Source of the DNA: an uncultured virus (IMG/VR IMGVR_UViG_3300023033_000001)
Taxonomy: Duplodnaviria; Heunggongvirae; Uroviricota; Caudoviricetes
Reading direction: 5' to 3' (one strand)
Length of the DNA stretch: 64,000 nucleotides
Virus record (IMG/VR): IMGVR_UViG_3300023033_000001
A program made the position numbers and the translations under genes. Below the pieces are notes generated by a model. It searched no databases and was not told the origin of the DNA. It saw nothing but the letters and a program-made list of their open reading frames with translations. Each line of letters begins with the position of its first letter. Positions within the stretch are counted from its first letter, which is position 1. Shown here one piece after another: positions 1-64,000 of this stretch.

Positions 1-83
1 AGGGTCTGACAGATCAGCAAGTTGATCAGCGTTCGCTTTAGTAGCAAGAGTAGCAGGGTCTGACAGATCAGCAAGTTGATCAG
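1..83. repeat. 54-bp-period coding tandem repeat
   Basis: agggtctgacagatcagcaagttgatcag at 1-29 and 55-83. Confidence 0.85.
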
Positions 84-183
84 ATGTGTTAATAATAATG
101 CGGCCAACATGGATGTTCTCCATACCTTTGAGTTCAGCCAGTTGACGACCTTTAGGTGTAAGATTAAGTCCGTTAAAAAGCAT
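1..183 (-). CDS. Tail-fibre-like protein, N-terminal part (runs off the window), with an 18-aa repeat
   Basis: Not in the ORF track. ATG at 183 with an AGGAG SD; reads MLFNGLNLTPKGRQLA...DQLADLSDPATLATKANADQLADLSDP. The LT..G..LA start resembles phage tail-fibre/collar N-termini. Confidence 0.5.
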   Translation of the reverse strand, partial: MLFNGLNLTPKGRQLAELKGMENIHVGRIIINTSDQLADLSDPATLATKANADQLADLSDP

Positions 184-316
184 AATTTTTCTCCTTCTAC
201 ATTTCGCGAAACGAACGAAGATTTGCGGCAACGTCTTTTGCAGTTTTCACGTGCCGCACATACGTTGTGTTTGTTTAGATATAAATAACGTTAAGAAAAC
301 GAACCTGTTTCAGAAA

Positions 317-1873
317 TCATTCGATGCACAAGGCAAGGAACGGTCTTCCCGCAACAGCTCCGGACATTGCAATAAATTTGTTTTTAGTTTGAACCAATGT
401 CCCTGATGAAGATCCACCTGCATCATGCCAGATTCGTAACGGATCGGTTTCACCGTTGATCATATCGCACACACCAACTTCCCTCGTCGGTGTGCAAAGC
501 ATTGTAATGCACCCTTTCGGAAAGGAAACCTTCTGTGTGTTACCCACACCTGTTTTTTCAGGTAACTTCTCAAACGAAAGTCCTGAAACACTAGCTTGTT
601 CCGCATAAAGTTTCCATCGTTTTTCAGATGAACCAATACACGCTTTGTTACCGGATGGAAGCACTCGTGCCTGTACATTTAGAGGATTGACCCCTGTAGT
701 GTCTGAGACTGCAGATACTGACGATCCATTAAAGTAAGGTACAGATATGTAATTACCGGCGATATGCAAATGTCCGGCATCCAAAGTAGTGATGGAGGTA
801 TCTTTAAGTTCTGTCGAACCATTAACACAGAAATCACCGTTCGCAGATATGCGTGCATGTGTAACGGACAGTTCTGACGTTACACTGTCCTGGGTTGCAC
901 GTAATACGACTTTCGGAGACACCGTGTCTTTTGTGTTTGAATGCCCGGTAAGGACAAGTTCAGCGTGAGAGGCCTCTTCCATGTTCAGAGTGCTCGAAAC
1001 AGAACAAAAAACTGCATCAGGTGTGCTTTCCGATTTAATGCTCTTGTATGAGTCTCCTATCGGGTAGTTTACATAAGGATCATACAAGATCCCATAATTT
1101 TCATTTAGTGCTGTACGACCCACATAGGAAGCCGATGTAATTGAGTTCACAGGCAGATCGAGTTTTCCGATGTTACCGTCTGTGTCGGATTCCTTTACAG
1201 GCATCAGTTCCGTGAACTTCACCATATTACATGAGGCTGTTCCCGTAACTGTAACTTCCTTCAATGATGCATTGTCTGCATTTACCGACGATGTAGTTAG
1301 TGAAGTTCCAATATTTGAATACCCTGTTTTGAGGCTTTCAACTTTTTCTCTGAGTTCTGTAAACTGTTCCTCGACATAAGAACTTACTGCACTTACGTCT
1401 TCCACAGTTGCATTGACACCGTTGACGAAGGATACTTCTGAAACTGTGTCATCCTCTGCTTTTTGAGCAATCATCATAGAGAAGCAGATGGTCGTTTGCT
1501 TATTCAATGTTATCCCAGCATCCCCAGTGTCACATACTGCGAACACTACATTCTTACTCTTGTACATGCAATGTAGAGAAAAAATGCGGGCTACGGTTCC
1601 ATTTCCATTGAACGATACGTAAACTCGAAGTGTGTTTCCTACAGATACGATGTTGCGAATCTTCCCTGTGCTTGCAGAAAAAGATTCAACACCTGCATTA
1701 TCAATGTCGTCTATCTGAAGTTCAGACACGCCACCACCTGTAAAAGTAATTCCTCGGTAAACGGCTTTTTTATTTACCATGTCGTATCCGAAAGAGGCTG
1801 CCATAGCCATGCGTCCTGTTTTCGTGATTTGTGCTGCCGTAATGATTCCTTGTGCTGTCATTGTCCACTCCAA
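317..1873 (-). CDS. Putative tail fibre / baseplate-attached fibre protein
   Basis: 518-aa S/T/V-rich ORF with a short coiled coil and fibre-like motifs (IGSSEKRWKLYA); next to another fibre-like gene. Confidence 0.45.
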   Translation of the reverse strand: MEWTMTAQGIITAAQITKTGRMAMAASFGYDMVNKKAVYRGITFTGGGVSELQIDDIDNAGVESFSASTGKIRNIVSVGNTLRVYVSFNGNGTVARIFSLHCMYKSKNVVFAVCDTGDAGITLNKQTTICFSMMIAQKAEDDTVSEVSFVNGVNATVEDVSAVSSYVEEQFTELREKVESLKTGYSNIGTSLTTSSVNADNASLKEVTVTGTASCNMVKFTELMPVKESDTDGNIGKLDLPVNSITSASYVGRTALNENYGILYDPYVNYPIGDSYKSIKSESTPDAVFCSVSSTLNMEEASHAELVLTGHSNTKDTVSPKVVLRATQDSVTSELSVTHARISANGDFCVNGSTELKDTSITTLDAGHLHIAGNYISVPYFNGSSVSAVSDTTGVNPLNVQARVLPSGNKACIGSSEKRWKLYAEQASVSGLSFEKLPEKTGVGNTQKVSFPKGCITMLCTPTREVGVCDMINGETDPLRIWHDAGGSSSGTLVQTKNKFIAMSGAVAGRPFLALCIE

Positions 1874-1922
1874 AACTAAAAGAAAACATCAAGACTTCTC
1901 GCATAGTATTGATATAACGATT

Positions 1923-1963
1923 GTGGTGCTGTTTCTACATGTTTAATGTCCGTATGTTATAGA
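1923..1963 (+). promoter_or_regulatory. GTGGTGCTG-box promoter (representative of 12 copies)
   Basis: GTGGTGCTG-N21-TATGTTATAGA upstream of the 2030 ORF; the same architecture recurs across the window. Confidence 0.7.
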
Positions 1964-2029
1964 TTGATTTTCAAATTGTGTGTCTCTTTTGAGACACACA
2001 ATAAGTTTCTTAAATGAAAGGACAAAATC

Positions 2030-2875
2030 ATGTTTGCTAAATCTTTAGACCTCACACCTGAAAGTCTCACTTATGGATTCGAATTCGAGTTCATTGGTAA
2101 TGCAAAACTGTCTGCACGCAAACGGTTCAAAGCCTACATGGAAGACCAAGGTATTCCATATGTTTTCACTGGGAAATACGGTGACAATGAAACAAATGCT
2201 TGGACGCTAGGAGCTGACAGTTCCGTCGGCGGCGATAAAACAGGCAAGCTATCAGATAATGGACTTTTCGGATATGAAATGGTCAGCCCTGTCTTACGAA
2301 CAAATGATTTTAACCAAATCGAAATCGTACTGTCAGGCATCCGTAGCATACTTGCCGGTCAAGTGGACAGCACGTGCGGCACACATGTTCATTTTGGAAA
2401 TCTAGGTGGACTTACTCACAAAGACCCTATCCGTAATGGTAACACGGTATCGTCGTTCATGGATTCCATCGTGTGGTTGTATTCCAAACTCCAACCGTTC
2501 CTGTTCAACAACCTTGTTAAGAAAGACCGTGGGTGGAACCCGTTCTGTGGGCGTTATGTGGACGGTATGTACGAAAAGAACAAGTACCTCGCTTTGACTT
2601 CACGCGGTATCCATCGAACCTTGGAAGTACGTCTGCACCATGGAACATTGGATGCACATGAGATTATTCAGTGGTCTGAGGTCAATGCAAAGTTTCTTAT
2701 TTACTGTGCCAAGAACGGTCCTAACGCCATGTTACCTACAATCCCTTCGTATCTTGAGAATGGCGAAATGAACAAGGAAACGTTCATACCATTAATGACT
2801 AATCTCCTTGTCCAGTTTGGTTACGAAGAAAACGAGGCACAAAATCTTATTTCAGAACGCTTATACGAGCGATGA
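2030..2875 (+). CDS. Putative amidoligase (Amidoligase_2 / COOH-NH2 ligase family)
   Basis: YGFEFEF, YEMVSPVL, STCGTHVH and LEVRLHHGTLD motifs. Confidence 0.85.
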   Translation: MFAKSLDLTPESLTYGFEFEFIGNAKLSARKRFKAYMEDQGIPYVFTGKYGDNETNAWTLGADSSVGGDKTGKLSDNGLFGYEMVSPVLRTNDFNQIEIVLSGIRSILAGQVDSTCGTHVHFGNLGGLTHKDPIRNGNTVSSFMDSIVWLYSKLQPFLFNNLVKKDRGWNPFCGRYVDGMYEKNKYLALTSRGIHRTLEVRLHHGTLDAHEIIQWSEVNAKFLIYCAKNGPNAMLPTIPSYLENGEMNKETFIPLMTNLLVQFGYEENEAQNLISERLYER

Positions 2876-4123
2876 GAACGAAGCGTTTGCCCGTGACAGT
2901 TTGGAGACTTGCTGCGTGATTTCATACGGCATATCTCCAAACTCCATTTTAGGAGTCTGTTTTATTTCCTCCCACGTGTAAGCTCTCAGTTTCATCAATG
3001 AAAAGTTTTCCTGCCACTTTTCAAAAGACGATTTTGGTTCTACATCTTCGTCATCCTGAACAGTGTCGTCAGACACAACAGACTTAGTTTCACAACCTCC
3101 GATTTCAGATAACTTTAAGGGTCGTAGCTCTTTTGGTAGTAACTCCAACTCATCTTCTGTTAAAACATCTTGTACTTCTTTGCTTTGTTTTGGTGTTTTG
3201 TCAGATGCAATTACGTCGGTTGACAGTAAACGGTCTATCCATCTGCATTCGGTCATTTTCAGTTTATTTCTTTTCTTGAAAGCATCACTGGCAACAACCA
3301 AGGATTCATGTGATGGGAAAACAGAAGTGTCCATATCAAGTGAGGTTACGAACTGTGCAGCAAGTTTGTGAGGGAATCGTGCAATCGCCGCCTTAATATT
3401 ATCGCTGCTATCACCAACGATTGCACGATACATCGGGAGTCTGTCAATGGGAACTTTGTGGAACTTTTCTTCAAACTGCTCCATATACGACAGGCAATCG
3501 ACTATTTGTTTTCCTGTATCAATAATCGTGTCGCTACCAAGGCACTGGAACATGTCATTGTCAGACGTTACAATAACTTTCTTTCCTGGAAGTAATCGAT
3601 TCAGAGTAAAGATAATGTCGTCTGCTTCAAGTTCTGGGTTGTAGTGGATATGCACACGGTTATACATCGAAAGCTCAGCCAGAAGTGGTGGCATGTTCTC
3701 ACGTATATTGTAAGTGTGCTTTCTGTTCTCCTTGTAATGCTTGTTAATCTGCTTACGTACAGGCTTGCCGTCAACTGCAACATATACTTCGTGTCCATGC
3801 GACAAGATTCCCGTAATCAGTTCTACAACGAACTGCGTATCTTTCCATACCTGTGAACCACTTCGGAAATATCCGTAGTACAGCAGATAAGACAAATCAA
3901 GGATGAACGAACGTCTGTCTTTTATGTAATCCGTAAAGCATGTTATGAATTTACCTTCTCTTGCATTGATGTCTTGTGCTTTACACTGTTCATCACATTC
4001 ACTTGAAACTTTTGCATCTCGTGTGTTTTCACGAAAGCTGAACAAGGGCTTGTTTGGTGACGGCATTGAGCCGTCCTTTAACGAGTTGTTGAAGTTTTGA
4101 AGTAACGTTGTAAGGTCTTTCAT
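2861..4123 (-). CDS. 5'-3' exonuclease / flap endonuclease (PolA N-terminal / T4 RNase H-like)
   Basis: AVDG..RK..YKENR, LEADDII, TSDNDMFQ and AIVGDSSDNI motifs. Confidence 0.9.
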   Translation of the reverse strand: MKDLTTLLQNFNNSLKDGSMPSPNKPLFSFRENTRDAKVSSECDEQCKAQDINAREGKFITCFTDYIKDRRSFILDLSYLLYYGYFRSGSQVWKDTQFVVELITGILSHGHEVYVAVDGKPVRKQINKHYKENRKHTYNIRENMPPLLAELSMYNRVHIHYNPELEADDIIFTLNRLLPGKKVIVTSDNDMFQCLGSDTIIDTGKQIVDCLSYMEQFEEKFHKVPIDRLPMYRAIVGDSSDNIKAAIARFPHKLAAQFVTSLDMDTSVFPSHESLVVASDAFKKRNKLKMTECRWIDRLLSTDVIASDKTPKQSKEVQDVLTEDELELLPKELRPLKLSEIGGCETKSVVSDDTVQDDEDVEPKSSFEKWQENFSLMKLRAYTWEEIKQTPKMEFGDMPYEITQQVSKLSRANASFSSLV

Positions 4124-4215
4124 GGTGTGTTTCTCCGAGATTTGTCATTATAGAAGCACGTTGCGAAGTTTTCAGTTTATCACGTATTTCGACATTGACT
4201 ACATTCAGCACCACG

Positions 4216-6906
4216 CTACCTAATCACGCCTTTAAGTGGACATCCGATGTTCTGGTATAATGGATGAGCACCGTATTTCAAATGAATATGTACTTGGTTT
4301 GAAGGATTTCCGGAAGACACAAATTCAGGTGTGTTGAATTTCGCAATAATTGTTGGAATCTGTTCGATGTCAAGCACGCTGGACGTAACGGGATTTATGA
4401 AGTTCATCATCAGCTGCGTAAAGTACCCTGCTGAGGAATCGTTTAAATCTTTGTACTTGATATCCTTTCCAGACGAGATGTCATACAACTCCACATCTTT
4501 TATTTCTGGTTCCATTGAACACACTTTTATTTTTCTACCATTGTCCAAAGTGTACTCGGTAAGTTTGTTGTTAAAGCGCATCACGTTCATGTCATACACA
4601 CCTTTTTGGAATCCAGAACCAACATCCCAGTTTATGAGTCCAAACATGAAGTTGTCTATCGGAAGATACCCATTCTCAAGATAGTGTACATACTTGTCCC
4701 TTTGTGCGTCTGACAAAACCCATGACTCGCTCTTGTGTTCTTTAACGTACAGGTCTCTGTACTTGATGAGAGATGACAGCGTGTATGTCGTTACGGGAAT
4801 CGCAACATTGTAAATACCTAACAGGGCATACAATTGTTGTACAATCACGTTCGTAAGAAGTCCTGGTGCAAGAGAAAATGTTATGTTTCCATTCGTATCG
4901 ACATCCTCTGCATCGTAACCGGTTAATGTGCTCGCAGGAACTTTGACATCGCTTTCCAAGAACGATGTCAAAATCTCATTTGTCATTAATCTAGACGCAC
5001 CGATAAAGGATTTAACGCTGTCAATAAACACACATTTACCTGAGCTGTTTATAAGCGCAAAGTAATACCCGTCACCCTCTGATTCATTATCTTGAAGAGA
5101 CTTTGGAAGTGAAAATCCAATAACCATTGAATCCATTGTGACAGGTATCGTATCTCCTTTTGGATCTTTCGTGTCAATACGGAGTTTTCTTTTGCGTTTG
5201 TTCTCGGCATCGTACAGAATAGAGCTTATAACATCTTTCGGGTTGAAAACGTATTGTGATAGTTGAGATAAGCCGTTCCTTGATGCATGTGTATTGTATG
5301 TATTGATTAATGACTTTACCAGACTTGAGGATAAGGTCATCGTAAATCCTGCACGTATTATCGGGTCCCTTGCCATTTCCTTGAACACTTCTTTCCCGCC
5401 AAGAAGTAATGTGGAAACGGGTCTTACTTGGGTCTCATACGTTTCTGTTCTGCTTATAAACGATCCAGAAGAAAAGTCATACTTGTTTACAGCAGTCGTG
5501 TATGTTGTTGTCGAAGTTACGATACGTATTGGTTTCTTTATTGTCTCTGTGTCGGATTTGATTATTGACTTCACCTGTTTACCATTCAGATAAAGAGGCG
5601 TCTCTGTATACTTCTGCTCAGAAAAGAACTCCTTTTTGTCGCGTGGTGTCAGCTGAGTTGCTTCATAACTTGCCATGTCATTGGTGTACTTAGTCATACC
5701 TTGTACCAATGCATCTTTGAGCTGCGTTATAACCAGACGGTTAGCCATTTCCTGGAGTGTTACTTTATTGTCTGCAAGCCACTTTTTCAGGTCAATGTAT
5801 TTGAATTTTAGAGTGCCTCCACTTCCTGTGTGTGAAACGTTCTGAGACAGGAAATTTGAAAAGGCTATCAACACAAGATTCTTTTTGGCATCTTCTGGAT
5901 TTTTTGGATTGAAGAAATTTACCCATTCTTTCTCTGTCGGTACACGAGCCATCGTGTACTCAAACATACGTTCAGTTGGGTCTTCCATAAAGACATTTCC
6001 TGATGATGAAGTCGAACCGGGTGCCGTAGAAATCCACTTGACATTTTTAACATAAGACAGTCCAAGAGCAGGTGGAAGTTTCATTCCTGAACAGACAGGA
6101 TTTCTAAAATTGACAGGTATAAATGCGTCAATGAATGGAAGTGCATCATAGGCTTCAAATGGAATATAAAACAATGGGTTTGAAGGTACAAAGTTCTTGC
6201 ACGCACATCGTCGGAACAATCCCTGTGTTAATTTCCCATCAACAAAAGAAGCGGTTTCCGCAGGATATTCAACCTCTCGTGAATACGTGTTGTTTGTTCG
6301 TTTTCTGCTTGTTACATCGTCAATCCACACGATACGACCACAAAGGAACTTTGCTGTTCGTTTCTGTAATAGAAATCCCTTGACGAACTTTTCATACATG
6401 TATCCGCTTTGGATGCTCGCGTTCTTATAATCCTTTGAAGTTGTCCATATACGTACTTTGAACCATCCATAGTAAATCCCAAACGGATATTGCTTTCGAG
6501 TGAATGAGTCATCACGTAACAGGTTTCCGTCCTTTGAATTTACATAGTAGAACTGCCCGCCTTTGACGAATCTGACTCCGTCGGTGCACGCAAGGGCACT
6601 CATATTTAAATACATCTCAGGCGTAAGCCCTTCATCCAGCTCACGAACTATTCCTGAGTGACAGGACATATCAGACTGTATGCAGTCTTTCCCAACGTGC
6701 TTTCCTGATACAGGACGGAAAGACGGTAATGCGTAAGAGGCCATCTTTACGTTCAGAAAATGCTTGAAGGAATGTCTGACATACATGTTCCCAGAGCGAG
6801 CCACATATTTCTGCAGTAGTGTGTTTGACATTATGTCGTGATAGTGGACGCTTCTGTGTGAAACAAGGAATTTACCGCCATGAGATTTTCGTATTCTTAT
6901 CGCCAT
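4216..6906 (-). CDS. Large hypothetical protein, possibly virion-associated
   Basis: About 896-aa open frame; likely start MAIRIRK with an AGGTG SD. Confidence 0.7.
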   Translation of the reverse strand: MAIRIRKSHGGKFLVSHRSVHYHDIMSNTLLQKYVARSGNMYVRHSFKHFLNVKMASYALPSFRPVSGKHVGKDCIQSDMSCHSGIVRELDEGLTPEMYLNMSALACTDGVRFVKGGQFYYVNSKDGNLLRDDSFTRKQYPFGIYYGWFKVRIWTTSKDYKNASIQSGYMYEKFVKGFLLQKRTAKFLCGRIVWIDDVTSRKRTNNTYSREVEYPAETASFVDGKLTQGLFRRCACKNFVPSNPLFYIPFEAYDALPFIDAFIPVNFRNPVCSGMKLPPALGLSYVKNVKWISTAPGSTSSSGNVFMEDPTERMFEYTMARVPTEKEWVNFFNPKNPEDAKKNLVLIAFSNFLSQNVSHTGSGGTLKFKYIDLKKWLADNKVTLQEMANRLVITQLKDALVQGMTKYTNDMASYEATQLTPRDKKEFFSEQKYTETPLYLNGKQVKSIIKSDTETIKKPIRIVTSTTTYTTAVNKYDFSSGSFISRTETYETQVRPVSTLLLGGKEVFKEMARDPIIRAGFTMTLSSSLVKSLINTYNTHASRNGLSQLSQYVFNPKDVISSILYDAENKRKRKLRIDTKDPKGDTIPVTMDSMVIGFSLPKSLQDNESEGDGYYFALINSSGKCVFIDSVKSFIGASRLMTNEILTSFLESDVKVPASTLTGYDAEDVDTNGNITFSLAPGLLTNVIVQQLYALLGIYNVAIPVTTYTLSSLIKYRDLYVKEHKSESWVLSDAQRDKYVHYLENGYLPIDNFMFGLINWDVGSGFQKGVYDMNVMRFNNKLTEYTLDNGRKIKVCSMEPEIKDVELYDISSGKDIKYKDLNDSSAGYFTQLMMNFINPVTSSVLDIEQIPTIIAKFNTPEFVSSGNPSNQVHIHLKYGAHPLYQNIGCPLKGVIR

Positions 6907-6986
6907 AGATTCACCTAATCTTTGCATCAATAACCAAAAAGACGACCCACTGATTTGATTGCGTGGTGCTGTGAGCTTTGATTCAC

Positions 6987-7034
6987 AGTTACACGATCAT
7001 AAATCCAACGGGATAAAGCCAGTTGGTAGTTCAC
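6987..7034 (+). mobile_element. Degenerate 48-bp IS200/IS605-end mini-element
   Basis: Follows TTCAC; contains a CCAACGGGA-TAAA-GCCAGTTGG hairpin and the TAGTTCAC terminus. Confidence 0.6.
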
Positions 7035-7124
7035 AACAAATAATCAAGAGTTTCATGAGGTACATTCTCCGTGAAGCGGATTATTGTGATGACTTTTAAT
7101 CAAAACCAAAGGTAAAAAGTTTTT

Positions 7125-7415
7125 ATGACTACAATTTTGCGTTCGCACAAATCATTAACAGGAGAAGACGTTATGCTTATCAAGAAAGAAACCAACAAGA
7201 AAAAACACACACCCGTACAGGTTGAAATGGTTGACCATGGTTCTCTCGCACATTATTTAGCGTTGGAGGGTTACTCTGCAGCTGAACTGAAAGTTCCTTT
7301 TGGCAACACATCTAATCATGAACTTTCAAACGAATCCTTTGAAGACGCACGTTCGGGTATTGCGTCTGTTGTTCGTAAAGCCTTGTCAAACTATAAGAAA
7401 CAGAGTGTGAAGTAA
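7125..7415 (+). CDS. Hypothetical protein
   Basis: 96-aa ORF downstream of a GTGGTGCTG box. Confidence 0.6.
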   Translation: MTTILRSHKSLTGEDVMLIKKETNKKKHTPVQVEMVDHGSLAHYLALEGYSAAELKVPFGNTSNHELSNESFEDARSGIASVVRKALSNYKKQSVK

Positions 7416-7418
7416 TCC

Positions 7419-8162
7419 ATGCAGTACGTTTACCGAGACAGCACAGGTGCTTTGGAAGCACATAGACGTAATCTTAAAGGGTTCGAGTTGTGTCTATGGG
7501 AATTACGCATCGCCGATACTGTAATGTATCCGCTGTCTAACCTTGCCCGCATCTTAGGGTACAGAAGAGTACAGGGGTTAAAGATGCTTCTGTCGCAAGC
7601 CCCTGAATTTCTTCTCACGATGGACGATGCGTTTCGTCCATACCTTCTTGATCGTATTGACTTCGACGCCTTTGAACCGACGTTTGAGGAGTTTGTTTCC
7701 GAACTTAATTACTTGGTTCCAGACGATATGTGTGAGTTCAAAAAGCGTTCCTGCTTCACGACAGTAGACGGAATCATGTTCATCTTGTCGCATAACACAA
7801 TGACATCAGATCGCGTGAAAAAAGCTCTGTGTAATGTACTGGGCATAGAACGTAAAATCATTTGTCCTTCGCGTCCGGAGACGCATTTCTATGATCGGAT
7901 ATGCTCAATGCTGTCACAGTGGGGATATAGGGTCGAACGACAGTATGCAGTAGGTACCTATCGCCTTGATTTCGCTGTATTTAACGAAGACGGAAAGTTC
8001 AAGTGTGCCGTCGAGTATGACGAACCAGGACACCGATGGTACGATGAAGAAAAGGAACATGAACGTCAGGCATACCTAGGTAGGCATCACATTCGCGTTA
8101 TTCGCGCAGACCTTAAAACAAAGCCAGAAGCCTTGTGTAAAGCAATCATAGACATAAGATAG
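7419..8162 (+). CDS. DUF559/Vsr-like PD-(D/E)xK nuclease domain with a BRO-like N-terminus
   Basis: RQYAVGTYRLDFA...VEYDEPGH...DEEKEHERQAYL..IRVIR. Confidence 0.75.
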   Translation: MQYVYRDSTGALEAHRRNLKGFELCLWELRIADTVMYPLSNLARILGYRRVQGLKMLLSQAPEFLLTMDDAFRPYLLDRIDFDAFEPTFEEFVSELNYLVPDDMCEFKKRSCFTTVDGIMFILSHNTMTSDRVKKALCNVLGIERKIICPSRPETHFYDRICSMLSQWGYRVERQYAVGTYRLDFAVFNEDGKFKCAVEYDEPGHRWYDEEKEHERQAYLGRHHIRVIRADLKTKPEALCKAIIDIR

Positions 8163-8183
8163 ACAGATCGTGGGTAAACATAA

Positions 8184-10985
8184 ATGAGTCTTGAGAACTA
8201 CAAAAACAGCACGTTTGTTAAAGCAGTACTTGCTATTGGAACGTACCAATTTGACTTTACGCGCATGAAAGCCGTACAGAGTGTGAACCTCATGCAGAAC
8301 GTCTCCACAAGTTCTAAGTCCGGTATGGCTTCCGTAGATGGTACTATTACTGTAGTCGATTACTACGAAGACTTGTTTACTCTGTTGTCCGTTGTTGCAT
8401 CCTCTAAGAAAGACGCAAATCTTGAAAATCTCGTAAATAACGTTAATCGTCCTGCCGTATCCTCAGGCAACACACCATATGGTATAGCCGCCGAAGGAAA
8501 CTTCGGTACTATGGCAATCGGTATAAAATGTTACAGTGGAACACGTGTGTGGTTTCTGAATGTTACAGGATGGTCATATAGCATGGGTACACCGTCCACT
8601 GTCACATTTCAACTGAACATGAACTCGTCAGGAAATATGGGCAACACGTATCAGTCGTTGAAGGACTTTCACATGCTTGACTTCGGAAGCTCCCTCGAAG
8701 GTTCAAACATGTCTTACGACAAACACAAGCAAGCCATCCAGGATGCCATAAATTCACTGCAACCAACAGAAAGAAGTACTGACGGGACTCTTAACGAACC
8801 TTCTTTAGCGTCCATGCCTGACCAGTCATCTCCAAATATGTGCCGTGGTGTAGTTGGTGAGCGTTATTCAGAGCCTGAGGAAGTTTTCAAGGCGTTTAAA
8901 GACCTGTATAACGTTGATGTTCGCTTTGCTTCCTGTCTGAAAGGTACGGACAAATTATTCACGTTAGAAGAATGGATTTCTGAATTAAAAAAAGAAAAGA
9001 AGAAATTTTATTTCAGAAACGGTATGTACGAGTTTGTCGTACTGAACAGTTCGGCAAATGCTTCTTCTGCATCATCCATGTATGAGAGAGAATTTAGCAA
9101 CATCATTGACAATTTATTCGCTGCAAAAGAAGGGTTAGAGTCTGTTTCAGACATGTCAAAGATCCCAGAATCTGATCGAGAGATTTACACACCACGTAAG
9201 GATGTGAACAATTCAGGATCGTACCTGGTTGCTGTAAGAAATGACGACGAGTCATTAACTCCGGCTGATATGGAAGGAACCGATTTATCGTTAGACCGTG
9301 TCGTGTTCCTTTACAACGCTCCAAAACCATACGGATTATGGAATAACAAAGTAGCCATACCGTTGGATTCAGTGTCTTCTACTGTTGACAGCAGTTTTTT
9401 AATGAACGTAAATTTCGATGTTCAAGATACGCCTAATGGAACAATGGTGTTTACGCCTAGCGGTCGTTTTATGGCAAACGACAATGCAACAAGCACCTAT
9501 ATGAGACTCGCAATGATTGCACTCAGGAACAATACCGCTGGTGCAAAAGTTCAAATAACTTGCAGAAATTTCATCCATTGGGGTGACGGACTATCACAGT
9601 ATGCTGAGATTTACAGTTACACAAGTAATGGTCTTGCAGGTGTAGTGCAAGGGTTTTATCGTGTTGAAAGCGTTGCATTTCAATGGTCAGGAGGGGTTGT
9701 TTCAACCTCAGTACAGTTGGTCAATATGCCAACAGCATTGGAACAAAACGCTACGAATGCAGTCAGAGGCGGAGGTTCCAAAATTGCTGGAGCCCATGAC
9801 GCAAGTGCATTACAAACACAAACCGGTATCATCAAGTCGTTGCTCAACTCTTCTGTAGAGGGAAGCAGTGACGGAACGCCTTCTGAAGATTATGTTTCGT
9901 CTGAAGATAGAGGCGAACCCGATAACGATGGAGGAAGTATGGCTTCAAGTGCAAATTTCTGTTCGTATCTGTGCTCTAGTTACGCGAATCCAGTTCCCGT
10001 CTCCGTAGACAGAACTCCTGAAAACATTAAAAATGGTAAATTCGACAAAGCCATTGATGAACTTCTTTCTTCTGTCGGTACAAAAAGAGTTTTGGATGTG
10101 TCATCAGACTGGTTCAAGAAATACATTCTCGAAGAATGCAACATGGCACTTCTCGGTTTGCTTGGAGGTGCAGGTAACTGGGGATTCTCAAACGTCCCAA
10201 GTGGAGTACTTGACTGTATGACTTTGTGCAAAGACGGCCAAGTACGTAAAGGATGGGATGAACCTGATGAAAAGCATGGAAAGGGACTGTTCGATTACAA
10301 AGTTGGAGGACTCGGAATTGCCCATTTCGATTCTGGTGCATTGTACAACATTTATCGTTTAATAGGATTCCCTGCGAAGTACGCCACAAGAGAAATGCTT
10401 AACCTTATATTCTACGCAAATGCAAATAGTGCAGTATGGCAGGATATGAGTGACGGAAGCGGACGAAAAATTCCATACCTGGATAACGGCGGAAAGTGCA
10501 TATGCGACTTCAACGGTATGGGAAAAAATGCTTCAAAACGTTCTGGTCTCTCCGCAAGATTTTCTGCGTCCAGTCCTTTTCCTTCAAAACCGTGGCAGGA
10601 TTGGGCACATGAAATTCTGTACGCACAAAACAGTGATGGCTCTTATCCGTATCAGAGGATTCTTTTCAGATATTGGGTTGACAATTTCTGGATGGAACAG
10701 CGTAACAGACTCAAGAATGCAACACTAAACGACATCTTCTGCATTGCACGTATCTCAAATTCTGTACCTGCCGTAGCATATACATGCTGTAAGCGTGACG
10801 GAACAGCGGTAGCTCCAAAAGCACAGTATAACGCATACTGCGTTGAGTATGCTAACACACGTGGAAAAACAGAAGAAGAAAAAGAAGAAAAAAGAGCTAG
10901 ATATGCACGCCAGCTCGGAAATGGTCGCCGTGTCGGGGATTTGATTGGTTACTTCTATTCACAGAAAATGATCAAGACACTCTAA
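8184..10985 (+). CDS. Probable baseplate hub with a C-terminal extension, possibly a lysozyme-like domain
   Basis: GFYRVESVAFQWSGGVVSTSVQL resembles the gp27/VgrG hub beta-barrel end; S/G-rich linker; GGLGIAHFDSG in the C-terminal domain. Confidence 0.5.
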   Translation: MSLENYKNSTFVKAVLAIGTYQFDFTRMKAVQSVNLMQNVSTSSKSGMASVDGTITVVDYYEDLFTLLSVVASSKKDANLENLVNNVNRPAVSSGNTPYGIAAEGNFGTMAIGIKCYSGTRVWFLNVTGWSYSMGTPSTVTFQLNMNSSGNMGNTYQSLKDFHMLDFGSSLEGSNMSYDKHKQAIQDAINSLQPTERSTDGTLNEPSLASMPDQSSPNMCRGVVGERYSEPEEVFKAFKDLYNVDVRFASCLKGTDKLFTLEEWISELKKEKKKFYFRNGMYEFVVLNSSANASSASSMYEREFSNIIDNLFAAKEGLESVSDMSKIPESDREIYTPRKDVNNSGSYLVAVRNDDESLTPADMEGTDLSLDRVVFLYNAPKPYGLWNNKVAIPLDSVSSTVDSSFLMNVNFDVQDTPNGTMVFTPSGRFMANDNATSTYMRLAMIALRNNTAGAKVQITCRNFIHWGDGLSQYAEIYSYTSNGLAGVVQGFYRVESVAFQWSGGVVSTSVQLVNMPTALEQNATNAVRGGGSKIAGAHDASALQTQTGIIKSLLNSSVEGSSDGTPSEDYVSSEDRGEPDNDGGSMASSANFCSYLCSSYANPVPVSVDRTPENIKNGKFDKAIDELLSSVGTKRVLDVSSDWFKKYILEECNMALLGLLGGAGNWGFSNVPSGVLDCMTLCKDGQVRKGWDEPDEKHGKGLFDYKVGGLGIAHFDSGALYNIYRLIGFPAKYATREMLNLIFYANANSAVWQDMSDGSGRKIPYLDNGGKCICDFNGMGKNASKRSGLSARFSASSPFPSKPWQDWAHEILYAQNSDGSYPYQRILFRYWVDNFWMEQRNRLKNATLNDIFCIARISNSVPAVAYTCCKRDGTAVAPKAQYNAYCVEYANTRGKTEEEKEEKRARYARQLGNGRRVGDLIGYFYSQKMIKTL

Positions 10986-11132
10986 CAAGGTCATCAAGCA
11001 ATCACGCGTTTCTCATACCTGACGATTGTTCTTATACCACAACAAAACATTATGGCAAAAACCCGCACCATGAACGAAACTGATCAACCATCTGAACACC
11101 AAGCGATGATGCACCCGTCTGACGTAAGATTT

Positions 11133-11207
11133 AACGACAGCCAATCTTTGAGTGGTAAAAACGTAGTAGAGTTTCAAAAACTCGATCAAGAGCTACGGGT
11201 CAGTTTA
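11133..11207 (+). repeat. Remnant of the reRNA-like scaffold found in the 47019-47359 element
   Basis: aacgacagccaatctt...gtaaaaacgtagtagagtttcaaaaactcgatcaagagctacgggtcagtt aligns with the reverse complement of about 47054-47136. Confidence 0.8.
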
Positions 11208-11486
11208 CTCCCAAACCCATCTTGTTTTCGTGTGTGCAGTCACCTCTTCACGCTTTTTGTGCTCAAGCTGTCTCACTGACGCGATGTTATACTCATAAAT
11301 TTTACGAGACACAACCATCGCAAAAAAGTTGCTTGATCCGATGTCTCCACAATCCGCGAAGTGTTCAGCCTCGCTAAAATTATCGAAATAGCGAGTCTTA
11401 GTCTCTCTGCGAGATTCACCGTTTCCGTCGCTGTAAGAATGAGAAATCTCGACGATCACCTTCCATAATTTTGTTGCATTTTCCAT
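11205..11486 (-). CDS. Hypothetical protein
   Basis: ORF with an AGGAG SD; last gene of a minus-strand small-gene cluster. Confidence 0.65.
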   Translation of the reverse strand: MENATKLWKVIVEISHSYSDGNGESRRETKTRYFDNFSEAEHFADCGDIGSSNFFAMVVSRKIYEYNIASVRQLEHKKREEVTAHTKTRWVWE

Positions 11487-11500
11487 TGTGCTTTCTCCTG

Positions 11501-11917
11501 TTAAGTTTTGTTTGCAAGGGATGTGATTTCATCCAATGCCGTTTCTATTGCCGACAATCCTTCCTTATCGTTACCATCGTATGTCTTTAGTCTGAGACGA
11601 ATATCATCCACGAGTGTTTGTATCTTATTGTCTTTTGCTTGAGCGTTCTTCCTCCCACGTGCCTTATCAATTTCATCTTCAGAAAACTTAGCACGCATAC
11701 ACCATTCGCAATAATCGTATCGCATCATATAGCCACCCTCGAACTTACAGATTGCCATAAGATACTCTTCTCCATCTTTAATCGTGTTGTGGCAATAAGG
11801 ATGTTCTTGGTTATAAGCATTATCGCATTGCAGATACGTAGCATTTTTCTTGGATCTAAAAGTCTTCACGCTTAGCGTTTCTTTCTTCACGCTTAGCGTT
11901 TCTTTCTTTTCCATCAC
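11501..11917 (-). CDS. Hypothetical protein with Cys motifs and a 7-aa duplication
   Basis: KKETLSV twice (21-bp tandem duplication at 11864-11905); C...C...CEWC. Confidence 0.65.
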   Translation of the reverse strand: MMEKKETLSVKKETLSVKTFRSKKNATYLQCDNAYNQEHPYCHNTIKDGEEYLMAICKFEGGYMMRYDYCEWCMRAKFSEDEIDKARGRKNAQAKDNKIQTLVDDIRLRLKTYDGNDKEGLSAIETALDEITSLANKT

Positions 11918-12073
11918 CGTTTTCCCATCCGGCAGTCATGTTTCGGTTTCCACAAAAGCTCTGCCGTTTTCAGTTTCCCAAGAATCGTGTGATAAACACC
12001 ATCCTCTGAAACAGCACTTTGTGGAATAAACAGGTTGTAGTCGCCTCGCTTTTTCGAGCGAAACTTTACCTCG

Positions 12074-12367
12074 TTAAACTTGCCCTCCATCAGCAATAAA
12101 CTGCATCACGGCTTTTCGAGCAAGACCTTTACGCCTATGCTCAGGCATAACATAGATGCCATTGACATACTTGTCGATGATCATGAGAAATCCAACAGGC
12201 TTACCCTCACACATGATAAGTCTATACCCGTCCGAGTCCACAGACCATTTACGCAGGTCAGGAAAACATAGCTTATCAATGGTTTCTCTGAATGCAAGAT
12301 ACATCTCTTGTTCAAGGTTATCATCCAAAATGCTTTTTAGCAGTTCAAAATTTTGTTCTGGAATCAT
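12074..12367 (-). CDS. GNAT-family acetyltransferase
   Basis: IYVMPEHRRKGLA acetyl-CoA-binding motif A. Confidence 0.8.
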   Translation of the reverse strand: MIPEQNFELLKSILDDNLEQEMYLAFRETIDKLCFPDLRKWSVDSDGYRLIMCEGKPVGFLMIIDKYVNGIYVMPEHRRKGLARKAVMQFIADGGQV

Positions 12368-12690
12368 ACGGTGAACTCCTCCTCATAAGAAGACCATCCT
12401 GTCCATCCCATCGTCGAAGGTGTGAATAAATTTGACAGCTCTTCAGATGACATAAGAATTGGTATTCCTTGTTTAGTATGACGTAACACCCTTAACTGTA
12501 CTGTCAGTGCCTGTCCACGGAACATCTCGTCAGAAAGGTCGTTTAGGTAGGTTTTCTTTAAGGTGTTGACCACTGTTCTTACCTCTACTTCTGTTTCAAA
12601 CGTGAGTCTTCCAGTCTCATACACGAAACCATCCTCATAAGCCACGGTTTGGATTAACTCGTAACCTTTACTTTTATCAGACATATTCAC
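12364..12690 (-). CDS. Hypothetical protein
   Basis: Overlapping start/stop coupling with its neighbours. Confidence 0.6.
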   Translation of the reverse strand: MNMSDKSKGYELIQTVAYEDGFVYETGRLTFETEVEVRTVVNTLKKTYLNDLSDEMFRGQALTVQLRVLRHTKQGIPILMSSEELSNLFTPSTMGWTGWSSYEEEFTV

Positions 12691-13343
12691 TCCAATTCTA
12701 CGGCATTGATAAGCAGCTCAGAAATTGAGGCTCCGGTGTCAGACACTTCGTCCCGTCGAAACTCGGCATCCTCAAGAGATACAAACACCTCGTGAACCAT
12801 TTTATTGGTGAAATGGTCTTTGTAGTTAAGGCGGTAAAGAACAGAATGTGCATAATCAGAAACAAACAAAGGCGTAGGTGACTCATGACGTTCTTCAAGA
12901 TAGAATGAACCACATGAAAGATTCATGTGGACATGAACCATACCTTTATCGTCACTACAGTCCTCAAAAGAAGCACACAGAGGAAAGATATGGCTAATAC
13001 GTATACGGTATCTCAGGGTTCCTGATGGGTGACAAACACACAAGGTTCCAGATGCTCTTGAAGACACTCCTGAATAGTTAATATCCATCCATTTCTGCAA
13101 TATTTTTGCAGTCTCAGTCGATACCGTGGTTATTACTTTCATCTCGTTCGCATCACATCCTGAAGTCTGACTAGATTTTAAAGTACATAAAGACTCAGAA
13201 TTATCCGTACTGAAATGCCAGTCAACACAGTTCAGTTTTGCACATAACTTTCCTTCTACGATTCCTGGGATTTCCTCAAGCGTCAGAACGCCATGATCTT
13301 CAACCGATGTACTTTTAGAAAATATTCTTCCACAACCACTCAT
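12687..13343 (-). CDS. Hypothetical protein
   Basis: 218-aa ORF with a GGAGG SD. Confidence 0.65.
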   Translation of the reverse strand: MSGCGRIFSKSTSVEDHGVLTLEEIPGIVEGKLCAKLNCVDWHFSTDNSESLCTLKSSQTSGCDANEMKVITTVSTETAKILQKWMDINYSGVSSRASGTLCVCHPSGTLRYRIRISHIFPLCASFEDCSDDKGMVHVHMNLSCGSFYLEERHESPTPLFVSDYAHSVLYRLNYKDHFTNKMVHEVFVSLEDAEFRRDEVSDTGASISELLINAVELE

Positions 13344-13419
13344 TTCTCAACCTCCCTCAAACAGTAACATCCACACACATACGTGGTAAATATGGTTTTT
13401 CTTGATAAGCAGCGTTACG

Positions 13420-14385
13420 CTAAACCGTGTCTTTCCACGTTTTGTATGACACAAGCCAGTCCTTCGGTTCAACATTACCGCGTTTCGCGAGCCATCTCTC
13501 AGCCTCCGTAGGTTCAAGACGTTCTCCTATCAGTTTGTCTAATGCCGCATAGTCTTTCAGAATGAGGCTGTACAGAATGAACTTCGGCCTGGTTTCATCC
13601 TTTTTCGGTTGCCAGTCGTCGATGATTTTCTTTGCTCTTTCCCTCGTATACGTGATGTCTGGAATAGCATACTGCTTTATATTGTCCTCTCCATACACGA
13701 TGAAATCATACGGTTTTACGTTTGCAGATAATCTTGCGATAAGCGAAACACAGGGTTTCGGTTCATATCCAGCCTTTTTCTTTTCGAGATAGCTGTACAG
13801 CGTTTCATAGTCAACGTAAAACCCTTCTGGAATGTCTATGGACTGTTTCAAAACACTGGGCGACCATGAGAAACATCCCCATCTGAACATACGATTCGGA
13901 TGGTGGTAAACACGCTTTAACCCATAACGCTTTACGAACTCATCGCGTTCAATCTCGTTAGGGATATGCGTTGATGTGGAGCACGTCATTCCTAAACGTC
14001 CGTCATGCCAAAGGTCAAATGCTTTGTCGATGCTTTCTGGCGTATACCGGTCATACGTAATCTTGTAAACCCGTTGTGCCAGCTCTTCGCTCGTCAGAAT
14101 AACGTCGCGTTTCTCTTTCAAAGCATCAGCATACTCAAGTCGAAACGACCAGCACACCTGCTCGTACAGACGGTTCAGTTTTTCCTCTTCGCTAAGACGT
14201 TTGTTCGTCTCATACGTTTCATCCTCTTTTGTCACATCGTCGTCGCTATTGATGTCATCATTCCATTCGTCGTTATTCACATCATAACCACGTTCTTTGA
14301 AGAAACGTTCAAGACGCTTGATTCGCTTCTCCATTTCGTCGATACGCATACCAAGTAAAAGTAACGCTGTTGTCTTTTCGCTCAT
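13420..14385 (-). CDS. Hypothetical protein
   Basis: 321-aa ORF with an AAGGAG SD. Confidence 0.75.
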   Translation of the reverse strand: MSEKTTALLLLGMRIDEMEKRIKRLERFFKERGYDVNNDEWNDDINSDDDVTKEDETYETNKRLSEEEKLNRLYEQVCWSFRLEYADALKEKRDVILTSEELAQRVYKITYDRYTPESIDKAFDLWHDGRLGMTCSTSTHIPNEIERDEFVKRYGLKRVYHHPNRMFRWGCFSWSPSVLKQSIDIPEGFYVDYETLYSYLEKKKAGYEPKPCVSLIARLSANVKPYDFIVYGEDNIKQYAIPDITYTRERAKKIIDDWQPKKDETRPKFILYSLILKDYAALDKLIGERLEPTEAERWLAKRGNVEPKDWLVSYKTWKDTV

Positions 14386-14458
14386 CGTATTTGCTCCTTA
14401 CAAGTTTAAGGTAAGTTTAATGAAACTGCCCACATATGTTGAACACTGCAGTGCACAA

Positions 14459-14698
14459 TCATTCTGGACATCTCCACCAGCAAGAACGTTCCCAATCACG
14501 ACGATCAGGCATACACCCTGACTTAATCACTAATGCATTATACTTAGCGTCAACTTCAAAAGAGTCTTCATTTACATCATAAATGTCTATATCTTCACCA
14601 TAAGCATCACAATCAAAGGCTGTAGCAGGAATCGCATTGACAACTTCTAAATTGCCATCGAACTTCCTAAGAACTTCAATCAGTTCATTCACTGTCAT
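14459..14698 (-). CDS. Small acidic protein (MTVxELI type)
   Basis: MTVNELIEVLRKFD; GAGGAG SD. Confidence 0.65.
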   Translation of the reverse strand: MTVNELIEVLRKFDGNLEVVNAIPATAFDCDAYGEDIDIYDVNEDSFEVDAKYNALVIKSGCMPDRRDWERSCWWRCPE

Positions 14699-14712
14699 GG
14701 TGATTTTCTCCT

Positions 14713-14892
14713 CTAATATTTGTCAGAAATGTCAATAATGACTGTATGACCGTTTACTTTGACATCGCATTCATCGAAGTCCTCAAGGTCTTTCCAACAT
14801 GAGCCATAAGGATCTCCATTCATAAGTTGAATGCGAACCTGTGCACTCAGATCAAGCGAGGATAACTTCTCAATCAATTCTTTTACGGTCAT
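14713..14892 (-). CDS. Small acidic protein, tandem paralogue of 14459-14698
   Basis: Not in the ORF track (59 aa); MTVKELIEKLSSLD...; AGGAG SD. Confidence 0.65.
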   Translation of the reverse strand: MTVKELIEKLSSLDLSAQVRIQLMNGDPYGSCWKDLEDFDECDVKVNGHTVIIDISDKY

Positions 14893-15148
14893 TACATTTT
14901 CTCCTATAACACTGTGTTGTTTATGTATTCTTTAATGCAGTTTTCAACAAATTCTGCTAATTCGTAAGCATACTGCTCAACTTCGTACTCACTGTAACTG
15001 TGCTTTTCAATATCAGCTTTGCTGACCACTGATTGAGCATTAGCTTTTCCAATAATGGGACATCTATTAAACACATCATGCTCTAAGTCTTTAAGAAATT
15101 CTCTGTATTCTTCACGGGTCATTGCTCTTTCTCCCTTGTATACCGTTC

Positions 15149-15550
15149 CTAAAGAAGTTCCCATCCGACCAAATCCTCAGGCAGATGTATTACCATGTGA
15201 GCGTAAAAATCTAACGGCAAACTGCTTACACTGTTTCGAGCATGTTCGACAACACTTTCACCTTCGCAAATGCAGATAAAGTCCATGCCGTCTCCGTCCA
15301 ACGGTCTGTTCATGTTGACGTAACCGTAGATCCATTCTCGAAGAACGTTTGCTTCATGTGACGCATAAGATGGAGATACGTCCCACCCTTTGAAATTACG
15401 CCATTCGATCACATACACGTCACATCCTTCACATACAGAATGACGTATCATGTCCGGTTCACAAGGCTGCATTCTGTCCTGAACGAACATCTTGAAGTCC
15501 TGATAAGCATGTTCCTGACACATCACATAAATGTCATAAAGCACTGCCAT
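15149..15550 (-). CDS. Hypothetical protein
   Basis: 133-aa ORF with a GGAGG SD. Confidence 0.65.
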   Translation of the reverse strand: MAVLYDIYVMCQEHAYQDFKMFVQDRMQPCEPDMIRHSVCEGCDVYVIEWRNFKGWDVSPSYASHEANVLREWIYGYVNMNRPLDGDGMDFICICEGESVVEHARNSVSSLPLDFYAHMVIHLPEDLVGWELL

Positions 15551-15569
15551 ACGCTTCCTCCATTAAAGT

Positions 15570-16004
15570 TCACTGTCCATTAGGAACAACAACAATTTCA
15601 AAGTAACACAACTCGTACTTGTCTGCTGACAGGATGTGGATACCGTCCACTTCAATACTATCTGCAATACCGAACGGGACGACTATAATTGTGCAACATT
15701 CACGAAATGATTCTTCCACAATTCTGCCACATGGCGTGTCCAGAATAAGAAGCTCAGCCATCAGTTGATGTTTGGATTCATCGATCCACAAGTTGACTAT
15801 TTTCCCTGCTACATCTGGGTAATACAAATCAATATTATTTTTATTGTGTTCAGATTGAAGTACGCAGAGCATTCCTTCACGAAATTTATCGTCTTCATTG
15901 AACTGTTTTACGATACGTTCCATAAGACGTTTTGTGTACAGATTCCCTGATTGGAGCACTTTGTCATACCACACACTTTCTGACAAAATACGGTGTTCGT
16001 TCAT
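15570..16004 (-). CDS. T4 gp21-like prohead protease homologue, apparently inactive
   Basis: NLYT..LMER...IDL...I.NLWID...AELLILDTPCGRIV follows the S77 pattern; the usual SH and SSRG positions read AG and VPFG. Confidence 0.55.
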   Translation of the reverse strand: MNEHRILSESVWYDKVLQSGNLYTKRLMERIVKQFNEDDKFREGMLCVLQSEHNKNNIDLYYPDVAGKIVNLWIDESKHQLMAELLILDTPCGRIVEESFRECCTIIVVPFGIADSIEVDGIHILSADKYELCYFEIVVVPNGQ

Positions 16005-16304
16005 TACGCAACTCCTTGTAAGTATAAATGATGTTTAAGATTCTCAGATTGATGCTCCATATGCATGGTTAAAAGTCACGACCTGTTGGGAAGTATATAA
16101 CTTCTTAGTCGTAGAAAAATCCGCAGCACCACGACAAGGAGTGAGTAGTTCGCCTAGTTGACAGAATCTTTGTGTTGCCTTGTGGTGAAGTATAAGACCA
16201 CAAAGGTTTGGGTATCCTCAAAAAGAAAGAGCAAGAAAGCGAAACGCTTTCTTGCTCTTTCGTCAGCTACATATGGATGCATTTACTTGTTAGATAATGT
16301 ACGA

Positions 16305-17272
16305 TTACCGTCTTCCTCTGATTCTGTTTACGTTTCTGCTGTAACGTGTTTCCATGCGAGTACGTTTCTCTTCATATTCGTCATACTCATTATCTTTGAG
16401 AAGATCCTCGACCGCAGAACAGTTGTCTTCCGCCAAATCAATAATGTAATCATGGACGGCTTCACTCATTTCATCGAACATCTTAAACAATTTCTGTTTA
16501 GAGCATGGGATAGTCACCTGCGTATAGAAGTCAAAATCCTCAGTCCACGCTTCTTCAAGATTTACTGACAAGGATTCGAGAATTGCTGAAGTGACATCGC
16601 GTCCACGGTAATCAGACAAATCTTCTGCGGCTTTTTCTACACAATCGTCTACCACGGAATCAAGGTTGTAATAATAACAGCTTAACACATCTCCCTTAGC
16701 ACCGTCTTCAAGACGAACATAGAACGGATTACCTCCGTGATGCTGATTGAAGATATAGCACATCTCATCACTTCTGAGGTCACTAGAAGTATACCTGCCA
16801 CCACTGTACTCTTCAATGGCAACAAGCAAATCCACTACATCATCAATACTATCAGAGACGTATTCTAATTTACGACCTCGCTTGAGATTATATCTATGAC
16901 TTATGGATTCCCCTATCTTTATTTGAGCCTTGCCGTCTTTGAGCATATTGTTCGTTGCATAAGCAACGATGTCGAGTGCCTTAAGAAGAGATGCTTTGCT
17001 GATAGGTTTTCCAGCTTCAACGGCTTTCTTAGCCTTATCGTCTCTTTGTAACGCTTTGCATAAAAATTTGTAACATGCTTTGTCAGCACAATAGAATCCA
17101 TAACCGTAAGCACGTGTAAAACTAAGTCCCATATCCTGAAGCATAGTCACGATATCTTGAGAGTCCCAGGAATCCTCAGTGAGCTCAACCACATTTCCTT
17201 TGACCTTTACGAACACACTGGATGGTAAGTTATTATCAGTTTCTTTTTTAAGGTATTTTTATTGACTAACAT
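16305..17272 (-). CDS. Acidic protein with an Arg-rich C-terminus; the 5' end needs a -1 frameshift or a 1-nt insertion
   Basis: ATG at 17272 with a GGAGGTG SD is one base out of frame with the 303-aa ORF; in-frame A_AAA_AAG at 17249-17243. Confidence 0.6.
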
Positions 17273-17302
17273 TTTTACACCTCCCTTCTACTTGAAATAA
17301 TA

Positions 17303-17590
17303 CTAATTGTCATAGTCATAAGCGTAACACGGGCAGAACCCAGAGGAGTTGATAACTTCTGAACGTGGATTTGAAACGAAAGCTATACGGGTGACAAACT
17401 CTTTTAAAGTCCCATCATTACGTTCCAGGGTGGCAAATACTCCATTACGCTTCTTTACTCTGTACTGAACAGACAACCCAAGTTCATCTGTAATAAGGTC
17501 GTATGGCGTAAGACTGATTATTTGACCCTCAACAAAAACCGATGTACGGCTTTCATCTGTTTTATTCGTTTGTTTGTACGACATGAGCAC
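17303..17590 (-). CDS. Hypothetical protein
   Basis: 95-aa ORF directly downstream of the orphan RE. Confidence 0.5.
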   Translation of the reverse strand: MLMSYKQTNKTDESRTSVFVEGQIISLTPYDLITDELGLSVQYRVKKRNGVFATLERNDGTLKEFVTRIAFVSNPRSEVINSSGFCPCYAYDYDN

Positions 17591-17610
17591 ACCGTAAAAT
17601 AAAGAGAGAT

Positions 17611-17708
17611 GGAACTACCCACCGCCTTTAGGCGGTGGTATTCAAATCCATTAGAATTTGATTTGTACATTCTCACGAATTGGGCTTCATGTTTCATTGA
17701 ACCGTTGA
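17611..17708 (-). ncRNA. Orphan TnpB reRNA (omega-RNA)-like scaffold plus right end
   Basis: Aligns over about 95 nt with 29636-29732 (tnpB 3' end and RE hairpin); no tnpB upstream. Confidence 0.7.
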
Positions 17709-17712
17709 CTGA

Positions 17713-18213
17713 CTATTTAAGTGTTTCCATAGGTGGGAATCTACTGTCAGTGTAAACCGTAATATCCTGTGATGCCATGCACTCTATGATATCGTAGATT
17801 TCATCAGCACAATGACTGCAAACCGTATGTTGTTCCTTGTATGTGATTCCTAAGCCCCCTCTGTTTTCATGTCTGAATTTGACGCGACAGGCATTAAACA
17901 CATTCTCTTCATGATTAAACTCTTCCTCGTTAATCATCACTTGTTTCGTCCACTTGAGCTTGTTTCCCTTTACGAGTTTTCGTGCTATTGTGTTGAGCTG
18001 TGTCTCAAGCTCTGTACGCCAATGCTCATATGTCTCTGCTAAATCGTGACGATAACAAAGGCAATATTCCATCAGACACCAATTCTGCAACACTTGTTCG
18101 GCATGGTCTGCCACAACCGCCTGAAACTTTGCCTTGTCCAATGCCATCTCAAAAGCACGTCGCCTGTTTATGTCTTCTTTTTGTTTTTTAATTCTTATCA
18201 TCTTTATTGCCAT
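17713..18213 (-). CDS. DUF29-like paralogue 1 of 3
   Basis: EMA..K..FQ...NWCL..YC...Y.HW..EL shared with 33868 and 34384. Confidence 0.7.
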   Translation of the reverse strand: MAIKMIRIKKQKEDINRRRAFEMALDKAKFQAVVADHAEQVLQNWCLMEYCLCYRHDLAETYEHWRTELETQLNTIARKLVKGNKLKWTKQVMINEEEFNHEENVFNACRVKFRHENRGGLGITYKEQHTVCSHCADEIYDIIECMASQDITVYTDSRFPPMETLK

Positions 18214-18225
18214 ATGAGACACTTC

Positions 18226-18597
18226 CTAAAGCATGTGAAGTTCACGAAGAATGCGTTTTGCTTCTGTCACATCAAATACGTCTGCATATTCTCCAGTATT
18301 CTCATCTGTTGCACACATGAGGATGTTGCCGAACAAAGGCTGCTGAAAGATGTGCATACGATAAGGAAGAATCGAAAATGCGTTGATGTTTCCGTCTTCC
18401 ATATTCTCGCCGACAAACATACCCTCATCATCACAAATGAAATCATAACTGATGTTTGGGTTCTTTTTTGATTCTCCAACAGAGAACATCGTAATCAGGC
18501 GACAGTCAATTTTACTGCGGATGCTCTCCAAGGAATCGTCGATGGTGATAGTTTCGATTTTGCCGTTTTTCGGAATCCAAATCATTTTACGTTTCAT
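18226..18597 (-). CDS. DUF3846-like protein
   Basis: ITIDDSLE...ICDDEG...N...LFGNILMC pattern. Confidence 0.6.
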   Translation of the reverse strand: MKRKMIWIPKNGKIETITIDDSLESIRSKIDCRLITMFSVGESKKNPNISYDFICDDEGMFVGENMEDGNINAFSILPYRMHIFQQPLFGNILMCATDENTGEYADVFDVTEAKRILRELHML

Positions 18598-18828
18598 GCG
18601 TTTCTCTTGTCAAAGGCTCTTTCAAGAACTTTTTGGAACATGTCCAGAGTACGAAACTCATTCACTCCGTACTCATGGCATCCTTAATGATGACACTAAT
18701 AAGATTTCGTTGCTTTTACAGCACCACGAAAGCAACGAAACCTTATTAACTTGCACGGCGGAGTGTCGAGACGTGTCGATATGCAGAAAAGCCGTATAAA
18801 ATCTATGGATGCTAACTTGCCGGTAACT

Positions 18829-18890
18829 TTCACCAAAGGGCGAGCGGAAGCCCACGGGCTAAAGACCGTTGGCTTTCGGCTCACTTATGG
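18829..18890. mobile_element. Head-to-head LE-LE fusion of IS605-type left ends
   Basis: TTCAC|CAAAGGGCGAGCGGAAGCCCACGGGC-TAAA on +; CATAAGTGAGCCGAAAGCCAACGG on -; both share one hairpin. Confidence 0.7.
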
Positions 18891-19536
18891 CAAACATACG
18901 TAAAATTCCTTGTGCGATACCACGTGCAAGAGCTTTCTTGTACTCATCTGTCGAAAGCAGCTCTACTTCATTCGCATGAGACATAAAACCGCATTCAACC
19001 ACCAAAGACGGCATAGTAGTATGTTTGAGTGTGTAGTATGTGCTGTTCGCCTTAGCACCACGGTTAATTATTGGATGCTCCGTACCGTCTTTTTCTGTTA
19101 CAGTAAAATCCTTTACCTGTTCCATGATACTTCTCTGTACAACAGAAGCGAACGTCTTTGACTTAGAGCTCGTAGAGAAATAAAATGTTTCAATACCGCT
19201 CGCTGTTTCACCTTTATACGAGTTGCAGTGAATTGAAACGAAGCACGTAGCTTTATCCAAATTGGCTATGTTACAGCGTGACGGCAATGTAACAGTGTCA
19301 TCTGAAGCTCTGGTCATAATGACGTCAACAGGAGGTTTGGGGTCATCAGGACAAAAGTCGTTCATCATGAAATCACCAGTAAGCGTGTCCCGTGTCGCAT
19401 ACAGTAAATATGACGCTACGTATAAAGAGATATCGAGGACGATGTCTTTTTCTTTGTGCTTTTTATTATGTGACACAGCCCCCGGTGCAGACCCACCATG
19501 TCCTGGATCTATGCAAATATTTGGTAATTTAGCCAT
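18859..19536 (-). CDS. N-acetylmuramoyl-L-alanine amidase (Amidase_3), endolysin candidate
   Basis: IDPGHGG, EKDI, MTR..D, SIHCNS and VECGFMSH zinc-amidase motifs. Confidence 0.93.
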   Translation of the reverse strand: MAKLPNICIDPGHGGSAPGAVSHNKKHKEKDIVLDISLYVASYLLYATRDTLTGDFMMNDFCPDDPKPPVDVIMTRASDDTVTLPSRCNIANLDKATCFVSIHCNSYKGETASGIETFYFSTSSKSKTFASVVQRSIMEQVKDFTVTEKDGTEHPIINRGAKANSTYYTLKHTTMPSLVVECGFMSHANEVELLSTDEYKKALARGIAQGILRMFAISEPKANGL

Positions 19537-19693
19537 AAACAACACCTCCGTGCCCCAACAAACATATACTGTTTCGATAGATTCAGGGTCTGTGGTGCTG
19601 TTAAATCTGTGTAAGTCATCGTATGCTAAAATGACGATTTAAAGCAACGGTATTTCGTCGTTGCTCTTTTCTCAAATACTAGGAGAACAAACA

Positions 19694-22069
19694 ATGGCAT
19701 TAGAATCCACACGTACAATTAAAGAACTATCCGAAGAATGCGAAGCACGGAGACTTCACGTGAAACCAACAGGTAAGAATGGCAAATATTTAAAAGAGGA
19801 TTATATACGTGCGTTACGTGCTGATTATCTTGTTGAGCGTTACGGCGAACCGGACGGAGTTCCGTTTCCTTTACGGTTCATGCTGACGATGGACTGTCCG
19901 ATGCTGTGTAAACGATACGCTGCGATTAAGAAACCATCAGAGCAAATTGCCATATGGAAAAACGACGGAAAATACGCAGTTGAAGAGAAAATCGATGGTT
20001 GTTTTCATTATTCAACACCAGTTCTTCTCGCTGATGGAACCACAATGCCCATAGGAGAAATCGTTGAAAAGAAACTTTCAATAGAAGTGCTTTCGTTTGA
20101 TGAAACAACGCAAACACTGGTGCCTAGAAAAGTAGTCAGTTGGTTTGACAATGGGTATAAAAAGGCTTCCCAGTGGTTGAGGTTGAAAAATATAGGCAAG
20201 ACCAACGCACCATTCAGAAATGTTCGCCATCAAGGTGTTTTAATAACTCGTAATCATTCCATTTGGTCGGAAGGAGGATGGTTACCTGCCGAAGCTGCTA
20301 AAACTGTGAACATGATTACTCTTGGCATGAATAAAACACAAAAGCAAGTCATGTATGGATGTGTGCTTGGTGACGGCACGTGTTCGTATTCACGTAAAGA
20401 AGACAAGAACGCTTATTTTCAGTTTGTTCATTCTGTGAAGCAGAAAGACTACTTTGACAAAAAAGCTCTTTTGTTTTCTAGGTTTCCTCACAAAATTTCT
20501 GTAAACACATCTGGCTATGGTTCTGAGATTCATTCGTTTCGTGTAAATGCTTGTGCTGATGCCACAAGTCTTCGGACAAATGGATATTGTGATGGTCATC
20601 GTAAAGTCACACAAAGCTACTTATCCGAAGTTGGAACCCTTGGACTTGCTATATGGTTTATGGATGATGGTTCACGTATAAAAGAAAGAGATGAACTTGC
20701 ATGTCATTCAACAAATAAATTCTCTCGTGCAACCTTCTCAGCTTATCGGTACACTGAAAGTGACGTTCGAGAGCTTGTGTCGTGGTTAAATTCCTATGGC
20801 TATGAGGCGTCTGCTCACATGACAACACGAAAAAGTAAAAATCTTGGGTATGTAATCCAGTTGTCATCCAGTGGGAGTCAGTTATTTTTCAAAGACATCG
20901 CACCATATGTTCCTGTCTCAATGGAATACAAACTGCCTTTGGAGTTTCGTGGGGGACATAAAGAGTGTTGGTGGGATAACAACTCACCGGACTACAAAAC
21001 TGTCTCGACACCTGTTACATGGAGCTTTAATGACCGCAGTAATTGTGACCGTACAATAACATCAACGAAGGCATACGATATTGAAGTAGAAGGATGTCAC
21101 AGCTATGTGGCTAATGGTATGGTCGTTCACAATTCCAGAAGCATCTTGATTTATGATGCAGAACGTAAAGAGTTCGACTTTTACTCGCGCCACAATAGCG
21201 TTACAGACTTTTTGCCTATCTCGTACAAGAGCACTATCCGTACTTTCGGAACATTCACATCAGATACTAACTTCGTTCTCGACTGTGAAATCATCGCAAC
21301 CAATTCAAACACAAAAGCTCGTAAGACATGCACCACTCAGCTTAATTCAACATCTGCTTTGCTTGCGATGAACCCGGCAGAAAGTTTTGAAATTCAAAAG
21401 GATAGTCCGTTGATGTTCGTCATCTTTGACTGCCTTTACGATGGCGTTGATTTGCGTTCGCTTCCGTGGAAGGAACGTCATCCTCATGCCGAACGTCTTG
21501 CGAAAGAACTTTCCGACGCAGGGTTCCTATGCAAGATCAATCCATACGTGCTTGAAAACAAACGTGACTTCTATGAAAACATCATCCGACAGGGCGGGGA
21601 AGGCATTGTTGCAAAATTGGTTGATGCACCTTACACATCAACAACTTCACGAACTAACGATATGATTAAAGTCAAGAGAACCATTCAATGTGATCTGCTC
21701 CGTGATTTGGACGCGTGGGTGTCTGGTTACACAGAAGCAACAAAAGGAAAAGCCAATGAAAACTATATCGGAGGTCTTTGTTTCTCCGTAAAGATTCGTG
21801 ACAAGGAAGGAAACGTATCCGTTCGTGAAATCGGACGTGTTGCAGGTATTCCACAAGATCTCCGTATTGAGATGACTGATTACGACGATAATGGAAACCC
21901 AAAGCTGAAACATGAATACTATGGTCGTGTTGCAACGCTGTCAGGGCAGGACATTTCCGGCGTCAATATGCGAATCACACATTGCACGTTGAAAGAATGG
22001 CGTCCTGATAAAGGACCATCAGACTGTGAAACACTCGAAATGTCTGAATTGGAAAAACTCATTCTGTGA
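19694..22069 (+). CDS. ATP-dependent DNA ligase with a LAGLIDADG intein
   Basis: EKIDG|intein|SR motif I, LDCEI, FVIFDCL, GEGIVAK, IKVK and an OB-fold ending WRPDK; AGGAG SD before ATG 19694. Confidence 0.92.
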   Translation: MALESTRTIKELSEECEARRLHVKPTGKNGKYLKEDYIRALRADYLVERYGEPDGVPFPLRFMLTMDCPMLCKRYAAIKKPSEQIAIWKNDGKYAVEEKIDGCFHYSTPVLLADGTTMPIGEIVEKKLSIEVLSFDETTQTLVPRKVVSWFDNGYKKASQWLRLKNIGKTNAPFRNVRHQGVLITRNHSIWSEGGWLPAEAAKTVNMITLGMNKTQKQVMYGCVLGDGTCSYSRKEDKNAYFQFVHSVKQKDYFDKKALLFSRFPHKISVNTSGYGSEIHSFRVNACADATSLRTNGYCDGHRKVTQSYLSEVGTLGLAIWFMDDGSRIKERDELACHSTNKFSRATFSAYRYTESDVRELVSWLNSYGYEASAHMTTRKSKNLGYVIQLSSSGSQLFFKDIAPYVPVSMEYKLPLEFRGGHKECWWDNNSPDYKTVSTPVTWSFNDRSNCDRTITSTKAYDIEVEGCHSYVANGMVVHNSRSILIYDAERKEFDFYSRHNSVTDFLPISYKSTIRTFGTFTSDTNFVLDCEIIATNSNTKARKTCTTQLNSTSALLAMNPAESFEIQKDSPLMFVIFDCLYDGVDLRSLPWKERHPHAERLAKELSDAGFLCKINPYVLENKRDFYENIIRQGGEGIVAKLVDAPYTSTTSRTNDMIKVKRTIQCDLLRDLDAWVSGYTEATKGKANENYIGGLCFSVKIRDKEGNVSVREIGRVAGIPQDLRIEMTDYDDNGNPKLKHEYYGRVATLSGQDISGVNMRITHCTLKEWRPDKGPSDCETLEMSELEKLIL
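20000..21133 (+). mobile_element. Intein (378 aa) with a LAGLIDADG homing endonuclease, in ligase motif I
   Basis: CFHYSTPVLLADG...TRNH...GCVLGDG...AIWFMDDG...YDIEV...VVHN|S. Confidence 0.93.
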
Positions 22070-22227
22070 TGATTTCACACGTTTAAAGGAACACACAAAA
22101 TAATCGTGGTGCTGACAAACGTCACGAGGATCTCTTGTGTTACACGTTATCTGTGACAACGAAATAATGTCACAGATAACGCATCAGAATCCAGACAAAC
22201 CTAACAAATCACATCACGGAGAAATCA

Positions 22228-25200
22228 ATGTCTGACGAACTTTATACCAATAATGATGAATGGATGGACAACCCTGAGGACATTAACGATAACGACACCG
22301 AAGATAAAGAGGACGTTTCATATCTGTTCAACACACCTGACTTTCTTAAACCAAACACAGACACAGAATCTCAAAATGTAACCTTGTCAACAATCATAAA
22401 TTCAAGATTACAAGGTTATGGAGTTGTCAAGGATTTTGAAAACGAAGACCGTAAAGAAGTGGAAACGTCTCCTGATGAACAGCTTCGTGCTTCACTGAAA
22501 CAGAAGACTTTCTCCAAGTCTGAAATTCAGAGGTCTATTGATGACTTTCGCCGTGAGGTACAAACAAAGATAACGACGAAAGACCTTGTAGACACAATCG
22601 TTGAAGTTGCGTCTGGATACAAATCCAAAGGAGACAAACTTGACCTGCTAGGATGGGATATCCTTGATACGGAAAAGAGACATTATAAGTATGTGCCTTT
22701 ACAAGCAATTACTGATTTCTCACGCCGCGATACGACCATCCGTAAAGCCGTATTTCGTAACAGTTTTGTGAACTTCATTAAAACAGGCGAGAAAAAGTTC
22801 GTTCCTGTTCTCGGCGATGAACTTGTTTCGTTCATAATTGAAGAAGTGTTTCAGTCACCTGACTTGTTACCTGCTTCACAAGGGTACGACATGTTTAGAC
22901 GCATGGCACGTGGTGTACGTGGCGATGGTACTCCATTCTCAGTAAGTGAACTGGCAGACAGCATTAGATTCTCTTGCACACCGGATGCACTGCGTGTCAA
23001 ATTCAATACGCTTGTGTCTCAGAATAAAAACGGCGGTTCGACATTGGTTTCATACTACGCAAAACACAATATCAGTTTGGATAAAGAACAGCTGTCACGT
23101 GATTTTTCTGCACGGATTTCGACCTCCTGCAAGCGTGTTGTCGAAAGCGGTCAGTTCGGTTTTGTTCAAGAAGAAACCATCGACACTTTAAAAGCGATGG
23201 ACTCTATTATTCAAGAGATGATAAAGCGTAACCTTTTCCATGTACTTATAGGACCCGCAGGGTCTGGCAAGGCGATGCCGAAAGACATGAAAATCCCAAC
23301 CCCTGATGGTGAGAAAACTTTTGGAGAACTCAAAGTAGGAGACTTTGTATTTGACCGTAAGGGACACCCAACTAAAGTTTTAGGTGTGTATGATCGTGGC
23401 GTTCGTCCGTGTTTTGAGCTTACTTTTTCAGACGGTAGAAAAACACGTTGCTGTGACGAACATCTGTGGACTTGTTATACTTCAAAAAACAACTTCAAAA
23501 CTCTTACATTAAGGGAGATGATGGAACTTGGAATCCGTCACGAAGGTCGCAAAGAAGGTGCGAGATTCCGTATACCAACAAACGAATGCGTCGAATATGA
23601 GCAAAAGACTTTACCCGTTCACCCGTACATCGTCGGTGCATTCCTCGGTGACGGGTGCTGTAAAGAACTCAACCTTACCTTGTCTTCAGACGACATTCCA
23701 GTAGTGGAGAGGGTAGCAGCTCTCTTAAATGCTACATATAAAAAGACTAGCACACAGAATTATTCATGGATATTCATAAAGAACGGGCACCCACTTAAAA
23801 CTAAGGATGTGTTTAAAGAGGTTGCTCCATGTCTCATACAGGGTTCTAATGACAAGAGGGTTCCTTCAGATTACTTGTACGGTTCCCGTGAACAAAGAAT
23901 TGCTCTTCTTCAAGGACTGTTCGACACAGACGGGAGTGTGTCATACAGGTCAAACGGGATGGCAAACTTCTCAACAACAAGTAAAACTCTGTATGAAAAT
24001 GTGTCTTACCTGCTGAGAAGTCTTGGTGTGCAGGTTTCAAACAAGTCAAAACCTGTATGCCGTGGACGGGTAAAACATGACGGTACATGTTCAGTCGATT
24101 ATACGCTCATTACTTACTTAAAACCAGAACAGTTTGAAATGTGTTTCTCCTTGCCTAGACAGTTAGACAAGCTAAAAACAGTATATGGCACTTTCAAACA
24201 ACCTGCAAAACGTACCGACCGTGTTGCCTTAGTTGATGTGCGTGAGGTTGAACCTTGTGAACAACAATGCATTTTAGTCGATAATGAAGAACATCTATTT
24301 CTCGCCAACGATTTCATCGTTACACACAACACACATAAAGCAGTCAATGAATACTTCCCGACTCTGGAACAAAAACGAGGTAAAGGGACGTTGCTCGTAT
24401 CTCTATCCACATTGGTTGCAATCAATGGAGCTGATCGTGCAACAAAACGTAATAAACCAACCAATCCTTGTTCCATTACCATGTTCAACTTCTGTAATAA
24501 AAATCCTCTTCGTTGTGCATGGGTTACTGGGTATGACACTTACTGTATTGACGAGTTCTCACAGTGGGGACTTGAGCAGCTTGACACGTTCATGTCGATA
24601 TTAAAAAGAGCTTATCAAGAGCGTTCAAACCTTGTTATTCTTGGTGACCTTGTTCAGATAGGAACATTCCTTGGCAGAGGAAATCTGCTGTACATGCTGA
24701 CTGCTAATTACCCATACACGGAACTAAGCACAAACCACAGAATTAAGGACGCAAGAATCAGCGAGGTCATTGACGATATAAGAATCAGACAGACACGCTC
24801 TTTTGAACCATTTCGGATGGATCTTATTTCATTACAAGCCTTCCTGCACAAGAAACCCTCTAAAAGTGAAATGTGTATCACTGGAAGCAACGCGTATGCC
24901 GGACTTGTGAACGAACTAAAACTGGAAGCAGAACTTAGACAATCCATTAACGACAAACTTCCGAACTTCTATGTGCCATCAGGAACCTCCGACTGGAATG
25001 ATTATGACGTATGGAATCAAAACGAAGAATGGATTCGAACACGAATGAAAAAAACATCATTGAAGGTACGACCGAAAGAGAACTACAGATTTGAACAAGG
25101 AATCGGTAAAAGCCTTCGTGCGTCATACAGCACAAAGTTTTTACGAAATGAAACATGCATTGCAATGATGTCATCAGAGTTTACCGTATGCGTCACTTCA

Positions 25201-25569
25201 TGTGTATTCAAAACAAACGGAGTCTTCAAGACAGCAAACATTTCGTGGGGAGACTTCATTCAAAATTTCGTTCCATATTATGCAATCACTGTGAACAAAG
25301 CACAAGGGCTTGAATGGGATGACGTAGTTGTTCTGTACGGAAATCCTGAAAAATTGGACGAACGTCAAGGTGCATATGTTCCAAAGAAGAACTACAACCT
25401 AAACAGTTCTGATGCAGTACAAGCAACCTACGTTGCCATATCAAGACCACGTGAAACATTACGAATTTATTACGATGGAGTACGGACAACAAAACAAAAC
25501 ACACCCGTGTTCGCAAATCATCTGGACATCCTTAAAGAATTAGAACTTACTGTTACAAAAGGAGCTTAA
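22228..25569 (+). CDS. RecD/Dda-like SF1B helicase with an intein in Walker A
   Basis: GPAGSGK|intein|T, IDEFSQ, LGDLVQI, NHR, YAITVNKAQGLEW and YVAISRPR. Confidence 0.9.
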   Translation: MSDELYTNNDEWMDNPEDINDNDTEDKEDVSYLFNTPDFLKPNTDTESQNVTLSTIINSRLQGYGVVKDFENEDRKEVETSPDEQLRASLKQKTFSKSEIQRSIDDFRREVQTKITTKDLVDTIVEVASGYKSKGDKLDLLGWDILDTEKRHYKYVPLQAITDFSRRDTTIRKAVFRNSFVNFIKTGEKKFVPVLGDELVSFIIEEVFQSPDLLPASQGYDMFRRMARGVRGDGTPFSVSELADSIRFSCTPDALRVKFNTLVSQNKNGGSTLVSYYAKHNISLDKEQLSRDFSARISTSCKRVVESGQFGFVQEETIDTLKAMDSIIQEMIKRNLFHVLIGPAGSGKAMPKDMKIPTPDGEKTFGELKVGDFVFDRKGHPTKVLGVYDRGVRPCFELTFSDGRKTRCCDEHLWTCYTSKNNFKTLTLREMMELGIRHEGRKEGARFRIPTNECVEYEQKTLPVHPYIVGAFLGDGCCKELNLTLSSDDIPVVERVAALLNATYKKTSTQNYSWIFIKNGHPLKTKDVFKEVAPCLIQGSNDKRVPSDYLYGSREQRIALLQGLFDTDGSVSYRSNGMANFSTTSKTLYENVSYLLRSLGVQVSNKSKPVCRGRVKHDGTCSVDYTLITYLKPEQFEMCFSLPRQLDKLKTVYGTFKQPAKRTDRVALVDVREVEPCEQQCILVDNEEHLFLANDFIVTHNTHKAVNEYFPTLEQKRGKGTLLVSLSTLVAINGADRATKRNKPTNPCSITMFNFCNKNPLRCAWVTGYDTYCIDEFSQWGLEQLDTFMSILKRAYQERSNLVILGDLVQIGTFLGRGNLLYMLTANYPYTELSTNHRIKDARISEVIDDIRIRQTRSFEPFRMDLISLQAFLHKKPSKSEMCITGSNAYAGLVNELKLEAELRQSINDKLPNFYVPSGTSDWNDYDVWNQNEEWIRTRMKKTSLKVRPKENYRFEQGIGKSLRASYSTKFLRNETCIAMMSSEFTVCVTSCVFKTNGVFKTANISWGDFIQNFVPYYAITVNKAQGLEWDDVVVLYGNPEKLDERQGAYVPKKNYNLNSSDAVQATYVAISRPRETLRIYYDGVRTTKQNTPVFANHLDILKELELTVTKGA
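23272..24330 (+). mobile_element. Ala-start class-3-type intein (353 aa) with a LAGLIDADG domain
   Basis: AMPKDMKIPTPDG; block B HLW, block F QQCILVD, block G FIVTHN|T (the W-C-T triad); GAFLGDG and QGLFDTDG. Confidence 0.9.
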
Positions 25570-25572
25570 AGC

Positions 25573-26337
25573 ATGAAGTATTTCGCAACTAAAGAACAGG
25601 CAAACATTTACTCAAAAGAAAATGGCGGGTTTGTTTGCAAGATGGAGAACCATGACATCTATGTTGTCCTTCCGACTGACGATAATGACTATGATGAAGT
25701 GTCCATCATCAGAAGAACCTTTGAAGTGAAGAAAAAAGATGAAGAACAGAAGACATCCCGATTGATTCCCGTGTGGTTACTTGGAGAATCACAAACACCT
25801 TCGCTCTTTTCCGTACCTGATTCTATTGATGGTGTTGATGAAAGAAAATGGGCACATTTTTTAGCCGTCCTGTCATTAAGCATTTGGTCACAGGATCATA
25901 AGGAAGACAGACCTTATATTCTTTGCAACGGATTGATGCCGGATGTTTGCATAAATTATTACGTAACATGCACACAGGACGAACTAAAACTGTGTAGATG
26001 TGATGATTCAAAAATCGTAGAGACCGTAAACAAACCACCGTATACTACTGATGGTTACCGTCCAGAATTCGGTCTGACTCCGTGGATTACACTATGCGAT
26101 GCATTGAATAACGAAATAGAAAACCATAAAGCAAACAACGAAAAACACGCAGACCTTATGAATCTTAAAAAAGATATCATCAATGCGTTGGAAGCCTTTT
26201 GGGACAATATCAAGACATATCTTGAGACAGAAGACATTAACAAAACGGAGATGTTTGACTCCATAGATGATTTCGCACATAAAATGAAAACAGGTATCAA
26301 GAACCTTACGCCGAAAGGACAGAAAACACTTTTTTGA
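25573..26337 (+). CDS. Hypothetical protein
   Basis: 254-aa ORF coupled to the helicase. Confidence 0.75.
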   Translation: MKYFATKEQANIYSKENGGFVCKMENHDIYVVLPTDDNDYDEVSIIRRTFEVKKKDEEQKTSRLIPVWLLGESQTPSLFSVPDSIDGVDERKWAHFLAVLSLSIWSQDHKEDRPYILCNGLMPDVCINYYVTCTQDELKLCRCDDSKIVETVNKPPYTTDGYRPEFGLTPWITLCDALNNEIENHKANNEKHADLMNLKKDIINALEAFWDNIKTYLETEDINKTEMFDSIDDFAHKMKTGIKNLTPKGQKTLF

Positions 26338-26357
26338 GTCTCATAGGTATACTTGAC

Positions 26358-26406
26358 CAGAGGGCGAGCCGCAAGCCCACCTGCCTTTAGGCGGTGGGTA
26401 GTTCAC
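26358..26406 (+). mobile_element. 49-bp single-hairpin LE-RE mini-element
   Basis: TTGAC|CAGAGGGCGAGCCGCAAGCCCACCTGCCTTTAGGCGGTGGGTAGTTCAC. Confidence 0.8.
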
Positions 26407-26719
26407 TTTGGATTCAAAAGGTCGAAAATTTGACACGTTACCATTAAGCGGTAAAAAGGGTTCATCAGACGTGAGAAGCGAGTAACGTCTGATGAACCCT
26501 TTAACTTTTTGCAGGAGTACGACCATGAAAGAATTTTTTGAAAAATACATCATCAATACTGAAGCAGCCATGAGTGGTGAATGGACTGATTATGATGCAT
26601 TCTGGTCTGCCGTGTGTCTCATGGTCGGACTGGTTGGTTTCATGGTGGCTGTGATTCTCATGTGAACGATTCCTGAGGGCGAAATAAAATCACATCCATA
26701 GAGTGGTCAGGTTTGCCTT

Positions 26720-26793
26720 GTACTAAAAAGTTACAAGCCTACCCTAGTAAATACATGGGTAAAATAAAAAATAGCGTAGAACGCAAATTAGAG
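26720..26793 (+). repeat. About 74-bp dispersed repeat, copy 1
   Basis: gtactaaaaagttac..taccct.gtaaataca...aaaatagcgta.aacgcaaa.taga matches the reverse complement of 53222-53294. Confidence 0.75.
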
Positions 26794-26823
26794 GCATTCT
26801 ACGCTATTTTTTATTTTACCCAT
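26755..26823. terminator. 27-bp perfect inverted repeat (terminator or cruciform)
   Basis: atgggtaaaataaaaaatagcgtagaa at 26755-26781 and its reverse complement at 26797-26823; lies just past the stop of the minus-strand 26839 gene. Confidence 0.7.
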
Positions 26824-26838
26824 AAAAGGGTGTCGGAA

Positions 26839-27627
26839 TTAACGACGGCCTCTCGGAGCCGGACGACGGGGAGCTTCTTTACGCTCTTCGTTGCGAGCAC
26901 GTTTGAGAGCCTGACGACGTTTGAATGCTTCCATACGCTGTTCCATATCACGACGAATTTTACGCTGACGGAAAGATTCTTTAGCTTCCTTGTCATCATC
27001 TTTGTCTTCATCTTCGCCATCTTCGTCTTCAGGATTGAAATATTCTTCAAGACTTTCAGCGAGTTCAGCATCCACATCTTCTTCTGTCTGTTCAAGAGAA
27101 ACTTCAACGCTGTTTTCATCATCCAGGTCAATGATGATTTTTGCACCGTCTTCATCGACTTTGACAGGAACTTCAGCATCATCCATCATGCAGATAGCTT
27201 CGGATTCAGGAAGGTTTTCTTTTTCTTCATCATCGTATTCTTTTTCAGGGCAGTCATAGCCTTTAAGGGCATCAACAACCTTGTCAACGATGTCTGCAAC
27301 TTCCATTGTGTCGATAAGATTCTCAGCCTTGTCGTCTTCTTTCTCGTCTTCTTCATAACGGCGAGCACGGAGCGATCGACGGGCAATAATTTCATCACGT
27401 TCCAAACGACGTGCAGGGCGTCGAAGGTTACCAACTTTGTGACGCGTCGAGCGTTCTTCACGAGCATCACGTTCCAAACGACGTGCAGGGCGAACAGTAC
27501 GTGCATGGCGTTCTTCACGTTCATCTTTACGGAAATTTACGATTGTACGGCGTGCAGGACGTTCCTCACGTTCTTCACTACGAATACGGCTAACTCTACG
27601 AATGTTGTTTTTGCGAATCATAATCAT
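26839..27627 (-). CDS. Arg-rich / acidic low-complexity protein (head scaffold or internal protein candidate)
   Basis: RPARRLERD repeats, D/E-rich core, Arg-rich tail; GAGGAG SD. Confidence 0.7.
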   Translation of the reverse strand: MIMIRKNNIRRVSRIRSEEREERPARRTIVNFRKDEREERHARTVRPARRLERDAREERSTRHKVGNLRRPARRLERDEIIARRSLRARRYEEDEKEDDKAENLIDTMEVADIVDKVVDALKGYDCPEKEYDDEEKENLPESEAICMMDDAEVPVKVDEDGAKIIIDLDDENSVEVSLEQTEEDVDAELAESLEEYFNPEDEDGEDEDKDDDKEAKESFRQRKIRRDMEQRMEAFKRRQALKRARNEERKEAPRRPAPRGRR

Positions 27628-27710
27628 TCTCCTCACAGAAATTTCGCGAATCTTCTGTCGTGTTTAAGGCGAAACACGAAACCAACGAACTGTTTGATAT
27701 ACCAAGGTCT

Positions 27711-29213
27711 TTAACAAGACAATGATTTTGTGAAACTGTTTTCACCGAAAGTCAATGTTACAGTACCTGTTCCTGAATGGGCAAACATACCCTGCACAGT
27801 CACAACGTCTTCACCTGTTTGAAACACAGCCATCGGAGGGAACATCATCATGGAATCGTCAGACACGTCGATATAAAGAGTTTTACGACGGTCAACAGGA
27901 CGGTCAAGTTTCACGTGAAGTGAAAAAGTTTCTCCGACAACAATATCATCTGTAGCAGTGACATGAGCTATTGTGTATGGGAACTTTTCTTCATCGACAC
28001 GACATGAAATTTCCTTATCGTTAAAATGTGCGGTAATTTCGTTTTCGTCATCCCAGATAACTACCGTAAAACTTTTCTCTTGCTCGTATGCATCAAACAC
28101 AATTCTCTCCGGACAAACCATAAGACGATCAACAGAAAGCCGAACGATTGTCTGTTCAGTAACTTTTCGTGAAAACTTCAATTTCATTTCAAGGGGTTTT
28201 CCGACTGATATGGTTTCCGTCTCGCATGTAAATGACTCAAACTCCAATGGATATTCTGCCACCGTTACCTTTTTCTCTACGGTCTTTCCGTTATAGCTTG
28301 CACGGACAACAGTTTCAAGACCATAGAAGCTGTCAGAGAATGAAGCCTCTGTTTCTCCTTTATTTACGACAACAACGAGACTTGCTATTCCAAGTTCGTC
28401 TTCACATTCAACACGGAACAGCATGTCGAAAGGGGCTGCTTTAGGCAACACAATTTTTCCTTCAATGGATGAGGCATCAGAAAGCACGCTTTCAGGCAGC
28501 TCCAAGTCAAATACCGTTTTAGTGTAAGGACAGTCAGACAGACAAATACGATGGCACACTTTACAGAAGCAAGGAACGTCAGGATAAGTAGGATCAATAG
28601 TCGGATCATCACCAGTCCCAGGAGTGTCACCGGTGTCGGTAGGCGGAAGGTCATCCGTTGGTGTGTCCTCATCGTGACAATGACAGTAAAGATGTTCGTA
28701 TCCCCAATGACCAAGCATGGATTCTCCACAGTCTTTTCCTTTACATCCTTCACATCCATCTTCACAGGTACATGGATTATAAAGATGTGAGTAATCATGC
28801 CAATCGTTAGGATTAGGCAAATCCTTCATATCATCAGCATTTGGAATGAAATCGCTTTCATCAGATGTACTCGAAGAGTCGGTACTTGTATTGTCGGAAC
28901 TTGAATCTGATGAAGACGTACCTGAACCGTCTGCTGTTTCACTTACTGTTCCTTTACGTAAGTACTCTGGAATAAACGTACCTCGGTATATTTTATCCTC
29001 ACTTACGTAATGCTTTTTCTCGTATGGTGCTAAGTTTAGTGGATCGGATGAAACAACAATGCAATGCTCATACATGCCGTTAGTCAGCTCTACCAGAACG
29101 CGGTCGCCTTGTGTAAAGGACTCCGACTCCACGACCTTGTAGAGTTTTCGGTAAACGGCATCATGTGTAATTGTCAAATGCGATTCACGTCTTCGTACAA
29201 AATCAATTCCCAT
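27711..29213 (-). CDS. Protein with a Ser-rich linker, Cys/His clusters and three Ig-like repeats
   Basis: Repeated beta-rich units (V.L..P.......V.......P...VF..GE..) in the C-terminal half. Confidence 0.65.
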   Translation of the reverse strand: MGIDFVRRRESHLTITHDAVYRKLYKVVESESFTQGDRVLVELTNGMYEHCIVVSSDPLNLAPYEKKHYVSEDKIYRGTFIPEYLRKGTVSETADGSGTSSSDSSSDNTSTDSSSTSDESDFIPNADDMKDLPNPNDWHDYSHLYNPCTCEDGCEGCKGKDCGESMLGHWGYEHLYCHCHDEDTPTDDLPPTDTGDTPGTGDDPTIDPTYPDVPCFCKVCHRICLSDCPYTKTVFDLELPESVLSDASSIEGKIVLPKAAPFDMLFRVECEDELGIASLVVVVNKGETEASFSDSFYGLETVVRASYNGKTVEKKVTVAEYPLEFESFTCETETISVGKPLEMKLKFSRKVTEQTIVRLSVDRLMVCPERIVFDAYEQEKSFTVVIWDDENEITAHFNDKEISCRVDEEKFPYTIAHVTATDDIVVGETFSLHVKLDRPVDRRKTLYIDVSDDSMMMFPPMAVFQTGEDVVTVQGMFAHSGTGTVTLTFGENSFTKSLSC

Positions 29214-29480
29214 AGTCACTCCGATCCATCTTTATTCACCATTAATAACTAATGGCTACTATTAAATCACACCAAAACTGGTGTGGAGGGATCTCTCATC
29301 GCAAGAAATATCTGCTTAAACAGGATGTTTCTTGCTCCGTTTATATCTCTGTCATGCACACGCTAGAAAGTTGGTGGCAGGAAACTATATCCAGTACAGA
29401 AGATACCACGTATTACCATCGCCACCAACGTCAGAATGGTAAAGAATACAACGGCACAGAAGACGCCTAGAAGAATGTTT

Positions 29481-29633
29481 AAAAACGCATCCATGTCGTT
29501 CACATTCCTGTACCTCTTCACAGGTATCACAAGGTTTCGTACAATCATTCCCGTCATCCTTGACCAGACAAATCATATCACAAACATTTCCAATGAACCC
29601 TTCCATCTTCAAATCCATTCTCACGTTTGTTTG
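29481..29633. repeat. About 150-bp imperfect direct repeat, copy B (RE flank and guide source)
   Basis: Aligns with 31166-31315; 47/48 identical over 29586-29633. Confidence 0.9.
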
Positions 29634-31165
29634 GTGAACTACCCACCGCCTAAAGTCGGTGGGCTTCAAATTCATTAGAATTTGATTTATCCATTCTCAC
29701 GAATTGGATTTCCTGTTTCAACGAACAGTCCACTCTACTAGAATTAAACCTAGTTTTGCTTCCCTGCCCTCCACAGGCATAAGTTCCGATAGTTCCTACC
29801 GTACTTTTAATCTTGCTTATCGCGTCATTTCGCAAATTGATTGCCGCGTTGTGGTCACGATTATGTTCTACACCACATTCTGGGCAAATCCATTTACGAA
29901 CGCTCAAATTCTTCACAGCTTCGTTCTTAAAACCACAATGACTGCACAACTGTGATGATGCGAACCACTTATCCGATTTAACCACGAAACAGTTATGAAA
30001 TTTGCTTTTCCATTCAAGCATATTCACAAACTTATTCCATGACACATCATTATAGTTTTTGGAATTGTGGCTGAAACGCATCATGCCTTTGATGTTCAAC
30101 GTCTCAACACCAATCACTTCATAACTACGGACAAGACGTAAAGTTTCTTTCTCCATCCAATCACGTCTTTTGTTAGCTATGTGTTCCTCAAATTTTGCCA
30201 ATCGTCGTCTAGCCTTTTCACGGTTTTTGGAGTCTTTCTTGGTTCTCGAAAAGTTCCTTTGCAAATGAGCCAGATGACGTTTTGCTTCTTGCTTGAATGG
30301 AACATAATTGTGTGCTGAGTGATTGTTTGAGTCAATGTAAGCCTTTGATGGTGAAAAATCCAGTCCGATAGCTTGGTTATCGTTACCAGAAAAAGACTTC
30401 TCTCTATCGTTCAAACTTTCATAGACGCAACAAATCGAAGCATAACAGCGTCCAGATTTTGTCACTTCGACGGTCAAATTCTTTCTCTTGATGCCTTTAG
30501 TATGGAACCATGCAGGAATGTGGTTATGACGAAACGTTACTTTGCCAATCTTTGGAATTTTAAGCCACATCTCATGTTCTGAAATAAGATCCTCCGACAG
30601 CATTACCTCGCTGAAAGAACAACCATCCTTTTTCTTCTTGAAACGTGGTTTTCCTTTCTTGCCCTTAAAGAACTCAGAGTATGATTTTTGAGCATCACGC
30701 CTAGCCTGTTGCAGAGCAACGGATGAAACTTCCTTCAGAAAAGGAAACAACTCACAAAGATCTTTCTCTAATGTGTATTTGAACCCTTTATAAATCTTGT
30801 TCTTTTCGTCTTTGTTCAGGTTACGACCTTTGATGTTATCAGCGTAAAATTGTTCCCTTGCTTCGACGTATTTGTTGTAGACAAAACGACGGCATCCACC
30901 AGTTTTGATGAACATTTGAAGTTGTTCTGGTGTTGGGTACAATCTGATTTTAAGACTACGCTTAATTTCCATTGGTAACTGACCTGTGTTACTGACCGAT
31001 ATGTGTGGTGGCAAACACTCGGTCAAAGTGTCTTTCGGGGATCAGCCTAGCCACCAAACATATAAATAGCATAACATGATGCTTCTTTCAAGTGCTTGTT
31101 TCAATTAAATTGGCTAGCTTTCATCCCACGGTCTAAAGCCCTTTGGTTTTCAAGCTCACAGTATG
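29634..31165 (-). mobile_element. IS200/IS605-family (IS1341-like, tnpB-only) element
   Basis: LE after TTTAT (31170-31166) with a subterminal hairpin; RE hairpin ending GGGTAGTTCAC at 29634; no tnpA. Confidence 0.9.
29650..30972 (-). CDS. tnpB: RNA-guided endonuclease TnpB
   Basis: KIRLYPT HTH start; RuvC IGLD, VETL and RDHNAAINL (D-E-D intact); CSHCG/CPECG zinc finger. Confidence 0.95.
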   Translation of the reverse strand: MEIKRSLKIRLYPTPEQLQMFIKTGGCRRFVYNKYVEAREQFYADNIKGRNLNKDEKNKIYKGFKYTLEKDLCELFPFLKEVSSVALQQARRDAQKSYSEFFKGKKGKPRFKKKKDGCSFSEVMLSEDLISEHEMWLKIPKIGKVTFRHNHIPAWFHTKGIKRKNLTVEVTKSGRCYASICCVYESLNDREKSFSGNDNQAIGLDFSPSKAYIDSNNHSAHNYVPFKQEAKRHLAHLQRNFSRTKKDSKNREKARRRLAKFEEHIANKRRDWMEKETLRLVRSYEVIGVETLNIKGMMRFSHNSKNYNDVSWNKFVNMLEWKSKFHNCFVVKSDKWFASSQLCSHCGFKNEAVKNLSVRKWICPECGVEHNRDHNAAINLRNDAISKIKSTVGTIGTYACGGQGSKTRFNSSRVDCSLKQEIQFVRMDKSNSNEFEAHRL

Positions 31166-31315
31166 ATAAATGCCTCGCGATCATTCACATTCCTGTAACT
31201 TTCAATCTGTATCCCAATATTCCGTATCATCACAGTCATCCTTGATCAGATAAGTTATTTTAGACTGATTTCCAATGAACCCTTCCATCCTCAAATCCAT
31301 TCTCACGTTTGTTTG
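31166..31315. repeat. About 150-bp imperfect direct repeat, copy A (contains the guide-matching site)
   Basis: Matches copy B; overlaps the 3' end of ORF 31260-31685. Confidence 0.9.
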
Positions 31316-31685
31316 ACAAGCCAGGCATCCTTTTTCCGTTTAATAATATCACAGCTTCGCAGTATAACTCATCATCACAGGACATGCCACGAAGACACCC
31401 GATCATAATATGACAGGCATCATATACGGTTGTAAACACATTCAGATTACGCCACGGTAAAGGTTTTTTTGGGTAATGGTAATACTTGACACATAAAGTG
31501 CATTTCTTACTGTTTCTACCTGTTTGAACGCCAAGAAGTTCGCCTCTTGCAGTCACTGCATCGAGATGTTTGTCTCCATGTTGATTGATTTTAATGGTTT
31601 CTTCAAGCTGCTCTAAACTTACTTTGTCATTCCGTGCCATCGTGTTCTTTATCCTGAGTATTTTCCTTGTGGTTTTTCTGTTCAC
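31260..31685 (-). CDS. Hypothetical protein whose 3' end matches the TnpB guide
   Basis: ORF of up to 141 aa; true start uncertain. Confidence 0.6.
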   Translation of the reverse strand: MNRKTTRKILRIKNTMARNDKVSLEQLEETIKINQHGDKHLDAVTARGELLGVQTGRNSKKCTLCVKYYHYPKKPLPWRNLNVFTTVYDACHIMIGCLRGMSCDDELYCEAVILLNGKRMPGLSNKRENGFEDGRVHWKSV

Positions 31686-32463
31686 GCTCTGCCTCTGTTA
31701 CCATCTCTAACATACGTGCAACCGTGTCAGGAGACATTGCAATAAGCATGTTATACAGCGAATCGACCTTCTTGTCATTCTCTGTCTGCACGGTCTGTAT
31801 CACTTTTCTAGCTTGTTCAAGAGTTTCCGTAGCTGTATCTTTCGCATTTCGGTAAACAGACTTTATCTGGTCAAAGTCCAGATGAAGAAGATCATCCGGA
31901 TTAAAGATTATCTGTTCTGCAGCATCAATGAAACGAAACAGACGTGGAAGACTGCCCAAGCGCATCGCAGAAAAGTAAGTCAAATACGCATTGATTCGGC
32001 TTTGAATCGTAGGCATGTTGTCCACAACATCCTGTGGTAAGTCAGACAATACCTGCGTAAGTCCTGCAAACTGTATTTCAGGCTCTTCGACGAATGGAAC
32101 ATTACGAATCGGTGCGTACTGAGTGATTGGAAATTCGTTCGACTGTACCTGTGAAGTAGTTTCAACAATGACATCCGGCTCTTTCTTTGTATGTCGTTTT
32201 GTGCTTTTTTGAACGTATTGCGTCGTAGGTTTATTTTGAGACAACTTCTTTTCAGCAGCCGGTTTCTCTTTGGAAGACTTACGTACAGTTGTCTTAGAAG
32301 ACTTCTTCACAGGAGGTTTTCGGGGTTTCACTGTCGATTTCTTTTTATTGGACACGTCAGTCTCAGTCGAATGTTTGTCCATATTTCCAAGAGACCATAC
32401 GTCATCAACAGATTTGTCTTCCTTAATACGGGTCTTCTTTTCTGTGTCTTTTTTCTTAGCCAT
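31627..32463 (-). CDS. Hypothetical protein with a Lys-rich N-terminus and helical C-terminus
   Basis: 278-aa ORF with an AGGAG SD. Confidence 0.75.
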   Translation of the reverse strand: MAKKKDTEKKTRIKEDKSVDDVWSLGNMDKHSTETDVSNKKKSTVKPRKPPVKKSSKTTVRKSSKEKPAAEKKLSQNKPTTQYVQKSTKRHTKKEPDVIVETTSQVQSNEFPITQYAPIRNVPFVEEPEIQFAGLTQVLSDLPQDVVDNMPTIQSRINAYLTYFSAMRLGSLPRLFRFIDAAEQIIFNPDDLLHLDFDQIKSVYRNAKDTATETLEQARKVIQTVQTENDKKVDSLYNMLIAMSPDTVARMLEMVTEAEREQKNHKENTQDKEHDGTE

Positions 32464-32531
32464 TATGCGTATCTCCTAGTCAACAGCATTACTATACGAA
32501 GTTATGATAGTTTGCTTTCTGCTCGATTTTA

Positions 32532-32579
32532 GTGACCTACCAAATGGCTAAAATACGTTTGCTTTCGGATTGAATCCTT
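32532..32579 (-). mobile_element. Degenerate 48-bp LE-RE mini-element
   Basis: Minus strand TTGAT|AAGGATTCAATCCGAAAGCAAACGTATTTTAGCCATTTGGTAGGTCAC. Confidence 0.6.
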
Positions 32580-32714
32580 ATCAAATCCTCTAGTGAGCTG
32601 CAAGAAACTCTTGTATTCAAAGATGGATGCACTCTATAACATGGACAACATTATTGCCCATGTATGGGTCATCTCCATAAATATCCGTAACCGAATTGAA
32701 GACACCTAAATACC

Positions 32715-33590
32715 ATGTACAGTTCAATACTGATTAACGTAAAAGACGAACACAGGTATCTCCCAGAATGGATTGAACACCATCTGAATCTTGGCTTCGA
32801 CCACATCTACGTTGTTGAAGACTTCAACTCTTCAAGCCATAGGGAACTTATCGACAAGTACATACAGACGAAGACGTTATCGCTTCATCGCATGGAAGAC
32901 TTTGGAATCCTCGACGAGCAGAAAAATTATACACCGTGGCGTCAGGTATGGATGTATAACAGATTTTTCACCTCAGGATTGGTACAGCCACATAAAGACG
33001 AATGGTGCGTGTTCCTCGACACGGATGAGTTCCTGATGTTTAAAGACGGGTATACACTCAACAACTGGATATCCGACCTGGAAACGAAAGCACGTGAAAC
33101 CGGCGATTGGTTTTCATACATCGTGTTGCGAAACTTCAATGCAAGTGGTCACATCTATGCTCCAAACGTACCTACAGTACAAGCATATAAACAATGGGAA
33201 TACAGAGACAACGACATGCTGTGCAAGTCAGTGGTCAATGTCTCAAGACCTTATAAATTCTTCTGTATCCAACGTGCGATGAGATACGAACAAACACAGC
33301 CTAGCAAACCACATGCACAGGAATTAGATACAGGTAATGTGTGGATAAATCATTATTTCACAAAGTCATGGGAAGACTGGCTGATTCGTATGAGACGTGG
33401 GTCACAAGACCCGAACCTTCGCAAACTTGAACAGTTCTTTGACATCTACAATAAAGATATGATGCGTTACAAATCACTTCTCATAGACTCATTCTATATG
33501 TGTCAGGATGAGTGGATGCAGGGTGGAACTGAGTTCATACCACAAGAGATTGCTCCTTGTATTGATGTTCTGAAAAGCTCTCTTCCGTGA
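32715..33590 (+). CDS. Glycosyltransferase (GT92 / GT2-like, GT-A fold)
   Basis: KDEHRYLPEWIEHHLNLGFDHIYV, FLDTDEFL (DxD), CKS and INHYFTKSWEDW. Confidence 0.88.
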   Translation: MYSSILINVKDEHRYLPEWIEHHLNLGFDHIYVVEDFNSSSHRELIDKYIQTKTLSLHRMEDFGILDEQKNYTPWRQVWMYNRFFTSGLVQPHKDEWCVFLDTDEFLMFKDGYTLNNWISDLETKARETGDWFSYIVLRNFNASGHIYAPNVPTVQAYKQWEYRDNDMLCKSVVNVSRPYKFFCIQRAMRYEQTQPSKPHAQELDTGNVWINHYFTKSWEDWLIRMRRGSQDPNLRKLEQFFDIYNKDMMRYKSLLIDSFYMCQDEWMQGGTEFIPQEIAPCIDVLKSSLP

Positions 33591-33634
33591 GCTACCCACA
33601 GCTCGAATCTGTTAAATGTCAGTTGGTAGTTCAC
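33587..33634. mobile_element. RE-RE inverted remnant
   Basis: GTGAGCTACCC...TTGGTAGTTCAC; its TGA is the stop codon of the glycosyltransferase gene. Confidence 0.65.
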
Positions 33635-33726
33635 CTCTCCTGAAAAATCTCCGATGAAGTCTGTGCAGTCATGTTAGGCGAAATTGACTCCCTTGAGTGT
33701 TATGCACGATGACATAGATCAGAAAT

Positions 33727-33775
33727 AAAAGACAAAAACCACAAGCCAAATAAAGGCTTGTGGTTTTTGTCTTTT
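33727..33775. terminator. Intrinsic terminator-like hairpin
   Basis: aaaagacaaaaaccacaagcc-N7-ggcttgtggtttttgtctttt. Confidence 0.75.
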
Positions 33776-33867
33776 TCATGGTGCTGTTTTAATCCCTTGG
33801 TTTTCTTTTGTGGTAGTGTCGCTATAAGACAAAATGGGTTTGTCTTATATTATAGCAGAGGATTGAA

Positions 33868-34359
33868 ATGGCACTAATATGGAAAAAGAAACGAATGATA
33901 CGGTCTGAAAGGATTCATCGAATCATCGAGATGGCTCTTAAAAAAGCTAAATACCAAGATCGTGTCGCTGATTTGCTGCCACAGATTGCACAGAATTGGT
34001 GTCTTTGTACATATTGCCGAATGTACGACCCAGACAACATAAATTACCGTGGGTGGCGTAAAGAACTCATCGCTCATATAGGAATGCTTAAATCGATTCC
34101 TGTAAAAGGCGATAAGGAAAAATGGACACGAGATGAAGTCATAAATACAAGCGAGTATAACAATGTGGATGTAATTCGCTGTGTATGTGACTTCAAACTT
34201 GACGATGAGGATGAAATTGACTTCACGCAATCAATAAGAAAAGATCTGTATCGTGATTGTGCAGAGAATGCAGAAACAATCGTGTCGCTTATCTCAAGTG
34301 ATTCGTTGCCCTCAGAAAAGCTCTATAAGATATTCCCACTTAAAACAGATCGATTCTGA
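33868..34359 (+). CDS. DUF29-like paralogue 2 of 3
   Basis: EMALKKAKYQ...QNWCLCTYC...YRGWRKEL. Confidence 0.75.
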   Translation: MALIWKKKRMIRSERIHRIIEMALKKAKYQDRVADLLPQIAQNWCLCTYCRMYDPDNINYRGWRKELIAHIGMLKSIPVKGDKEKWTRDEVINTSEYNNVDVIRCVCDFKLDDEDEIDFTQSIRKDLYRDCAENAETIVSLISSDSLPSEKLYKIFPLKTDRF

Positions 34360-34383
34360 CAGAAAATGAGGTGAACATTAATT

Positions 34384-34893
34384 ATGATACGCATAAGTCA
34401 TGCAGTTAAAAAACAACGCTTTATTCTTGAGATGGCTTTTAACAAAAGTCAATTTCAGACACGTGTGTTAAACCTTGCAAAGCAGATTGCTGAAAACTGG
34501 TGTCTCTGTCAATATTGCCATAAATATGAAAAGACTTTTCCTACGTATGTCCACTGGAAAAGCGAGCTTGAAGGATATCTTGACGAGTTAAACACAATGT
34601 CCATTGACAATGATAGATCACGTGAGAAGTGGAGCCTTGAAATTCTCAGAAAGGGAGACTTTGATGACGCTCAAAAAGTTTTCCGACAATGCAAAAGGAA
34701 ATTCATGATAGAGCATGTGCTGAACATGCCAAAAAATTCGCAGATAGAAGTGTGTGATGACTTTGCCAACATGATTGAGGATATCTCAAAATGTATCGGA
34801 AGCGTTGACGGCATTGTCCCGTTCACATGCAAATGGTTTCCTGAAGTGTTGACAACCTTCGACATCCGATGGAGATCCGAACACAAATATTAA
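34384..34893 (+). CDS. DUF29-like paralogue 3 of 3
   Basis: EMAFNKSQFQ...ENWCLCQYC...YVHWKSEL. Confidence 0.75.
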   Translation: MIRISHAVKKQRFILEMAFNKSQFQTRVLNLAKQIAENWCLCQYCHKYEKTFPTYVHWKSELEGYLDELNTMSIDNDRSREKWSLEILRKGDFDDAQKVFRQCKRKFMIEHVLNMPKNSQIEVCDDFANMIEDISKCIGSVDGIVPFTCKWFPEVLTTFDIRWRSEHKY

Positions 34894-34906
34894 AGGATGT
34901 GAATCA

Positions 34907-35515
34907 ATGGCACGACAAAATAAAACAATCAAACCTAATACAGAAGAGAAAAAGCAACAAGAGCAACAGGAACTTGAAGAGCTCAAGCTCAGAATGGATA
35001 AGATGAAAGCCGAAGAAGAGCGACTAAAAGCAAACACGGTTCCAACGGCTGAGTATCTTGAAAACATTCGCAAAACGCATAAAGACCCGTATTGGATGTC
35101 GTATGAAGTGGTACAGATAAAGCTCGGATCACCCATACAGACGATTTTCACTAGCGAACATTACTACGAGGCATTCGACGTTTTCAAGGAATACTTCGAG
35201 AAAGATAAACACGCCAGAATGGATTTGGTCGTTCGTGAGGTACGTGATGGCACACCTATTTTCAGAACAATCGTAGCTGAATTTGAGGTAGCGGGAGCAC
35301 ATGGGGATGTGACATCTGATGGAAGACAAACACTTTCATCGTTTGCTAGTCCGACCGATTATGGACGTTTTGGCCCTAGTGTGTACAATCAAACGTACAA
35401 AGATGCTAAATGGGCAGGATATGAGGCATACTCTCGCCCCCTAAAGACTTTCAGTTATGGAGATTGTAGCAGTGGTTTTGACCAGAAAAGCGAGCCGAAA
35501 GCCCACCCGCTTTAG
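34907..35515 (+). CDS. Hypothetical protein; C-terminus encoded by a mini-element
   Basis: Ends DQKSEPKAHPL* with the TAG in the hairpin loop. Confidence 0.7.
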   Translation: MARQNKTIKPNTEEKKQQEQQELEELKLRMDKMKAEEERLKANTVPTAEYLENIRKTHKDPYWMSYEVVQIKLGSPIQTIFTSEHYYEAFDVFKEYFEKDKHARMDLVVREVRDGTPIFRTIVAEFEVAGAHGDVTSDGRQTLSSFASPTDYGRFGPSVYNQTYKDAKWAGYEAYSRPLKTFSYGDCSSGFDQKSEPKAHPL

Positions 35516-35531
35516 CGGGTGGGTAGTTGAC
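35483..35531 (+). mobile_element. 49-bp single-hairpin LE-RE mini-element
   Basis: TTGAC|CAGAAAAGCGAGCCGAAAGCCCACCCGCTTTAGCGGGTGGGTAGTTGAC. Confidence 0.8.
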
Positions 35532-35752
35532 TAAAGGTGGTGTGAACTTTCTTTATATGCAACAGTTTGAGAACCCATCCCTGAAGTATGAGACCCTAAC
35601 GTATCTAAAACAGGTGATGTTTCTTTAGGCAAAGGTTGTGCTTGCGTCGTATCGTTTTCGTATAACAAAGCAAAAAGTACAGCGCAAACAATGATAGTGA
35701 ACACCATATAGATGCTTTTTATTATGTTCATTTCGGTTACCTGTATGTTCAA
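35531..35752 (-). CDS. Small single-TM protein
   Basis: Hydrophobic VFTIIVCAVLFALLY; the stop overlaps the last base of the mini-element. Confidence 0.5.
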   Translation of the reverse strand: MNIQVTEMNIIKSIYMVFTIIVCAVLFALLYENDTTQAQPLPKETSPVLDTLGSHTSGMGSQTVAYKESSHHL

Positions 35753-35763
35753 AAGTTGTATTC

Positions 35764-37323
35764 TTAATACAGAACGAATGCAGAAGCATTCGTGGACGTT
35801 CTGAAACTCGTGTATTTTGCAACAATGTCACTCTGAGACTTCATTTGCTGAAGACCATTCTCTTTACATACGTCGGCATCCGTACTAAAGATAACATCAC
35901 GCCATTTCTCAAAAACACGATAAGAAGTCATGTTGTCCGTACCCGCAGAGTTTCCAAAAATGCTTTTAATCTGGTTCACAAGAACTTTAGCATAAGACGC
36001 TTTGTCAGAAGTCTGCATTTGCTGTAATTGTGTACGAACCTGTGATGGGTCTTCCGTTTCAGGGCTATGTCCCATCTGTTGTTGTGCTTGTATCTGATTA
36101 GCAGGCTGCTGTGCATTAGCCACGACATCCTGACCATTTGCTGTTGCGGCATCAAGCAAAGCATTTCCTGTTGTGCCCTGTGTCGTCTGTGTGCCAGTTC
36201 CACCAGAAGTGCCCTTCATTGATTTACCAAGGGACTTGGCAAGATCGTCATCTAATTCTGCTGCACTGGCTAACGGTCTTAATGCACTCCATGCATCATC
36301 TTTACTTGACTGTGATTCATGATTCCACGGAATAATAACCATGTTAATGCATGGAATACCATCAGTAGTCTGGTTGGTTCCAACAGAGAATGTGCACCTT
36401 CCAAGCCATGGTAATTTATCTGTACGGACAGCAGACATGGATGCAATCAATTTTGCCTGGTAGTTAGAGCCGGACAACGCAGTCATTCCCTGCGTAAACT
36501 GTCCTTTTAGGAACAGAGGAGCGGCTTCTTCAAACATCTCAAGTAATGACTTCGAGTCTCTTTCAGTTTCTGACGTATTTGAGGTCGCATTCTGATTATC
36601 GCCATCCGCTTCATACGCACGCAAAATCTTAAAAGGAATCATGTTTCCGTTCTTATCCCTGCGAACAAACGATTCCTTTTTACCGGCTTCGCCTGTATTA
36701 CCTGTGTTTGAGGTTGTGTTGTCCGAACCTTTACTTGCTTGTGCCTGAGCTGCAAGAGCATCATCCTGCGTGCTCTGTGCCTGTTGAGTTTGTTTCGGTT
36801 CTTCATTAGGTTTGTTATCATCCACCTGATTAACAGATGCGACTTCCAATATCTGTAACAGGTAAATTGTCGCACCCTCAGCGTAACCTTTCGAGTCATA
36901 ACATGCAGTACCAACCACAATTACGCTGTCATCAAAAGCGTCTCTGTTAATCATGTCGTAGAACGTATTGCTGTCTCCGCCAACGAACTTCACAGGGTTC
37001 GTCTGCGTAGAAATAAGACGTGTTTTTCCATTGACTGTTTTTGCCTCAAACCCTCTTATTTCTTCACCGGCAGTGGAAGGGAACTCGACGTACACCTGAC
37101 CTTTTTGCTTTGCTACATCGCACAGACCTTCTCGGAACAACTTCTCTACTGTCTTGAGACGGCTTTCTTCGATACATGGTTTTGTTCTGCGATAGAATGA
37201 CTTGCTTTTCAGCGACAGTTTGTTGAGTTCTAATGTACTTTCTGAATCATTGTCTCCACGTGCTTCTGTGAAAGTTATGTTTGTGGTTGTCATATTGGAT
37301 TTATTTTTATTGAACAAAATCAT
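35764..37323 (-). CDS. Q/T/N-rich hypothetical protein, possibly virion-internal
   Basis: About 519 aa from MILFNKNK (GAGGA SD). Confidence 0.7.
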   Translation of the reverse strand: MILFNKNKSNMTTTNITFTEARGDNDSESTLELNKLSLKSKSFYRRTKPCIEESRLKTVEKLFREGLCDVAKQKGQVYVEFPSTAGEEIRGFEAKTVNGKTRLISTQTNPVKFVGGDSNTFYDMINRDAFDDSVIVVGTACYDSKGYAEGATIYLLQILEVASVNQVDDNKPNEEPKQTQQAQSTQDDALAAQAQASKGSDNTTSNTGNTGEAGKKESFVRRDKNGNMIPFKILRAYEADGDNQNATSNTSETERDSKSLLEMFEEAAPLFLKGQFTQGMTALSGSNYQAKLIASMSAVRTDKLPWLGRCTFSVGTNQTTDGIPCINMVIIPWNHESQSSKDDAWSALRPLASAAELDDDLAKSLGKSMKGTSGGTGTQTTQGTTGNALLDAATANGQDVVANAQQPANQIQAQQQMGHSPETEDPSQVRTQLQQMQTSDKASYAKVLVNQIKSIFGNSAGTDNMTSYRVFEKWRDVIFSTDADVCKENGLQQMKSQSDIVAKYTSFRTSTNASAFVLY

Positions 37324-37647
37324 CGCAGTCCTCAATAAGTACGTCAGATGAAGACATAAGACAAAAAGATTTCCTTTGAGATATGCAGTCTGCCCTTCCC
37401 AAAGGAAACAAATGGTTGCGTTAATTTGGCAACGCAACACCTACACATCTTTGATAACATCTATGGTTATCATGTCGCTATTTATTGCTGTAAGCCACCA
37501 ACATGAAAGTCAGTGTAATGCGTATTGTCATTTACGACAACGACAATACGGCTTCCCCTCGACAAAGCATCAACTGAGTTGAACGAACTGGGGAGGCATC
37601 ATAACGTTTCATTAAAGTTGATGCATAGTTCCTAAGAGATGAGTCTG

Positions 37648-37823
37648 TTCTCTTCAGTATGACATTTACTACGGGCGTTTTAGAGGTAGTACACCCATAT
37701 TAAATGCCATACCTCTGAGACGGACGAGACTGTGTGAATCAACGGATACGTGCGTTACACCTGTAATAAATGTCATACCTCTGAGACATCTAATGGAGGT
37801 TTAAAATGCCACACCTACGAGAT
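37648..37823 (-). repeat. 36-bp repeats with a 30-bp spacer plus an inverted copy (CRISPR-like or structured RNA)
   Basis: Repeats at 37686-37721 and 37752-37787, a partial third at 37803-37823, and an inverted copy at 37648-37683. Confidence 0.6.
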
Positions 37824-37865
37824 ACGTATCTAATGACCGGGAGGCATACAAGAGAAAACCAATAA

Positions 37866-39545
37866 TCAAGACAACGACCAGTTTCCGTTAAGAAAATCGT
37901 TATACGAACCTATAAGACCCTTTCCTCCTTTTTCTGTGTTTTCTGCTGCTTCTTTCGTTGCTTTAGTTGAGGATTTATTACCGTTTTTGCTACGACTTTT
38001 TATTGTCTTTCCAAGACCTTTCTGCCAGAGTAATGATTTCTTAATATAGTCCATTCGGCTTCGGTCAATCTCTACGTAATCGCATGTGATGGATGATCTG
38101 CACTCCGCCCCCATCAGACGGTCAATCAGTGCAAGGTGGTCTTTGAAGAGCATAATTTTGTACGAATCGATTGTACCTTCTACTTCAAGCAGATACACAT
38201 GTTGTTTCTTGTATGCTGAATCGACGCGACAAATTCTACCGACTGTCTGAATAACATTCTGAACACTGAACGAGGTGTTAAACATGATAATGTTATTCGC
38301 TTTCTGCAGGTTTCGTGAAGCAGTACCTGATGAAGTCATAATTACAACGTCACGCGGTTGCATGATTACTTCAATCTCAGAACGTTTGTTTTCAGGGATT
38401 TCTCCTGACAGGATATGGACTGTATGGACGCCAAACTCTGTTCGGTGTTTCTCAACAAATTCACGGACAAGTTCTACGGTCTCAAGGTACTCGACATAAA
38501 TCAAACATGCCTCATTTCGGTTCATCACAAGTTTTAACGTTTCTGACAAGAGCTTGAATTTGTTTGAGACAAAACCCTCAGGCAACGACAAGGTATTACC
38601 ACCATCGTCTGTAATCGGATTGCCATCAACAACACGCTGCAAATCGTGAAGTCTTGCTCCCCAGTCCTTTTCATCCTTGGTCACCAGGAGACCCTGTGCA
38701 GCACTAACATAAGCATCTGAAAGTTCATCATCTAATATGGTCTTCAGAAACGAGTACTCTACATCATAAGTTTTTGCACCCTTGATAGTTAGCATGTCGA
38801 TGTACTTGTTCAGCTCTTCCATATTTTGGTAGCCAATGATTTCCTTGATTATACGCTTGTGCTGATACGGATTAAATGCCTGACCCTTTTTACGCATGTA
38901 AATCTCACGGTCTTTTGTCACACAATATCTGTCACGAAATGCGAACCATGAAGTAAACACACGAGGGAACGTGAAGTGGTACAGGTTATAAAGTCCCTCA
39001 ATGCTGTTTACGAGTGGTGTACCGGTTAAGCAGTACACGCCAATACATTTCTGACGTACTGACCATAACGACTTTGACAACTCACTCTTTTCGTTCTGCA
39101 AGCAATGTGCTTCATCTATGAACAGGTATGTCGGGAATGTTTCTGTTATTCGTAACAAAGCTGGAACAATCTGTTTCAGATAGGTATGTTCCACAATGAT
39201 GATTTCGTGGTTCATCACCTGTTCCCATGTTGCATCTTTGTTCTTTACCGTAAGCAAAAGGTATGGCTTTCCTATCTTCGTAACACACTCACGTTCATAC
39301 GCAATGGACGCAGCTTTCGGAACTGCAAAAATACATCTAACGGGTGCTTTAAACCCTTCAACGCCTTTAGCACAAAGCTCCATCGCATAATGCAGCGACA
39401 GAAGCGTTTTGCCGCAGCCACACTGTAACGCAATGACTGAAGACTTCATCTTTCTCAGCTTATCAAGAGCCGTTTCTTGTTCTTGATTCAACGAATATCC
39501 CGTGTATACCCACGTATCTCTAAAGTCAGTTTTTTTCTTTGCCAT
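37866..39545 (-). CDS. SNF2-family (SF2) helicase
   Basis: CGCGKT, FIDEAH, LTGTP.N, NLQKAN and QTVGRICR. Confidence 0.9.
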   Translation of the reverse strand: MAKKKTDFRDTWVYTGYSLNQEQETALDKLRKMKSSVIALQCGCGKTLLSLHYAMELCAKGVEGFKAPVRCIFAVPKAASIAYERECVTKIGKPYLLLTVKNKDATWEQVMNHEIIIVEHTYLKQIVPALLRITETFPTYLFIDEAHCLQNEKSELSKSLWSVRQKCIGVYCLTGTPLVNSIEGLYNLYHFTFPRVFTSWFAFRDRYCVTKDREIYMRKKGQAFNPYQHKRIIKEIIGYQNMEELNKYIDMLTIKGAKTYDVEYSFLKTILDDELSDAYVSAAQGLLVTKDEKDWGARLHDLQRVVDGNPITDDGGNTLSLPEGFVSNKFKLLSETLKLVMNRNEACLIYVEYLETVELVREFVEKHRTEFGVHTVHILSGEIPENKRSEIEVIMQPRDVVIMTSSGTASRNLQKANNIIMFNTSFSVQNVIQTVGRICRVDSAYKKQHVYLLEVEGTIDSYKIMLFKDHLALIDRLMGAECRSSITCDYVEIDRSRMDYIKKSLLWQKGLGKTIKSRSKNGNKSSTKATKEAAENTEKGGKGLIGSYNDFLNGNWSLS

Positions 39546-39565
39546 GTTGTTTCCTACCTATATGA

Positions 39566-40189
39566 TCACCAGTCCGCATTAAACACAACGCATTCAGTAT
39601 CCCAATCAATATCTCTAAGTATGGAACGAATACCTGTGAGCAGTTTCGACACATGGTCGAAGTGTGAATCAGAACACCTACAAGGAAATGCTTTGTTTGT
39701 TATTCGGTTGACATTACCATGAATACGATTTTTTGTTTTTTCGTCTGCGGTCACCGTGTACGAAATCAAAACACCAAAATCATCATATCCTAACACACAA
39801 CCTTTCTGATTCTTTAAGTATTTCTCTATATCAATCAGGCATTTTTTAGCACTGTCAAGAAGTTCCTCACATTGTGCTCGTGTGATGACCATATCTTTTG
39901 CATAATAATCGTCATCATACCCAAAGAACTCCAAAAGAAAATGGAACTTACGAAAGTAAAGAGCTTCAGAATCAAACGTCTCTGTAGAGTCACATGAAGC
40001 ATTAAACTGAGAGAGAGCTTTGAACAAAGCTAGCTCTAGAGTACAGTCATTATTCTCTGCCCATACTTTAAGACGACCAAGTTCGTACAGAACACCTGCG
40101 TCATTCAATGAACAGGTCAATAAATCAGGATTGAACGGTTCAGAAGAAACGACTCTAGGCTTAACATAAAAATAAGCATCAAGACCCAT
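39566..40189 (-). CDS. Hypothetical protein (MGLD...YFRK...W type)
   Basis: 207-aa ORF. Confidence 0.7.
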   Translation of the reverse strand: MGLDAYFYVKPRVVSSEPFNPDLLTCSLNDAGVLYELGRLKVWAENNDCTLELALFKALSQFNASCDSTETFDSEALYFRKFHFLLEFFGYDDDYYAKDMVITRAQCEELLDSAKKCLIDIEKYLKNQKGCVLGYDDFGVLISYTVTADEKTKNRIHGNVNRITNKAFPCRCSDSHFDHVSKLLTGIRSILRDIDWDTECVVFNADW

Positions 40190-40199
40190 AGTTCACATC

Positions 40200-40664
40200 T
40201 CACATGTCTCTGTAATTGTCTTCACCACGAACACTTCGGCAGACCTCCTCATAATTTTCAATGCCAAAACCACATTCGTACACTTCAAACACTTGCACAT
40301 GTGTGTCTTTAAGACGACGTTGAAGTGACCGAGGAAGCTCCGAAAACGTGTGCTGCGAGGGTTCCTTGAAAAACCGGCAATCCGTAAGTGCAAAGTCACC
40401 ACGTAAGTATTTACGAAGAATGGCGAATCGTTTCTTGCCGTCCACCACTTCATACGGTCTGTCTTTTCCTTTGAGATTTGGATTCTCACCGATAACGAAT
40501 GGAATTACCGATGTGTCAATCAGAAGACTTTCGATGTAACAGGTAAAGTCCTCAAGATGATAACCTTGCAGAACGTCTTCATCTGGATCAACGATGTAAG
40601 ACGTATTAAGTAACTGATCAACCGTCATTTCCATTCGTTCGACTCTCACATTAGGAACAATCAT
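40200..40664 (-). CDS. DUF262 (ParB/Srx-fold) domain protein
   Basis: IESLL....IP...YEVVDGKKRF and FSELP..LQRR. Confidence 0.75.
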   Translation of the reverse strand: MIVPNVRVERMEMTVDQLLNTSYIVDPDEDVLQGYHLEDFTCYIESLLIDTSVIPFVIGENPNLKGKDRPYEVVDGKKRFAILRKYLRGDFALTDCRFFKEPSQHTFSELPRSLQRRLKDTHVQVFEVYECGFGIENYEEVCRSVRGEDNYRDM

Positions 40665-41264
40665 TTAATCCACTCCATTTTTATTTGGAACAACTTCGCC
40701 ATAAGAAAGCGTATGTGCAGGGTCAAGATACCATACAAGCATATCGAGTGAAACCTTTGCAAGATAAACGCAAACCTTGTTGAACTTTTCAAGATTACCA
40801 AACCCCATTCCGATGACATAACGCATTGCACTGATGCAACGCGTGCTTTCTTCTGGATTGCTAGATTCTGGCAAATCAGGTGCATCTGGAAGAGACGAAA
40901 TCGCTTCATATGCATCACTATACAGTGCCTTTGAACAGATGCCTTCTGGCGTCAGCTCCGATAACGTGTTAATGAGATGATCCATGAAGGGGACAAAACC
41001 GTCCTTATTGATGGCTTCAAGAAACACTTGCTTGTCTAACGGTTTTACGCCATAGCACGTCACGTACTTGCCTCTACGTTTCTCCACTCTCGATGTAATG
41101 CGTTCGGAATAGGTGGCCTGTTCAATGGCAACCCATCTATTATCGAGAACGGAAAGCATGTCGATGATGGTTGGAAACACCCATACGATAAAACGTCTGT
41201 ATTCAAGCTGTGACAGCTGTCTCATAATTAACTCCCTTTGCAGTCCAACTGTAAACACGACCAT
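40665..41264 (-). CDS. Hypothetical protein
   Basis: ORF of up to 199 aa within the minus-strand operon. Confidence 0.55.
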   Translation of the reverse strand: MVVFTVGLQRELIMRQLSQLEYRRFIVWVFPTIIDMLSVLDNRWVAIEQATYSERITSRVEKRRGKYVTCYGVKPLDKQVFLEAINKDGFVPFMDHLINTLSELTPEGICSKALYSDAYEAISSLPDAPDLPESSNPEESTRCISAMRYVIGMGFGNLEKFNKVCVYLAKVSLDMLVWYLDPAHTLSYGEVVPNKNGVD

Positions 41265-41583
41265 TCTTCACGATGTCGCCATTTCCAAGTTTTATTTCGA
41301 CGATTTGACCGGCATACTTTTGCATTACACTCTTGATGCATTCAAGCTGCTTGCGTGAAAACGAACCGCGTTCGTTATACTGGTTCACAAGACTGGTACA
41401 GAACTCTGCATCATGCTTATTGAATCCTACGCCATTATTAAACGACGTAACAGAGTTGTCCTGTTCCGAGGCTTCCTGATACGCATAGACGAATAACAAC
41501 GCATGAATTGCTGTATCGTCCTTCTCGGAAATTTGGGTTTTGAGTTTCGTGACAATTTCTTTTTTGCTTGTGAATGTAGCCAT
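41203..41583 (-). CDS. Conserved-looking small phage protein
   Basis: ALL.VY..Q...EQ....T...NGVGFN..DA...S......S.KQ pattern; AGGAG SD; promoter box upstream. Confidence 0.75.
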   Translation of the reverse strand: MATFTSKKEIVTKLKTQISEKDDTAIHALLFVYAYQEASEQDNSVTSFNNGVGFNKHDAEFCTSLVNQYNERGSFSRKQLECIKSVMQKYAGQIVEIKLGNGDIVKNGRVYSWTAKGVNYETAVTA

Positions 41584-41674
41584 GTGTTTGTCTCCTAATG
41601 GCGAAACGGTTTATCGACAAACACATGTATAACACTCCCAACCTGTCAGAGGATGCACAGCACCATGACAAAGA

Positions 41675-42289
41675 TCATACGGATTCCGTTATCATGTCAT
41701 GCGGAAACCTACAGTTAAATTCGACCCCTAAAAATTCACCTTCGTTACCGTTGTAACGCACATAGCTCTTATAGTTAGCTGGGTACACGTCTTGTAGATT
41801 ATACGTCCGAACAGTTTCACCGGTTTCTCCATTGATTGCAAACAAACGTGCCTTTCCTACGTGATCCATTGGTTTGTCATGGTAGTCATAAAACCACTTC
41901 TTCAATTGAGAATCTTGCTCACAGATAGCTTTGAACTTCATATAACTGAACAAGTGACCGTATAATTTACAAGTTTGACCAGTTCCTTGTACGTCATACA
42001 CATCATAAATAATCGAATTGTCCATCCCGTCTTTTTCAAACTTAACACAAAACACAGTCTGATGACTGTATCTTACATTAGACGGAGTATACGTCTCTTT
42101 CACATCGTCCAGACGACACCATGCTTTAACCTCATGTGGTTCATATTGTGAACTCCACCTATACTGATACCAATGATTGTTTCTCCATTCTGCCTCAGAG
42201 ATGTTGCCCTTATCCGTCAGAATAATGTAGCTGCCGGACTCATCACCGGGTGTCTGTTTACCGTCATACCATGTAATTCCCATTGTCAC
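41675..42289 (-). CDS. Hypothetical protein
   Basis: 204-aa ORF. Confidence 0.65.
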   Translation of the reverse strand: MTMGITWYDGKQTPGDESGSYIILTDKGNISEAEWRNNHWYQYRWSSQYEPHEVKAWCRLDDVKETYTPSNVRYSHQTVFCVKFEKDGMDNSIIYDVYDVQGTGQTCKLYGHLFSYMKFKAICEQDSQLKKWFYDYHDKPMDHVGKARLFAINGETGETVRTYNLQDVYPANYKSYVRYNGNEGEFLGVEFNCRFPHDMITESV

Positions 42290-42321
42290 TCTCCAACTAT
42301 CGTAGTTTGGTTATTATCCTG

Positions 42322-42888
42322 CTAGTCCCACATGTCTAAATAATTTTCAGCGAGAAGCGAGAACCCTTCTTTTCGGATTCGATTATGCTCTTTCCATAAT
42401 GATTCATCTGTGTCCTCTGTCTGGCCAGTCATATCAGAAAGAGATACTTCAAAAGCCATCTTTATCTTATTCAATACCTCATGCCATGTTTCAGGAGTCA
42501 TTCCTGCTTTGTAACTCGCACCTTTTCTAATCCATACGTCCAAAGCAGGAATCGCAAATTCTGCCAAAGCACACCCGAACTCCCAACATGCGTATGGCGT
42601 AGGATATCCTTCCAACATGCAGAAGACAAAATCCATCGGATACCACAAGTCTCCGTCCTGTGCGGTTATTTCATGACACGTATCGTGAAGTGTCCATTTC
42701 GGAAACCAGGCATCCTCTTCAAGGTCGTCATCAGACGGAAACGTGTACGAACAAATGACCGTTTGACCGTCACTTAAACGAACCATGAATTTGCCGAAAT
42801 AAGGATTCCTATCGTCATTGAGTTCTGTTTTTACCTTGTACGGTCTTTCCTCTGAAAACTTTTTCCACTTGAATTGCTCAAGAGACAT
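42322..42888 (-). CDS. Hypothetical protein
   Basis: W.EVL.KI..AFE...EGF.LLAE....MWD C-terminus. Confidence 0.7.
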   Translation of the reverse strand: MSLEQFKWKKFSEERPYKVKTELNDDRNPYFGKFMVRLSDGQTVICSYTFPSDDDLEEDAWFPKWTLHDTCHEITAQDGDLWYPMDFVFCMLEGYPTPYACWEFGCALAEFAIPALDVWIRKGASYKAGMTPETWHEVLNKIKMAFEVSLSDMTGQTEDTDESLWKEHNRIRKEGFSLLAENYLDMWD

Positions 42889-43203
42889 ATTACACTATCC
42901 AATAAGTTATGTTGTCGTACATCATGCAAGGAACTTGGATGTCATATTCTTTCATATCCGCACCAATCCAATCCCATGTTTCTCTCTCCCCTTGTGTATT
43001 GCGTGTGGGCAACAGACGTTGCCCACGAGTCCTTATCGTTTCAGCAGAATGGCATTCCCATATTGGGCTATGTTCTTTTCAGCAAAGTAGTTATCCTTGC
43101 CCCATGCATCTGTCATATGAAGTTTAATCGGTTCGGCTTTATACCCATTCACCATCAAAGCGGCGATAAGGCATGTTTTCGCCTCAACCGTAATAACCAC
43201 TTC

Positions 43204-43241
43204 GTGAACTACCCACCCGCTTTAGCGGGTGGGTAGTTCAC
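43204..43241. mobile_element. Perfect 38-bp RE-RE palindrome
   Basis: GTGAACTACCCACCCGC-TTTA-GCGGGTGGGTAGTTCAC. Confidence 0.85.
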
Positions 43242-43245
43242 ACAC

Positions 43246-44250
43246 TTAAAATGTGTGTATTTCAAGGGGAGTTATCATCTCACGCAATTCTTCACCTTGA
43301 GTGATAGCATTAATGTATTTGTCCCCAAATTGCCTTAGCAGTTTTAAGCACAAATCCAAACATTTTATTACATCATTTGGAAATTCGTTTATGTCATCTT
43401 CATAAAAAGCATTACCAATAGATTCAATGTAATTTTTGGATGTTTTCACAAGGTCAACAGAACTATTTGTAGTCTGCTCCAAGACACGTGTTAAAACTTT
43501 AGTGACACTCTTTTGAGTGTGTGAGTTCAAATCGATTTCATCAGGGAAAACGTTTGCATATTTTTGAAAGTCTGAATAGCTCATGGAGACACCAAGAATG
43601 TCTAAAACTGAGGTGTTCACTCTATCGAACAAGTCTTGATTCTTAAATCCATATATCACCTTTCGGTGCTTCGTTGTGTCTTCAAGACCTATCTGCCTAA
43701 AATAATGAACACCGTCTTCGTCAAGTTCAAGTTGATCATGTTTATTTAAAATTTCTTCTGCATAAATATTTGGGATTGGATATCCGTTATATTTTTTCAT
43801 CAAATATTCAACTTTGCCACTGACTTCTGCCCAATACCATCCTTCATAGTTTTTGATATCGTATCGGATCAGGGCTCTAGCGAACTCACCAGAACCCTTT
43901 ATGTCCATATTTTTAGCGAGTGCAATGTTTTTATAACTACCATCTACAATTCGGAACACTTCTAATGCCATTATATCATTCTGGTGATTAGAAAGCTCAG
44001 ACTCTTCGTAAGTGGTTGATGTGATTACCCTAAGTAATTTAGCACTTTTTAGAAACTTTTTTGGGTTGCTTGTTCCCAAATAACCACCAATTGACGCATA
44101 AGCCTTTTCAATAATATCACGCATTTTAACGAAAAATGTTTCAACATCTGGCGGTGTAATATCATAGATTGCACAAATTTCCCATTGCACATGACTTATG
44201 GATTCCCCATAAGTCGAAGTGTGATGTCTGTTTTTTCTAATCAGTGCCAT
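43246..44250 (-). CDS. Hypothetical protein with a basic leader; AT-rich
   Basis: 334 aa; MALIRKNR...YGES; has its own promoter box at 44364-44372. Confidence 0.75.
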   Translation of the reverse strand: MALIRKNRHHTSTYGESISHVQWEICAIYDITPPDVETFFVKMRDIIEKAYASIGGYLGTSNPKKFLKSAKLLRVITSTTYEESELSNHQNDIMALEVFRIVDGSYKNIALAKNMDIKGSGEFARALIRYDIKNYEGWYWAEVSGKVEYLMKKYNGYPIPNIYAEEILNKHDQLELDEDGVHYFRQIGLEDTTKHRKVIYGFKNQDLFDRVNTSVLDILGVSMSYSDFQKYANVFPDEIDLNSHTQKSVTKVLTRVLEQTTNSSVDLVKTSKNYIESIGNAFYEDDINEFPNDVIKCLDLCLKLLRQFGDKYINAITQGEELREMITPLEIHTF

Positions 44251-44390
44251 ATCGCTACCTCACTTCATTTAAGATAAAAGTCTCGATAGCAACCTTTCCA
44301 ACCATTTCAATGTTGCTATCATCACACGATCTTATAGCACACTATTTCTTACAGTATCTCTAACAGCACCACGAAACAAAAAGTCTCCTA

Positions 44391-44412
44391 CTTTAGGCGG
44401 TGGGTAGTTCAC
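44391..44412 (+). mobile_element. Half-hairpin RE remnant between divergent promoter boxes
   Basis: CTTTAGGCGGTGGGTAGTTCAC. Confidence 0.75.
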
Positions 44413-44550
44413 GTAATAATGATAGCTGCACTTTCTTTTGGTGTGGTGCTGGAAAAAGGACGTTCGACTTCTGTGATATAGTAGTGTGAGTATGTAGCAA
44501 CTGTGGGTGGTACGGTTGCTGTCGAATGGAAGTAATCCTAATATCTGGAT

Positions 44551-44931
44551 GTGTTGATTATGCGAAAACGTGATCGTTCAAACGCTTTTGAAATGACAAC
44601 TTTGAGAAAAGCACGTTCTGGCTTGCCGGTAAACATATACCTGGACGACAGTGGATCTTATCTTAATTGTGATTATGAACCTAGAATCCAATTTCAACCA
44701 AATAAAGGAAACTGTCCGGACATTCGTTCTCTGATACCTATGACAATTTCAGACGAACCTACTATTCCGATAAAGAATTATCAGTCACGGTTAAATGGTG
44801 TTGGAAGTAATGACATCTCTTTGATTATGTCATTCGTCATTGCAAACAAAACAAATCTTCTCAGATTATGTGACCGTAATGATGAATACGATATCTCCAA
44901 TTTTTTGGATGACATGGTTAAAGTCTCGTGA
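44551..44931 (+). CDS. Hypothetical protein (EM..L....GLPVNI type)
   Basis: 126 aa; the TGA stop lies within GTGAATTACCC. Confidence 0.7.
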   Translation: MLIMRKRDRSNAFEMTTLRKARSGLPVNIYLDDSGSYLNCDYEPRIQFQPNKGNCPDIRSLIPMTISDEPTIPIKNYQSRLNGVGSNDISLIMSFVIANKTNLLRLCDRNDEYDISNFLDDMVKVS

Positions 44932-44962
44932 ATTACCCACCGTCTTTAGCGGGTGGGATTCA
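44928..44962 (-). mobile_element. RE hairpin copy
   Basis: GTGAATTACCCACCGTCTTTAGCGGGTGGGATTCA. Confidence 0.75.
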
Positions 44963-44988
44963 AAACAGAGTATCTGGTGAGGTGTTGC

Positions 44989-45972
44989 ATGTTTCGTTCA
45001 TTTGAATCAGTTAAAATTGATGATCCTGTACTTGAACTTGAATGGGAAGACCTGTCATTGATTGGCGGAGCTACTGGTCTTGCCCTAAGTCTTAAAAACA
45101 GTCTTTCGAAGTTCCTAAGAAATTATGGAGAACACGACATTCTTGAAGACTTATATCATGCAGTGGCGCTTGGTCTTAGTAATCTCCAAGAAATCGGTAT
45201 GTTTGACGGTTTTTTGTCAAATCCTAATATTGAGTTTCGTGGAAAGACTAATATTTCCATACAGAATAAACTTGATAGACATCACATACATTCAGCAGGT
45301 CGTCCTCTTGAAAAGGTCTTTAACGACTTGATTGGTATTAGAATTATCGTAGAAGATTATTCAGTATGGGAATCTGTAAAACATAAGTTTGATTCATCGG
45401 TGTGTACTGTCGTTGACATGAGATGCGGAAAGTTCCCTGATGATGGTTACAGAGCTGTTCACGTTTACTTCCAAGCTGATCACTTGCATTATCCTGTTGA
45501 ACTTCAATTCGTGTCTGAGCATGACAGTCAGTTCAACGCATGGCAACACGACCATGCATATAAGTCATCATGGTTTGCTCCTTCTGTAGGAAAGAAATTG
45601 CGTGAGTTATACGATGACTGGAAAATTCAGACAGAGGATGAGTATGTGTCAGAGCTCACTAAACTGTCATCAATGGTTACGTACTCAGAAAAAAGGACGT
45701 GGGAAGGTACGAAACTTGTTGCGTGCAGATTCGGTATAAAGGGGTGTATAGGGTACATGCCTGAAACGATTCACGAGTTAATGTACCTTTATCGTGAACT
45801 TTGTCCCTATTGTAGAAGACAGATTCCAACAGTCGATGTAACTGTCGTTAAGGGAGAGAGTTATGCTGAGTTTAGTCCATGTACGATCTACGCTACCTAT
45901 ACTGATTTTTATGCGGCGATATTCCATGATTTGTTAAGAAAACCTGAACGGCACTCACGGTGTACACCATGA
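44989..45972 (+). CDS. RelA/SpoT nucleotidyltransferase-domain protein (small alarmone synthetase-like)
   Basis: NDLIGIRII, DDGYRAVHVY and PVELQ; GAGGTG SD before ATG 44989. Confidence 0.8.
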   Translation: MFRSFESVKIDDPVLELEWEDLSLIGGATGLALSLKNSLSKFLRNYGEHDILEDLYHAVALGLSNLQEIGMFDGFLSNPNIEFRGKTNISIQNKLDRHHIHSAGRPLEKVFNDLIGIRIIVEDYSVWESVKHKFDSSVCTVVDMRCGKFPDDGYRAVHVYFQADHLHYPVELQFVSEHDSQFNAWQHDHAYKSSWFAPSVGKKLRELYDDWKIQTEDEYVSELTKLSSMVTYSEKRTWEGTKLVACRFGIKGCIGYMPETIHELMYLYRELCPYCRRQIPTVDVTVVKGESYAEFSPCTIYATYTDFYAAIFHDLLRKPERHSRCTP

Positions 45973-46000
45973 ACTACCCACCCGCTAAAGGCGGTTGGTA
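45970..46000 (-). mobile_element. RE hairpin copy
   Basis: TGAACTACCCACCCGCTAAAGGCGGTTGGTA; its TGA is the stop of the RelA/SpoT gene. Confidence 0.75.
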
Positions 46001-46040
46001 TGAATTAGGATATTAAGGTGACATGGAGACATTAAAGACA

Positions 46041-46072
46041 TCGTTACCACCGCCTAAAGGCGGTGGTAACGA
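46041..46072. repeat. Palindrome of the same hairpin family
   Basis: TCGTTACCACCGCC-TAAA-GGCGGTGGTAACGA. Confidence 0.75.
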
Positions 46073-46421
46073 GTGCCTTCGAGACACAATGATTAACATC
46101 ATTCATCCACCAATTTATCGTTATTCACTCTTCTTCAATCTTCTTCAATCTTATTCTACTTGATGATGTGCCACGAGTCTGCAATTCTGTACTCAGTTCT
46201 TTGTACTGTTCCGAAATGAGTATTTACTTTGTGGATTCTCTTCGGTTCGCTAGCTTTAGTAGAGCAAAGAGGATCAAACATACCGTAACGGCTATCATGG
46301 ATTCTATAATAGATTCTATCGTCCACATGTCTCTCCTACATTAGGCAATTAACAAATTTTAAATCTAAACACAATTTGAAACGACCCGTGATAGAATCCA
46401 CTACTCAAGCACGAATAAGAG

Positions 46422-46862
46422 TTACATGTTCTGTTTTTGTTCGGTTGCAATGGAAACTCCACCCAACGTGTTAGCCCAATTCTCAGGGAAATGACAGTAA
46501 TACCAGAGGATACTGTAATTCCCTTTCCGTCTTCTCCAATAGAGAATAACTGATGGAATAGCTACCACAAATAAGTAAAGAGGACCCAAAAACAAAGACT
46601 GAACACTGTGACCTGACTCATGCCTTAATATGTCTTCCTTAGAATCCTTGTGCGTGAAAATAAAAGGTCCCAATGACCAACACGTGTGCCAAGGATGTTT
46701 AACCCTCCACACGGTCATACCTGTATGTTCATTTTTCCAAGGTTCGATATCATGGAGTACTATTAAAACGAGCAAGGCAGCAATCACTTGTGGTAACTGC
46801 CATAAAAACAAAAGCCATACAACAGGGGAACTCAAGTTCGCATAATTGAAATCTGCTTTCAT
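46422..46862 (-). CDS. Membrane protein with an HExxH motif
   Basis: WQLPQ, SLGPFIF and RHESGHSVQS..LGPLYL. Confidence 0.75.
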   Translation of the reverse strand: MKADFNYANLSSPVVWLLFLWQLPQVIAALLVLIVLHDIEPWKNEHTGMTVWRVKHPWHTCWSLGPFIFTHKDSKEDILRHESGHSVQSLFLGPLYLFVVAIPSVILYWRRRKGNYSILWYYCHFPENWANTLGGVSIATEQKQNM

Positions 46863-46905
46863 AATGAAAAATCCTATTATGCCCCTGTAAGTACAACTGT
46901 TTGAT

Positions 46906-46954
46906 AATGATGCGAGCCGCAAACCCACAGGCTAAATCCGCGTTGGTAGTTCAC
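46906..46954 (+). mobile_element. 49-bp LE-RE mini-element (degenerate stem)
   Basis: TTGAT|AATGATGCGAGCCGCAAACCCACAGGCTAAATCCGCGTTGGTAGTTCAC. Confidence 0.7.
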
Positions 46955-47018
46955 CGCATAGAAAAAGAGCTCACAGAATACTTTCCATGAGCTCTATCAG
47001 ATGTATCAACAAACTAAC

Positions 47019-47359
47019 GTCAACTACCCACCGCCTTTAGGCGGTGGGCTTGTAACTGACCCGTAGCTCTTGGTCGAGTGTTTGACACTCTACTACGTTT
47101 TTTACCAACTTTCTTTTCAGAAGATTGGCTGTCGTTACATCGTGGGGTGATTGACTGCACCCCGTAGGCTTGAATCATGTTCAAGACCCACTTAAACTTG
47201 AATCTTGGTGTTTAAGTTCAGAGAGTGCCTTCAGTCCAAGTACCAAACGGTTTTCTCTCAAAACCTTAAATACAAAATATCACTTAACAAAGCAAGCAAG
47301 ATTTTTAGTTGGCTCGCTTACCCACGGGCTTTAGCCCGTGGGCTTCCGCTCGCCTTATG
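47019..47359 (-). mobile_element. 341-bp non-autonomous IS605-type element (LE, promoter, reRNA-like scaffold, RE)
   Basis: TTCAC|CATAAGGCGAGCGGAAGCCCACGGGC... LE; TTGCTT-N17-TATTTA; GGGGTGCAGTCAATCACCCC hairpin; ends ACAAGCCCACCGCCTAAAGGCGGTGGGTAGTTGAC. Confidence 0.8.
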
Positions 47360-47364
47360 GTGAA

Positions 47365-49329
47365 CTAATCTCTGATAAGTTCGACCGTAAGGTTCTCAGG
47401 CACAAAGTTGCTCGGTGTAACGACCGAACCGTCCTTGACATCCAAACGATAATTCATAGCAGAGATAATGCCTTCAAACTCATTCGGGAGCGAAGCACAT
47501 CCAAACCCTTCATGGAACACCTTATCTCCCCAAGGTGACACTGTAACTGACTCGTCATTCTCAGGATTTTTGTACGTGAGTTGTACACGTGCATTGACAT
47601 CCTCATCGAAGTTCAGAACTATCCACGGATGATGGGTGCCACTTGCATAGATAGCACCAAGGATATTGTGTTCTGCATTCACAAGAATTTTCTCATGAAT
47701 CTGGACTTTGACATTTGCAGACTTCGTGAGATCTTTATCTGCAAACAACTCATACATGGTATCTCCTGCAGCTGCATCGCCTTGGACATAGAAGGTACGA
47801 CCAATCCACTCAGCAACACTGTTTTCGATGACACGAACTTTAATGAACGTGTCTGTGCCATTACCGTCTTCCCAAACCTTGGCGGCTTTACCATCGGCAA
47901 GTTTATTTCCATCCATGTCATAAGACGTAAAGGTGCAGCCAATATTGTTCCAGTTACCGGGTGCATTATTGACGGTATCCCATATATCCTCATCAGGATA
48001 TTTCTCATAATATTTCTTCAAGCCACCATGTTCAAGAGATTCGTTGAATGCGGCAGCCTGTTCTTCTGCAGTTCCAAGTCCAATACACTCTGCACGTTTG
48101 TCGCCACCAAGCCAGTCAATAACTTCATGCGAGGAAAGAATGTCGCTTGCCTTTACGAAGTAAGCACCCTCAATGAAGTCCTCATTGTCCGCAGGACGTT
48201 CAGGAACGATGATAATATTTCCGTCTCTATCTTCATTGTACGACAGACACTCATAATAAACATCATCGCCATTACTGAATGCTTTGAGACGAATAGCGAG
48301 GTCACCGATTTCACCATCTTCATTGAGGTCAGAACCACCCATAACAAGACCACGAGGTTTATCCGATTCATCCGCTTCAAAGTCAGCAATAGGCATCGCA
48401 AGGTCGCTTTCAGGAACAACCAGAGTTGCGATTTGAACTTCAGGAGTTCCAATCTTGTTATATCCTGCAAGAGTCGGATCGCCATTGGCATCAACAGGAT
48501 ACTGACAAATGTATTTCTTAATACCACTTTCCGTAAAAGAGCTGCGAAGATTTACAGGCAGAATGCTCTTTTCGCCAGTGTCTTCATCTGTAAGAATTGC
48601 CAGGGCAAGACCGATACGGACGATTTCAGTTGCATCGTCAAAGAGTCTTCCTTCGATATTGTATTCTACACCATCGACCATAACGGTACAGAACAACGGT
48701 GAGTCACCGAGTAACTCATGGTTCTTTTTCTCTTTTGCAACCGCACATCGAGTGCCTTCAATCAATGTATGGGTTTCACCGATTTTGGAATCCAATGTTG
48801 GATGAAGAACCAAAACATGACCACTCTTGACAACGTACTGAGTACGCGGGTCATGCACAATGTCCTGACTCTCGACCACTTCTTCTGACGGAACAGGAAG
48901 CAAACTGCTTGTCCATACCCATTTCGATACAGGAGAGCGTTCCAGGAAATTACGTCCATGTGCATCGCCATCAAGTTTCTTCACCTGTGTGGTATCAAGT
49001 CGAACACGATAATAAACCTTTCCGTTTTTATCCGTGTAGCTGAACTTTGACATCACATCTATTTTGTGACCAAGACTTACGGTATCATCGCCAAAAGTCT
49101 CTTTCAGATACGGCAGAATCATTACCTCTGCATTACCCGGACAAACACGACCAACATGAAGGTACTTTGTTTCCGTACCCTCCCCACTTGCCAGTTCAAA
49201 GTCCTTAACATCCTCAGCAAATGATTCCGATATTGGTGCGACATTAGACGTTCCAAGACGTACTTCATGTTCAAAACTCCGAACAAAAAGAATTTTTTTC
49301 AATGCTTTCATACTTATACCGATGCTCAT
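47365..49329 (-). CDS. Acidic hypothetical protein, probably structural
   Basis: About 654 aa; directly downstream of the tape-measure-like gene. Confidence 0.7.
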   Translation of the reverse strand: MSIGISMKALKKILFVRSFEHEVRLGTSNVAPISESFAEDVKDFELASGEGTETKYLHVGRVCPGNAEVMILPYLKETFGDDTVSLGHKIDVMSKFSYTDKNGKVYYRVRLDTTQVKKLDGDAHGRNFLERSPVSKWVWTSSLLPVPSEEVVESQDIVHDPRTQYVVKSGHVLVLHPTLDSKIGETHTLIEGTRCAVAKEKKNHELLGDSPLFCTVMVDGVEYNIEGRLFDDATEIVRIGLALAILTDEDTGEKSILPVNLRSSFTESGIKKYICQYPVDANGDPTLAGYNKIGTPEVQIATLVVPESDLAMPIADFEADESDKPRGLVMGGSDLNEDGEIGDLAIRLKAFSNGDDVYYECLSYNEDRDGNIIIVPERPADNEDFIEGAYFVKASDILSSHEVIDWLGGDKRAECIGLGTAEEQAAAFNESLEHGGLKKYYEKYPDEDIWDTVNNAPGNWNNIGCTFTSYDMDGNKLADGKAAKVWEDGNGTDTFIKVRVIENSVAEWIGRTFYVQGDAAAGDTMYELFADKDLTKSANVKVQIHEKILVNAEHNILGAIYASGTHHPWIVLNFDEDVNARVQLTYKNPENDESVTVSPWGDKVFHEGFGCASLPNEFEGIISAMNYRLDVKDGSVVTPSNFVPENLTVELIRD

Positions 49330-49400
49330 CGTTCGTCTCCTACAAAGCCCCTTTAACAAACCACAAAAATTTTAACGTTACACGTTAGATGTTGACAACA

Positions 49401-52400
49401 CTAAACTCCAAAACCGACAGCAGGACGGAAAGGCATAGCTGCATTTCGAAGTTCGTTTGTCCGACTGGTTCTATTCTGTTCCTTAACTTCACGAGTCAAT
49501 TCTCTTACCTCACGAGATAGTTCCTGCATGGATTCAGTAACCGCAATAGAATCAGCCTCATTCTTGCTAATAATTGATTGTTCCCTAAGGTAATTCAACT
49601 GCTGCATTGCAGTCAATTCCTTTAACGTTGCGTAATTATGTTCTATGGATTTGATGTAATCCTCGAATCCATCTTCAAGAGAACCGAACGCTGTAGGCAT
49701 TCCGTCTCTTACACGGAATGTTCGTAACGGATTTATAGTTTCAATATCACCATCCTGCGTAACATCTACAAAGTTTTTACCAAGCAATTTTCTCATCACT
49801 GGATTCGTAAACAATGAACCTGCTTTGCTACTTAAAATGCCACGGACAAGAGCATCCTTTAAGATACCATTTCGACTTTGATGCCTGTACTTGTTTTCCA
49901 AGAGGCCGAACGAAGAGATCATATTGAGCAAACTCAACGATTTTAAACTACTTTCGTCACTTCCACCAGAAGACATTACAGAAGACTTAACAAGAGGAAT
50001 CTGTGAAGTTGAAATTTCATCTCCTATGGGGTCTGTTTCACTTGCAACGCCGCTCGGAACAAAGTCCAACGCTTTTGAATAGTTTCCAAAGAGCGATTTA
50101 AAATACCCTGCGTATTTAAAATTCTTTTTCGGAATTTTGTTGTTCACAACGCCTGTGTTCTTAGTTCTCGTTGCTAGAAATACCTCTGGGTTATCATATT
50201 TCCCAGCACTGCCAGAGGCATTCCAGTATTTTCCATCCCCTGATGCAATTCCGACATGACCTGGTTTTTCTTTAACACCTGTGAATACAATCATGCCAGG
50301 TTTAATGTCATCAAATCCTACACTTACCCAATCATCATCTTCAAGCAACCCTTTCACGTGTCTTGCAGCCCGAGTTACGTTTCCTTTTTTGTCACGCTTT
50401 TCTTTCAAATCATACCCGAATACGATTGAAGATACACCGTAAGAGAATCGGTTATACAAATCGTTTCTGCCGATTGATTTAAAAGCATTTGACACGAGCT
50501 GGTTACAAACAAATCCGTCCCATACATGTCCGTCACGAGGGTCTTTTTTTCCATGTAATTCATATTTCTTACCCTCATTCGAGGAAGCGAACCTAAGCAT
50601 ACGTTCAATAACAGACTTTGCACCGTCAGAAAGTTCTTCATTAGTTTCACCTGTCGAAACTTTTCGTTCACTGGAAGCAAGACTATCTGCCATCGCCTTG
50701 AATGACTCACGAACATCTTGGGACACATCTGCACGTTTTGACATCGCACCAGCAAGGTATTTAACACGTTCAGGATTGTTCGCAGGTAAAATGACCTCCA
50801 CATTTCCGCCCTCTCCGACATGTGTTACTGTGTCCTTGTCAATAATGTTTCCGTTTGAATTGTAAAACACCTGACCTGCATTGGCTGCCGAAATAACATC
50901 AGCACGTGTTGAAGCTGTATTCTTATCAGACAACGTTCCTGCAATAGCCTCACCACCGGCTTTACCTGCGAAGGCTCCGCCTGTTATTCCTGCACCTATG
51001 GCCAGAGGGTTTCCGCCAGATGCAAGTCCTGCAGCAACACCACCACTAACTGCTCCTACGGCTGTTCCAACAGTTCCGTACTTAGCTACGTTCTCCTTAT
51101 ATCGTGCTTCAATAAGCTCACCTGCAATCTTCTGCTGTTGATTAGCAAGAGATGTTGCACGATTACCATACACTCTTTGTGACGAATCATCTCCCTCGAC
51201 TTGAGCCATCGAAGATCGTTGACGATTATCTTTAAGTTCCTTTGTAACGCGGTCGAGCTCTTCTTGTTTTTCTCTTCTGTCTTCTTCCTTACAGACCGTC
51301 TTTTTTATTCCTTTAACCAACTCCACAACAGTCGTCACCAAACCAACGATAATAGCTAGAGGGCCTGCTACTTTTAACAGACCGCTACCTAGTTTAGTCA
51401 CGCCGCCCTTTAAAAGATTACCTAACTTTCCTCCGGTTCCTTTCAGAAGATTGCCAATCTTTGTGTTACTTAAAAGGTTACTGACGGACTGTGCGGTCAG
51501 TAGGAAGATTACTGCATTGAAACCTTTGGTAATTATTTCTGCTGTAGAACCCTTACCATTAAATACCCACATAGAGCCGACAGCTCCTGTAAACTTCGAC
51601 CCTATCCATGTCTCAACATTATCTTTCCACTGTTCCAACATAGGAGTTTCAAAACCTTTTTTGGCTTGTTCCGTGTCGGTAACCATGACACCTTCTTTTC
51701 CATTGATGATCCTATCTAGCTTCATCACGTTGTCCATTGCTTTCTGGTCACCCGTGATTCCTGCTTGCTGCATGTCATGCTGAATACGTGCATCAAACGC
51801 ACGTTTAACGTCTGTATTCCCATTTGCTATATCGTTACGTATTGCACGCACCATTTCCGCCATGGACATATTTTCATTGACAGACGCACCTGCATGAGAA
51901 CCTATGTTGTACAGGTCTTTAAACAGCTCATCTTTTCCACGCATGTCGATACCCTGAATGTCTTTTCGGATATCATCCATTGCTGCCTTTTGTGATTCTT
52001 GCTGCGAAATACCCAAAGCCATATTCTGCTGGACTGCTTCTCCATATTCTTTCATTAGCTTTGAGGTTTCTGCATTATTCATCCCCTGCTGGCGTGACAG
52101 GGAAACCAGATACTTGAAGTCCTCATTCATCTTGGAAACATCAACACGATACGTGTTATCGCCTGAGGACATCTTCATAAACTGGTCCATTATCTGCTTC
52201 TGTGACTCACTGTCCATGTCCATGGCATCAAGAGTCATCAAGGTGTTTTGGTCAACTTTCATACCGAACTTGTTCAAACCGACGACCATATCCCGAGTCG
52301 TCGAATTCAAGTGTTCAGCATTGACGCCATTGTTCAACACCTGCTCTTTAATTGCCTTTACAGACTCCTCCATAGAAATGTGAACATCAAGACTGTCACG

Positions 52401-53168
52401 CACGGAATTACGGGCGTCCACAGTATTGTCCATAATGGCAACAGAAGTGTCTCGCGACATGTGATAATTACGACGCATTTCATCATTGAATTGCTCAAAC
52501 TTGGACAAACTGTTGGTTAAAAGACCTTGTATTTTCTTTAAAATCTCGACGATGACTGCATTCCTAGTTGCAACCATCTGTAAAGCAAGAGCCTCCTGTT
52601 CCTGTGATGTCTGACCTGTTTGGTTATCTGCTTTTGCTCCAAGACCAAAAGTATTTTGGTCAGAACTGTCATTACGCTGCATACGTAATGAATTGTCCAA
52701 CGCCTGTTTGAAATTCTCTGCCTGTGTACCAATAGGTGTTCTACTCTGGTCATACTTACTTCCGCTACTTCCATTCCCCTTGCCTGAGTCAGCCATCGCA
52801 GGTAACGCATTGGTACCATTCTGAGAAGGTAATGGCGTACTTGGAGGTTGTGCAGGTTGTGGATTTGGTGTCTGTGTGCCAGGCTGAGATTGCTGTGAGC
52901 TCCTGTTGCTTATCAGCTTGGAAAGCTCTCCCATAGCAGACGCCAGTGCGTCATTCGTTTTTTGTGTCTCTTTAATCGAGCGAAGAACACCATTCAAAGC
53001 CTCTGCGGTCTTGCCCCAGAGTTTGGCCATGTTCTCGTCGGACTTCTTCTGCATCTCATGCAGACGTGTGTTTAGTACATCAATCCCATGACGGACATCG
53101 TTGTCTGTTACCAGCACGGCATTTGTCTGTGTCACTGTATTCACTGTCGAAGAAGTCACTGTCGGCAT
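49401..53168 (-). CDS. Tape-measure-like protein with an NlpC/P60 peptidoglycan hydrolase domain
   Basis: Helical A/G-rich body with hydrophobic segments; VGEGG.EVILP; GFVCNQLV...PGMIVF...GHVGI (Cys-His). Confidence 0.8.
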   Translation of the reverse strand: MPTVTSSTVNTVTQTNAVLVTDNDVRHGIDVLNTRLHEMQKKSDENMAKLWGKTAEALNGVLRSIKETQKTNDALASAMGELSKLISNRSSQQSQPGTQTPNPQPAQPPSTPLPSQNGTNALPAMADSGKGNGSSGSKYDQSRTPIGTQAENFKQALDNSLRMQRNDSSDQNTFGLGAKADNQTGQTSQEQEALALQMVATRNAVIVEILKKIQGLLTNSLSKFEQFNDEMRRNYHMSRDTSVAIMDNTVDARNSVRDSLDVHISMEESVKAIKEQVLNNGVNAEHLNSTTRDMVVGLNKFGMKVDQNTLMTLDAMDMDSESQKQIMDQFMKMSSGDNTYRVDVSKMNEDFKYLVSLSRQQGMNNAETSKLMKEYGEAVQQNMALGISQQESQKAAMDDIRKDIQGIDMRGKDELFKDLYNIGSHAGASVNENMSMAEMVRAIRNDIANGNTDVKRAFDARIQHDMQQAGITGDQKAMDNVMKLDRIINGKEGVMVTDTEQAKKGFETPMLEQWKDNVETWIGSKFTGAVGSMWVFNGKGSTAEIITKGFNAVIFLLTAQSVSNLLSNTKIGNLLKGTGGKLGNLLKGGVTKLGSGLLKVAGPLAIIVGLVTTVVELVKGIKKTVCKEEDRREKQEELDRVTKELKDNRQRSSMAQVEGDDSSQRVYGNRATSLANQQQKIAGELIEARYKENVAKYGTVGTAVGAVSGGVAAGLASGGNPLAIGAGITGGAFAGKAGGEAIAGTLSDKNTASTRADVISAANAGQVFYNSNGNIIDKDTVTHVGEGGNVEVILPANNPERVKYLAGAMSKRADVSQDVRESFKAMADSLASSERKVSTGETNEELSDGAKSVIERMLRFASSNEGKKYELHGKKDPRDGHVWDGFVCNQLVSNAFKSIGRNDLYNRFSYGVSSIVFGYDLKEKRDKKGNVTRAARHVKGLLEDDDWVSVGFDDIKPGMIVFTGVKEKPGHVGIASGDGKYWNASGSAGKYDNPEVFLATRTKNTGVVNNKIPKKNFKYAGYFKSLFGNYSKALDFVPSGVASETDPIGDEISTSQIPLVKSSVMSSGGSDESSLKSLSLLNMISSFGLLENKYRHQSRNGILKDALVRGILSSKAGSLFTNPVMRKLLGKNFVDVTQDGDIETINPLRTFRVRDGMPTAFGSLEDGFEDYIKSIEHNYATLKELTAMQQLNYLREQSIISKNEADSIAVTESMQELSREVRELTREVKEQNRTSRTNELRNAAMPFRPAVGFGV

Positions 53169-53221
53169 GGTATAAAATCTCCAAAGAACTCAAGCAAAAA
53201 TGAAACACGTCCATAAAGGGG

Positions 53222-53294
53222 TCTATTTTGCGTTATACGCTATTTTCTAACACAGACGTGTATTTACCAGGGTAAGGTCGTAACTTTTTAGTAC
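53222..53294 (-). repeat. About 74-bp dispersed repeat, copy 2
   Basis: Reverse complement matches 26720-26793; lies upstream of the tape-measure start. Confidence 0.75.
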
Positions 53295-53396
53295 GGCGTA
53301 AATTTGAGGGGTATATAGACGAAAAATAAAAGGGGATTAACCTAACTGGAAAATCCCCTTGACGAAACCGAACCGTACTCTGAAAAGAATCAATCA

Positions 53397-54194
53397 TTAT
53401 CGAACAGAACGCAACACAAGTTTACGTCCTTCGTTCATTCGATACGAAGCCGAGTCACGAACCCAGTCAACAAATGCAGAAGCGTCCTTAATGTCTTCAG
53501 CTGTTTTGACGGCGGTACCATCAGAGGTAATAACCATCGCCAGAGCATTGTTGTAAGGTACAACGTCTACAGTCAACTTATGAGGCATTCGGTCTTTGTC
53601 CGCATAATTTCCAGAATAAGAAACAAGCGAAGTCTCTGACAGGGATGAGCTATACACCCTTGTCAAATCAATGATGTAATCAGCACATACGCTCTGCACA
53701 GAAGAGTCAATTGCACGTGCGATATTTTGAGATGTTTCGCGAAGATTCGTTGTAAGTGCGGTAACACCAACACCCAAATCGACAGAGTCACCCTGAACAT
53801 CGCTTTCAATGTGACCAACGAGTTCCATATATTCCGAAACCTGTGATCGAACGAAATCCAAGAAACTCTGAGAATCTATACGACTGTTAATGACAGCCGA
53901 AATACCATCTTGACCCTCGATGTGCGTAATGATTCCACCGTTATCCACATCAACAGAAATCACCATTGCAGGTCTGTCATCCTCAGTTCCATCAGACGAA
54001 GACGTAAGAGTGTCTGCATACGCTTTGAGATTCCAGGTTTCAGACCCGTCAGTATGATGAACAATATCCAGCGTAGCATCATTACCACATCCGTTCTGAG
54101 TAAGAATACCATCAATGACCTTCTCCAAGGCCTCACGGGACTCTTCATCCTCAAAGATTTCAGTTGGCTTGTTCACGGTCAGTGATTCCTGCAT
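53397..54194 (-). CDS. Acidic hypothetical protein
   Basis: 265-aa ORF in the tail module. Confidence 0.65.
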   Translation of the reverse strand: MQESLTVNKPTEIFEDEESREALEKVIDGILTQNGCGNDATLDIVHHTDGSETWNLKAYADTLTSSSDGTEDDRPAMVISVDVDNGGIITHIEGQDGISAVINSRIDSQSFLDFVRSQVSEYMELVGHIESDVQGDSVDLGVGVTALTTNLRETSQNIARAIDSSVQSVCADYIIDLTRVYSSSLSETSLVSYSGNYADKDRMPHKLTVDVVPYNNALAMVITSDGTAVKTAEDIKDASAFVDWVRDSASYRMNEGRKLVLRSVR

Positions 54195-54358
54195 AATTTC
54201 TGAATCCGAATCAATGTCACCATGATCAAAACTTTCTTACTTTGGTAATGAAAAGGAACGCTTGATTTCACGACCATAAACATCAGTAAGTGCTTCATTC
54301 TTATGAAGCAGGTTTGTTTCCTTATAGAGAGTAGCCATAAATCTGTCCCTCCATCAGA

Positions 54359-54955
54359 TTACGAGTCAGAAGTGGCAAGGGATACACGTTCAAGACGGTC
54401 ACATGAAAAACTTGCGTTTATTGTCGTGAAACCGCCCTGCGTACCCATCTGTGGAATCTGTAACGATGTTGGAAACAGACCGTAAATTTCCCATGCACGG
54501 ATAACAGAAGCATCAGGTGCAAACACAAACAACGTAGCCGTTGTTTTATAATTCACTGCAAGACCCATCAGTCGGTTTCCGTCAAAATTATAAATCAAAC
54601 GGAACCAGTCAAGAAGAAGATTCTGAACATCATAACCAATGGCATCAATACACGTGATGTTGAAAGCTCCGCCCATCTGCGGGTTCGTAGCAAAGTGCAC
54701 CTGGTCATTACCACGACGTACCGGTGCTGCTGTAACACCAAGCTGAGGAAGACCTACAGACTGAACAGCAAGTCGGATAACTTCCTCATCGACATTCGTG
54801 AAAGAACGACGGGTACTGTTAATTTTATCAGGGAACTGTGTTTTCGGAAGGTCGATTTTAAGTTCCCAATGTGCGTCACGTTGAGGTTCCCAGTTTACAC
54901 TGTTTGAGAAATGAGACGCACCGTAATACTGCGATAATTTTACATTGTCAGGCAT
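54359..54955 (-). CDS. Tail tube protein (T4 gp19-like)
   Basis: AVQSVGLP, LLDWFRLIY, YKTTA.L, WEIYGLFPTS and FS.D; AGGAGG SD. Confidence 0.85.
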   Translation of the reverse strand: MPDNVKLSQYYGASHFSNSVNWEPQRDAHWELKIDLPKTQFPDKINSTRRSFTNVDEEVIRLAVQSVGLPQLGVTAAPVRRGNDQVHFATNPQMGGAFNITCIDAIGYDVQNLLLDWFRLIYNFDGNRLMGLAVNYKTTATLFVFAPDASVIRAWEIYGLFPTSLQIPQMGTQGGFTTINASFSCDRLERVSLATSDS

Positions 54956-54975
54956 GATAAACCTCCTACTGATTA

Positions 54976-56106
54976 CTATTTCAGACGGTTGCGTCCGTTA
55001 TACTTACCAGAAACACCAGGGCACATGCGTGTAAGTTTGACACCGTTTACATGAGCTTCAGTCATGACAGTCATCTGATGATTCTTAGCATAAATGCGAA
55101 TGTCGTTCGGATCTTCATTATTCGATTCCTGCGACAAAATGTCTGGGTTGACGTCCAACACATTTTCTTTCTTGGCATCTTTGTCAGAATCACCTTCGAT
55201 TTTATCCTCAGATTCCGAGAAATGGATATCATCACCGTCAGGAATAACCGAATTATCAGGAATCGCTTCTACAAGAGAGTTCAAATCAGGTACCTGAGTG
55301 TTGATTTCCTCTTCATCTTTCTTTCGTCTTTCAGGTGACTTTGACCACATCATAGCTTCACGAAAAGCACTCGTTGCACTCGAATCATCCGTGAAGTCTT
55401 CGAACTCTTTCGTTTTTGTGTAAATCTTTGCGAAAGGTTGGTCACCGCATTCAACGCAGACATCTACTCCTGCATTGTAAGCCTGCGCACAAACTTTCAT
55501 TGCATCCTGAAGCGAGTCAAATTCACCGCTGTACTTCTTACGTGTAGCTGAATGCTCACGAGTAATACACGACACCTTGTAAATAGGATGGTCATCTTCA
55601 TTTGCCGATGCTTTGCAGATAGAAGAAACCTTGTGCACTTTCTCAGACTTCACTTTCATGCTTATAAGGCGAAGAGATTCAGACTTTCGTTTGCTGAGAA
55701 AGCAAATACGTGACGCTTTCATTGTGTCAGCATTAAGAGTGCCCTCGATACAAATAAGGCAACCTTTCTCAAGCGATTTGAGACAGCTCTCTGCAAGGTC
55801 ACCTTTCGACACTTTAATGTGATAAGTTAAGACTTTTGTTTTATGGTCCTTATCAACAGTCGTGTTCATAACATCAAACATCAACGAACGCTTCATTTCG
55901 AGAGGGCTGCTGATACGACCGATGATGATGTCCTTTGTTCTTGCTTCGACAGCAAGGTCTTCCTCTGTTGCACCCATTGTTTTGCACAGAATGTCGAACT
56001 CTTTTCGGTCTTCTGCTTCAACCAGAGAATCAGAAATCTCTGTTTTTTCATAACGCCGTACCGACATACGCTGCACACTATTTTTATGCTCTCGTTTAAT
56101 AAGCAT
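54976..56106 (-). CDS. Hypothetical protein with a basic leader
   Basis: Start MLIKREHK with an AGGAG SD. Confidence 0.7.
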   Translation of the reverse strand: MLIKREHKNSVQRMSVRRYEKTEISDSLVEAEDRKEFDILCKTMGATEEDLAVEARTKDIIIGRISSPLEMKRSLMFDVMNTTVDKDHKTKVLTYHIKVSKGDLAESCLKSLEKGCLICIEGTLNADTMKASRICFLSKRKSESLRLISMKVKSEKVHKVSSICKASANEDDHPIYKVSCITREHSATRKKYSGEFDSLQDAMKVCAQAYNAGVDVCVECGDQPFAKIYTKTKEFEDFTDDSSATSAFREAMMWSKSPERRKKDEEEINTQVPDLNSLVEAIPDNSVIPDGDDIHFSESEDKIEGDSDKDAKKENVLDVNPDILSQESNNEDPNDIRIYAKNHQMTVMTEAHVNGVKLTRMCPGVSGKYNGRNRLK

Positions 56107-56242
56107 GGTTTTATCTCCTATATCGTATGAATTATTCAGAATTTCAAATTCACAATCCATGTAAACGTCCTGTACGGCGAGTAAACAGATCCCAGAATTT
56201 ACTGTCTGTTTCGATAGCCGTACAGGATATAACAGTGGTGTC

Positions 56243-59215
56243 TTAGATTGCTCCGGATTCAACTGTATTTGCTGACGAATCAACAATGAAATCAACAGTA
56301 AAGATTTCAGCATCAGGAACGAACTGTAAATGAATCACGCCGTTGATTTTACGCTGTGCAATCAATTCTGGTGATGTCGTGTCGAAACCCATTGCAACAG
56401 AATACTGTGCAAGACCTCCAAGTGCGTATATAGGTTCAAGAATGCTTGAAGAAACGTACTGTTTCCATTTCTGCCAAAGAGAACGGTCATTAAGCGAGAA
56501 TGTCAGTGTGTTCGTATACCGATCAACCTGCTGGTGGATATACACGAGAGTTCTTGCGATATGGGCTGCACTCAAATCGGTGTATTTGTAATTCAAGGTT
56601 TCATTTCCGTAAATTTGAACACCAAGTACGCCCAAATCGAAAATAGGATTGATTCGATGATTGATAAGTTTATTTCGTTCTGTCTTTGTGGATGGATTGC
56701 GAATAACAGAAACACCGTCAGGAAGTTTACCACCCTGCTCACCGGCAACAGGATAGAACGTACCACGTGTACGATATGAAGCAAGGCCACGCATGATGAC
56801 GAGATAACATGGCGACATGTCAACACGTACAGTATTCGAAAGGACACCGTTATTCAGTTTCTGACAGGTCACACGAACCCAATCCCAATACATCTCACAG
56901 TAAAAACTCTGATCACCATAAGTAACAGGCTCAGACATGCCGTATTCCCATAGGTCAGAAAATTCACCAAGAGAGTTTACCCAGTTGCACGCATCATCCA
57001 GCGACATACCATATGGAGTTGTAAATATGCATGTCAAATCCTTACGGTCAGCTGCAATCTGTTTTAGGTAGTAATGTAATACACGTCTTGGAGACTCCTC
57101 CTCCTCTATTTTTTCAGGAAGATGGACAAGGTTTCCATCTTCATCTGTAACCATCGCAGAAAGCTCGGAAATAAAACATCCGTTATATGCAGGATTCTTG
57201 AACTCTTCAAAAGCACGCTGATAATCACCAACACCGAACGCCATTTTGCCCTGTGATAGAATAATTGGTTCTCCACAAGTATGTCCGCTTTTAACGACCG
57301 AACGTAAAGTCTCCACAACATCCGTACCATTAGCCTCATAGGGTTCCATGAGCGTAAACGACAGATAACTGCCCAATACAGAGTTCAACGACTCCATGAA
57401 AGCACCGTTTGATAAACCCTCCGCCAGTGAAACACGTGTTGAAACAATCACATTCTGGTCAGGATTCGATTCATCATAATGAGAATACAGACGCACATCC
57501 ATTGCATACAGACCCAAAGATTTCGGTTTTAGCTGTATCAATTTTGTCATCAAGTAGAGTTCATCTGTGATACTCGAAATAACATCAGCATAAGGCTTTG
57601 TCGCAGCCGTGTGTTTAACAGAAACCTCAAGACCATCTGTGAAAGGGATTTCAACACCCTCAGAATTCTTCTGCTTCTGGAATGTGACTTTTGTCTTGAT
57701 TTCGCTGTCAACCATAACGGTCTCGACCTTGTAGTCAATCCCATCAACCATGTATGTGCACGACACAGGGCTGTTAGCCACATAAAGCCGTGTTTCACCA
57801 GAACCAGTAGATGCAAACGTAATCAGATTATTTGTCTTCGCATCTTCGTATTCCGTTGCATCGTAAAGTACTTCACCACCTAAAAGCGTGCAGGGCACGA
57901 CACCCGGTAGAAAACGACCAAGCATGTCATCCGTTTTTACAGAAGCATCAACAGGATTACGTTTTTGATTGATTGCACATGCTAGTGCAACATTCATCCC
58001 GAACTTCGTATTTGTTGAAGCCATCTTAACGCTTGACGGATATGTTGCAAACATACCGACAGGTGCAAGAGCACCCGAAGTGTCCGACCCAGTAGAGACT
58101 CTCGACAGAATCACGACATAATCATTGTCTTCAATGGCACTCTTGACATCTTCCTGCGAATACCAGTCAGTGTCGGTCGTGTCTATGGCAATAATGGATT
58201 TCTGTGAAGCCCCCATAGCTGAAAGTTTCCCGAAAGCGTCTGCAAGATCAAATTCAGGTTCAGACGAAGGGAACGGAACAAAAATAAATTCGCCACACCC
58301 CGCAGAATTGAACCAGTACGTAATAATCTCATACACAGGCGAACTGTCATCAATTCCATAAATATTGCGAAGTTTAGCCAAGTCTCCGATTTTCCAGATA
58401 CCATGATAGTTACCGACGCCACCCTCAAGGGCAGTCCAGTCCGATAGCTCAGTTAAAAGCTCTTCATCGCTCTTGTCAAAAGAACCATACACTACAGTGT
58501 TTGAGTCAAACGAGTTAGCAACTGTATCACCACTGGAAGAAAGATTTTCAATCTCTTTGTATCCATCAGAACCCTTTTCACCTACATGTACTGTATAAAT
58601 GCTTCCTGTTTCGACACCATCCTGCATGGTGGATTCACGTGAAACCTTGACAGCAATGTTGTTACCGAAAGCACCCATTCGACGCATAAAAATTGTATTG
58701 GTTGAATCAAGTTCTTTCTTGGCTACCTTGTCAAGCGTACCGAAAGCAGTCTCGAAACCAAGCACAGGAATCCCATTCCCATTCGTTATATCTGAAAGTT
58801 TCGTGTAACCGTCAATAAGAAGAACACCGTCTTCATCTGTACGCATTATATCTGTGAAAGTGTCTTTCTTTGAATCATCATTCAACAGACAAATAAACTC
58901 AGCAGGATCACCAGAGGGTACTTTGCTGATATAAACAGAAAAACCAGTACGTACAATTTCACGAACTGCATAAAGGTCACGATACTTTTCAGGGTCAATA
59001 CGTGGGTCACCAAACACACGGTCAAGCGTGTCTGTATCTTGAATAAATACAGGTTCATAAACAAGTTCCTCCGAATCTGACTTGGGCTTCGGTCCCCACG
59101 GCGTGACACACGCGAACAGTCCGGCGAAATCGGGTGCGTTCTTGATAAGCGAATTGTCCTTGATATATGTCTGGACATACGCCGCCTCTCTCGTAGTTGT
59201 AGGTTTCATAAGCAT
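56243..59215 (-). CDS. Contractile tail sheath protein
   Basis: TPWGP..EPV..LDRVFGDP N-terminus; RINPI...IYGNETL, HIARTL and FSLND C-terminus. Confidence 0.92.
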   Translation of the reverse strand: MLMKPTTTREAAYVQTYIKDNSLIKNAPDFAGLFACVTPWGPKPKSDSEELVYEPVFIQDTDTLDRVFGDPRIDPEKYRDLYAVREIVRTGFSVYISKVPSGDPAEFICLLNDDSKKDTFTDIMRTDEDGVLLIDGYTKLSDITNGNGIPVLGFETAFGTLDKVAKKELDSTNTIFMRRMGAFGNNIAVKVSRESTMQDGVETGSIYTVHVGEKGSDGYKEIENLSSSGDTVANSFDSNTVVYGSFDKSDEELLTELSDWTALEGGVGNYHGIWKIGDLAKLRNIYGIDDSSPVYEIITYWFNSAGCGEFIFVPFPSSEPEFDLADAFGKLSAMGASQKSIIAIDTTDTDWYSQEDVKSAIEDNDYVVILSRVSTGSDTSGALAPVGMFATYPSSVKMASTNTKFGMNVALACAINQKRNPVDASVKTDDMLGRFLPGVVPCTLLGGEVLYDATEYEDAKTNNLITFASTGSGETRLYVANSPVSCTYMVDGIDYKVETVMVDSEIKTKVTFQKQKNSEGVEIPFTDGLEVSVKHTAATKPYADVISSITDELYLMTKLIQLKPKSLGLYAMDVRLYSHYDESNPDQNVIVSTRVSLAEGLSNGAFMESLNSVLGSYLSFTLMEPYEANGTDVVETLRSVVKSGHTCGEPIILSQGKMAFGVGDYQRAFEEFKNPAYNGCFISELSAMVTDEDGNLVHLPEKIEEEESPRRVLHYYLKQIAADRKDLTCIFTTPYGMSLDDACNWVNSLGEFSDLWEYGMSEPVTYGDQSFYCEMYWDWVRVTCQKLNNGVLSNTVRVDMSPCYLVIMRGLASYRTRGTFYPVAGEQGGKLPDGVSVIRNPSTKTERNKLINHRINPIFDLGVLGVQIYGNETLNYKYTDLSAAHIARTLVYIHQQVDRYTNTLTFSLNDRSLWQKWKQYVSSSILEPIYALGGLAQYSVAMGFDTTSPELIAQRKINGVIHLQFVPDAEIFTVDFIVDSSANTVESGAI

Positions 59216-59609
59216 CTCCTTTTCGTTGTACAACGTAAAATCGTGCCCGTGCGGGTCAGCACCGATGTGCGCACAACAGGTGAAGACCTTAGATGCACAT
59301 ACGGCACGTAAATATATACGTCAAAATTTGATAAATAAACGTCATGATGTGCTTATGGCTAGGAAACAAAGACACATAAGACTTTCAGACATATACTGTC
59401 GGTCACTCGCCAACAGGTACAATGCGTGTCTCTATGCGATGGTCTTCACCACGAAGACATAGCAAAAAGTTTGTCCAGACACGACCCCTAAATGCATTGA
59501 AATGAGCAACAATGTATGAATCAAACGTCTTATACTGACGCCATTCAGAATCATTAACACGTTTCAGTTCAATCTGATACTTCATTGCACTCAATCCTTT
59601 CAAAAAAGA

Positions 59610-59645
59610 AAAAGCCCGTTAGACAATATTGTCTAACGGGCTTTT
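59610..59645. terminator. Perfect 36-bp palindrome, terminator-like
   Basis: aaaagcccgttagacaatattgtctaacgggctttt. Confidence 0.7.
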
Positions 59646-59671
59646 GATTTCACATAGAAGTAAATCTACAT

Positions 59672-60367
59672 TTAACAACGACGATAACGACGTGTTCTCA
59701 TCGTAGTTTTGCGTGATTCCTTGGCATCTTCTAAGGATTCTTCAAGGTTCTCAATAATGTCGTCAAGTTCGCCACAGACTGAGCTATAAACATCATCAGC
59801 TTCGCCGGACACTTTGTCGTTGTAATACTCAACTTCCCACTGCAAATGTTTCACGCCAATAGCAAATACATTTTCAAAGTCTTCATCTGAATTGATCACA
59901 GGAATGCCGTTGTCCAAAAACTGAACATCATCCTCGAATGAGAGGTCATCAAAAAGATCCGCAAAGGGAACTTCAATTTCATCAACACGACCATGATCGT
60001 TCATGGCATAAGCAACGTCTTCGTCGAAATTGATGTCACGATATTCTTTTGCTTCATCCAGAGCTTCCTGAATAGCACTACGTGAGTTATCTGCGGACAT
60101 GAACGTATGACCTGTAACATCGCTAAGACGCAAAGATTCCGGATAAACCGTATGGAAAATCAGTGAGGTTTCCGTCACATCTTCGAGTTTCATGTAACCT
60201 TCATAAGGAAGTTCCTGACCGATACTGTCTCTTGTGGAAACATAGACTGAATCCCCGTCACTTGAACCACACTGGTCAAATGCTTCTGCCACCATATCGT
60301 AAAAGTCGTCGCGGCCAATCTGCTTACGGCTTTCAAATTTACGTCTATTTCGTTGTTTCTTAATCAT
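59672..60367 (-). CDS. Acidic protein with basic N- and C-termini
   Basis: MIKKQRNRRKFES...KESRKTTMRTRRYRRC; GAGGAGG SD. Confidence 0.75.
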   Translation of the reverse strand: MIKKQRNRRKFESRKQIGRDDFYDMVAEAFDQCGSSDGDSVYVSTRDSIGQELPYEGYMKLEDVTETSLIFHTVYPESLRLSDVTGHTFMSADNSRSAIQEALDEAKEYRDINFDEDVAYAMNDHGRVDEIEVPFADLFDDLSFEDDVQFLDNGIPVINSDEDFENVFAIGVKHLQWEVEYYNDKVSGEADDVYSSVCGELDDIIENLEESLEDAKESRKTTMRTRRYRRC

Positions 60368-60368
60368 A

Positions 60369-60998
60369 CTAAACCTCCTCACCATTATCGTAATCATCAG
60401 GATAAATACCGTCGAGAAGGTAATCATTCGGGTTGACTTCTTCGATACGAAGGTTTTCACGTACATAAAGCTGTGGATCAACGTACAGATAACCATAGGC
60501 GTCCAAGGCCTGATCGCAGAGATCATACCAACGGTCATCACCAATACGGTTACAGATTTCATCCATGCTCATGTCTTTTATGCTTTCGACTTCTTCAGGT
60601 GTAAAGCCATATTTCTCAGGGTCATCGAGAATGGCGTCACGTGCATAATCACCCTGAATGTCATAGATTTCATCATCAGGAACGAGCAGGTAGCTCGCGT
60701 TTTCTGCGCACCAACCGACAGCAGTTTCAAGAATCGTTTCAAGAGCACTATCGCTACCCCATACGAGCATCGTGTCAAGGAAGTATCCATGACCGGGCCA
60801 AATACCTACCTGAAAGAGATGATCGCAGTAATTGGCATCCTCTGGATTGATGCATCCGAACGTCGTGCGCATCTCACGTTCTTTACCATCGTAACTGCTC
60901 ACGTAACCCTCGCAACGACGCTTTCCAGAAGTTTTCTGCTGTGCGCTTGAGTAATGTGTTCGTAACGTGTGTTTCTTAACTTCTTTGACCATAACCAA
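60369..60998 (-). CDS. Acidic protein with a basic leader
   Basis: 209-aa ORF. Confidence 0.7.
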   Translation of the reverse strand: MVMVKEVKKHTLRTHYSSAQQKTSGKRRCEGYVSSYDGKEREMRTTFGCINPEDANYCDHLFQVGIWPGHGYFLDTMLVWGSDSALETILETAVGWCAENASYLLVPDDEIYDIQGDYARDAILDDPEKYGFTPEEVESIKDMSMDEICNRIGDDRWYDLCDQALDAYGYLYVDPQLYVRENLRIEEVNPNDYLLDGIYPDDYDNGEEV

Positions 60999-61429
60999 AT
61001 CCTCCCAAGAGATTATTCACTAAAGGCGAAACCATTATATACTTCAAAAATGACGATACCCACGACCGCAGCACCATCAAAGTATCGTTGTAATACATCT
61101 GCCGGAACCTAATGTCATGTTTGAAGTAAAACTCATGCCGTACCTCGTCATACGAAATACTGCGCAAAACTCTGTCACACTCCATTAATTTTGATTTCCG
61201 AAGTTCCATTTTTGGTATCTGCACAAAACACAAAATGCCTTGTGCCTGAACACGTTTAACAAGAACATCGGCATAACCGTTGTCGTATGGGTTCCTAATT
61301 GCAAATCTCATAGTACGACCGACCTGTGGTGCTGTGAAACAAAAGACACACATAAGTATGATAGAACTAATAGACGAGACCAAAAGTCTTGGTCTTTTTG
61401 TTACTCACATGTGACTCAGAGGTAATGAC

Positions 61430-62572
61430 ATGAAAAAGGAAAAGTTTGAGACAAAAGAATTCATCACATTTGACACGGTATATGGCGACAATCAGATAAA
61501 CATCGACATACCACGTGAAAGATTTGACATTGAAAACTGCACGGTATGGCTCACATCGGAGCAGATAAGCGATATGTGCAATGTGACGGTCAACTTCATT
61601 AAGGCCACCCGTATAATGAAAAGCGGAGTGTTTGACGATGACACGTGTGTACGGTACGGAATGCCGGAGACGATGTACAACCTGTCTGTTTCACTCATGC
61701 TCCTACTAGAATACGCACCAACAGTTGCCAACAGATTCATCGCATTCGTTACTAAAAAACTCTGCGAACTCTACCTTGAAAACAGTCTCAAAGAGGAAGT
61801 CACTCTGAAAGAACTGCCGTTAAAAATGAAAGCCATCACGAACGAGTTCGAGAAGTTTAAAAAGAAAAACGAAGATTTGGAAGCACGGCTCAAACAAATG
61901 AGTGACGATATCGACTTGCTGAAACGAACAAGCAAACAATCAACTGACGATGTTATGAAAGTTCTTGAAACCAAAGTGAAGAAAGAAACTAACACAGACG
62001 CCGAGAAACTTCGACGTATCACCGAAAACGAAATGCAAAAGAGACTAAATCAGGAAAAGTTCTGTGATAACGTTGCCAACGACGAGTTTTTTACTGTTCC
62101 GGACTTCATGCACCTGCCATCCATCCAGAAGTTGTTCCTACTTAAAGGAATCAGTGACCAGTCACGATTATTCACCATGATTAAAAGTGTAATCACAACA
62201 CAGGCCAACTACGGTGTTCGTGCAGAAATGTCCAAAACATTATGTATCTCTGCATACGAATCCAGTGAACTGTTCGACAAGATTATGTGCTCGTGGAAAT
62301 CAGACAATCCAAGACCTATCGGTACGTTGGTTTCATTTCATTCAAAGGAAAAGATCGACAAGATTATTCGGCACGTAAAGACGTACACGTTTTATAGAGA
62401 CGGTGAAACAAAGTACAACTGCCTTGCATCATACCCGTACAAACTTCTACGCGATGCCGTAAAAGCCGCAATACAATTCAACAAGTTCGATGAAGTTCTG
62501 GACACGATAAAAAGCGTACTGGCAACGGATGATGAAATCGACAGCTTGGTAAAACAGTATCTCAACACATGA
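61430..62572 (+). CDS. RhuM-like / antirepressor-like DNA-binding protein with a coiled coil
   Basis: TVWLTSEQISDM..V...YNL resembles the RhuM N-terminus; promoter box at 61326. Confidence 0.55.
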   Translation: MKKEKFETKEFITFDTVYGDNQINIDIPRERFDIENCTVWLTSEQISDMCNVTVNFIKATRIMKSGVFDDDTCVRYGMPETMYNLSVSLMLLLEYAPTVANRFIAFVTKKLCELYLENSLKEEVTLKELPLKMKAITNEFEKFKKKNEDLEARLKQMSDDIDLLKRTSKQSTDDVMKVLETKVKKETNTDAEKLRRITENEMQKRLNQEKFCDNVANDEFFTVPDFMHLPSIQKLFLLKGISDQSRLFTMIKSVITTQANYGVRAEMSKTLCISAYESSELFDKIMCSWKSDNPRPIGTLVSFHSKEKIDKIIRHVKTYTFYRDGETKYNCLASYPYKLLRDAVKAAIQFNKFDEVLDTIKSVLATDDEIDSLVKQYLNT

Positions 62573-62576
62573 TACG

Positions 62577-62605
62577 AAAAAAGGCACTCATTTGAGTGCC
62601 TTTTC
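62577..62605. terminator. Bidirectional intrinsic terminator
   Basis: aaaaaaggcactca-tt-tgagtgccttttt between convergent genes. Confidence 0.8.
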
Positions 62606-62612
62606 TTTTACG

Positions 62613-63221
62613 CTATCGTTTACCATAGCGGCTTTCTTGCTTCTGACCAAACATCTCTCCAAACCATTCTTCCATATCAGAAGCATAACTGGAATAGAGA
62701 TTACCATTGCCTTTCACTTTAGTACCTCGACATACTGCAATAACAGGGTATGCCTCATCATAAGTGAGTTGACCTCTGTAAGAGCTTGAGTCTTTGCACA
62801 TTTTCCTTATGGCAACAGCAACAGGCGTGTCATGCCAGTACACGTAAAGACAATGCTGTATTACGTCTTTACGGTTTGAGCATGCCGAAGCATCCGTGTA
62901 ATAAGTTTCAAGTGCAAACCTATGTTCCAGTGAAGACTTTCCGAACAATCGTTCCAAAACTTCGAACAAAGCATCCCACACATCGGTACGTTTTTTGTCG
63001 TTAAGGCACCCGAAAGCGGCCATGGCGTACATATAATCATAAGCATCTAAACCGAGAAGGTTCTCTTCCAACCATTCAGAAAACTCCTGAACTGATTTGT
63101 CACGGAACTTCCATGCGAGCTTCACCAGATACTTAAAATTCTTAAAGTCCGTAGCATTTAAGTAAGAAGCACCTAACGATTCCTTACGAATCAAAGATTT
63201 TCTCTTGTATGTAATAAGCAT
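62613..63221 (-). CDS. Hypothetical protein with a basic leader
   Basis: MLITYKRKSLIRKES...QESRYGKR; AGGAG SD. Confidence 0.7.
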   Translation of the reverse strand: MLITYKRKSLIRKESLGASYLNATDFKNFKYLVKLAWKFRDKSVQEFSEWLEENLLGLDAYDYMYAMAAFGCLNDKKRTDVWDALFEVLERLFGKSSLEHRFALETYYTDASACSNRKDVIQHCLYVYWHDTPVAVAIRKMCKDSSSYRGQLTYDEAYPVIAVCRGTKVKGNGNLYSSYASDMEEWFGEMFGQKQESRYGKR

Positions 63222-63234
63222 ACAGCATCTCCTG

Positions 63235-63618
63235 TTAATCAAAGTTGTTGTTTTCAGGCTCTTCTCCACCTTCCTCTGGTACAGGTTCTTCTCCTTCTGG
63301 TGCAGCTTCTTCACCACCCTCACCACCTGTTTCTTCATCAGAACCGTTACCACTGTCTTCGGCATTCTCAGCTTCAGCTTCTGCAGCATCCAAGTCAATA
63401 CCGATATTAGACAAGGCTTCTTCGATACGGTCAATAACTGCCTCACCTCGTGCAACACGGTCAGACAATGTGGACACAAGTTCCTGCAACTGTGCAAGAA
63501 CCACATCGAAACCCAACGAGACACGGTCAGAAGGCTGACTGTCTTCCATTGCACGTGTCTTCGTCAATGACTTAACGAAATCCTGTGAAGCAATTTCAAG
63601 TTTATCGTTTCTGTACAT
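63235..63618 (-). CDS. Coiled-coil protein with an E/G-rich tail
   Basis: 127-aa ORF with a GGAG SD. Confidence 0.7.
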   Translation of the reverse strand: MYRNDKLEIASQDFVKSLTKTRAMEDSQPSDRVSLGFDVVLAQLQELVSTLSDRVARGEAVIDRIEEALSNIGIDLDAAEAEAENAEDSGNGSDEETGGEGGEEAAPEGEEPVPEEGGEEPENNNFD

Positions 63619-63737
63619 AATGAAATCTCCAAATCATGTGCAAAAGGTGCACATGATTTGACTATTGTGCACCATAGGTTCTTTCTGTTAGATACAAGAC
63701 AGTACTAATCCATATTCTCCCAACCATAATCGCCTTT

Positions 63738-63771
63738 GTGAACTACCAACCGCCTAAAGGCGGTTGGCTTC
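63738..63771 (-). mobile_element. RE hairpin copy
   Basis: GTGAACTACCAACCGCC-TAAA-GGCGGTTGGCTTC. Confidence 0.8.
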
Positions 63772-63779
63772 AGGTTTCA

Positions 63780-63998
63780 TCAAACAAGACTTAGCTTTCT
63801 TCGTAATTGAATACTTACCATGGCACTTGATCGTTCATATTTACGTGTTCTACTGCGAACAAATCTGGATTCCAAAGCACATTCAGAACCGCAACCGACG
63901 AGATCAGTCACTTTATCCAGAAGGTCACGTGACGTCCAACGAACCTTGCCGATAAGAACGTAGTCACCGCCCTCATCCTGTGGAGCAGCAAAGCATTT
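63780..63998 (-). CDS. 3' end of a gene entering from outside the window
   Basis: Open frame ...ECALESRFVRSRTRKYERSSAMVSIQLRRKLSLV*. Confidence 0.55.
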   Translation of the reverse strand, partial: KCFAAPQDEGGDYVLIGKVRWTSRDLLDKVTDLVGCGSECALESRFVRSRTRKYERSSAMVSIQLRRKLSLV

Positions 63999-64000
63999 CG

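Follow-up and report, generated by a model that had tools for sequence, protein, structure and literature searches.

An unusually dense and still mobile set of IS200/IS605 ends and gene-less mini-elements in a phage genome

Organization of the window

The DNA analysed here (the window) is a 64-kb piece of the ~243-kb genome of a large gut phage. It carries one tnpB-only insertion sequence (IS) of the IS200/IS605 family and, in addition, at least 16 gene-less derivatives (Table 1). Comparisons were made with a relative phage, G001 (~87% identical; 98.6 kb compared), and with population data consisting of contigs, not raw reads, from four DNA runs of one study (X1 to X4).

Table 1. Coordinates of the elements, element parts and neighbouring features in the window
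Positions	Strand	Feature	Remarks
6984..7034	+	Degenerate single-hairpin mini-element	After TTCAC; covariance-model match
11128..11205	+	Guide-RNA scaffold fragment, no terminal hairpin	Opposite strand to 47019-47359
17611..17712	-	Solo right end with 99-nt remnant of tnpB 3′ end and guide-RNA scaffold	
18819..18889		Palindromic mini-element	Left-end leader on both strands; covariance model matches both strands
26358..26406	+	Single-hairpin mini-element	After TTGAC; covariance-model match
29204..29361	-	3′ remnant of a second, Fanzor2/IS607-like tnpB	Intact in G001 (559 aa)
29544..29633	-	Direct repeat flanking the IS, copy B	90-145 bp
29634..31165	-	tnpB-only IS200/IS605 element	
29634-29667		Right end of the IS	Hairpin and tail GGTAGTTCAC; element ends at 29634
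29650-31026	-	tnpB gene of the IS	TAG stop in hairpin loop
31117-31150		Left-end hairpin of the IS	Left end begins at ~31165, after TTTAT
31226-31315		Direct repeat flanking the IS, copy A	84% identical to copy B
32532..32566	-	Degenerate solo right end	~6/9 paired
33587..33634		Decayed palindromic form, long loop	Right-end tails on both strands
35483..35531	+	Single-hairpin mini-element	Follows TTGAC; leader, perfect 9-bp hairpin, tail GGTAGTTGAC
37470..37821	+	Scaffold of ~210 nt ending in TTTTAGAGGTAGTACAC, then array	Not a member of the hairpin family
43204..43241		Perfect 38-bp palindrome, 17-bp stem	Right end on both strands
44391..44412	+	Half hairpin with right-end tail; loop and 3′ arm kept	
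44928..44961	-	Solo right end, arms from different stem variants	7/9 paired
45969..46002	-	Solo right end, arms from different variants	6/9 paired
46041..46072		Hairpin, 14-bp stem, family core but other flanks	Covariance-model match
46906..46954	+	Single-hairpin mini-element: left-end leader AATGATGCGAGCCGCAAACC, hairpin, right-end tail	Follows TTGAT; covariance-model score 35.7 bits
47019..47359	-	341-bp gene-less PATE-like element: left end CATAAGGCGAGCGGAAGCC and hairpin, guide-RNA-like scaffold, right-end hairpin with tail GGTAGTTGAC	Inserted after TTCAC
63738..63771	-	Solo right end, perfect 9-bp stem CCAACCGCC/GGCGGTTGG	Best covariance-model score, 48.4 bits

In the IS, the stop codon of tnpB falls inside the hairpin loop, 16 nt before the end of the element at GGTAGTTCAC. 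The encoded protein matched the Pfam families Cas12f1-like_TNB, OrfB_IS605 and HTH and was aligned over its full length with ISDra2 TnpB in the PDB (E = 5e-55), including the RuvC D/E/D residues and the zinc-finger motifs; judged by these motifs, it looks catalytically intact. The element thus combines a TnpB bearing the RuvC triad with a gene 3′ end that overlaps a predicted guide RNA ending at the right-end boundary. Its left end, entered in the first-pass annotation as a hairpin locus at 31112, is decayed. A similar hairpin is present at both left and right ends, on the same strand, in this IS and in the 341-bp element.

Palindrome-associated transposable elements (PATEs) are reportedly, from a study of Haloquadratum, gene-less IS200/IS605 derivatives. 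The 341-bp element and the four ~50-bp single-hairpin forms correspond to this, as they carry leader and tail, occur in multiple copies and gave no Pfam match for frames of at least 76 aa inside them. The last 46 nt of the 341-bp element match the right ends of cellular IS copies, and its right-end subtype (CAAGCC...TTGAC) is not the one found with the window's single tnpB. Because only one kind of end is left in the solo right ends and the palindromic forms, these count as fragments rather than PATEs.

Several copies overlap or adjoin genes. The stop codon of ORF 34907-35515 lies inside the loop of the mini-element at 35483, and that of the glycosyltransferase gene 32715-33590 inside the decayed palindrome at 33587. 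The palindromic mini-element at 18819 overlaps the 3′ end of an amidase gene (18859-19545, minus strand), and the right ends at 44928 and 45969 bracket a RelA/SpoT-like gene (44953-45972). The remnant at 17611..17712 is 84-85% identical to 29636-29734 and abuts an unrelated ORF (17713-18222), the G001 homologue of which lies elsewhere; this ORF was considered as a TnpB fragment and rejected. The fragment at 11128-11205, correctly described from the start as scaffold only, shares 83% identity with positions 219-306 of the 341-bp element (taken on the minus strand).

Statistics and placement of the hairpins

Using a covariance model built from 17 copies (E < 0.01), 18 distinct related hairpin loci were obtained in the window and one in the 98.6 kb of G001; 17 of the 18 window matches are the model's own training rows, the additional one being the half hairpin at 44373-44412. 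Beyond these loci, no window copy was found. The density amounts to about one IS200/IS605 relic per 3.5 kb. All loci listed in the first-pass annotation exist at the positions given there, with small corrections: its entries 47019 and 47320 belong to a single 341-bp element as its left and right ends, its entry 31112 is the left end of the IS, and its entry 44391 is more exactly a half hairpin.

The motif CCACNNNC-loop-GNNNGTGG matched nine times against 0.09 expected, a count reached in 0 of 100 shuffles. With at most one mismatch, GGTAGTTCAC gave 18 window matches, 15 on 13 family loci and three outside the family (at 1063, 21121 and 37685), and the left-end leader GCGAGCNGNAAGCC gave four. 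The covariation of the stems noted at first reading was confirmed: in the 9-bp stem of the 17 copies, 82.2% of cells were paired compared with 72.4% in shuffles (82.2% being reached in 0 of 500), and changes on both sides were seen in 14 cells versus 6.9, while slid controls were 34-47% paired. Stem quality spans perfect 9-bp stems, of which there are many, to 6/9 paired, a range that fits birth and decay of copies. The loop is flipped (TAAA for TTTA relative to the tail) in about half of the copies.

All family elements are intergenic or overlap only the ends of genes, as first claimed, although the window is ~86% coding (greedy ORF set), and several genes take their stop codon from a hairpin loop or tail. 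This placement would also suit stem-loops of the phage's own, regulating genes as terminators or as 3′ stabilisers of mRNA, and REP hairpins of E. coli do stabilise upstream mRNA. We regard such a role as very unlikely. No T-run follows the stems (right-end tail GTAGTTCAC), as an intrinsic terminator would have, and element orientation relative to the adjoining genes is mixed. Terminator calls in 26000-45999 numbered 14 against a shuffle mean of 14.4 and touched the family only marginally, at 26379-26399. Ordinary A/T-flanked terminators are conserved between the window phage and G001; none of the hairpin loci is kept at the matching place. A classical termination role is largely refuted by these data, and the earlier suggestion of domestication is not supported.

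Relationship to IS200/IS605 elements

The hairpin family represents the subterminal hairpins of insertion sequences from the IS200/IS605 family with an ISDra2-like TnpB, and the end-hairpin and PATE-like identity proposed at first reading is supported. The pattern AAGCCCAC-N10-14-GTGGGTAGTTSAC was found at 120 or more loci in very diverse Bacteria and Archaea. For cellular loci with at least 2200 bp upstream (n = 32), upstream ORFs were compared with Pfam: a TnpB ORF ended at the hairpin in 18, five of which also had a Y1 TnpA, and the other 14 were solo hairpin copies. Using the window TnpB as tblastn query, 15 of the 120 cellular loci listed were matched, a low yield explained by the many loci truncated at contig ends and by TnpB divergence. 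Cellular copies with both tnpA and tnpB carry a second, weaker left-end hairpin of the same design as the phage leader.

In 73 of 78 distinct cellular right ends, the base preceding AAGCC is complementary to the S of TTSAC (G with C in 37, C with G in 36, five exceptions; Fisher 1.5e-18, kinship ignored). In the window, the pentamers 5′ of the left ends are TTGAT, TTGAC, TTCAC, TTTAT or TTTGC, and six of seven left ends, with flanks read by eye, obey the guide-to-target pairing; the left end at 35483 breaks the rule, which counts against the route of spread proposed below. Insertion occurred 3′ of a specific pentamer, with neither target-site duplication nor terminal inverted repeats. The G/C switch of the right-end hairpin, paired to TTCAC/TTGAC, makes this hairpin a simple marker, by which the subgroup can be annotated and its target motif predicted.

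No Rfam family reached the gathering score anywhere in the window, and loose scans gave only chance-level rows (best RAGATH-18 at 29710-29777, 25.7 bits against a threshold of 44.9). To judge from its sequence distribution, the right-end hairpin represents a pan-prokaryotic subgroup that has no matching Rfam family. In IMG/VR, the 14-mer GGTGGGTAGTTCAC gave 128 matches in 127 loci, with the hairpin arm CCCACC just upstream in only six; the remaining matches look like chance. A tRNA scan of the window gave no hits. Host inference from TnpB similarity was dropped (best identity 36-37%, in two of five genomes).

Presence and absence in relatives

Empty-site alleles, proposed earlier as a check, were looked for and found in G001 and in contigs of X1 to X3, so the elements are not mere fossils. 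In G001, clean or near-clean empty sites correspond to 46906-46954, 47019-47359, 18819-18889 and the IS, the first two being 3 nt off the ideal TAM-flank junction. At 46906..46954 the G001 flanks abut apart from a 3-nt ambiguity, and the element is present in an X2 contig spanning 46725-47018; 18819..18889 is precisely absent. At most family sites G001 has other sequence rather than a clean gap, for instance 792 bp at 63738..63771. Contigs of X1, X2 and X3 join 47018 to 47360, skipping exactly 47019-47359 within flanks of at least 99% identity (X2 contig, record 13: three mismatched letters in one flank and none in the other), so that an empty TTCAC|GTTAG stands against a filled TTCAC|CAT...GTTGAC|GTTAG. 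In X1 and X4 contigs, 35483..35531 is replaced by 65 other letters.

The IS itself is missing from G001, and contigs of relatives join 29633 to 31354 with 41 other letters between. Joints of 34441 to 29634 (X2, X4) and of 31167 to 34444 (X1, X4) put the IS ends of relatives at a different position, and a joint of 29804 to 31117 (X1) represents a tnpB-deleted derivative. Copies have moved recently and have come and gone in the sampled populations. That the hairpins are dead IS remains without recent activity is accordingly extremely unlikely and already contradicted by the X1 to X4 contigs: the decayed copies (32532, 33587, 7034 and the left end at 31112) and the failure to find TnpA in the window or G001 would fit it, but the 341-bp copy is present or absent within near-identical flanks, the IS ends occur elsewhere, and 18 loci, many with perfect stems, face a single one in the relative.

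Possible RNA-guided homing

TnpB and the scaffold-bearing copies might form an RNA-guided homing or exclusion system, in which the guides would match element-free alleles of rival phages and these alleles would be cut, then converted or destroyed, in the course of co-infection. The apparently intact TnpB points this way, as does the guide region after the right end (CAAACAAACGTGAGAA...), which coincides with the first bases of copy B of the flanking repeat and matches G001 over 25/25 nt directly after TTTAT; the window's own duplicate of this sequence follows CTTGT instead. The element-free TTCAC|GTTAG allele coexists in the sampled populations. TnpB homing and guide-RNA-encoding PATEs have been published (available text of PMC10055086), and the logic of phage homing endonucleases is reviewed in PMC13565253, as far as its available text goes. 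A match between guide and empty site is, however, inherent to every IS605 element and therefore does not argue for a function at the level of the phage. Only two sites speak for TTTAT as TAM, the ~50-bp forms have no scaffold, and with a right-end subtype unlike that of the only tnpB, cross-use of the 341-bp element is putative. A role as guide source seems possible only for the three copies that keep scaffold (29634, 47019 and part of 17611), and we hold a homing system to be rather unlikely.

Possible recombination between phages

A somewhat stronger case, possible but still doubtful, can be made for repeats that act mainly as portable homology or hairpin break sites shuffling gene cassettes between related phages, their transposon origin being secondary. 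Elements stand on both sides of segment 33587-35531 (three ORFs), in place of which G001 has ~100 bp. Segment 43242-44412 starts right after one right end (43204..43241), stops at another (44391..44412) and has almost no cover in the four runs: contig depth is ~0 over 43108-44435, uncovered parts not being proof of absence, one X2 contig departs from the window at 43242 and one X3 contig matches it from 44411 onward. Contigs also break at element edges at 46069/46109 (X2, X3, X4) and 35486; any insertion missing from a relative, though, makes a breakpoint by itself. The right ends at 44928 and 45969 each combine arms of two stem variants, as a crossover within the loop would leave them, and the hairpin at 44391 is truncated at its loop; swapping the arms of the former two gives just 16 paired positions of 18 instead of 13, a gain that is suggestive at most. 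The duplication flanking the IS (84% identical, 90-145 bp), single copy in G001 and in contigs of relatives, is what unequal recombination would produce if IS copies had sat at two neighbouring TTTAT sites. Stem-loops at cassette boundaries (PeSLs) are documented in T4-type phages (available text of PMC2839356 and PMC4122927).

Set against this is the comparison with G001. Of the 24 boundaries of 12 large non-homologous segments (at least 300 bp, counted by hand), only four lie within 60 nt of a family element, and a hairpin at every mosaic junction was rejected on this count; inteins and other indels have no family element at their boundaries.

Structured RNAs with CRISPR-like arrays

A structured RNA followed by a CRISPR-like array was observed at six loci in G001 and one in the window (37470..37821; two repeats, 66-nt period). 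In G001 the arrays have 36-nt repeats and ~30-nt spacers, and the 3′ anti-repeat of the RNA pairs with the first repeat. The arrays were not detected by Tandem Repeats Finder, because the spacers are unique; a general repeat search does detect them. Rfam gave no match for scaffold plus array, and the phage record collection gave no DNA match for the largest G001 array or for window positions 35764-39545. Three large neighbouring proteins (904, 558 and 933 aa) gave no Cas12 or TnpB match by sequence in the PDB. One spacer resembles, imperfectly, a window gene absent from G001.

At two places mini-elements sit where G001 has arrays: at 26358..26406, where G001 carries scaffold and array of ~500 bp and an array-repeat remnant adjoins the mini-element (about 26338-26352), and at 6984..7034, where it carries a 663-bp scaffold plus 7-repeat array. 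Sibling jumbo phages could on this basis wield alternative RNA-guided weapons of the TnpB family against each other, hairpins and arrays being competing or successive stages from transposon to CRISPR. The window phage would then use the ISDra2-like TnpB and a swarm of IS605 mini-elements with guides matching element-free rival alleles, and G001 the Fanzor2/IS607-like TnpB and six structured-RNA/array loci; the array RNA would have a natural single-guide layout in type V order, with no adaptation genes in sight. We consider this unlikely. The array-bearing RNA may nevertheless be of more interest than the hairpins.

Proposed route of spread

Very probably, the window hairpins are IS200/IS605 ends and shrunken gene-less copies that were multiplied in the phage by a single-strand route read by TnpA. 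Copies would spread by the family's 'peel and paste' route: Y1 TnpA would read the hairpin, the guide triplet just 5′ of it would pair with the target pentamer (TTTAT, TTGAT or TTSAC), and the element would be inserted 3′ of that pentamer without target duplication. The right-end hairpin would double as the last stem-loop of the TnpB guide RNA. Insertions elsewhere presumably kill the phage, which would explain why copies are left only between genes or on last codons.

As first noted, the window has one tnpB and no recognizable tnpA: a Y1 TnpA was not found in 193 window ORFs (56 ORFs and 137 stop-to-stop frames of at least 76 aa; 55 shorter frames were left out). Beyond the window, where a tnpA or RAYT gene acting in trans had been envisaged, the search was run on the 98.6 kb of G001, again with no Y1_Tnp match, so neither stretch shows a REP/RAYT arrangement and the mover of the elements is one we infer. 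TnpA may act in trans, from the host or the other ~179 kb of the phage genome, on replicating phage DNA. One-hairpin forms would most simply be copies collapsed by deletion between two near-identical hairpins, and may be immobile collapse products rather than TnpA substrates. The flipped loops count against the proposed route, since simple transposition does not explain them. The repeats may also serve as short homologies for recombination between phages.

Comparison with known systems

PATEs occur in the ISGst families of Geobacillus stearothermophilus (Meers et al., available text of PMC10055086). Like these, the gene-less copies described here have no protein gene, carry family hairpins at both ends, in some cases keep the guide-RNA scaffold, are presumed to be moved in trans by TnpA and coexist with a tnpB-only element. 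They differ in that they populate a phage genome, with about one copy every 3.5 kb, in that most are much shorter, at 34-70 bp, and have one hairpin only or palindromic arms, and in that no TnpA is known in the phage replicon, as searched in the window and G001.

In ISDra2, the TAM is TTGAT, and in the detailed IS608 model the cleavage site is recognized by base pairing with a guide lying 5′ of the hairpin foot. Covariation of TAM/TEM and guide according to such pairing is described in PMC10055086, in its available text. The window IS shares with this type a TnpB homologous over the full length and insertion 3′ of a TTGAT-like pentamer with no target duplication, but it has no tnpA (an IS1341-like arrangement), and its right-end hairpin belongs to the pan-prokaryotic subgroup, without Rfam match.

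REPs are chromosomal sequences of proteobacteria, tied to a domesticated single-copy RAYT (TnpA-REP) gene and not linked to TnpB. REP/BIME sequences resemble the present family as short, single, intergenic hairpins in many copies with a motif beside the stem (the tail contains GTAG); no RAYT or Y1 gene was found here, in the window or G001. PeSLs of T4-type phages are likewise repeated stem-loops between genes, at boundaries of indels and replacements, but according to the available text of PMC2839356 and PMC4122927 they are native promoter-plus-terminator motifs, whereas the window hairpins are transposon ends with target rules and carry no promoter or terminator signature. Viral MITEs (PMC6004678) are also non-autonomous IS200/IS605 copies whose partners encode TnpB only and no TnpA; those in the available text belong to ascoviruses and baculoviruses and have 10-bp terminal inverted repeats, unlike the hairpin-ended mini-forms of this phage.

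No paper on dense IS200/IS605 mini-element families in phages was found in the literature, supplements aside. To our knowledge, insertion sequences are generally considered to be almost absent from phage genomes. Elements of this kind are already known, but so dense and still mobile a set of them in a phage is unusual. The window phage therefore offers a natural system for how single-strand transposons exploit replicating phage DNA, for whether TnpB homing biases inheritance in co-infection, as homing endonucleases do, and for how far such repeats drive phage mosaicism.

Identity of the hairpins

The hairpins are the end hairpins of a canonical, very widespread IS200/IS605 subgroup, because tnpB ends in one of them and cellular TnpB/TnpA loci share their design. 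The tnpB gene (29650-31026, minus strand) encodes Cas12f1-like_TNB, OrfB_IS605 and HTH domains. The entire product could be aligned with structures of ISDra2 TnpB (E = 5e-55), the RuvC D/E/D and zinc-finger motifs being preserved. The TAG stop lies inside the hairpin loop and the IS, a tnpB-only element, terminates at ...GAAGCCCACCGACTTTAGGCGGTGGGTAGTTCAC. The right-end hairpin doubles as the terminal stem-loop of the predicted guide RNA.

Using the pattern AAGCCCAC-N10-14-GTGGGTAGTTSAC, 185,579 species genomes were scanned, resulting in at least 120 cellular loci (Methanothrix, Bathyarchaeia, Nitrososphaerota, Lachnospiraceae, Saprospiraceae and others). Among the matches listed, 32 loci had at least 2200 bp upstream; a TnpB ORF ended at the hairpin in 18 of these, five of which also contained a Y1 TnpA, and the remaining 14 were solo copies. 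In the cellular tnpA+tnpB copies the left end, too, has a hairpin (GGCGGAAACCCAC...GTGGGAGGAGC), and the phage leader (GGCGAGCGGAAGCCCAC...GTGGGTAAGCGAGCC) is of the same design. No Rfam family covered the hairpin, either in the window at gathering score or in loose scans.

Hairpin family in the window

The sequences at all loci listed in the first-pass annotation matched their description. The core hairpin pattern was found nine times in the window, with 0.09 matches expected. A covariance model trained on 17 window copies (threshold E < 0.01) detected 18 window loci, being the 17 training rows and a half hairpin at 44391; no further copy was obtained from the window at this threshold. Covariation of the stems, also claimed earlier, was confirmed: 82% of the 9-bp-stem cells were paired versus 72% in shuffles (0/500 shuffles as high), double changes affecting both sides numbered 14 versus 6.9 in shuffles, and slid controls paired at 34-47%. 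Stems ranged from perfect down to 6/9 paired, and loop orientation was flipped relative to the tail in about half of the copies.

As had been described, all elements are intergenic or reach no further into a gene than its final codons; ~86% of the window is coding. Several genes, tnpB included, have their stop codon in the loop (TTTAG or CTAAAG) or in the tail (GTGAAC or GGTAGTT) of an element. The different forms are collected in the table. The locus at 11133 is indeed scaffold only, consisting of a guide-RNA scaffold fragment at 11128-11205. For the fused single-hairpin forms, the simplest origin would be collapse of longer copies between their two near-identical hairpins.

At the 3′ end of a DUF3846 gene (18226-18250, minus strand), a weak hairpin (GTGAACTTCACATGCTTTAGGAAGTG) was observed with the motifs GTGAAC and TTCAC and a CTTTAG loop holding the stop codon. 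It scored only E = 0.61 with the covariance model and may be a very decayed family copy.

Features of the window and of the related contig G001 (LE, left end; RE, right end; positions refer to the window unless indicated)
Feature	Position	Strand	Remarks
tnpB-only IS	29634-31165	-	
Gene-less 341-bp copy	47019-47359	-	LE, guide-RNA-like scaffold, RE of CAAGCC...TTGAC subtype
Single-hairpin ~50-bp forms (n = 4)	6984-7034, 26358-26406, 35483-35531, 46906-46954		LE leader, one hairpin and RE tail fused
Palindromic form	43204-43241		perfect 38-bp palindrome
Other palindromic forms	33587-33634; 18819-18889		
Solo RE	17611		with 99 nt of scaffold
Other solo REs	32532, 44928, 45969, 63738		
Half hairpin	44391		
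Hairpin with other flanks	46041		
LE, GAA paired with TTCAC	47359; 18829		18829 on plus strand
LE, CAA paired with TTGAC or TTGAT	26358; 46906		
LE, AAA paired with TTTAT	left end of the IS		
LE, AAA paired with TTTGC	18889	-	
LE, exception to pairing rule	35483		
Structured RNA scaffold (~210 nt) plus CRISPR-like array	37470-37821	+	
Scaffold-plus-array loci (n = 6)	G001, near 21767-22225, 59478-59729(-), 64532-64850(-), 74063-74571, 83021-83470, 95998-96660		
Intact TnpB-like protein, 559 aa	G001 53855-55534 (= L131:13855-15534)	+	
3′ remnant of the 559-aa TnpB-like gene	29204-29361	-	last ~30 codons and downstream sequence

Phage and related contig

The window is a 64-kb part of a large tailed phage (G+C content of 42%) and contains genes for a tail sheath, a tail tube, an amidase endolysin, an intein-bearing ligase and helicase, and an SNF2 helicase. 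Scans of the whole window gave neither a tRNA nor an Rfam match. The source genome is probably a 243-kb metagenome contig, one protein of which is 100% identical to the 664-aa query across residues 1-664. The related phage contig IMGVR_UViG_3300028888_000085 (G001; 98.6 kb, completeness estimate 38%) aligned to window positions 5045-64000 at ~77-92% nucleotide identity; the alignment contains many indels and one inversion. A single covariance-model locus was present in G001 (14906-14941), where it has no homology to the window.

The block at 12096-19536, corresponding to G001 85440-91943, is inverted relative to its neighbours, and the 11128-11205 scaffold fragment lies inside one inversion boundary (10982-12095). 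The DNA ligase gene (19661-22069) and a helicase/terminase-like gene (22228-25569) each carry a LAGLIDADG intein/homing-endonuclease insert (~19999-21154 and ~23275-24326) without a match in G001.

Signs of recent movement

Nothing pointed to long-term domestication, since no copy was held in common with G001 at a matching place; by alignment and covariance model, a family hairpin was present at none of the places in G001 matching the family loci. G001 lacks the IS and three of the small elements, the flanks abutting or nearly so. Empty sites were found in G001, and also in contigs of X1-X3. These belong to X1-X4, four runs of one study labelled bovine gut metagenome, of which contigs, not reads, were compared over window positions 28500-48400.

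Contigs joining 47018 to 47360 were obtained in three of the four runs, and compared with the window the X2 contig had 3 differing letters in one flank and 0 in the other. The exact empty site of the 341-bp copy is TTCAC/GTTAG (slash, point of insertion), with element limits CATAAGGCGAGC...GTAGTTGAC. Joints 34441 to 29634 (X2, X4) and 31167 to 34444 (X1, X4) place the IS ends at a different site in relatives, which by our reading would be CTTTT(A/G)T up to the joint and TTTAT-like. A derivative without tnpB is represented by the joint 29804 to 31117 (X1), and a form without the IS by that from 29633 to 31354 (X1, X4), where 41 other letters intervene.

Copies of a direct repeat lie on both sides of the IS, at 29544-29633 and 31226-31315 (84% identity over 90 nt; full extent ~145 nt). 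The repeat corresponds to the beginning of a small gene (MDLKMEGFIGN...) and is single-copy in G001 and in the contigs of relatives. The right end of the IS adjoins the repeat start, which in G001 follows TTTAT. The left end is found 140 bp inside the repeat and is likewise preceded by a TTTAT-like site. If IS copies had entered these two neighbouring sites in separate phage lineages, unequal recombination between them could have given rise to this structure. G001 carries TTTAT plus 25/25 matches to the TnpB guide region, and the second copy of this sequence in the window is preceded by CTTGT. Judged from sequence, the match in G001 would fit homing by TnpB; however, a guide match to the empty site is inherent in every such element.

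Pairing rule

In the IS608 model, the guide sequence pairs with the cleavage site. In 78 distinct cellular right ends among the matches listed, the base before AAGCC was G with a TTCAC end in 37 and C with a TTGAC end in 36, leaving five exceptions (Fisher p 1.5e-18 for the G/C switch versus TTSAC, relatedness of the sequences not being corrected for). This switch is as expected of the guide-to-cleavage-site pairing that the IS200/IS605 family would show. Reading the flanks by eye, six of seven window left ends obeyed the rule against the flanking pentamer. TAM/TEM-guide covariation is described in PMC10055086.

Source of the transposase

The presence of one tnpB and no tnpA in the window was upheld for all ORFs scanned: a Y1 TnpA was found neither in the 56 main ORFs nor in another 137 stop-to-stop frames, which were those of 76 aa or more (55 shorter ones being excluded). 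G001 likewise contained none. We therefore infer that TnpA is supplied by the host or by the part of the phage genome beyond the window (~179 kb). Homologous cellular elements carry a Y1 TnpA.

Terminators and recombination

A role as classical terminators, suggested earlier as a possibility, is unlikely: no T-run follows the stems, and only one family hairpin in 26000-45999 was called terminator-like, the calls, 14 altogether, being at shuffle level (mean 14.4). Ordinary A/T-flanked terminators are kept in both the window phage and G001.

Some cassette boundaries coincide with element edges, namely at 33587/35531, 43242/44411, 46069 and 35486; in two hairpins the arms belong to different variants, and another hairpin is truncated at its loop. 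Of 24 boundaries of large segments non-homologous to G001, by our own count only 4 lie at most 60 nt from an element. The repeats may contribute to mosaicism without explaining most of it.

A gene with a RelA/SpoT domain (small alarmone synthetase-like; 44953-45972) is bracketed by two solo right ends with mixed-variant arms. It sits in a 3.5-kb region, instead of which G001 has 1.3 kb of other sequence.

Scaffold-plus-array loci and a second TnpB

The window scaffold (37470-37821; fold z-score -3.25), one copy of a conserved RNA, has several covarying helices, with compensatory changes in 9 of 50 predicted pairs across six copies, and its 3′ end (TTTTAGAGGTAGTACAC) is similar to the family right-end tail. 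The array has a 66-nt period, with ~36-nt repeats and ~30-nt unique spacers. A predicted anti-repeat at the scaffold 3′ end pairs with the first array repeat, giving the order scaffold, anti-repeat, repeat and spacer of type V single-guide RNAs. Neither cas1/cas2 nor a known family was found for the seven loci (six in G001, one in the window), and neither the repeat nor the scaffold occurred in further IMG/VR contigs or in records of isolated phages.

Allowing mismatches, the array repeat matched 24 times in G001 (one a stray with 9 mismatches outside the arrays) versus twice in the window. At matching array loci (window 37690, G001 64532-64628) the spacers differ. One G001 spacer (83371-83400) shares 24 of 26 positions with window 44238-44263, where ORF 43246-44250 starts; a T-rich stretch (TTTTTTC) lies just upstream of the match. 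G001 lacks the segment with this ORF, and the contigs of X1-X4 hardly cover it.

Mini-elements 26358-26406 and 6984-7034 occur where G001 has scaffold plus array (74052-74559 and 96006-96669, respectively). Beside the former, the last array repeat has left a remnant (GTATACCTATGAGAC, opposite strand) at 26338-26352. The 559-aa TnpB-like protein of G001 is 25% identical to the window TnpB; its best PDB match by sequence was mimivirus Fanzor2 L79 (E = 1.7e-27).

Comparison with known elements

A literature search yielded no paper on a dense family of gene-less IS200/IS605 mini-elements in a phage. PATEs, also published in PMC3119063, are gene-less IS200/IS605 derivatives, some encoding guide RNAs used in trans (PMC10055086), and non-autonomous IS200/IS605 copies with TnpB-only partners are described from insect viruses (PMC6004678). 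The present phage stands out for how densely the elements occur, for the extreme shortness of its one-hairpin forms and for evidence of movement at the population level.

Follow-up and report, generated by a model that had tools for sequence, protein, structure and literature searches.

The window, i.e. the whole stretch of DNA that we analysed, covers 64 kb (64,000 nucleotides) of an uncultured Caudoviricetes virus. At the locus considered here, an amidase gene, a DUF3846 gene and a third gene, ORF169, are encoded on the minus strand, and behind ORF169 lies a piece of a tnpB-type transposon right end (RE), referred to below as the orphan. The features, in the order of their coordinates, are as follows:

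17591-17609, minus strand: the would-be 'guide' flank, made up of what putatively remains of the ancestral DUF3846 terminator (3' half and T-tract) and then the ribosome-binding region of ORF95
17610-17706, minus strand: orphan right-end fragment (omega/reRNA 3' module) of ~97 nt, with two local hairpins and the end GGGTAGTTCC(A)
17618-17639, minus strand: terminal RE hairpin with the stem CCACCGCC / GGCGGTGG and a CTAAAG-type loop, a member of a dispersed hairpin family
17713-18222, minus strand: ORF169, a mobile accessory gene encoding an all-helical protein of 169 aa (pLDDT 93), with the probable start ATG at 18213
18226-18597, minus strand: DUF3846 gene (Pfam DUF3846, E 2.6e-7), native and syntenic with the sister phage G001, not cargo
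18718-18730, minus strand: upstream box TTCGTGGTGCTGT, a recurrent phage motif inside a conserved long inverted repeat, in a region kept in G001
18821-18889, minus strand: LE-like single-hairpin mini-element of 69 nt (CATAAGTGAGCCGAAAGCC...GGTGAAAGTTAC...), inserted in the last amidase codons
18859-19545, minus strand: N-acetylmuramoyl-L-alanine amidase gene (Pfam Amidase_3, E 1e-44), with a C-terminus that runs into the mini-element

As the reference for the orphan we used the resident tnpB element of the window:

29634-31168, minus strand: resident tnpB element (tnpB at 29650-31026), with boundaries derived from its relatives L001-L003

The LE of this element is preceded by TTTAT (TCTAT in L001), and its RE ends with TAGTTCAC. 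The resident TnpB appears intact, as judged by its Pfam domains (HTH_OrfB_IS605, OrfB_IS605 and Cas12f1-like_TNB), the match of residues 23-417 to 8h1j and 8bf8 ('RNA-guided DNA endonuclease TnpB', E 5e-55) and the aligned D, E and D residues of its ...ldfs..., ...vetln... and ...nrdhnaa... stretches. Scanning 67 window ORFs revealed no tnpA, and no RAYT was found in the window either; a Y1 TnpA is encoded in the related phage group (G004:185873-186235, 115 bits). Scanning genome_contigs for relatives of the TnpB yielded none that was confirmed. Alignment of four to five tnpB-linked REs combined with RNAalifold delineated a conserved block of ~165 nt, a scaffold extent inferred from only five close relatives. 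The block contains a covarying stem, CTAG/CCAA, with two pairs changed on both sides; the terminal AGUUC is predicted to pair with a GAACU on the 5' side, a pairing that, being invariant, receives no support from covariation. The 5' part of the scaffold is TnpB coding sequence too, so that conservation there is no proof of an RNA function.

An earlier note on this DNA had described 17611-17708 as a copy of the end of the tnpB element, and the homology holds: 17612-17710 is 84% identical to 29636-29734 in the resident RE over 99 nt without a gap (85.1% over 94 nt by blastn). Scored with a covariance model built from the five tnpB-linked REs (R1), the orphan reaches 54 bits (E 8e-12) and the resident RE 186 bits. 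The match begins only at about model position 80, leaving the 5' half of the model unmatched, with 45 model positions deleted and many non-canonical pairs. The orphan corresponds to the 3' ~97 of the ~165 scaffold nucleotides; the ~65 nt of 5' scaffold that are missing hold the covarying stem (columns 47-52/59-64 of alignment A2) and the 5' GAACU, predicted partner of the terminal AGUUC. Its 5' junction is ambiguous within 17704-17722, and homology of the window to the ORF169 locus of G001 stops at 17704. The gene upstream is ORF169, which has no TnpB domains, and the orphan is not at a tnpB 3' end. Given the homology and the non-TnpB upstream gene, the description as an orphan, TnpB-less copy of an IS200/IS605 RE stands, unlike its attribution to the resident TnpB: over 103 aligned nt the orphan is 76-81% identical to four REs that are 86-93% identical among themselves, which makes it an outgroup to the resident RE family and not a recent copy of the RE of the resident TnpB.

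The sequence that is left carries ~13 changes at positions invariant in four tnpB-linked REs (counted by hand on the alignment), among them both sides of a conserved 4-bp stem and the final two bases. This stem, TCCA/TGGA (GGAA/TTCC in L002), has become CCCA/TGTA in the orphan and is broken. The orphan ends with GTAGTTCC as compared to GTAGTTCAC in the resident element; the altered terminus that had been noticed earlier is thus genuine, with GGGTAGTTCCA set against GGGTAGTTCAC in 5/5 tnpB-linked REs. The terminal motif is TTCCA, as compared to the TEM TTCAC of all five, and this alteration agrees with the description of the piece as immobilised. Both local hairpins are intact, one change yielding a G-U pair and another repairing a mismatch, and some structure is thereby retained in the orphan; the terminal hairpin (17618-17639) is predicted in both the MFE and the centroid fold. 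The terminal UUC, the would-be pseudoknot strand, is also kept, and a GGAAC is located ~225 nt upstream, inside ORF169, with which it may conceivably form a long-range pairing.

Scaffold pattern scans of viral_contigs and metagenome_contigs revealed no further orphan scaffolds: both of the viral_contigs matches are tnpB-linked REs, and the five metagenome_contigs matches comprise the window's own DNA (two), tnpB REs (two) and, on a short contig, the 3' fragment of a tnpB. Rfam models at gathering thresholds gave 0 matches across the window, and in megablast neither 16000-20000 nor 29300-31400 matched any of 50,697 phage records. A 4,088-nt contig of run X1 has the same arrangement over 17278-19700, with 63 differences and 7 gaps; two of the differences are inside 17591-17712, and the relic is thus conserved neither more nor less than its flanks.

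ORF169, the gene ending at 17713, is not tnpB, and it has two paralogues in the window (33868-34359, blastp E 1e-21, and 34384-34893, E 3e-21). The label 'DUF29-like' found no backing in Pfam: ORF169 does not match the DUF29 model, and at E <= 0.01 it matches DUF7731 alone (E 0.0029; 17.9 bits, below the cut-off of 27). Foldseek against the PDB gave nothing at E <= 0.001, and the best VIA-align row, 3fcn_A, which we take to be a DUF29 protein, is within the noise range of the tool for helical proteins (Z 8.2, rmsd 4.8, 127/158 aligned). A PHROGs search with ORF169 produced nothing, and none of its 32 homologues is informatively named (one is a 'hypothetical protein'). A homologue in G002 (L140) has no motif match nearby, which argues against a general link between ORF169 and the hairpin. 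Relatives of the DUF3846 gene were found at two loci only, of which the distant one (L019) has other downstream genes.

The history of the locus can be approached by comparison with the sister phage G001, a 38%-complete fragment taken as ancestral on one intact terminator. G001 aligns collinearly, at 84-86%, with three parts of the window (18890-19536, 18227-18820 and 16906-17608); the inner 594 nt (18227-18820), containing the DUF3846 gene and its upstream region, align at 84% and have the same neighbours. The segments 18821-18889 and 17609-18226 are not in G001. The counterpart of 17609-18226 is a stretch of 58 nt with a complete terminator hairpin: in G001 (L005 5255-5300), the full hairpin AGAGAGGAA...TTCCTCTCT is followed by TTCTTTTT, and the window retains only TTCCATCTCTCTTTATTTT. 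G001 thus has the same amidase-DUF3846-ORF95 locus without ORF169 and the RE piece. Its copy of ORF169 (89% nucleotide identity) sits elsewhere, between homologues of window 40690 and 40235, and has no RE piece behind it. No LE is found at the left junction of ORF169 (18193-18226). Since G001 lacks the hairpin and the ORF169-RE piece separately, the two loci differ by two indels and not by one 1.3-kb unit.

The hairpin at 18821-18889 confirms that, as noted before, an LE-like structure lies upstream on the minus strand. It resembles the resident LE (31113-31149) and the LE of a tnpA+tnpB element in L020 (record G004), and is 91% complementary to 47321-47364. Its loop provides a new stop codon for the amidase, which in G001, without the 69-nt hairpin, terminates RVFAS*. 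The sequence flanking the hairpin is TTTGC (TTCGC in G001), not TTTAT.

Allowing <=3 mismatches, the would-be guide flank ATCTCTCTTTATTTTACGGT is not matched anywhere else in the window, in line with the earlier observation. A target in other phage DNA did not turn up either: there is no exact match in viral_contigs, and the homologous site in G001 is divergent, with no TTTAT in front of it. Across the orphan end and the flank, at 17623-17608, a terminator-like site is predicted. The box reported at 18719 is a recurrent motif indeed, with 11 matches to the TTCGTGGTGCTGT-type motif at <=2 mismatches as compared to 1.9 expected; 9/11 are intergenic, 60-153 nt upstream of a same-strand gene start. 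A scan of 17200-19700 for sigma-70-type promoters found four sites as compared to 5.8 expected, i.e. no signal.

The terminal hairpin is widespread. With at most one mismatch, GGTGGGTAGTTCAC has 10 copies in the 64-kb window, and the pattern is present in one, seven, two and three copies in related records of 99, 138, 228 and 252 kb, respectively. All of the curated hairpin loci in the window (16/16) are inside the 34% that has no homologue in G001. The motif ends TnpB genes of three subfamilies with 26-38% identity, and the hairpin with TAGTT(C/G)AC is found in 115 stretches of genome_contigs (diverse bacteria and archaea), where the sequence diverges right after the motif. The 80 genome loci scanned hold 81 motif sites with TAGTT(C/G)AC, as the search pattern demanded. 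At 9 of the 36 genome motif sites with >=800 nt upstream, phmmer detects a match to the window TnpB; as this single-sequence search probably undercounts divergent TnpBs, the ratio is not used as a PATE fraction. The hairpin with TAGTT(C/G)AC is a dispersed IS200/IS605 end module. Two hairpins bound a 1,967-nt three-gene block at 33582-35548, and a perfect-palindrome copy is located at 43204-43241. A further locus contains both ends:

47019-47361, minus strand: PATE-like LE...RE unit of ~340 nt without tnpB; its RE (145 nt, omega-scaffold-like) belongs to another TnpB subfamily

The RE of this unit is 92.4% identical over 145 nt to that of the tnpA+tnpB element in L020. G001 does not have the unit, and its empty site reads TCTAT|GTTAGTTTGTTGACACATCT; the flank of the unit matches this site at 19/20 positions, behind TCTAT. 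We regard 47019-47361 as a better candidate for a guide in trans than the 17.6-kb orphan.

We consider it likely that 17610-17706 is a solo, truncated and mutated relic of an IS200/IS605 (tnpB-type) RE at a recombination junction. The ancestral order would have been that of the sister phage: amidase, DUF3846 gene, terminator, ORF95. In the lineage of the window, ~620 nt comprising the mobile accessory ORF169 fused to an RE fragment would then have taken the place of the terminator's 5' half, and in a separate event the 69-nt LE-like hairpin element would have entered the end of the amidase gene. Any transcript of the orphan would form the 3' UTR of a DUF3846-ORF169 operon. The lack of tnpB, the loss of ~65 nt at the 5' side, the TTCCA terminus and the lack of TTTAT at the sister site argue that the piece is neither a canonical insertion nor mobile, and for the same four reasons it is most probably not a competent guide.

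The relic reading leaves room for a regulatory exaptation, in which the RE hairpins would have been kept because they now end the DUF3846-ORF169 transcript or stabilise it, much as REP/BIME elements do. The ancestral terminator lost its 5' half to the insertion, and the GC hairpin of the orphan now precedes the surviving T-rich tract, where the terminator-like site is called, so that the two orphan hairpins together with the residual T-tract may stand in for it. Furthermore, family hairpins overlap the 3' ends or stop codons of several genes, namely those of tnpB, of the amidase and of the ORF that ends at 35515. However, the family hairpin is followed by TAGTTCAC and not by a U-tract, copies of it are found in either orientation and upstream of genes as well, and conservation of the orphan in the X1 variant does not exceed that of its flanks. 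We consider such a role unlikely, but it is the alternative to which we assign the most weight.

A broader and rather doubtful scenario assigns the IS200/IS605 end hairpins (with TAGTTCAC) of this jumbo-phage lineage the role of portable borders of accessory cassettes. A Y1 TnpA acting in trans would excise pairs of them (18889/17610; 33582-35548) or recombine them, tnpB-less units such as 47019-47361 would guide the TnpB of a co-infecting phage against sister phages without the insertion, and the orphan would be a still-usable minimal RE.

The earlier note had suggested, as one of two possibilities, a second guide. On this reading the orphan, transcribed behind ORF169, would be bound and processed by the resident TnpB in trans and direct cleavage of TTTAT-adjacent ATCTCTCTTTATTTTACGGT targets. 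The RE homology is real, the two 3' hairpins and apparently also the resident TnpB are intact, and the position downstream of a promoter-like box and two genes renders transcription plausible. The use in trans of PATE-borne omega RNAs is, moreover, an accepted idea in the description of these elements (PMC10055086), and deletions are tolerated by engineered omega RNAs, stem 3b being removed in Trim2 (PMC10097598). Set against this are the loss of ~65 nt of 5' scaffold with the covarying stem and the predicted pseudoknot partner, one broken conserved stem and ~13 changes at RE-invariant positions, the lack of a target in the window or in viral_contigs, the diverged homologous site in G001 with no TTTAT before it, and the finding of the orphan in one contig alone in the scaffold pattern scans. 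With the 5' stems missing, an outcome that the note itself had named as refuting, and a conserved stem broken, the proposal is not sustained, and we judge a working guide very unlikely.

Least credible, to the point of being almost negligible, is the other proposal of the note, a composite LE-cargo-RE transposon of ~1.3 kb (18889 to 17610) that moved or could move as one with the DUF3846 gene and ORF169: while the LE-like hairpin and the RE fragment share a strand and follow one another in the right order, a Y1 TnpA is known in the phage group (G004) and TnpA is described as able to choose alternative boundaries and thereby capture extra sequence (PMC10055086), arrival in one piece is contradicted by G001, where the inner 594 nt are in place and both ends and ORF169 are absent, the RE motif is TTCCA and not TTCAC, the LE flank is TTTGC and not TTTAT, no tnpA is found among the 67 window ORFs, and no LE marks the left junction of ORF169.

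Taken as a relic, the orphan alone is what transposon decay and phage mosaicism ordinarily leave behind, and to call it a second guide would be to over-read it. Its context is more interesting: a phage-like genome of ~243 kb in which one tnpB element is intact and no fewer than 16 hairpin relics share its end type, and, at 47019-47361, a near-complete omega scaffold with a flank matching the empty site of a sister phage. The phage pair is a natural system in which to ask if the turnover of cassettes in large phages is the work of IS605-type ends, and it also suits the question of TnpB homing between competing phages.

The dispersed hairpins invite comparison with several known systems. REP/BIME elements, which are associated with RAYT Y1 transposases, are single hairpins, short and rich in GC, that are flanked by a conserved motif, intergenic and often at gene 3' ends. 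The hairpins studied here are similarly dispersed, point either way, frequently adjoin gene 3' ends and are in some cases perfectly palindromic (43204-43241); unlike REP/BIME, they share sequence with bona fide LEs and REs of tnpB elements and reside in a phage, and no RAYT or TnpA was found in the window. PeSLs are promoter stem-loops that act as mobile regulatory cassettes at shuffling boundaries in T4-type phage genomes. Here, too, repeated stem-loops border accessory blocks that differ between related phages, with 16/16 loci in segments absent from G001; the repeats are, however, transposon ends and not promoter stem-loops, and their part in shuffling is putative.

In the case of ISDra2, the omega RNA is described to need a 116-nt scaffold (Nakagawa et al. 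2023, PMC10097598), with a pseudoknot between nt -5 to -3 and nt -103 to -105 that is stacked on stem 1 (PMC10097598). The resident system shares with ISDra2 a guide RNA encoded at the RE, a terminal stem-loop adjoining the guide, and last pre-guide nucleotides that pair with a distant 5' segment, here the predicted GAACU/AGUUC. Its scaffold appears to be longer (~165 nt conserved, with a predicted structure), and the orphan ends before the segment for the equivalents of the pseudoknot and stem 1.

For ISGst2 of Geobacillus stearothermophilus, the TAM is reported as TTTAT and the TEM as TTCAC (Meers et al., preprint PMC10055086), and PATEs are described as often encoding omega RNAs that are used in trans (PMC10055086). 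Unlike a PATE, the 17.6-kb piece comes without an LE, keeps only ~60% of the scaffold and has a mutated TEM and an ancestral site without a TAM, all of which marks it as a fragment. While the host is a ~243-kb phage-like contig and not a bacterial chromosome, the resident element, set beside the published description of ISGst2 (PMC10055086), has the same TTTAT at the LE and TTCAC at the RE boundary, and further likenesses are the subterminal hairpins, an omega RNA overlapping the tnpB 3' end and a tnpB-less LE/RE derivative (47019-47361).

The orphan right end (RE) does copy the RE of the tnpB element resident at 29634–31168 (minus strand): positions 17612–17710 align with 29636–29734 at 84% identity over 99 nt, and the terminus is altered as the earlier note had described, reading GTAGTTCC(A) rather than GTAGTTCAC. 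The gene before it, ORF169 (17713–18222, minus strand, 169 aa), is indeed not a tnpB and encodes a helical protein with two paralogues in the window; its 'DUF29-like' label was not confirmed. Upstream, the left end (LE)-like hairpin was located at 18821–18889, on the same strand as the orphan, and the supposed promoter box (18718–18730) proved to be a member of a recurrent upstream motif, TTCGTGGTGCTGT (11 matches versus 1.9 expected). At up to 2 mismatches, 9 of the 11 matches lie 60–153 nt upstream of same-strand genes, which makes the motif a candidate for a promoter or regulatory box specific to the phage.

29650–31026, minus strand: tnpB, the sole tnpB gene in the window (Pfam HTH_OrfB_IS605, OrfB_IS605 and Cas12f1-like TNB)
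1920, 6960, 16123, 18718, 19589, 22103, 33775, 41657 and 44363: TTCGTGGTGCTGT boxes upstream of same-strand genes

The resident TnpB matches solved TnpB-named chains, including 8h1j and 8bf8, over its full length (E 5e-55), and its acidic RuvC positions align with those of solved TnpB chains. Three loci carrying relatives (L001–L003, 84–90% amino-acid identity) define the ends of the element. On the right, the sequence is common to the window and all three through ...GGTGGGTAGTTCAC and diverges directly after; on the left, the window and L001 agree from ...TATCATAC onward, so TTTAT (TCTAT in L001) precedes the LE. The element sits between 84%-identical direct repeats of ~90–150 nt (29544–29633 and 31226–31315), which duplicate the overlap of its upstream and downstream genes. 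Its guide is identical to 31296–31315, and that copy is preceded by CTTGT, not TTTAT. In the sister phage record G001 the repeat stretch is single-copy, with two methyltransferase-like genes (DLPYG motif) nearby.

As a scaffold model we aligned five tnpB-linked right ends over ~165 nt; these are close relatives, and their 5' part is also coding. RNAalifold predicts for these REs two local 3' hairpins and a covarying stem (CTAG...CTAG in two sequences, CCAA...TTGG in two). The prediction also pairs a 5' GAACU over a long range with the guide-adjacent AGUUC, a pairing that is invariant and thus without covariation support. Only from about position 80 on can the orphan be aligned to this model; the covariance model scores it at 54 bits and the resident RE at 186, and the orphan lacks 45 positions from the 5' half of the model. 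Upstream of ~17704–17722 comes the ORF169 3' end, which the RE-less ORF169 copy of G001 also has. The proposed second guide scaffold survives only in its 3' portion, where both hairpins are still predicted to fold, and not in its 5' half. The orphan has CCCA/TGTA where the tnpB-linked REs have a short covariation-conserved stem, TCCA/TGGA (GGAA/TTCC in L002). Its identity to four true REs is 76–81% across 103 aligned nt, against 86–93% for those four among themselves, and by hand count it differs from them at ~13 positions that are invariant in those four. Since the 5' scaffold is missing, the conserved stem changed and RE-invariant positions altered, it is, judging from sequence, very improbable that the orphan is an active guide with the resident TnpB.

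The window is phage-like sequence, with an endolysin-type amidase, an intein-bearing ligase and helicase, and many family-less ORFs. Its relatives are found only among IMG/VR and metagenome records (99–252 kb), and no near match exists among 50,697 phage records. G001, an incomplete 98.6-kb fragment that was fetched whole and compared with the window, is 83–91% identical at the nucleotide level over aligned parts. The G001 homologues lack the LAGLIDADG inteins of the ATP-dependent ligase-like and helicase-like genes (19999–21154 and 23275–24326), so the two sister phages are polymorphic for the presence of these inteins.

The window and G001 are collinear across the amidase gene, the DUF3846 gene plus its upstream region, and ORF95. 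Missing from G001 is 18821–18889: the G001 amidase ends RVFAS*, and the window amidase ORF extends into the hairpin, with its stop in the loop. Also missing is 17609–18226 (ORF169 and the RE piece), in place of which G001 has 58 nt including a terminator with its full hairpin and T-tract. Of this terminator the window keeps only the 3' half, TTCCATCTCTCTTTATTTT; as the flank is this surviving half, the would-be guide is just a terminator remnant, and the TTTAT motif is absent before the corresponding G001 site. G001 has its own ORF169 copy (89% nucleotide identity) ~30 kb away, with no RE piece after it; at the place of that copy the window has a different gene (40200–40664). The suggested 1.28-kb LE-cargo-RE unit fails on this synteny, since G001 keeps the native inner gene and lacks both outer pieces. 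By sequence comparison, the stretch consists of a native gene with an independent event on either side, and ORF169 moves on its own. A 4,088-nt contig from sequencing run X1 has the same arrangement at ~97% identity, the orphan being conserved neither better nor worse than its flanks.

We suggest that an RE fragment from some older or foreign tnpB element was fused to the ORF169 3' flank, in the ~18-nt zone of weak similarity (AGTnnAC) where the ORF169/RE junction lies, and that ORF169 and the fragment together took the place of the DUF3846 terminator's 5' half via non-transposase recombination; we infer this order of events. Less likely, given the lack of a TAM at the G001 site, is that a full element inserted at the locus and ORF169 overwrote it afterwards. 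The most fitting class for the orphan is that of a solo, eroded IS200/IS605 right end. It probably forms the transcribed 3' UTR of the DUF3846-ORF169 operon and may act as the terminal hairpin of that operon; a weak terminator-like call falls at the orphan. When tested, the orphan did not qualify as a complete omega RNA, nor as a PATE.

The hairpin that ends the orphan is, by its distribution, a transposon-end module found at dispersed sites. The window has 10 copies of GGTGGGTAGTTCAC at up to 1 mismatch, and G001 and the related records G002, G003 and G004 have 1, 7, 2 and 3, respectively (reversed-pattern controls, 0). We curated 16 hairpin loci, excluding four weak tail-only matches (16140, 26026 and 54163, with 3 mismatches to the 14-mer, and 32529, of family D1, with 66% identity). 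Each of the 16 falls within that 34% of the window without a G001 homologue (HSPs of at least 100 nt; permutation p ≤ 5e-5, a generous value because the loci cluster in 10 of 27 gaps). Relative to G001, the following are clean insertions:

18821–18889, minus strand: LE-like hairpin, 69 nt
46909–46957: single-hairpin element, 49 nt
47019–47361, minus strand: LE...RE unit, ~340 nt

The hairpin with TAGTTCAC also terminates TnpB genes of G002–G004 only 35–38% identical to that of the window, and a variant with TAGTTGAC terminates the tnpB of the G004 tnpA+tnpB element. Bacterial and archaeal genomes yielded 115 stretches with the hairpin and TAGTTCAC motif, which often lies at a contig end; the sequence immediately following it is unrelated. 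A scan of 67 ORFs of the window, which is part of a 243-kb contig, revealed no Y1 transposase.

Several further observations concern these elements. Three genes take their stop codon from the hairpin loop CTTTAG/CTAAAG: tnpB (29650–29652), the amidase after mini-element insertion (18859–18861) and a 202-aa ORF (35513–35515). The hairpin elements present a stop codon in either orientation. The 1,967-nt block 33582–35548, with two ORF169 paralogues, the 202-aa ORF and its own upstream box (33775–33787), has hairpin elements at both ends (33587–33634 and 35488–35531); G001 has ~100 unrelated nt there. A 4.1-kb segment missing from G001 (42296–46436) holds five hairpin loci, and a RelA/SpoT-domain gene (44953–45972); the locus at 43204–43241 is a perfect 38-nt palindrome with both tails. 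At 37465–37796 the window has a GTCTCAGAGGTATGGCATTTATTATGGGTGTAATAC-like repeat array of ~66-nt period, after which comes a conserved segment of structured appearance; such arrays occur at no fewer than five G001 sites (e.g. 74063–74366 and 95998–96302), standing in G001 where the window has hairpin elements, at 7.0 kb and 26.4 kb. Related jumbo-phage records (G002–G004) have 2–4 TnpB-like genes each, of different subfamilies, and G004 has one Y1 TnpA. An ORF of 561 aa in G001 is weakly similar to TnpB (54437–55480); the window has none at that place.

More interesting than the orphan is the PATE-like, tnpB-less unit at 47019–47361. Over its RE-proximal 145 nt it shares 92% identity with the RE of the tnpA+tnpB element in G004. 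The sequence flanking the unit, GTTAGTTTGTTGATACATCT, agrees with the empty site of G001 (TCTAT|GTTAGTTTGTTGACACATCT) at 19 of 20 positions, directly behind TCTAT. The window holds only two fragments of its cognate tnpB (46062–46211 and 47038–47163). If any TnpB-less RNA of the window guides cleavage in trans, sequence points to this unit as the candidate.

PATEs, as described in PMC10055086, are TnpB-less elements that still encode omega RNAs, presumed to be used in trans. The same paper gives TTTAT as the TAM and TTCAC as the TEM of ISGst2 from Geobacillus stearothermophilus, exactly the pair found at the resident element. In the 116-nt scaffold of the ISDra2 omega RNA, nt -5 to -3 form a pseudoknot with -103 to -105, stacked on stem 1 (PMC10097598), and the predicted GAACU/AGUUC pairing occupies the same position.

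Follow-up and report, generated by a model that had tools for sequence, protein, structure and literature searches.

Single-hairpin units of about 49 bp in a large phage genome: probable scars of collapsed IS200/IS605 elements

Five single-hairpin units of about 50 bp, hereafter minis, were characterised in the window, the whole 64,000-nucleotide stretch analysed here from an uncultured member of the Caudoviricetes (IMG/VR IMGVR_UViG_3300023033_000001). They are very probably fusions between the left (LE) and right (RE) ends of IS200/IS605 elements (IS605/TnpB-type), that is, scars of elements that collapsed within a large phage. The first-pass annotation had offered two origins: recombination between LE and RE hairpins, in the manner of solo-LTRs, or an extremely small mobile unit in which one hairpin serves both ends. 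The former is well supported, by full and mini forms at the same site (in a sister family, not at the window's own five sites), by three crossover classes and by a mismatch between guide and cleavage site; mobility of the minis is not.

Layout of the units and related parts of the window

The five stretches singled out in the first pass all proved present, with some adjustment of their limits. The length of 49 bp holds for three loci, the count beginning one base after the pentamer rather than at it, and ending at TT(C/G)AC. Two degenerate copies had been described as 48 bp; this stands for 32532-32579 on the minus strand, whereas 6987-7034 is better given as 6986-7034 (49 bp), on two grounds: TTCA at 6982-6985 is fitted by its guide AAAT, and TTTA stands at that place in the relative G001.

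26353..26357, plus strand: target pentamer TTGAC, left cleavage site of mini 1
26358..26406, plus strand: mini 1, 49 bp; LE leader, guide CAAG, mostly RE-type hairpin, TAGTTCAC
35483..35531, plus strand: mini 2, 49 bp; LE leader of the AAAG-guide family, RE-type hairpin, TAGTTGAC
46906..46954, plus strand: mini 3, 49 bp; LE leader, guide CAAA, LE-like 5' arm, TAGTTCAC
6986..7034, plus strand: mini 4, 49 bp, decayed; guide AAAT 3' of TTCA
32532..32579, minus strand: mini 5, strongly decayed, 48 bp; preceded by TTGAT 32580-32584

Minis 2 and 3 are preceded by TTGAC (35478-35482) and TTGAT (46901-46905), respectively, and the 3' arm of mini 3 is decayed. In the minis, left and right termini are fused around one near-terminal palindrome, without coding capacity. 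Four of the five are intergenic; mini 2 overlaps the stop of ORF 34907-35515. A pattern of leader, hairpin and tail has exactly three matches in the window (minis 1-3) and none in 100 dinucleotide shuffles, a result that stands as proof of reality and not as a blind p-value, because the pattern was built from the copies themselves; for the tail by itself (≤1 mismatch), 19 occurrences compare with 6.4 ± 2.4 in shuffles. A chance origin of the units was rejected. The copies are heterogeneous (pairwise identity 29-41 of 49-53 columns), and a strong ssDNA hairpin is formed by those at 26358 and 35483 only (-11.2 and -12.2 kcal/mol), the hairpins at 46906 (-4.2 kcal/mol, with another fold), 6986 (-4.9) and 32532 (-2.8) being decayed. 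An Rfam scan of the window returned no matches.

Leaders, hairpins and tails of the minis match the LEs and REs of the window's tnpB element and of a 341-bp element, listed here with the other IS605-type parts.

18834..18889, unstranded: LE-hairpin-LE' unit, two left-end leaders
29634..31165, minus strand: tnpB-only IS605/IS1341-type element; target TTTAT 31166-31170, ORF 29650-31026
33587..33634, unstranded: decayed RE'-...-RE unit, 48 bp
43204..43241, unstranded: palindrome with a right-end tail on either side of its hairpin (RE'-hairpin-RE), lacking a left end
47019..47359, minus strand: 341-bp two-hairpin non-autonomous element (ordinary PATE); target TTCAC 47360-47364

Each guide of the left-left unit fits its own outside site (GAAG/TCAC and AAAG/TTGC), and the palindrome at 43204..43241 has two mismatches to its own reverse complement, both within the loop. 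Such right-right and left-left single-hairpin fusions are products that transposition cannot make. For the 341-bp element, a precise empty site exists in run X1 and in run X2, both its guides fit 3/3, and its RE is ~91% alike to that of a tnpA-bearing element of G002; blastn against plasmids gave no match. ORF 29650-31026 carries the Pfam domains OrfB_IS605, HTH_OrfB_IS605 and Cas12f1-like_TNB; the guides of this tnpB-only element (AAAA/TTAT and GAAG/TCAC) fit 3/3, and it is absent from this site in X1 and X4. No Y1 transposase was detected among the 58 ORFs scanned of 126 listed for the window, and tblastn with a TnpA found no match there.

Guide fit and mobility

The 4-nt guide at the hairpin foot was scored out of three against the left (outside) or right (terminal) cleavage site. 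Within the window, LEs fit the outside site 3/3 in 4/4 cases (spacer 13-15) and REs fit their own end 3/3 in 4/7; among hairpin-plus-tail matches in viral contigs, the right end is fitted in 78/121. For the minis, a full left fit was obtained in three of five copies and a full right fit in none. Mini 1 (CAAG, fitting TGAC) scores 3/3 on the left (spacer 14) and 2/3 on the right, mini 3 scores 3/3 and 1/3, and mini 4 scores 3/3 (spacer 15) and 1/3; mini 2 (2/3 and 2/3) and mini 5 (AAAG; 1/3 and 2/3) reach a full fit at neither site. After de-duplication, 109 viral loci divide into 67 that fit on the right only, 20 on the left only, 2 on both sides and 20 on neither (Fisher p 5e-9), or 46, 12, 2 and 20 with one row per element type (p 2e-4), the two both-fitting loci resembling ordinary REs with a chance upstream match.

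REP-like mobility, with one hairpin serving both cuts and TnpA supplied in trans, is very unlikely in light of these counts, since the guide fits both ends in 0/5 window copies and only 2/109 viral loci. A scan for self-consistent units (left TT(C/G)AC, (C/G)AAG guide, hairpin and tail), whose pattern matches mini 1 locally, found no viral locus in a collection that itself held no positive control, and the mobile unit suggested in the first pass thus found no backing. In mobile non-autonomous IS200/IS605 elements there are two subterminal hairpins, one for each TnpA monomer, and the RE guide is complementary to the terminal tetranucleotide; in the minis the hairpin is single, and the guide fits that end 3/3 in no copy. 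Published mechanisms point the same way: IS200/IS605 TnpA is described as an obligate dimer binding two hairpins (PMC3479197), and a mutated right motif shifted the cut to another TTCAC (PMC10055086). Mobility is favoured by 6/6 strain-specific ISHwa23 insertions being in the 52-bp form, for which the possibility was raised in PMC3119063, and by mini 2, in which both ends bear TTGAC and a guide fitting both is one base away. There is a slight chance that some of the 46-49-nt units remain mobile or active, both ends being processed by trans-acting TnpA from one hairpin or with the loan of a second hairpin in trans. In that case no IS200/IS605 transposon would be smaller, and the units would represent a living intermediate linking IS ends with REP elements, with 35483 as the closest candidate.

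Collapse in a sister family and at the window's own sites

The sister family (target TTGAA, guide CAAT) comprises 43 matches (32 minis, 7 long elements and 4 LEs without an RE), at sites that are not fully independent because records may include re-sequenced copies of one phage. At one site, L213 carries a full 1717-bp tnpA+tnpB element, with a TnpA of 134 aa, and L181 and L204 a 46-bp mini, with common flanks on both sides (95-99% over 0.8-2.5 kb); L192 and L200, which represent one locus (95% over 5 kb), differ in their crossover products. Counted by junction and class, there are 13 left-type, 7 right-type and 3 hybrid hairpins, exactly the classes expected from crossovers in the three blocks shared by the parent's ends. 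These blocks are short (4-11 nt), so crossover points can be mapped; 20/23 fall at hairpin feet and not in the longest of the blocks. A repeated flank was seen at the mini L216, and no clean empty site was found among the 43 loci.

The two commonest 46-bp forms recur identically at 10 and 6 junctions, and minis occupy 22 junction sites against 8 for long elements. Mobility would account for both observations, but repeated collapse of one parent is also expected to give identical copies, and the excess would follow from a high collapse rate or from selection. Private changes occur in 5/8 mini variants, each at one site only; no private variant was found at two sites in this family.

In a collapse, insertion of a full element on the 3' side of the target pentamer would come first; the element's LE and RE hairpins, carrying short identical blocks, would then be joined with loss of the intervening DNA, most likely via replication slippage or template switching at the hairpin feet. 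The remaining scar would consist of the target site, the left leader with the left guide, one hairpin and the right tail. The join may also link the ends of two different insertions, deleting or rearranging host DNA between them. This full-to-scar step is documented for the sister family, and we infer it for the window's five copies. From the published mechanism, a scar should not excise: its left guide cannot direct right-end cleavage, and it offers a single hairpin to a TnpA dimer that binds two. After precise excision the site cut by TnpB is restored (PMC10055086), whereas after collapse the target motif and the guide target stay ~49 bp apart, and the scar would therefore be TnpB-resistant. 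If so, the phage would gain a TnpB-resistant route for losing the element, a possible reason for the excess of scars over full elements. With its collapse points mapped, the sister family offers a cheap test system for hairpin-driven deletion.

The first-pass annotation had proposed a search for orthologous loci that are full or empty; a full element was recovered in the sister family, and for the five sites of the window G001, L034 and runs X1-X4 yielded none, the runs having been compared over 27600-47550 (minis 2, 3 and 5; minis 1 and 4 lie outside). This, together with the lack of a full fit at either site for 35483 and 32532, counts against collapse. G001 lacks all five minis, and only 46906 appears as a near-clean indel (net +49 bp, no target-site duplication, 3-nt junction ambiguity), being also the only one of the five sites clean enough for a target-site-duplication comparison. 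Because both relatives share TTGATAAT, its junction could also be read 3 nt further right, a reading that has no target-site logic and likewise counts against collapse. This mini is also present in an X2 contig. TTGAC lies at the homologous junction of the mini 1 site in L034; at the mini 2 site, the close strains X1 and X4 have 65 other letters in place of 47 of the window, and mini 2 is 94% alike over 50 bp to a mini elsewhere in G002. In G001, the mini 4 site holds a CRISPR-array module of ~660 bp, and at the mini 5 site homology stops at TTGAT, with ~190 bp instead that include the 5' end of the next gene. A unit of ~50 bp resembling a truncated RE also occurs in G001. No precise 49-bp skip was seen at 32532, 35483 or 46906 among the joints listed in run contigs, which is not proof of absence. 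The window-type left leader was found at 32 loci in viral contigs, one relevant (L239, the G002 mini) and 31 unrelated, with no full-length parent; the leader-hairpin-tail genome scan gave five loci, all ordinary Methanothrix right ends, and the flank protein (25573-26334) had no tblastn match among annotated phages.

Four of the five window minis sit where G001 carries other, longer sequence, as would be expected if non-excising scars kept a working left end, so that TnpA, directed by the left guide, cuts at another nearby target motif and re-joins the ends, causing adjacent deletions. We consider this unlikely but of appreciable probability; it would supplement collapse, not replace it. In the sister family, one right junction pairs with three left TTGAA junctions (L177 full, L214 and L179 mini), the TTGAA of L214 lying ~112 bp upstream of that used in L177. 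Two separate insertions followed by collapse between them would look alike, the shift may predate collapse, when the element was still full-length, and the missing G001 segments, read by eye, end without a clear guide-fitting motif.

It is extremely improbable that the minis are right ends lacking their 5' part, with the RE's own upstream sequence as the 'left leader'. Ordinary REs in Methanothrix (the five loci) and L043 do carry a GAGC(C/T)G-CAAG leader before the hairpin, and the G001 unit resembles a truncated RE, but the Methanothrix and L043 guides fit their own end (CAAG/TGAC) and those of window minis the upstream site. Moreover, mini leaders match true LEs at 47360 and 18833, and the sister-family leader is identical to its parent's LE; for minis 1, 3 and 4 this origin is already largely refuted. 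Equally improbable is the retention of the hairpins as terminators or RNA-stability elements at gene boundaries, for which the four intergenic positions and a terminator-like score for mini 1 speak. Against it, the number of terminator-like sites in 26000-36000 (9, against 7.4 ± 3.2) is no higher than chance gives, three of the five hairpins are decayed, relatives lack the minis, and an intergenic position is what survives selection. Terminator domestication was rejected as the origin.

Comparison with known systems

Collapse places the minis beside a terminal-only structure known since 2011, and the finding itself is ordinary. In Haloquadratum walsbyi, HqIRS46 and ISHwa23 are represented by 52-bp terminal-only PATEs resulting from core deletion mediated by repeats (PMC3119063). 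Like the minis, these have ~50 bp, fused termini and one palindrome, without terminal inverted repeats or a transposase, and they arise by deletion between two near-terminal palindromes; their mobility is left open there. This was the only paper found on terminal-only IS605 core deletion, most subscription journals lying outside the coverage, and no REP or TnpB paper on single-hairpin remnants was found by title or abstract. The present data add a comparative answer to its mobility question: terminal-only units are probably immobile, because the left and right cleavage motifs of TnpB-bearing elements differ and a scar inherits only the left guide. The window differs in its bacteriophage setting and in having RE-RE and LE-LE fusions too; Haloquadratum ends share a perfect repeat of 19-22 bp (PMC3119063), in contrast to the short blocks of the sister family.

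REP elements with TnpA-REP (RAYT) resemble the minis in their single imperfect hairpin, intergenic position and IS200/IS605-like chemistry (PMC3479197). The minis differ in lacking a 5'-foot GTAG, in having tetra- or pentamer cleavage sites instead of CT, and in their low copy number. REP membership was rejected, the 5' tetranucleotides being CAAG, AAAG, CAAA, AAAT and AAAG, with no GTAG at the hairpin foot; a linked RAYT gene was not found within the window.

In IS608, likewise, a tetranucleotide guide at the 5' foot of the hairpin directs cleavage 5' (LE) or 3' (RE), but two ends are needed, each with its own guide (PMC3201880); the spacer in the window is 13-15 nt. The ISGst elements of the IS605 group in Geobacillus stearothermophilus share the right-end motif TTCAC and covarying guides and targets, and also include tnpB-only and gene-free derivatives moved in trans (PMC10055086). 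Their PATE-like elements have paired left and right ends (PMC10055086), whereas the minis have one hairpin with a guide that fits the left only.

Single-hairpin units and related hairpins in the phage genome

The window (42% G+C) comes from a large tailed phage: family searches of the scanned ORFs, most of which are family-less, identified a tail sheath, an intein-bearing ligase and helicase, and an amidase. Locus L032, 100% identical to the window, lies on a 243-kb contig, and bovine gut metagenomes contain close strains. LAGLIDADG inteins occur in both the DNA ligase and helicase genes (19661-25569), and 15119-19536 is inverted relative to G001, a related phage. One ORF (29650-31026) encodes an IS605 TnpB, its acidic RuvC residues apparently intact when read by eye; no tnpA was found among the scanned ORFs or by tblastn with TnpA.

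The five single-hairpin units (minis) reported in the first-pass annotation were all recovered at their coordinates, three of them also by pattern matching against shuffles, the 49 bp starting after the pentamer. The copy reported there as 48 bp at 6987-7034 is present, but is better started at 6986, giving 49 bp. The minis are five of about 16 related hairpins in the window, among which are also ordinary left ends (LEs), ordinary right ends (REs) and a 341-bp element with both ends, whose site is precisely empty in two metagenome runs. The set further includes three fused units, two of RE'-RE and one of LE-LE' type (the prime marking an inverted end), which lay outside the first-pass finding:

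43204-43241, RE'-hairpin-RE unit
33587-33634, RE'-hairpin-RE unit, decayed
18834-18889, LE-hairpin-LE' unit

An intact element that inserts cannot leave right tails, or left leaders, on both sides of a hairpin; these units show that in this genome such hairpins recombine or undergo template switching. Among the minis, the hairpin of 35483 is purely right-type, 26358 has a right-type 3' arm, and in 46906 the 5' arm is left-like.

Units with two hairpins and a length of about 100-120 bp, between PATE (non-autonomous IS605 derivative) and mini in size, occur at 45969-46069 (-) and in phage G002 (80020-80110). The region 42956-46437, packed with intergenic REs and containing a RelA/SpoT-domain gene (44953-45972), is without counterpart in G001, which carries another gene there. 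The tnpB element is flanked by two paralogous genes (29385-29675 and 31260-31685); strains from runs X1 and X4 lack it, 29633 being joined to 31354 with 41 other letters between. Ends of its family are joined at 34441/34442 in runs X1, X2 and X4, with an internal deletion of 29804-31117 in X1; they are a mobile two-ended derivative of the tnpB element. On the minus strand, 17612-18889 comprises an LE (18889), two host-type genes (18226-18597, DUF3846; 17713-18222, located elsewhere in G001) and an RE (17612-17710) with about 95 bp resembling that of the tnpB element, possibly through cargo capture or rearrangement between ends.

Guide fit at the left and right ends

In IS200/IS605 elements, the passages on cleavage in PMC3201880 and PMC3479197 describe site choice by four bases at each hairpin's 5' foot, three of which pair. 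Viral contigs were scanned for hairpin plus tail, yielding at least 121 matches at no fewer than 119 loci. The pairing rule applied, which we take from the IS608 literature, joins guide 1 to site 2, guide 2 to site 1 and guide 4 to site 4. Among the matches listed, the guide fitted its own right end in 78 of 121 (GAAG/TCAC, 51; CAAG/TGAC, 26; CATG/TGAC, 1). It also fits in all four window LEs (spacer 13-15), and in other strains the tnpB-element derivative joins next to TTTGT (34442-34446), matching the AAAA-guide prediction; so checked, the rule holds on these elements. The minis scored as follows:

Guide fit of the five minis (paired positions of three)
26358 (+): left 3/3, right 2/3
46906 (+): left 3/3, right 1/3
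6986 (+): left 3/3, right 1/3
35483 (+): left 2/3, right 2/3
32532 (-): left 1/3, right 2/3

The minis are chimeric left-right structures with mismatched guides. The 121 viral matches listed reduce to 109 distinct contexts, in which the guide fitted the right site only (67), the left only (20), both (2) or neither (20). Given 20 left-only against 2 both among these listed contexts, phages commonly hold left-guide single-hairpin units, spanning at least 12 element types, whose guide is systematically unsuited to the right end. Units combining a left TT(C/G)AC with a (C/G)AAG guide were not found in the viral-contig scan, its pattern having been checked on a local control.

The five sites in relatives and strains

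The first-pass annotation had proposed looking for orthologous loci that were empty or carried a full element. Site-by-site comparison found none of the five minis in G001 (98.6 kb, about 87% identity). A full-length element turned up at none of these sites in G001 or L034 (a matched locus), nor in the strains of runs X1-X4 over the stretch compared there (27600-47550, with three of the five sites). At 46906 the net difference from G001 is 49 bp, accompanied either by three substitutions to the right of the junction or by a 3-nt shift; L034 has the same left TTGATAAT there. One X2 contig has this mini without the 341-bp element, so the scar is the older event. G001 carries CRISPR mini-array modules at 6986 (about 660 bp) and 26358 (about 500 bp), and about 190 bp including the next gene's start at 32532. 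Mini 35483 ends a 2-kb island absent from G001; X1 and X4 have 65 letters in place of 47 there, and X3 is similar. Two other phages, G002 and G003, have minis of this end family elsewhere, all with a guide that fits the left site, and a full tnpA plus tnpB-like element in G002 shares its LE guide/target pair with one G002 mini.

At least five mini-array modules occur in G001, including those at 6986 and 26358, and in the window a CRISPR repeat fragment remains just 5' of mini 26358. The window's own mini-array (37465-37790; 36-nt repeats, then an anti-repeat and a tracrRNA-like stretch) resembles type II-A, and no cas gene was found among the scanned ORFs. A unit of about 50 bp in G001 (14870-14945) resembles a 5'-truncated RE, not a left-right fusion.

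Collapse in a sister family and known counterparts

Scanning for one LE of a sister family (target TTGAA, guide CAAT) returned 43 loci, and 43 matches were kept once L215, a duplicate of L214, was dropped. Of these, 32 are 46-bp minis, 7 are long elements (including 1717 bp with tnpA and tnpB, and 1324 and 1451 bp with tnpB only) and 4 are LEs without RE in the available DNA. LE and RE of the parent have blocks of 4, 11 and 5 nt in common, and the minis form exactly the three classes expected from crossovers in these blocks: 13 left-type, 7 right-type and 3 hybrid, over 23 junction-class combinations at 22 sites. Here the orthologue comparison succeeded, full element L213 and minis L181/L204 being one locus; L192 and L200/L208/L211 likewise share a locus with different collapse points, and 5 of the 8 variants of the mini are marked by a private substitution that is confined to one site. 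The family has full and mini forms at the same site, and has collapsed repeatedly and independently.

Some right junctions are paired with several left TTGAA junctions (L177, L214, L179; L183, L198), pointing to neighbouring insertions that were joined or to left-end-directed adjacent deletions. Only 3 of 23 crossovers fell in the longest block (binomial p ~1e-4 against length-proportional use, although the independence of the sites is not certain); this fits a polymerase that stalls and slips at the feet of hairpins, or heteroduplex co-conversion. One mini (L216, 2501-2560) has the same ~13 bases on both flanks in a family otherwise without target duplication.

The window's five minis probably arose by the same kind of collapse, with slippage as the probable route. 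Independent mobility, the other reading first offered for them, is very improbable: they lack two tested hallmarks of a mobile IS200/IS605 element, two hairpins and a fitting right-end guide. They would be immobile because TnpA acts as a dimer on two hairpins, as stated in the part of PMC3479197 on the transposase, and the right cut follows the guide, as the corresponding part of PMC10055086 indicates. Collapsed scars may also resist TnpB, because the target it cleaves, in that account (PMC10055086), is the scarless empty site.

REP membership was rejected, the minis having neither GTAG at the 5' foot nor, in the window, a linked TnpA-REP gene, the two features tested. The minis are instead new terminal-only PATEs (fused LE and RE with a single palindrome), here in phage; the kind is already known from 52-bp examples made by repeat-mediated core deletion, whose mobility the relevant section of PMC3119063 leaves open.

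Follow-up and report, generated by a model that had tools for sequence, protein, structure and literature searches.

A TnpB element between diverged copies of a phage gene segment, with a perfect guide match beside an altered TAM position

The TnpB element

The window analysed here, a 64,000-nt stretch of the uncultured Caudoviricetes record IMGVR_UViG_3300023033_000001, belongs to a 243-kb contig of a myovirus-like phage and carries an insertion sequence (IS) with a tnpB gene. The features of the locus are as follows.

31260..31685, minus strand: gene141, 141 aa; the first 48 nt of copy A code for its conserved C-terminal tail, S124-K139
31316..31320, minus strand: TAM position of the in-cis target, CTTGT, in frame GGC TTG T(CA)
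31291..31315, minus strand: in-cis copy of the predicted guide target, with no mismatch to the RE flank (25/25)
31166..31315, minus strand: copy A of a 150-nt unit, with the gene141 tail and stop, a spacer and codons 1-22 of a membrane-protein gene; it ends in TTTAT (31170-31166, minus strand), where the membrane-protein gene is truncated by the LE
30973..31165, minus strand: LE of the IS, starting with CATACTGTGAGC; this copy has a weak subterminal hairpin
29650..30972, minus strand: tnpB, 440 aa from ATG, with Pfam and ISDra2 TnpB matches
29634..29860, minus strand: presumed omega/reRNA scaffold, which overlaps both the 3' end of tnpB and the RE; a hairpin of the RE lies at 29663-29642 (minus strand), and the RE ends in TAGTTCAC at 29634
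29609..29633, minus strand: predicted guide-encoding RE flank, 25 nt with which copy B begins
29481..29633, minus strand: copy B of the unit, with an orphan gene141 tail (SNKRENGFEDGRVHWKCL, then stop), a spacer and the membrane-protein head
29363..29557, minus strand: small membrane-protein gene, 64 aa, whole in copy B only

The tnpB product has the Pfam domains HTH_OrfB_IS605 (6.9e-15), OrfB_IS605 (2.9e-15) and Cas12f1-like_TNB (2.1e-21). It matches the PDB chains of ISDra2 TnpB at E 5e-55, and other TnpB or Cas12 chains at E 1e-22 or weaker. Residues D205, E290 and D373, which correspond to the catalytic residues of ISDra2 TnpB, align with that protein together with C343, C346, C363 and C366, and all seven are invariant in three copies; the RuvC D-E-D triad is thus intact, as the first-pass annotation had stated. 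The protein combines the HTH, OrfB_IS605 (RuvC) and zinc-ribbon domains and the acidic triad of IS200/IS605 elements. Among the three copies compared, tnpB has a dN/dS of 0.073-0.095 at a dS of 0.69-0.94. The conserved catalytic and zinc-finger residues and the low dN/dS indicate that TnpB is maintained.

The IS is 1.53 kb in size, and its boundaries are confirmed by independent copies: homology to the copy L003 spans 31168-29633, and Logan contigs of other copies stop at 29632-29634 and at 31169-31170. The RE terminates in TAGTTCAC in all four copies, and the RE flank is placed as described earlier for the guide. The portion of this flank in use is probably its first 16-20 nt, the 20-nt guide length being borrowed by analogy from the available description of ISFba1 TnpB (PMC11061315). 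A consensus fold of the guide-RNA region from four copies has 58 predicted pairs, four of them with compensatory changes, and the RE DNA hairpin folds with a z of -5.8. The LE DNA hairpin has a z of 0.07 in the window, where 103 of 200 shuffles fold at least as well, and of -2.8 in L003. RAGATH-18 matches of 25.6-27.0 bits, to be read against a gathering score of 44.9, fall at the same place in three of the four copies.

No Y1 transposase (PF01797) was found among the 75 window ORFs of at least 100 aa, and neither of two relative records carries one as a TnpA. The element would therefore be a non-autonomous, TnpB-only member, and its spread must use recombination or a host TnpA. Taken together, these features indicate a TnpA-less IS200/IS605-type element made of LE, tnpB and RE, with an overlapping presumed guide-RNA region.

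The guide match and the flanking repeat

The 25 nt 3' of the RE (29633-29609, minus strand) recur without mismatch (25/25) at 31315-31291, inside the ORF 31685-31260 (gene141), and a longer alignment of the two places is identical at 47 of 48 positions, both as first reported. When 16-, 20- and 25-nt guide prefixes were searched with up to three mismatches, only these two sites were obtained in the 64-kb window. The first-pass annotation described the guide as matching the phage's own neighbouring gene. The match does not stem from a guide aimed at that gene; it exists because the element is flanked on both sides by the same 150-nt segment, in copies that have diverged. Copy A, at 31315-31166, aligns with copy B, at 29633-29481, as a direct repeat with 116/150 identical positions (self-BLAST, 79% over 138 nt, E 1e-27), of which the part past the first 48 nt contributes 69/102. 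The edges of the repeat coincide exactly with the LE and RE edges of the TnpB element. The match in gene141 is the head of a diverged repeat, and chance is ruled out as its source. A target-site duplication was also considered and rejected, since the repeat is 150 nt long and diverged.

The unit joins the gene141 tail, through a spacer, to the head of the small membrane-protein gene, for which homologous ORFs are present in the IS-free relatives L001 (5450-5623) and L008 (4397-4558). Because each repeat unit carries both tail and head, gene141 and the membrane-protein gene are both whole despite the insertion. The RE junction (TAGTTCAC followed by CAAAC...) fits insertion between TTTAT and CAAAC in the gene141 tail (site 1). 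The LE junction follows another TTTAT, located 150 nt further downstream within the copy-A membrane-protein gene (site 2).

The product of gene141 matched no Pfam or PHROG family. Its homologues form 16 clusters, and the tail PG[LVIM]SNK[KR]E.GFEDGR.H.K is present in 19 of the 19 aligned sequences, so an insertion at site 1 that brought no rescue copy would probably be costly. A gene141 tail replaced by LE sequence, as expected of a site-1-only insertion allele, was found in none of 16 homologues. The gene appears as a mosaic: compared with the window, homologue P0001 is identical at 67/68 positions of the body and at 6/13 just before the site, and homologue P0004 at 48/68 of the body and at 10/12 and 16/16 of the tail. 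A P0001-type tail (KKET) would mismatch the guide; the homologues P0002 and P0004 have a KREN tail. The mosaic break is at gene141 codon 111, beside the cassette, an indirect hint that such alleles may be cut and the element copied in by recombination. A small ORF in an alternative frame (MDL[K/R]MEGFIGN...) was examined as the cause of the 48-nt conservation and rejected, as its length differs between copy A, copy B and L001 and it is not conserved in L008 either.

The TAM position in the window and its relatives

The first base of the LE is 31165, preceded by TTTAT at 31170-31166, and the in-cis match is preceded by CTTGT; both motifs read as first annotated. They were said to differ by one synonymous base. 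In fact two positions differ, -5 (T>C) and -2 (A>G), and the -2 change is indeed synonymous (TTG for TTA). Comparison of the TAM-position codons with L001 showed both differences to be synonymous. The LE flanks are TTTAT in the window, TCTAT in L003 and ATTAT in the copy L004, and of the two differing positions -2 alone is constant in these three readable junctions. One IS copy from run X1, with an unrelated flank, aligns with the window through 31170. In this small sample, insertion is thus just 3' of a short motif, the predicted TAM, as in IS200/IS605 elements. Since the in-cis site reads CTTGT and not a YTAT-type LE motif, TnpB is predicted not to open it.

The IS-free relative L001 has a single unit in which TTTAT is followed directly by CAAAC, with a 25/25 guide match in the frame GGT TTA TCA. 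It is thus a homologous allele that lacks the IS and bears both the predicted TAM and a guide-matching flank, and the TTA-TCA allele anticipated in element-free phages exists. L008 has CGTAT and five mismatches in 25 at the target, so that one of the two IS-free relatives with a readable site is predicted to be sensitive. The G found at -2 in the window is the derived state, as both L001 and the outgroup L008 carry A. A second IS-free relative with a single unit is represented by one contig of run X1, which joins 29633 to 31354.

Megablast of the 3.4-kb region gave no match among phage records, and IMG/VR searches with the 24-nt target, with the 502-aa neighbour and with a degenerate tail pattern each returned the contig of L001 alone. 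A metagenome scan for the site gave three loci: the source, a duplicate of L001, and L008. Copies of the IS were sought with an LE pattern, which returned the contig of L003 alone, and by alignment, which gave 29 loci, three of them close; the other 26, at 33-38% identity, are left out of the TAM comparison. A search of genome contigs gave no close relative of the IS. Among the copies L003-L005, none of the three has a second guide match (loci with about 1.5 kb on either side), so the self-match is not a general habit of this IS family, and their flanks have no homologue within the window. Each of 24 sequencing runs contained 0.05-0.09 of the sampled words, and the contigs of four were compared.

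Across gene141, 25 of the 113 codons with a conserved amino acid differ synonymously between the window and L001. The chance that both TAM-codon changes occur is therefore about 0.05, which makes the pair only weakly unusual. Another part of gene141 has 16 consecutive identical codons, a stretch that equals the unchanged target in length. The earlier claim that the phage keeps a TAM-less copy is right as to the CTTGT sequence itself; a role of selection in keeping it would be at most weakly backed by these figures.

Proposed origin, possible function and comparison with known systems

Taken together, these features suggest that the locus derives from two insertions at TTTAT sites 150 nt apart that recombined in the IS, and that the resulting cassette, with its TAM-less rescue copy, would spare itself and cut L001-type alleles, as homing or marker exclusion. 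We give this reading, drawn from sequence comparison, a probability of about one half. Two insertion alleles, one per TTTAT site, would have recombined within their shared IS. Past the first 48 nt, copy A is identical to L001 at 73/102 positions and copy B at 80/105; as the divergence between A and B matches that of each from L001, the two alleles are probably from different phage lineages. The recombination product would leave both flanking genes whole.

The same arrangement could be due to a tandem duplication with a later insertion at the duplication junction, but this junction would have to fall exactly between TTTAT and CAAAC, and the similarity between the two copies (69/102) does not exceed that of either one to L001. 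Such a duplication, or recombination between two IS copies, could also have left an inert scar, with TnpB inactive in infection and the CTTGT/TTTAT difference due to neutral synonymous drift. Synonymous differences are frequent in gene141, the window LE hairpin is weak, and the other copies of the family have no second guide match and include decaying ones (the LEs of L004 and L005 are degenerate, and the tnpB of L005 has an internal deletion), all of which would agree with a scar. However, the window tnpB is full length with intact catalytic residues and a dN/dS of 0.07-0.10, and its guide-RNA region shows both conservation and compensatory pairs. We consider an inert scar unlikely.

The order copy A, IS, copy B was found solely in the source contig of the window (L006, 100% identical). 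An assembly chimera, in which a site-1 strain and a site-2 strain were joined through the shared 1.5-kb IS, would place the guide and the TAM-less site in different genomes. The two copies do differ like alleles of separate lineages, the IS at 1.53 kb exceeds typical short-read inserts, and none of the four runs compared bridges the A-LE or the RE-B junction. Against this, the 243-kb contig is unbroken through the site, where branching strain graphs usually break contigs, and real recombination within the IS would give the same product in a region that is mosaic in nature. A chimera appears quite improbable.

Under the reading of two recombined insertions, the guide RNA would gain a second perfect in-cis target in copy A, from which CTTGT would keep TnpB off. 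Co-infecting genomes of the L001 type, with TTTAT and the full target, would be cleaved within the gene141 tail, 16-22 nt from its start, and repair from a window-type genome would transfer the TAM-less tail either by itself or along with the nuclease cassette. The outcome would be TnpA-independent homing or localized marker exclusion. If so, a gene-rescuing duplication would let a nuclease cassette sit within a conserved gene. Use of TnpB and its guide RNA as a TldR-like repressor, at copy A or at the gene141 tail of relatives, is very improbable, as the RuvC acidic residues are intact, the in-cis site has no TAM, which is needed for DNA opening, and the site is the 3' end of a gene and not a promoter.

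It is possible, although doubtful, that the TAM-less recoded gene141 tail, TnpB and the guide RNA together form a natural 'home-and-rescue' drive in very large phages. In that case, TTAT-bearing gene141 alleles of co-infecting relatives would be cut in an essential-looking conserved tail, the uncuttable own copy would rescue gene141, and the drive would spread with no transposase. Its footprint could be the target-encoding tail module scattered over distant gene141 backgrounds (P0004, P0002 and L001).

The element resembles ISDra2-type TnpB with its omega/reRNA in the domain set, the catalytic residues, a predicted guide from the RE flank and insertion 3' of a short, T-rich sequence which is also the predicted TAM. 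As in ISDra2-type restorative homing, an empty site with TAM and flank is present in a relative, L001. Unlike in this type, TnpA is lacking in the window and in the two relative records, and the window LE is flanked by another, diverged copy of the segment rather than by the counterpart of the RE flank, so that the genome holds an extra TAM-less in-cis target.

TnpB is described as spreading an IS among plasmid copies by 'transposon non-restorative homing' (PMC13565253), in which the IS-free molecule is cut and the IS is recombined in independently of TnpA (PMC13565253, PMC11870625). Experimental support, as far as the available text goes, comes from plasmids with an engineered IS607 (PMC11870625), and co-infecting phages are named in the available text of PMC13565253 only as a theoretical target of TnpB spread. 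The TnpA-independent gene-drive logic is alike, whereas the window element has its target in a naturally occurring phage relative and carries a TAM-less rescue copy in its cassette. In T-even phages, SegF, SegB and others are free-standing homing endonucleases to which the available part of a review attributes intronless homing and localized marker exclusion, cutting in favour of the flanking markers of the donor. These phages likewise have a nuclease gene beside a conserved gene and self and non-self alleles that differ by few substitutions. Recognition by the window nuclease, in contrast, would be RNA-guided and TAM-dependent, and the nuclease is transposon-derived.

Synthetic home-and-rescue and cleave-and-rescue gene drives are engineered Cas9 systems in insects. 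They share with the window a target 5' part, a resistant 3' copy, a nuclease with its guide and a leftover 3' end; the window layout is natural and its function predicted.

In the current view, the role of the TnpB nuclease is to retain its transposon at its site. Should the discrimination be as predicted, transposon-derived RNA-guided nucleases would take part in phage-phage competition, like free-standing homing endonucleases. A literature search returned no description of such an arrangement, which does not prove absence. The locus provides a natural test set, with the guide, the L001 TTTAT allele, an in-cis CTTGT allele that differs only at the TAM, and a junction protected by the RE.

According to the available part of PMC11061315, ISFba1 (IS607) TnpB has a 20-nt guide and a strict 5-nt TAM, cuts at 16 and 22 nt, and loses cleavage with a single TAM substitution. 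The RAGATH-18-derived reRNA of ISFba1 may have a weak counterpart, below the Rfam gathering score, in the window scaffold. Unlike in ISFba1, this scaffold overlaps the tnpB 3' end, the predicted TAM is T-rich and not AG-rich, and the protein has ISDra2 TnpB as by far its best match (E 5e-55) among the TnpB and Cas12 chains obtained.

Organization of the locus and its flanking repeat

The IS200/IS605-type tnpB element (IS) lies downstream of gene141, an ORF of 141 aa, and the features of the locus are as follows.

Features of the tnpB locus (window positions)
31685-31260, minus strand: gene141, ORF of 141 aa
31320-31316, minus strand: TAM position of the in-cis target, CTTGT (GGC TTG T), within gene141
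31315-31166, minus strand: copy A, 150-nt segment ending in TTTAT (31170-31166)
31165, minus strand: first base of the left end (LE) of the IS
30972-29650, minus strand: tnpB
29663-29642, minus strand: strong hairpin of the right end (RE)
29634, minus strand: RE terminus TAGTTCAC
29633 to about 29481, minus strand: copy B, second copy of the segment
29557-29363, minus strand: membrane-protein ORF of 64 aa

The 25 nt adjacent to the RE (29633 on), which would encode the guide, recur exactly at 31315-31291, within a longer block identical at 47 of 48 positions. No third guide site with three or fewer mismatches was found within the window. The first-pass annotation had described a guide-sized match to the neighbouring gene; the recurrence is real and far beyond chance, and it is not an isolated match, being the head of a flanking duplication. 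Aligned end to end, copies A and B are identical at 116/150 positions, and self-BLAST of the window recovered the repeat at 79% over 138 nt (E 1e-27). Gene141 contributes its final 19 codons and its stop codon to the repeat unit, and the membrane-protein gene roughly its first 22 codons, with a spacer between them; homologues of the membrane-protein gene are present in two IS-free relatives, L001 (5450-5623) and L008 (4397-4558). Within copy A the tail is joined to the rest of gene141, and the LE truncates the membrane-protein gene; copy B has a complete membrane-protein gene and, behind the RE, a gene141 tail separated from its gene. Thus both genes are intact, each through a different copy.

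The TnpB protein and its element

The window TnpB has three Pfam domains typical of IS605 OrfB proteins and matched ISDra2 TnpB structures at E 5e-55. Residues D205, E290 and D373 and two CxxC pairs align with ISDra2 and are invariant across three copies, in agreement with the intact RuvC D-E-D residues noted previously; we take their ISDra2 counterparts to be catalytic. For the window, L003 and L004 genes, tnpB dN/dS was 0.073-0.095 at dS 0.69-0.94. The three close TnpB copies, all from other very large viral contigs, share 91% (L003), 87% (L004) and 84% (L005) amino acid identity with that of the window. The L005 gene (1501-2348) bears an internal deletion of ~460 nt, and both L004 and L005 have degenerate LEs missing most of the LE hairpin, so that the IS family in other very large phage contigs evidently includes immobilized and decaying copies.

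Homology between L003 and the window spans 31168-29633. The RE terminus is present in 4/4 copies, with flanks diverging right after it, and contigs of four public sequencing runs break off at 29632-29634 and 31169-31170. Since the LE flanks of the IS copies read TTTAT, TCTAT and ATTAT, and the alignment with a copy from public run X1, which has an unrelated flank, reaches 31170, this small sample points to a YTAT-type motif as the putative TAM. The presumed guide-RNA scaffold region shows conservation, its predicted fold having 58 pairs (4 of them compensatory), and RAGATH-18 matches lie at the same place in 3/4 copies at 25.6-27.0 bits, below the gathering score of 44.9. Several results count against full mobility: the LE hairpin of the window is no more stable than shuffled sequences (z 0.07), the LEs of L004 and L005 are degenerate, and no Y1 transposase was found among 75 window ORFs of at least 100 aa or in two relative records. 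The element is a non-autonomous IS200/IS605 member.

IS-free relatives, the target motif and the origin of the arrangement

In L001, a viral contig of 98.6 kb, gene141 shows 81% identity; the contig has one repeat unit and, over the whole record, no IS. Its site reads GGT TTA TCA AAC..., that is, TTTAT followed by a 25/25 guide match; an element-free relative with the TTA-TCA allele, a check proposed beforehand, was thus found. L008 (68% identical) has CGTAT and differs at 5/25 guide positions. Because A occupies the -2 position in both L001 and L008, the outgroup, and G in the window only, the TAM-breaking change looks derived in the window. The claim that the TAM site differs by one synonymous base stood as to synonymy and failed as to number, the window differing from L001 by GGT>GGC and TTA>TTG. 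As 25 of the 113 amino-acid-conserved codons of gene141 differ synonymously between the two, the chance of two adjacent synonymous hits at the TAM codons is ~0.05. Another part of gene141 has 16 identical codons in a row, comparable to the 15 that are unchanged in the target. Taken together, these codon comparisons argue only weakly for selection on the TAM.

A third IS-free single-unit relative is one X1 contig, in which 29633 is joined to 31354 with 41 letters between; its gene141 part shows 4 differences in 331 nt, and its unit part 28 differences in 278 nt versus copy B. The gene141-homologous protein P0001 is probably the product of this contig, since its break at codon 111 falls at 31354 and an extra codon in P0001 agrees with the 41 letters. 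P0001 matches the window at 67/68 body positions and 6/13 over residues 112-123, and has a KKET tail. P0004 matches at 48/68 in the body and at 10/12 and 16/16 in the tail. The tail PG[LVIM]SNK[KR]E.GFEDGR.H.K is conserved in 19/19 sequences, and its target-encoding KREN variant occurs in 4/19 proteins (window, L001, P0002 and P0004) as well as in copy B. This pattern fits import of tail and cassette together by recombination; ordinary phage mosaicism also fits as its source.

The RE junction is the product expected of insertion at TTTAT|CAAAC (site 1), and the LE junction that of insertion 3' of the TTTAT within the membrane-protein gene (site 2). A crossover within the IS between site-1 and site-2 alleles would give exactly copy A-IS-copy B. 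Given the identities beyond the first 48 nt (A-B 69/102, A-L001 73/102, B-L001 80/105), the copies behave like alleles of separate lineages and not like a recent in-genome duplication. Tandem duplication followed by IS insertion at the duplication junction would require that junction to coincide exactly with TAM|target. No site-1-only allele was found, the gene141 tail being replaced by LE sequence in 0/16 homologues. An assembler passing between two strains through the 1.5-kb IS could give the same product; the A-IS-B order is known from the 243-kb source contig only, and none of the four public runs bridges the A-LE or RE-B junction.

A variable hot spot extends from gene141 to a 502-aa gene. 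In L001 (5714-7252) and L008 (4958-6496), two neighbouring ORFs (248 and 259 aa), with DLPYG-type motifs and DNA methyltransferase-like by eye, separate the membrane-protein gene from the 502-aa gene; the matching window interval (29219-29363) has neither.

Proposed action and genomic context

The analysis establishes the anatomy of the locus, the presence of a predicted sensitive allele in L001 and of one without the TAM in cis, and the maintenance of the nuclease gene. The guide RNA would be read from the RE into copy B, and TnpB would open DNA solely beside a YTAT-type motif. The analogy here is ISFba1 TnpB, for which single TAM substitutions abolish cutting and cuts fall at 16 and 22 nt (PMC11061315). 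Copy A and the RE junction would escape cutting and, upon co-infection, L001-type genomes would be cut in the gene141 tail and repaired from a window-type genome. The earlier reading is confirmed as an observation and borne out in part as an interpretation. The proposed action would be 'transposon non-restorative homing', listed as theoretical for phages in a 2026 review (PMC13565253) and with plasmid support in a 2025 preprint (PMC11870625). The T-even free-standing endonucleases of intronless homing likewise discriminate self from non-self by few substitutions. Engineered home-and-rescue drives have a layout resembling the A-IS-B cassette. No natural phage case of such an arrangement was found in the literature searched, supplements aside.

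By gene content the window genome is that of a phage, because it has a tail-sheath match (56243-59233), intein-like inserts, an amidase, an exonuclease and relatives in IMG/VR. An ATP-dependent DNA ligase ORF (19661-22069) contains LAGLIDADG_2 and a helicase-like ORF (22228-25569) contains LAGLIDADG_3/Hom_end; these inserts probably represent inteins or homing endonuclease insertions, and the phage would then host several kinds of homing element.

A hairpin near-identical to that of the RE occurs at ~10 further, mostly intergenic window sites, in both orientations.

RE-like hairpins in the window
17618-17639
26377-26398
35502-35523
43212-43233
44383-44404
44936-44957
45977-45998
46046-46067
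47027-47048
63746-63767
29642-29663 (RE hairpin of the IS itself)

TAGTTCAC-like sequence comes after most of these hairpins, and its reverse complement borders some of them. L009, a 15.5-kb syntenic locus of a relative, has no copy. The hairpins look less like fixed terminators than like mobile mini-elements that arose from IS ends. A 94-nt remnant at 17612-17705 matches the final 94 nt of the IS, which comprise the RE and the 3' part of the guide RNA, at 85% identity; it has its own, different flank and also occurs with the same flank in an X1 contig; it is therefore older than the tnpB cassette polymorphism. LE-like hairpins lie at 18851-18884 and 47320-47370. On the minus strand of 47321-47370, the RE terminus abuts an LE-like start (CATAAGG...), an arrangement reminiscent of an RE-LE circle junction or of two mini-elements side by side. 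An ORF (44953-45972) bearing a RelA/SpoT nucleotidyltransferase domain (E 1.3e-08) lies between the hairpin repeats at 44936 and 45977.
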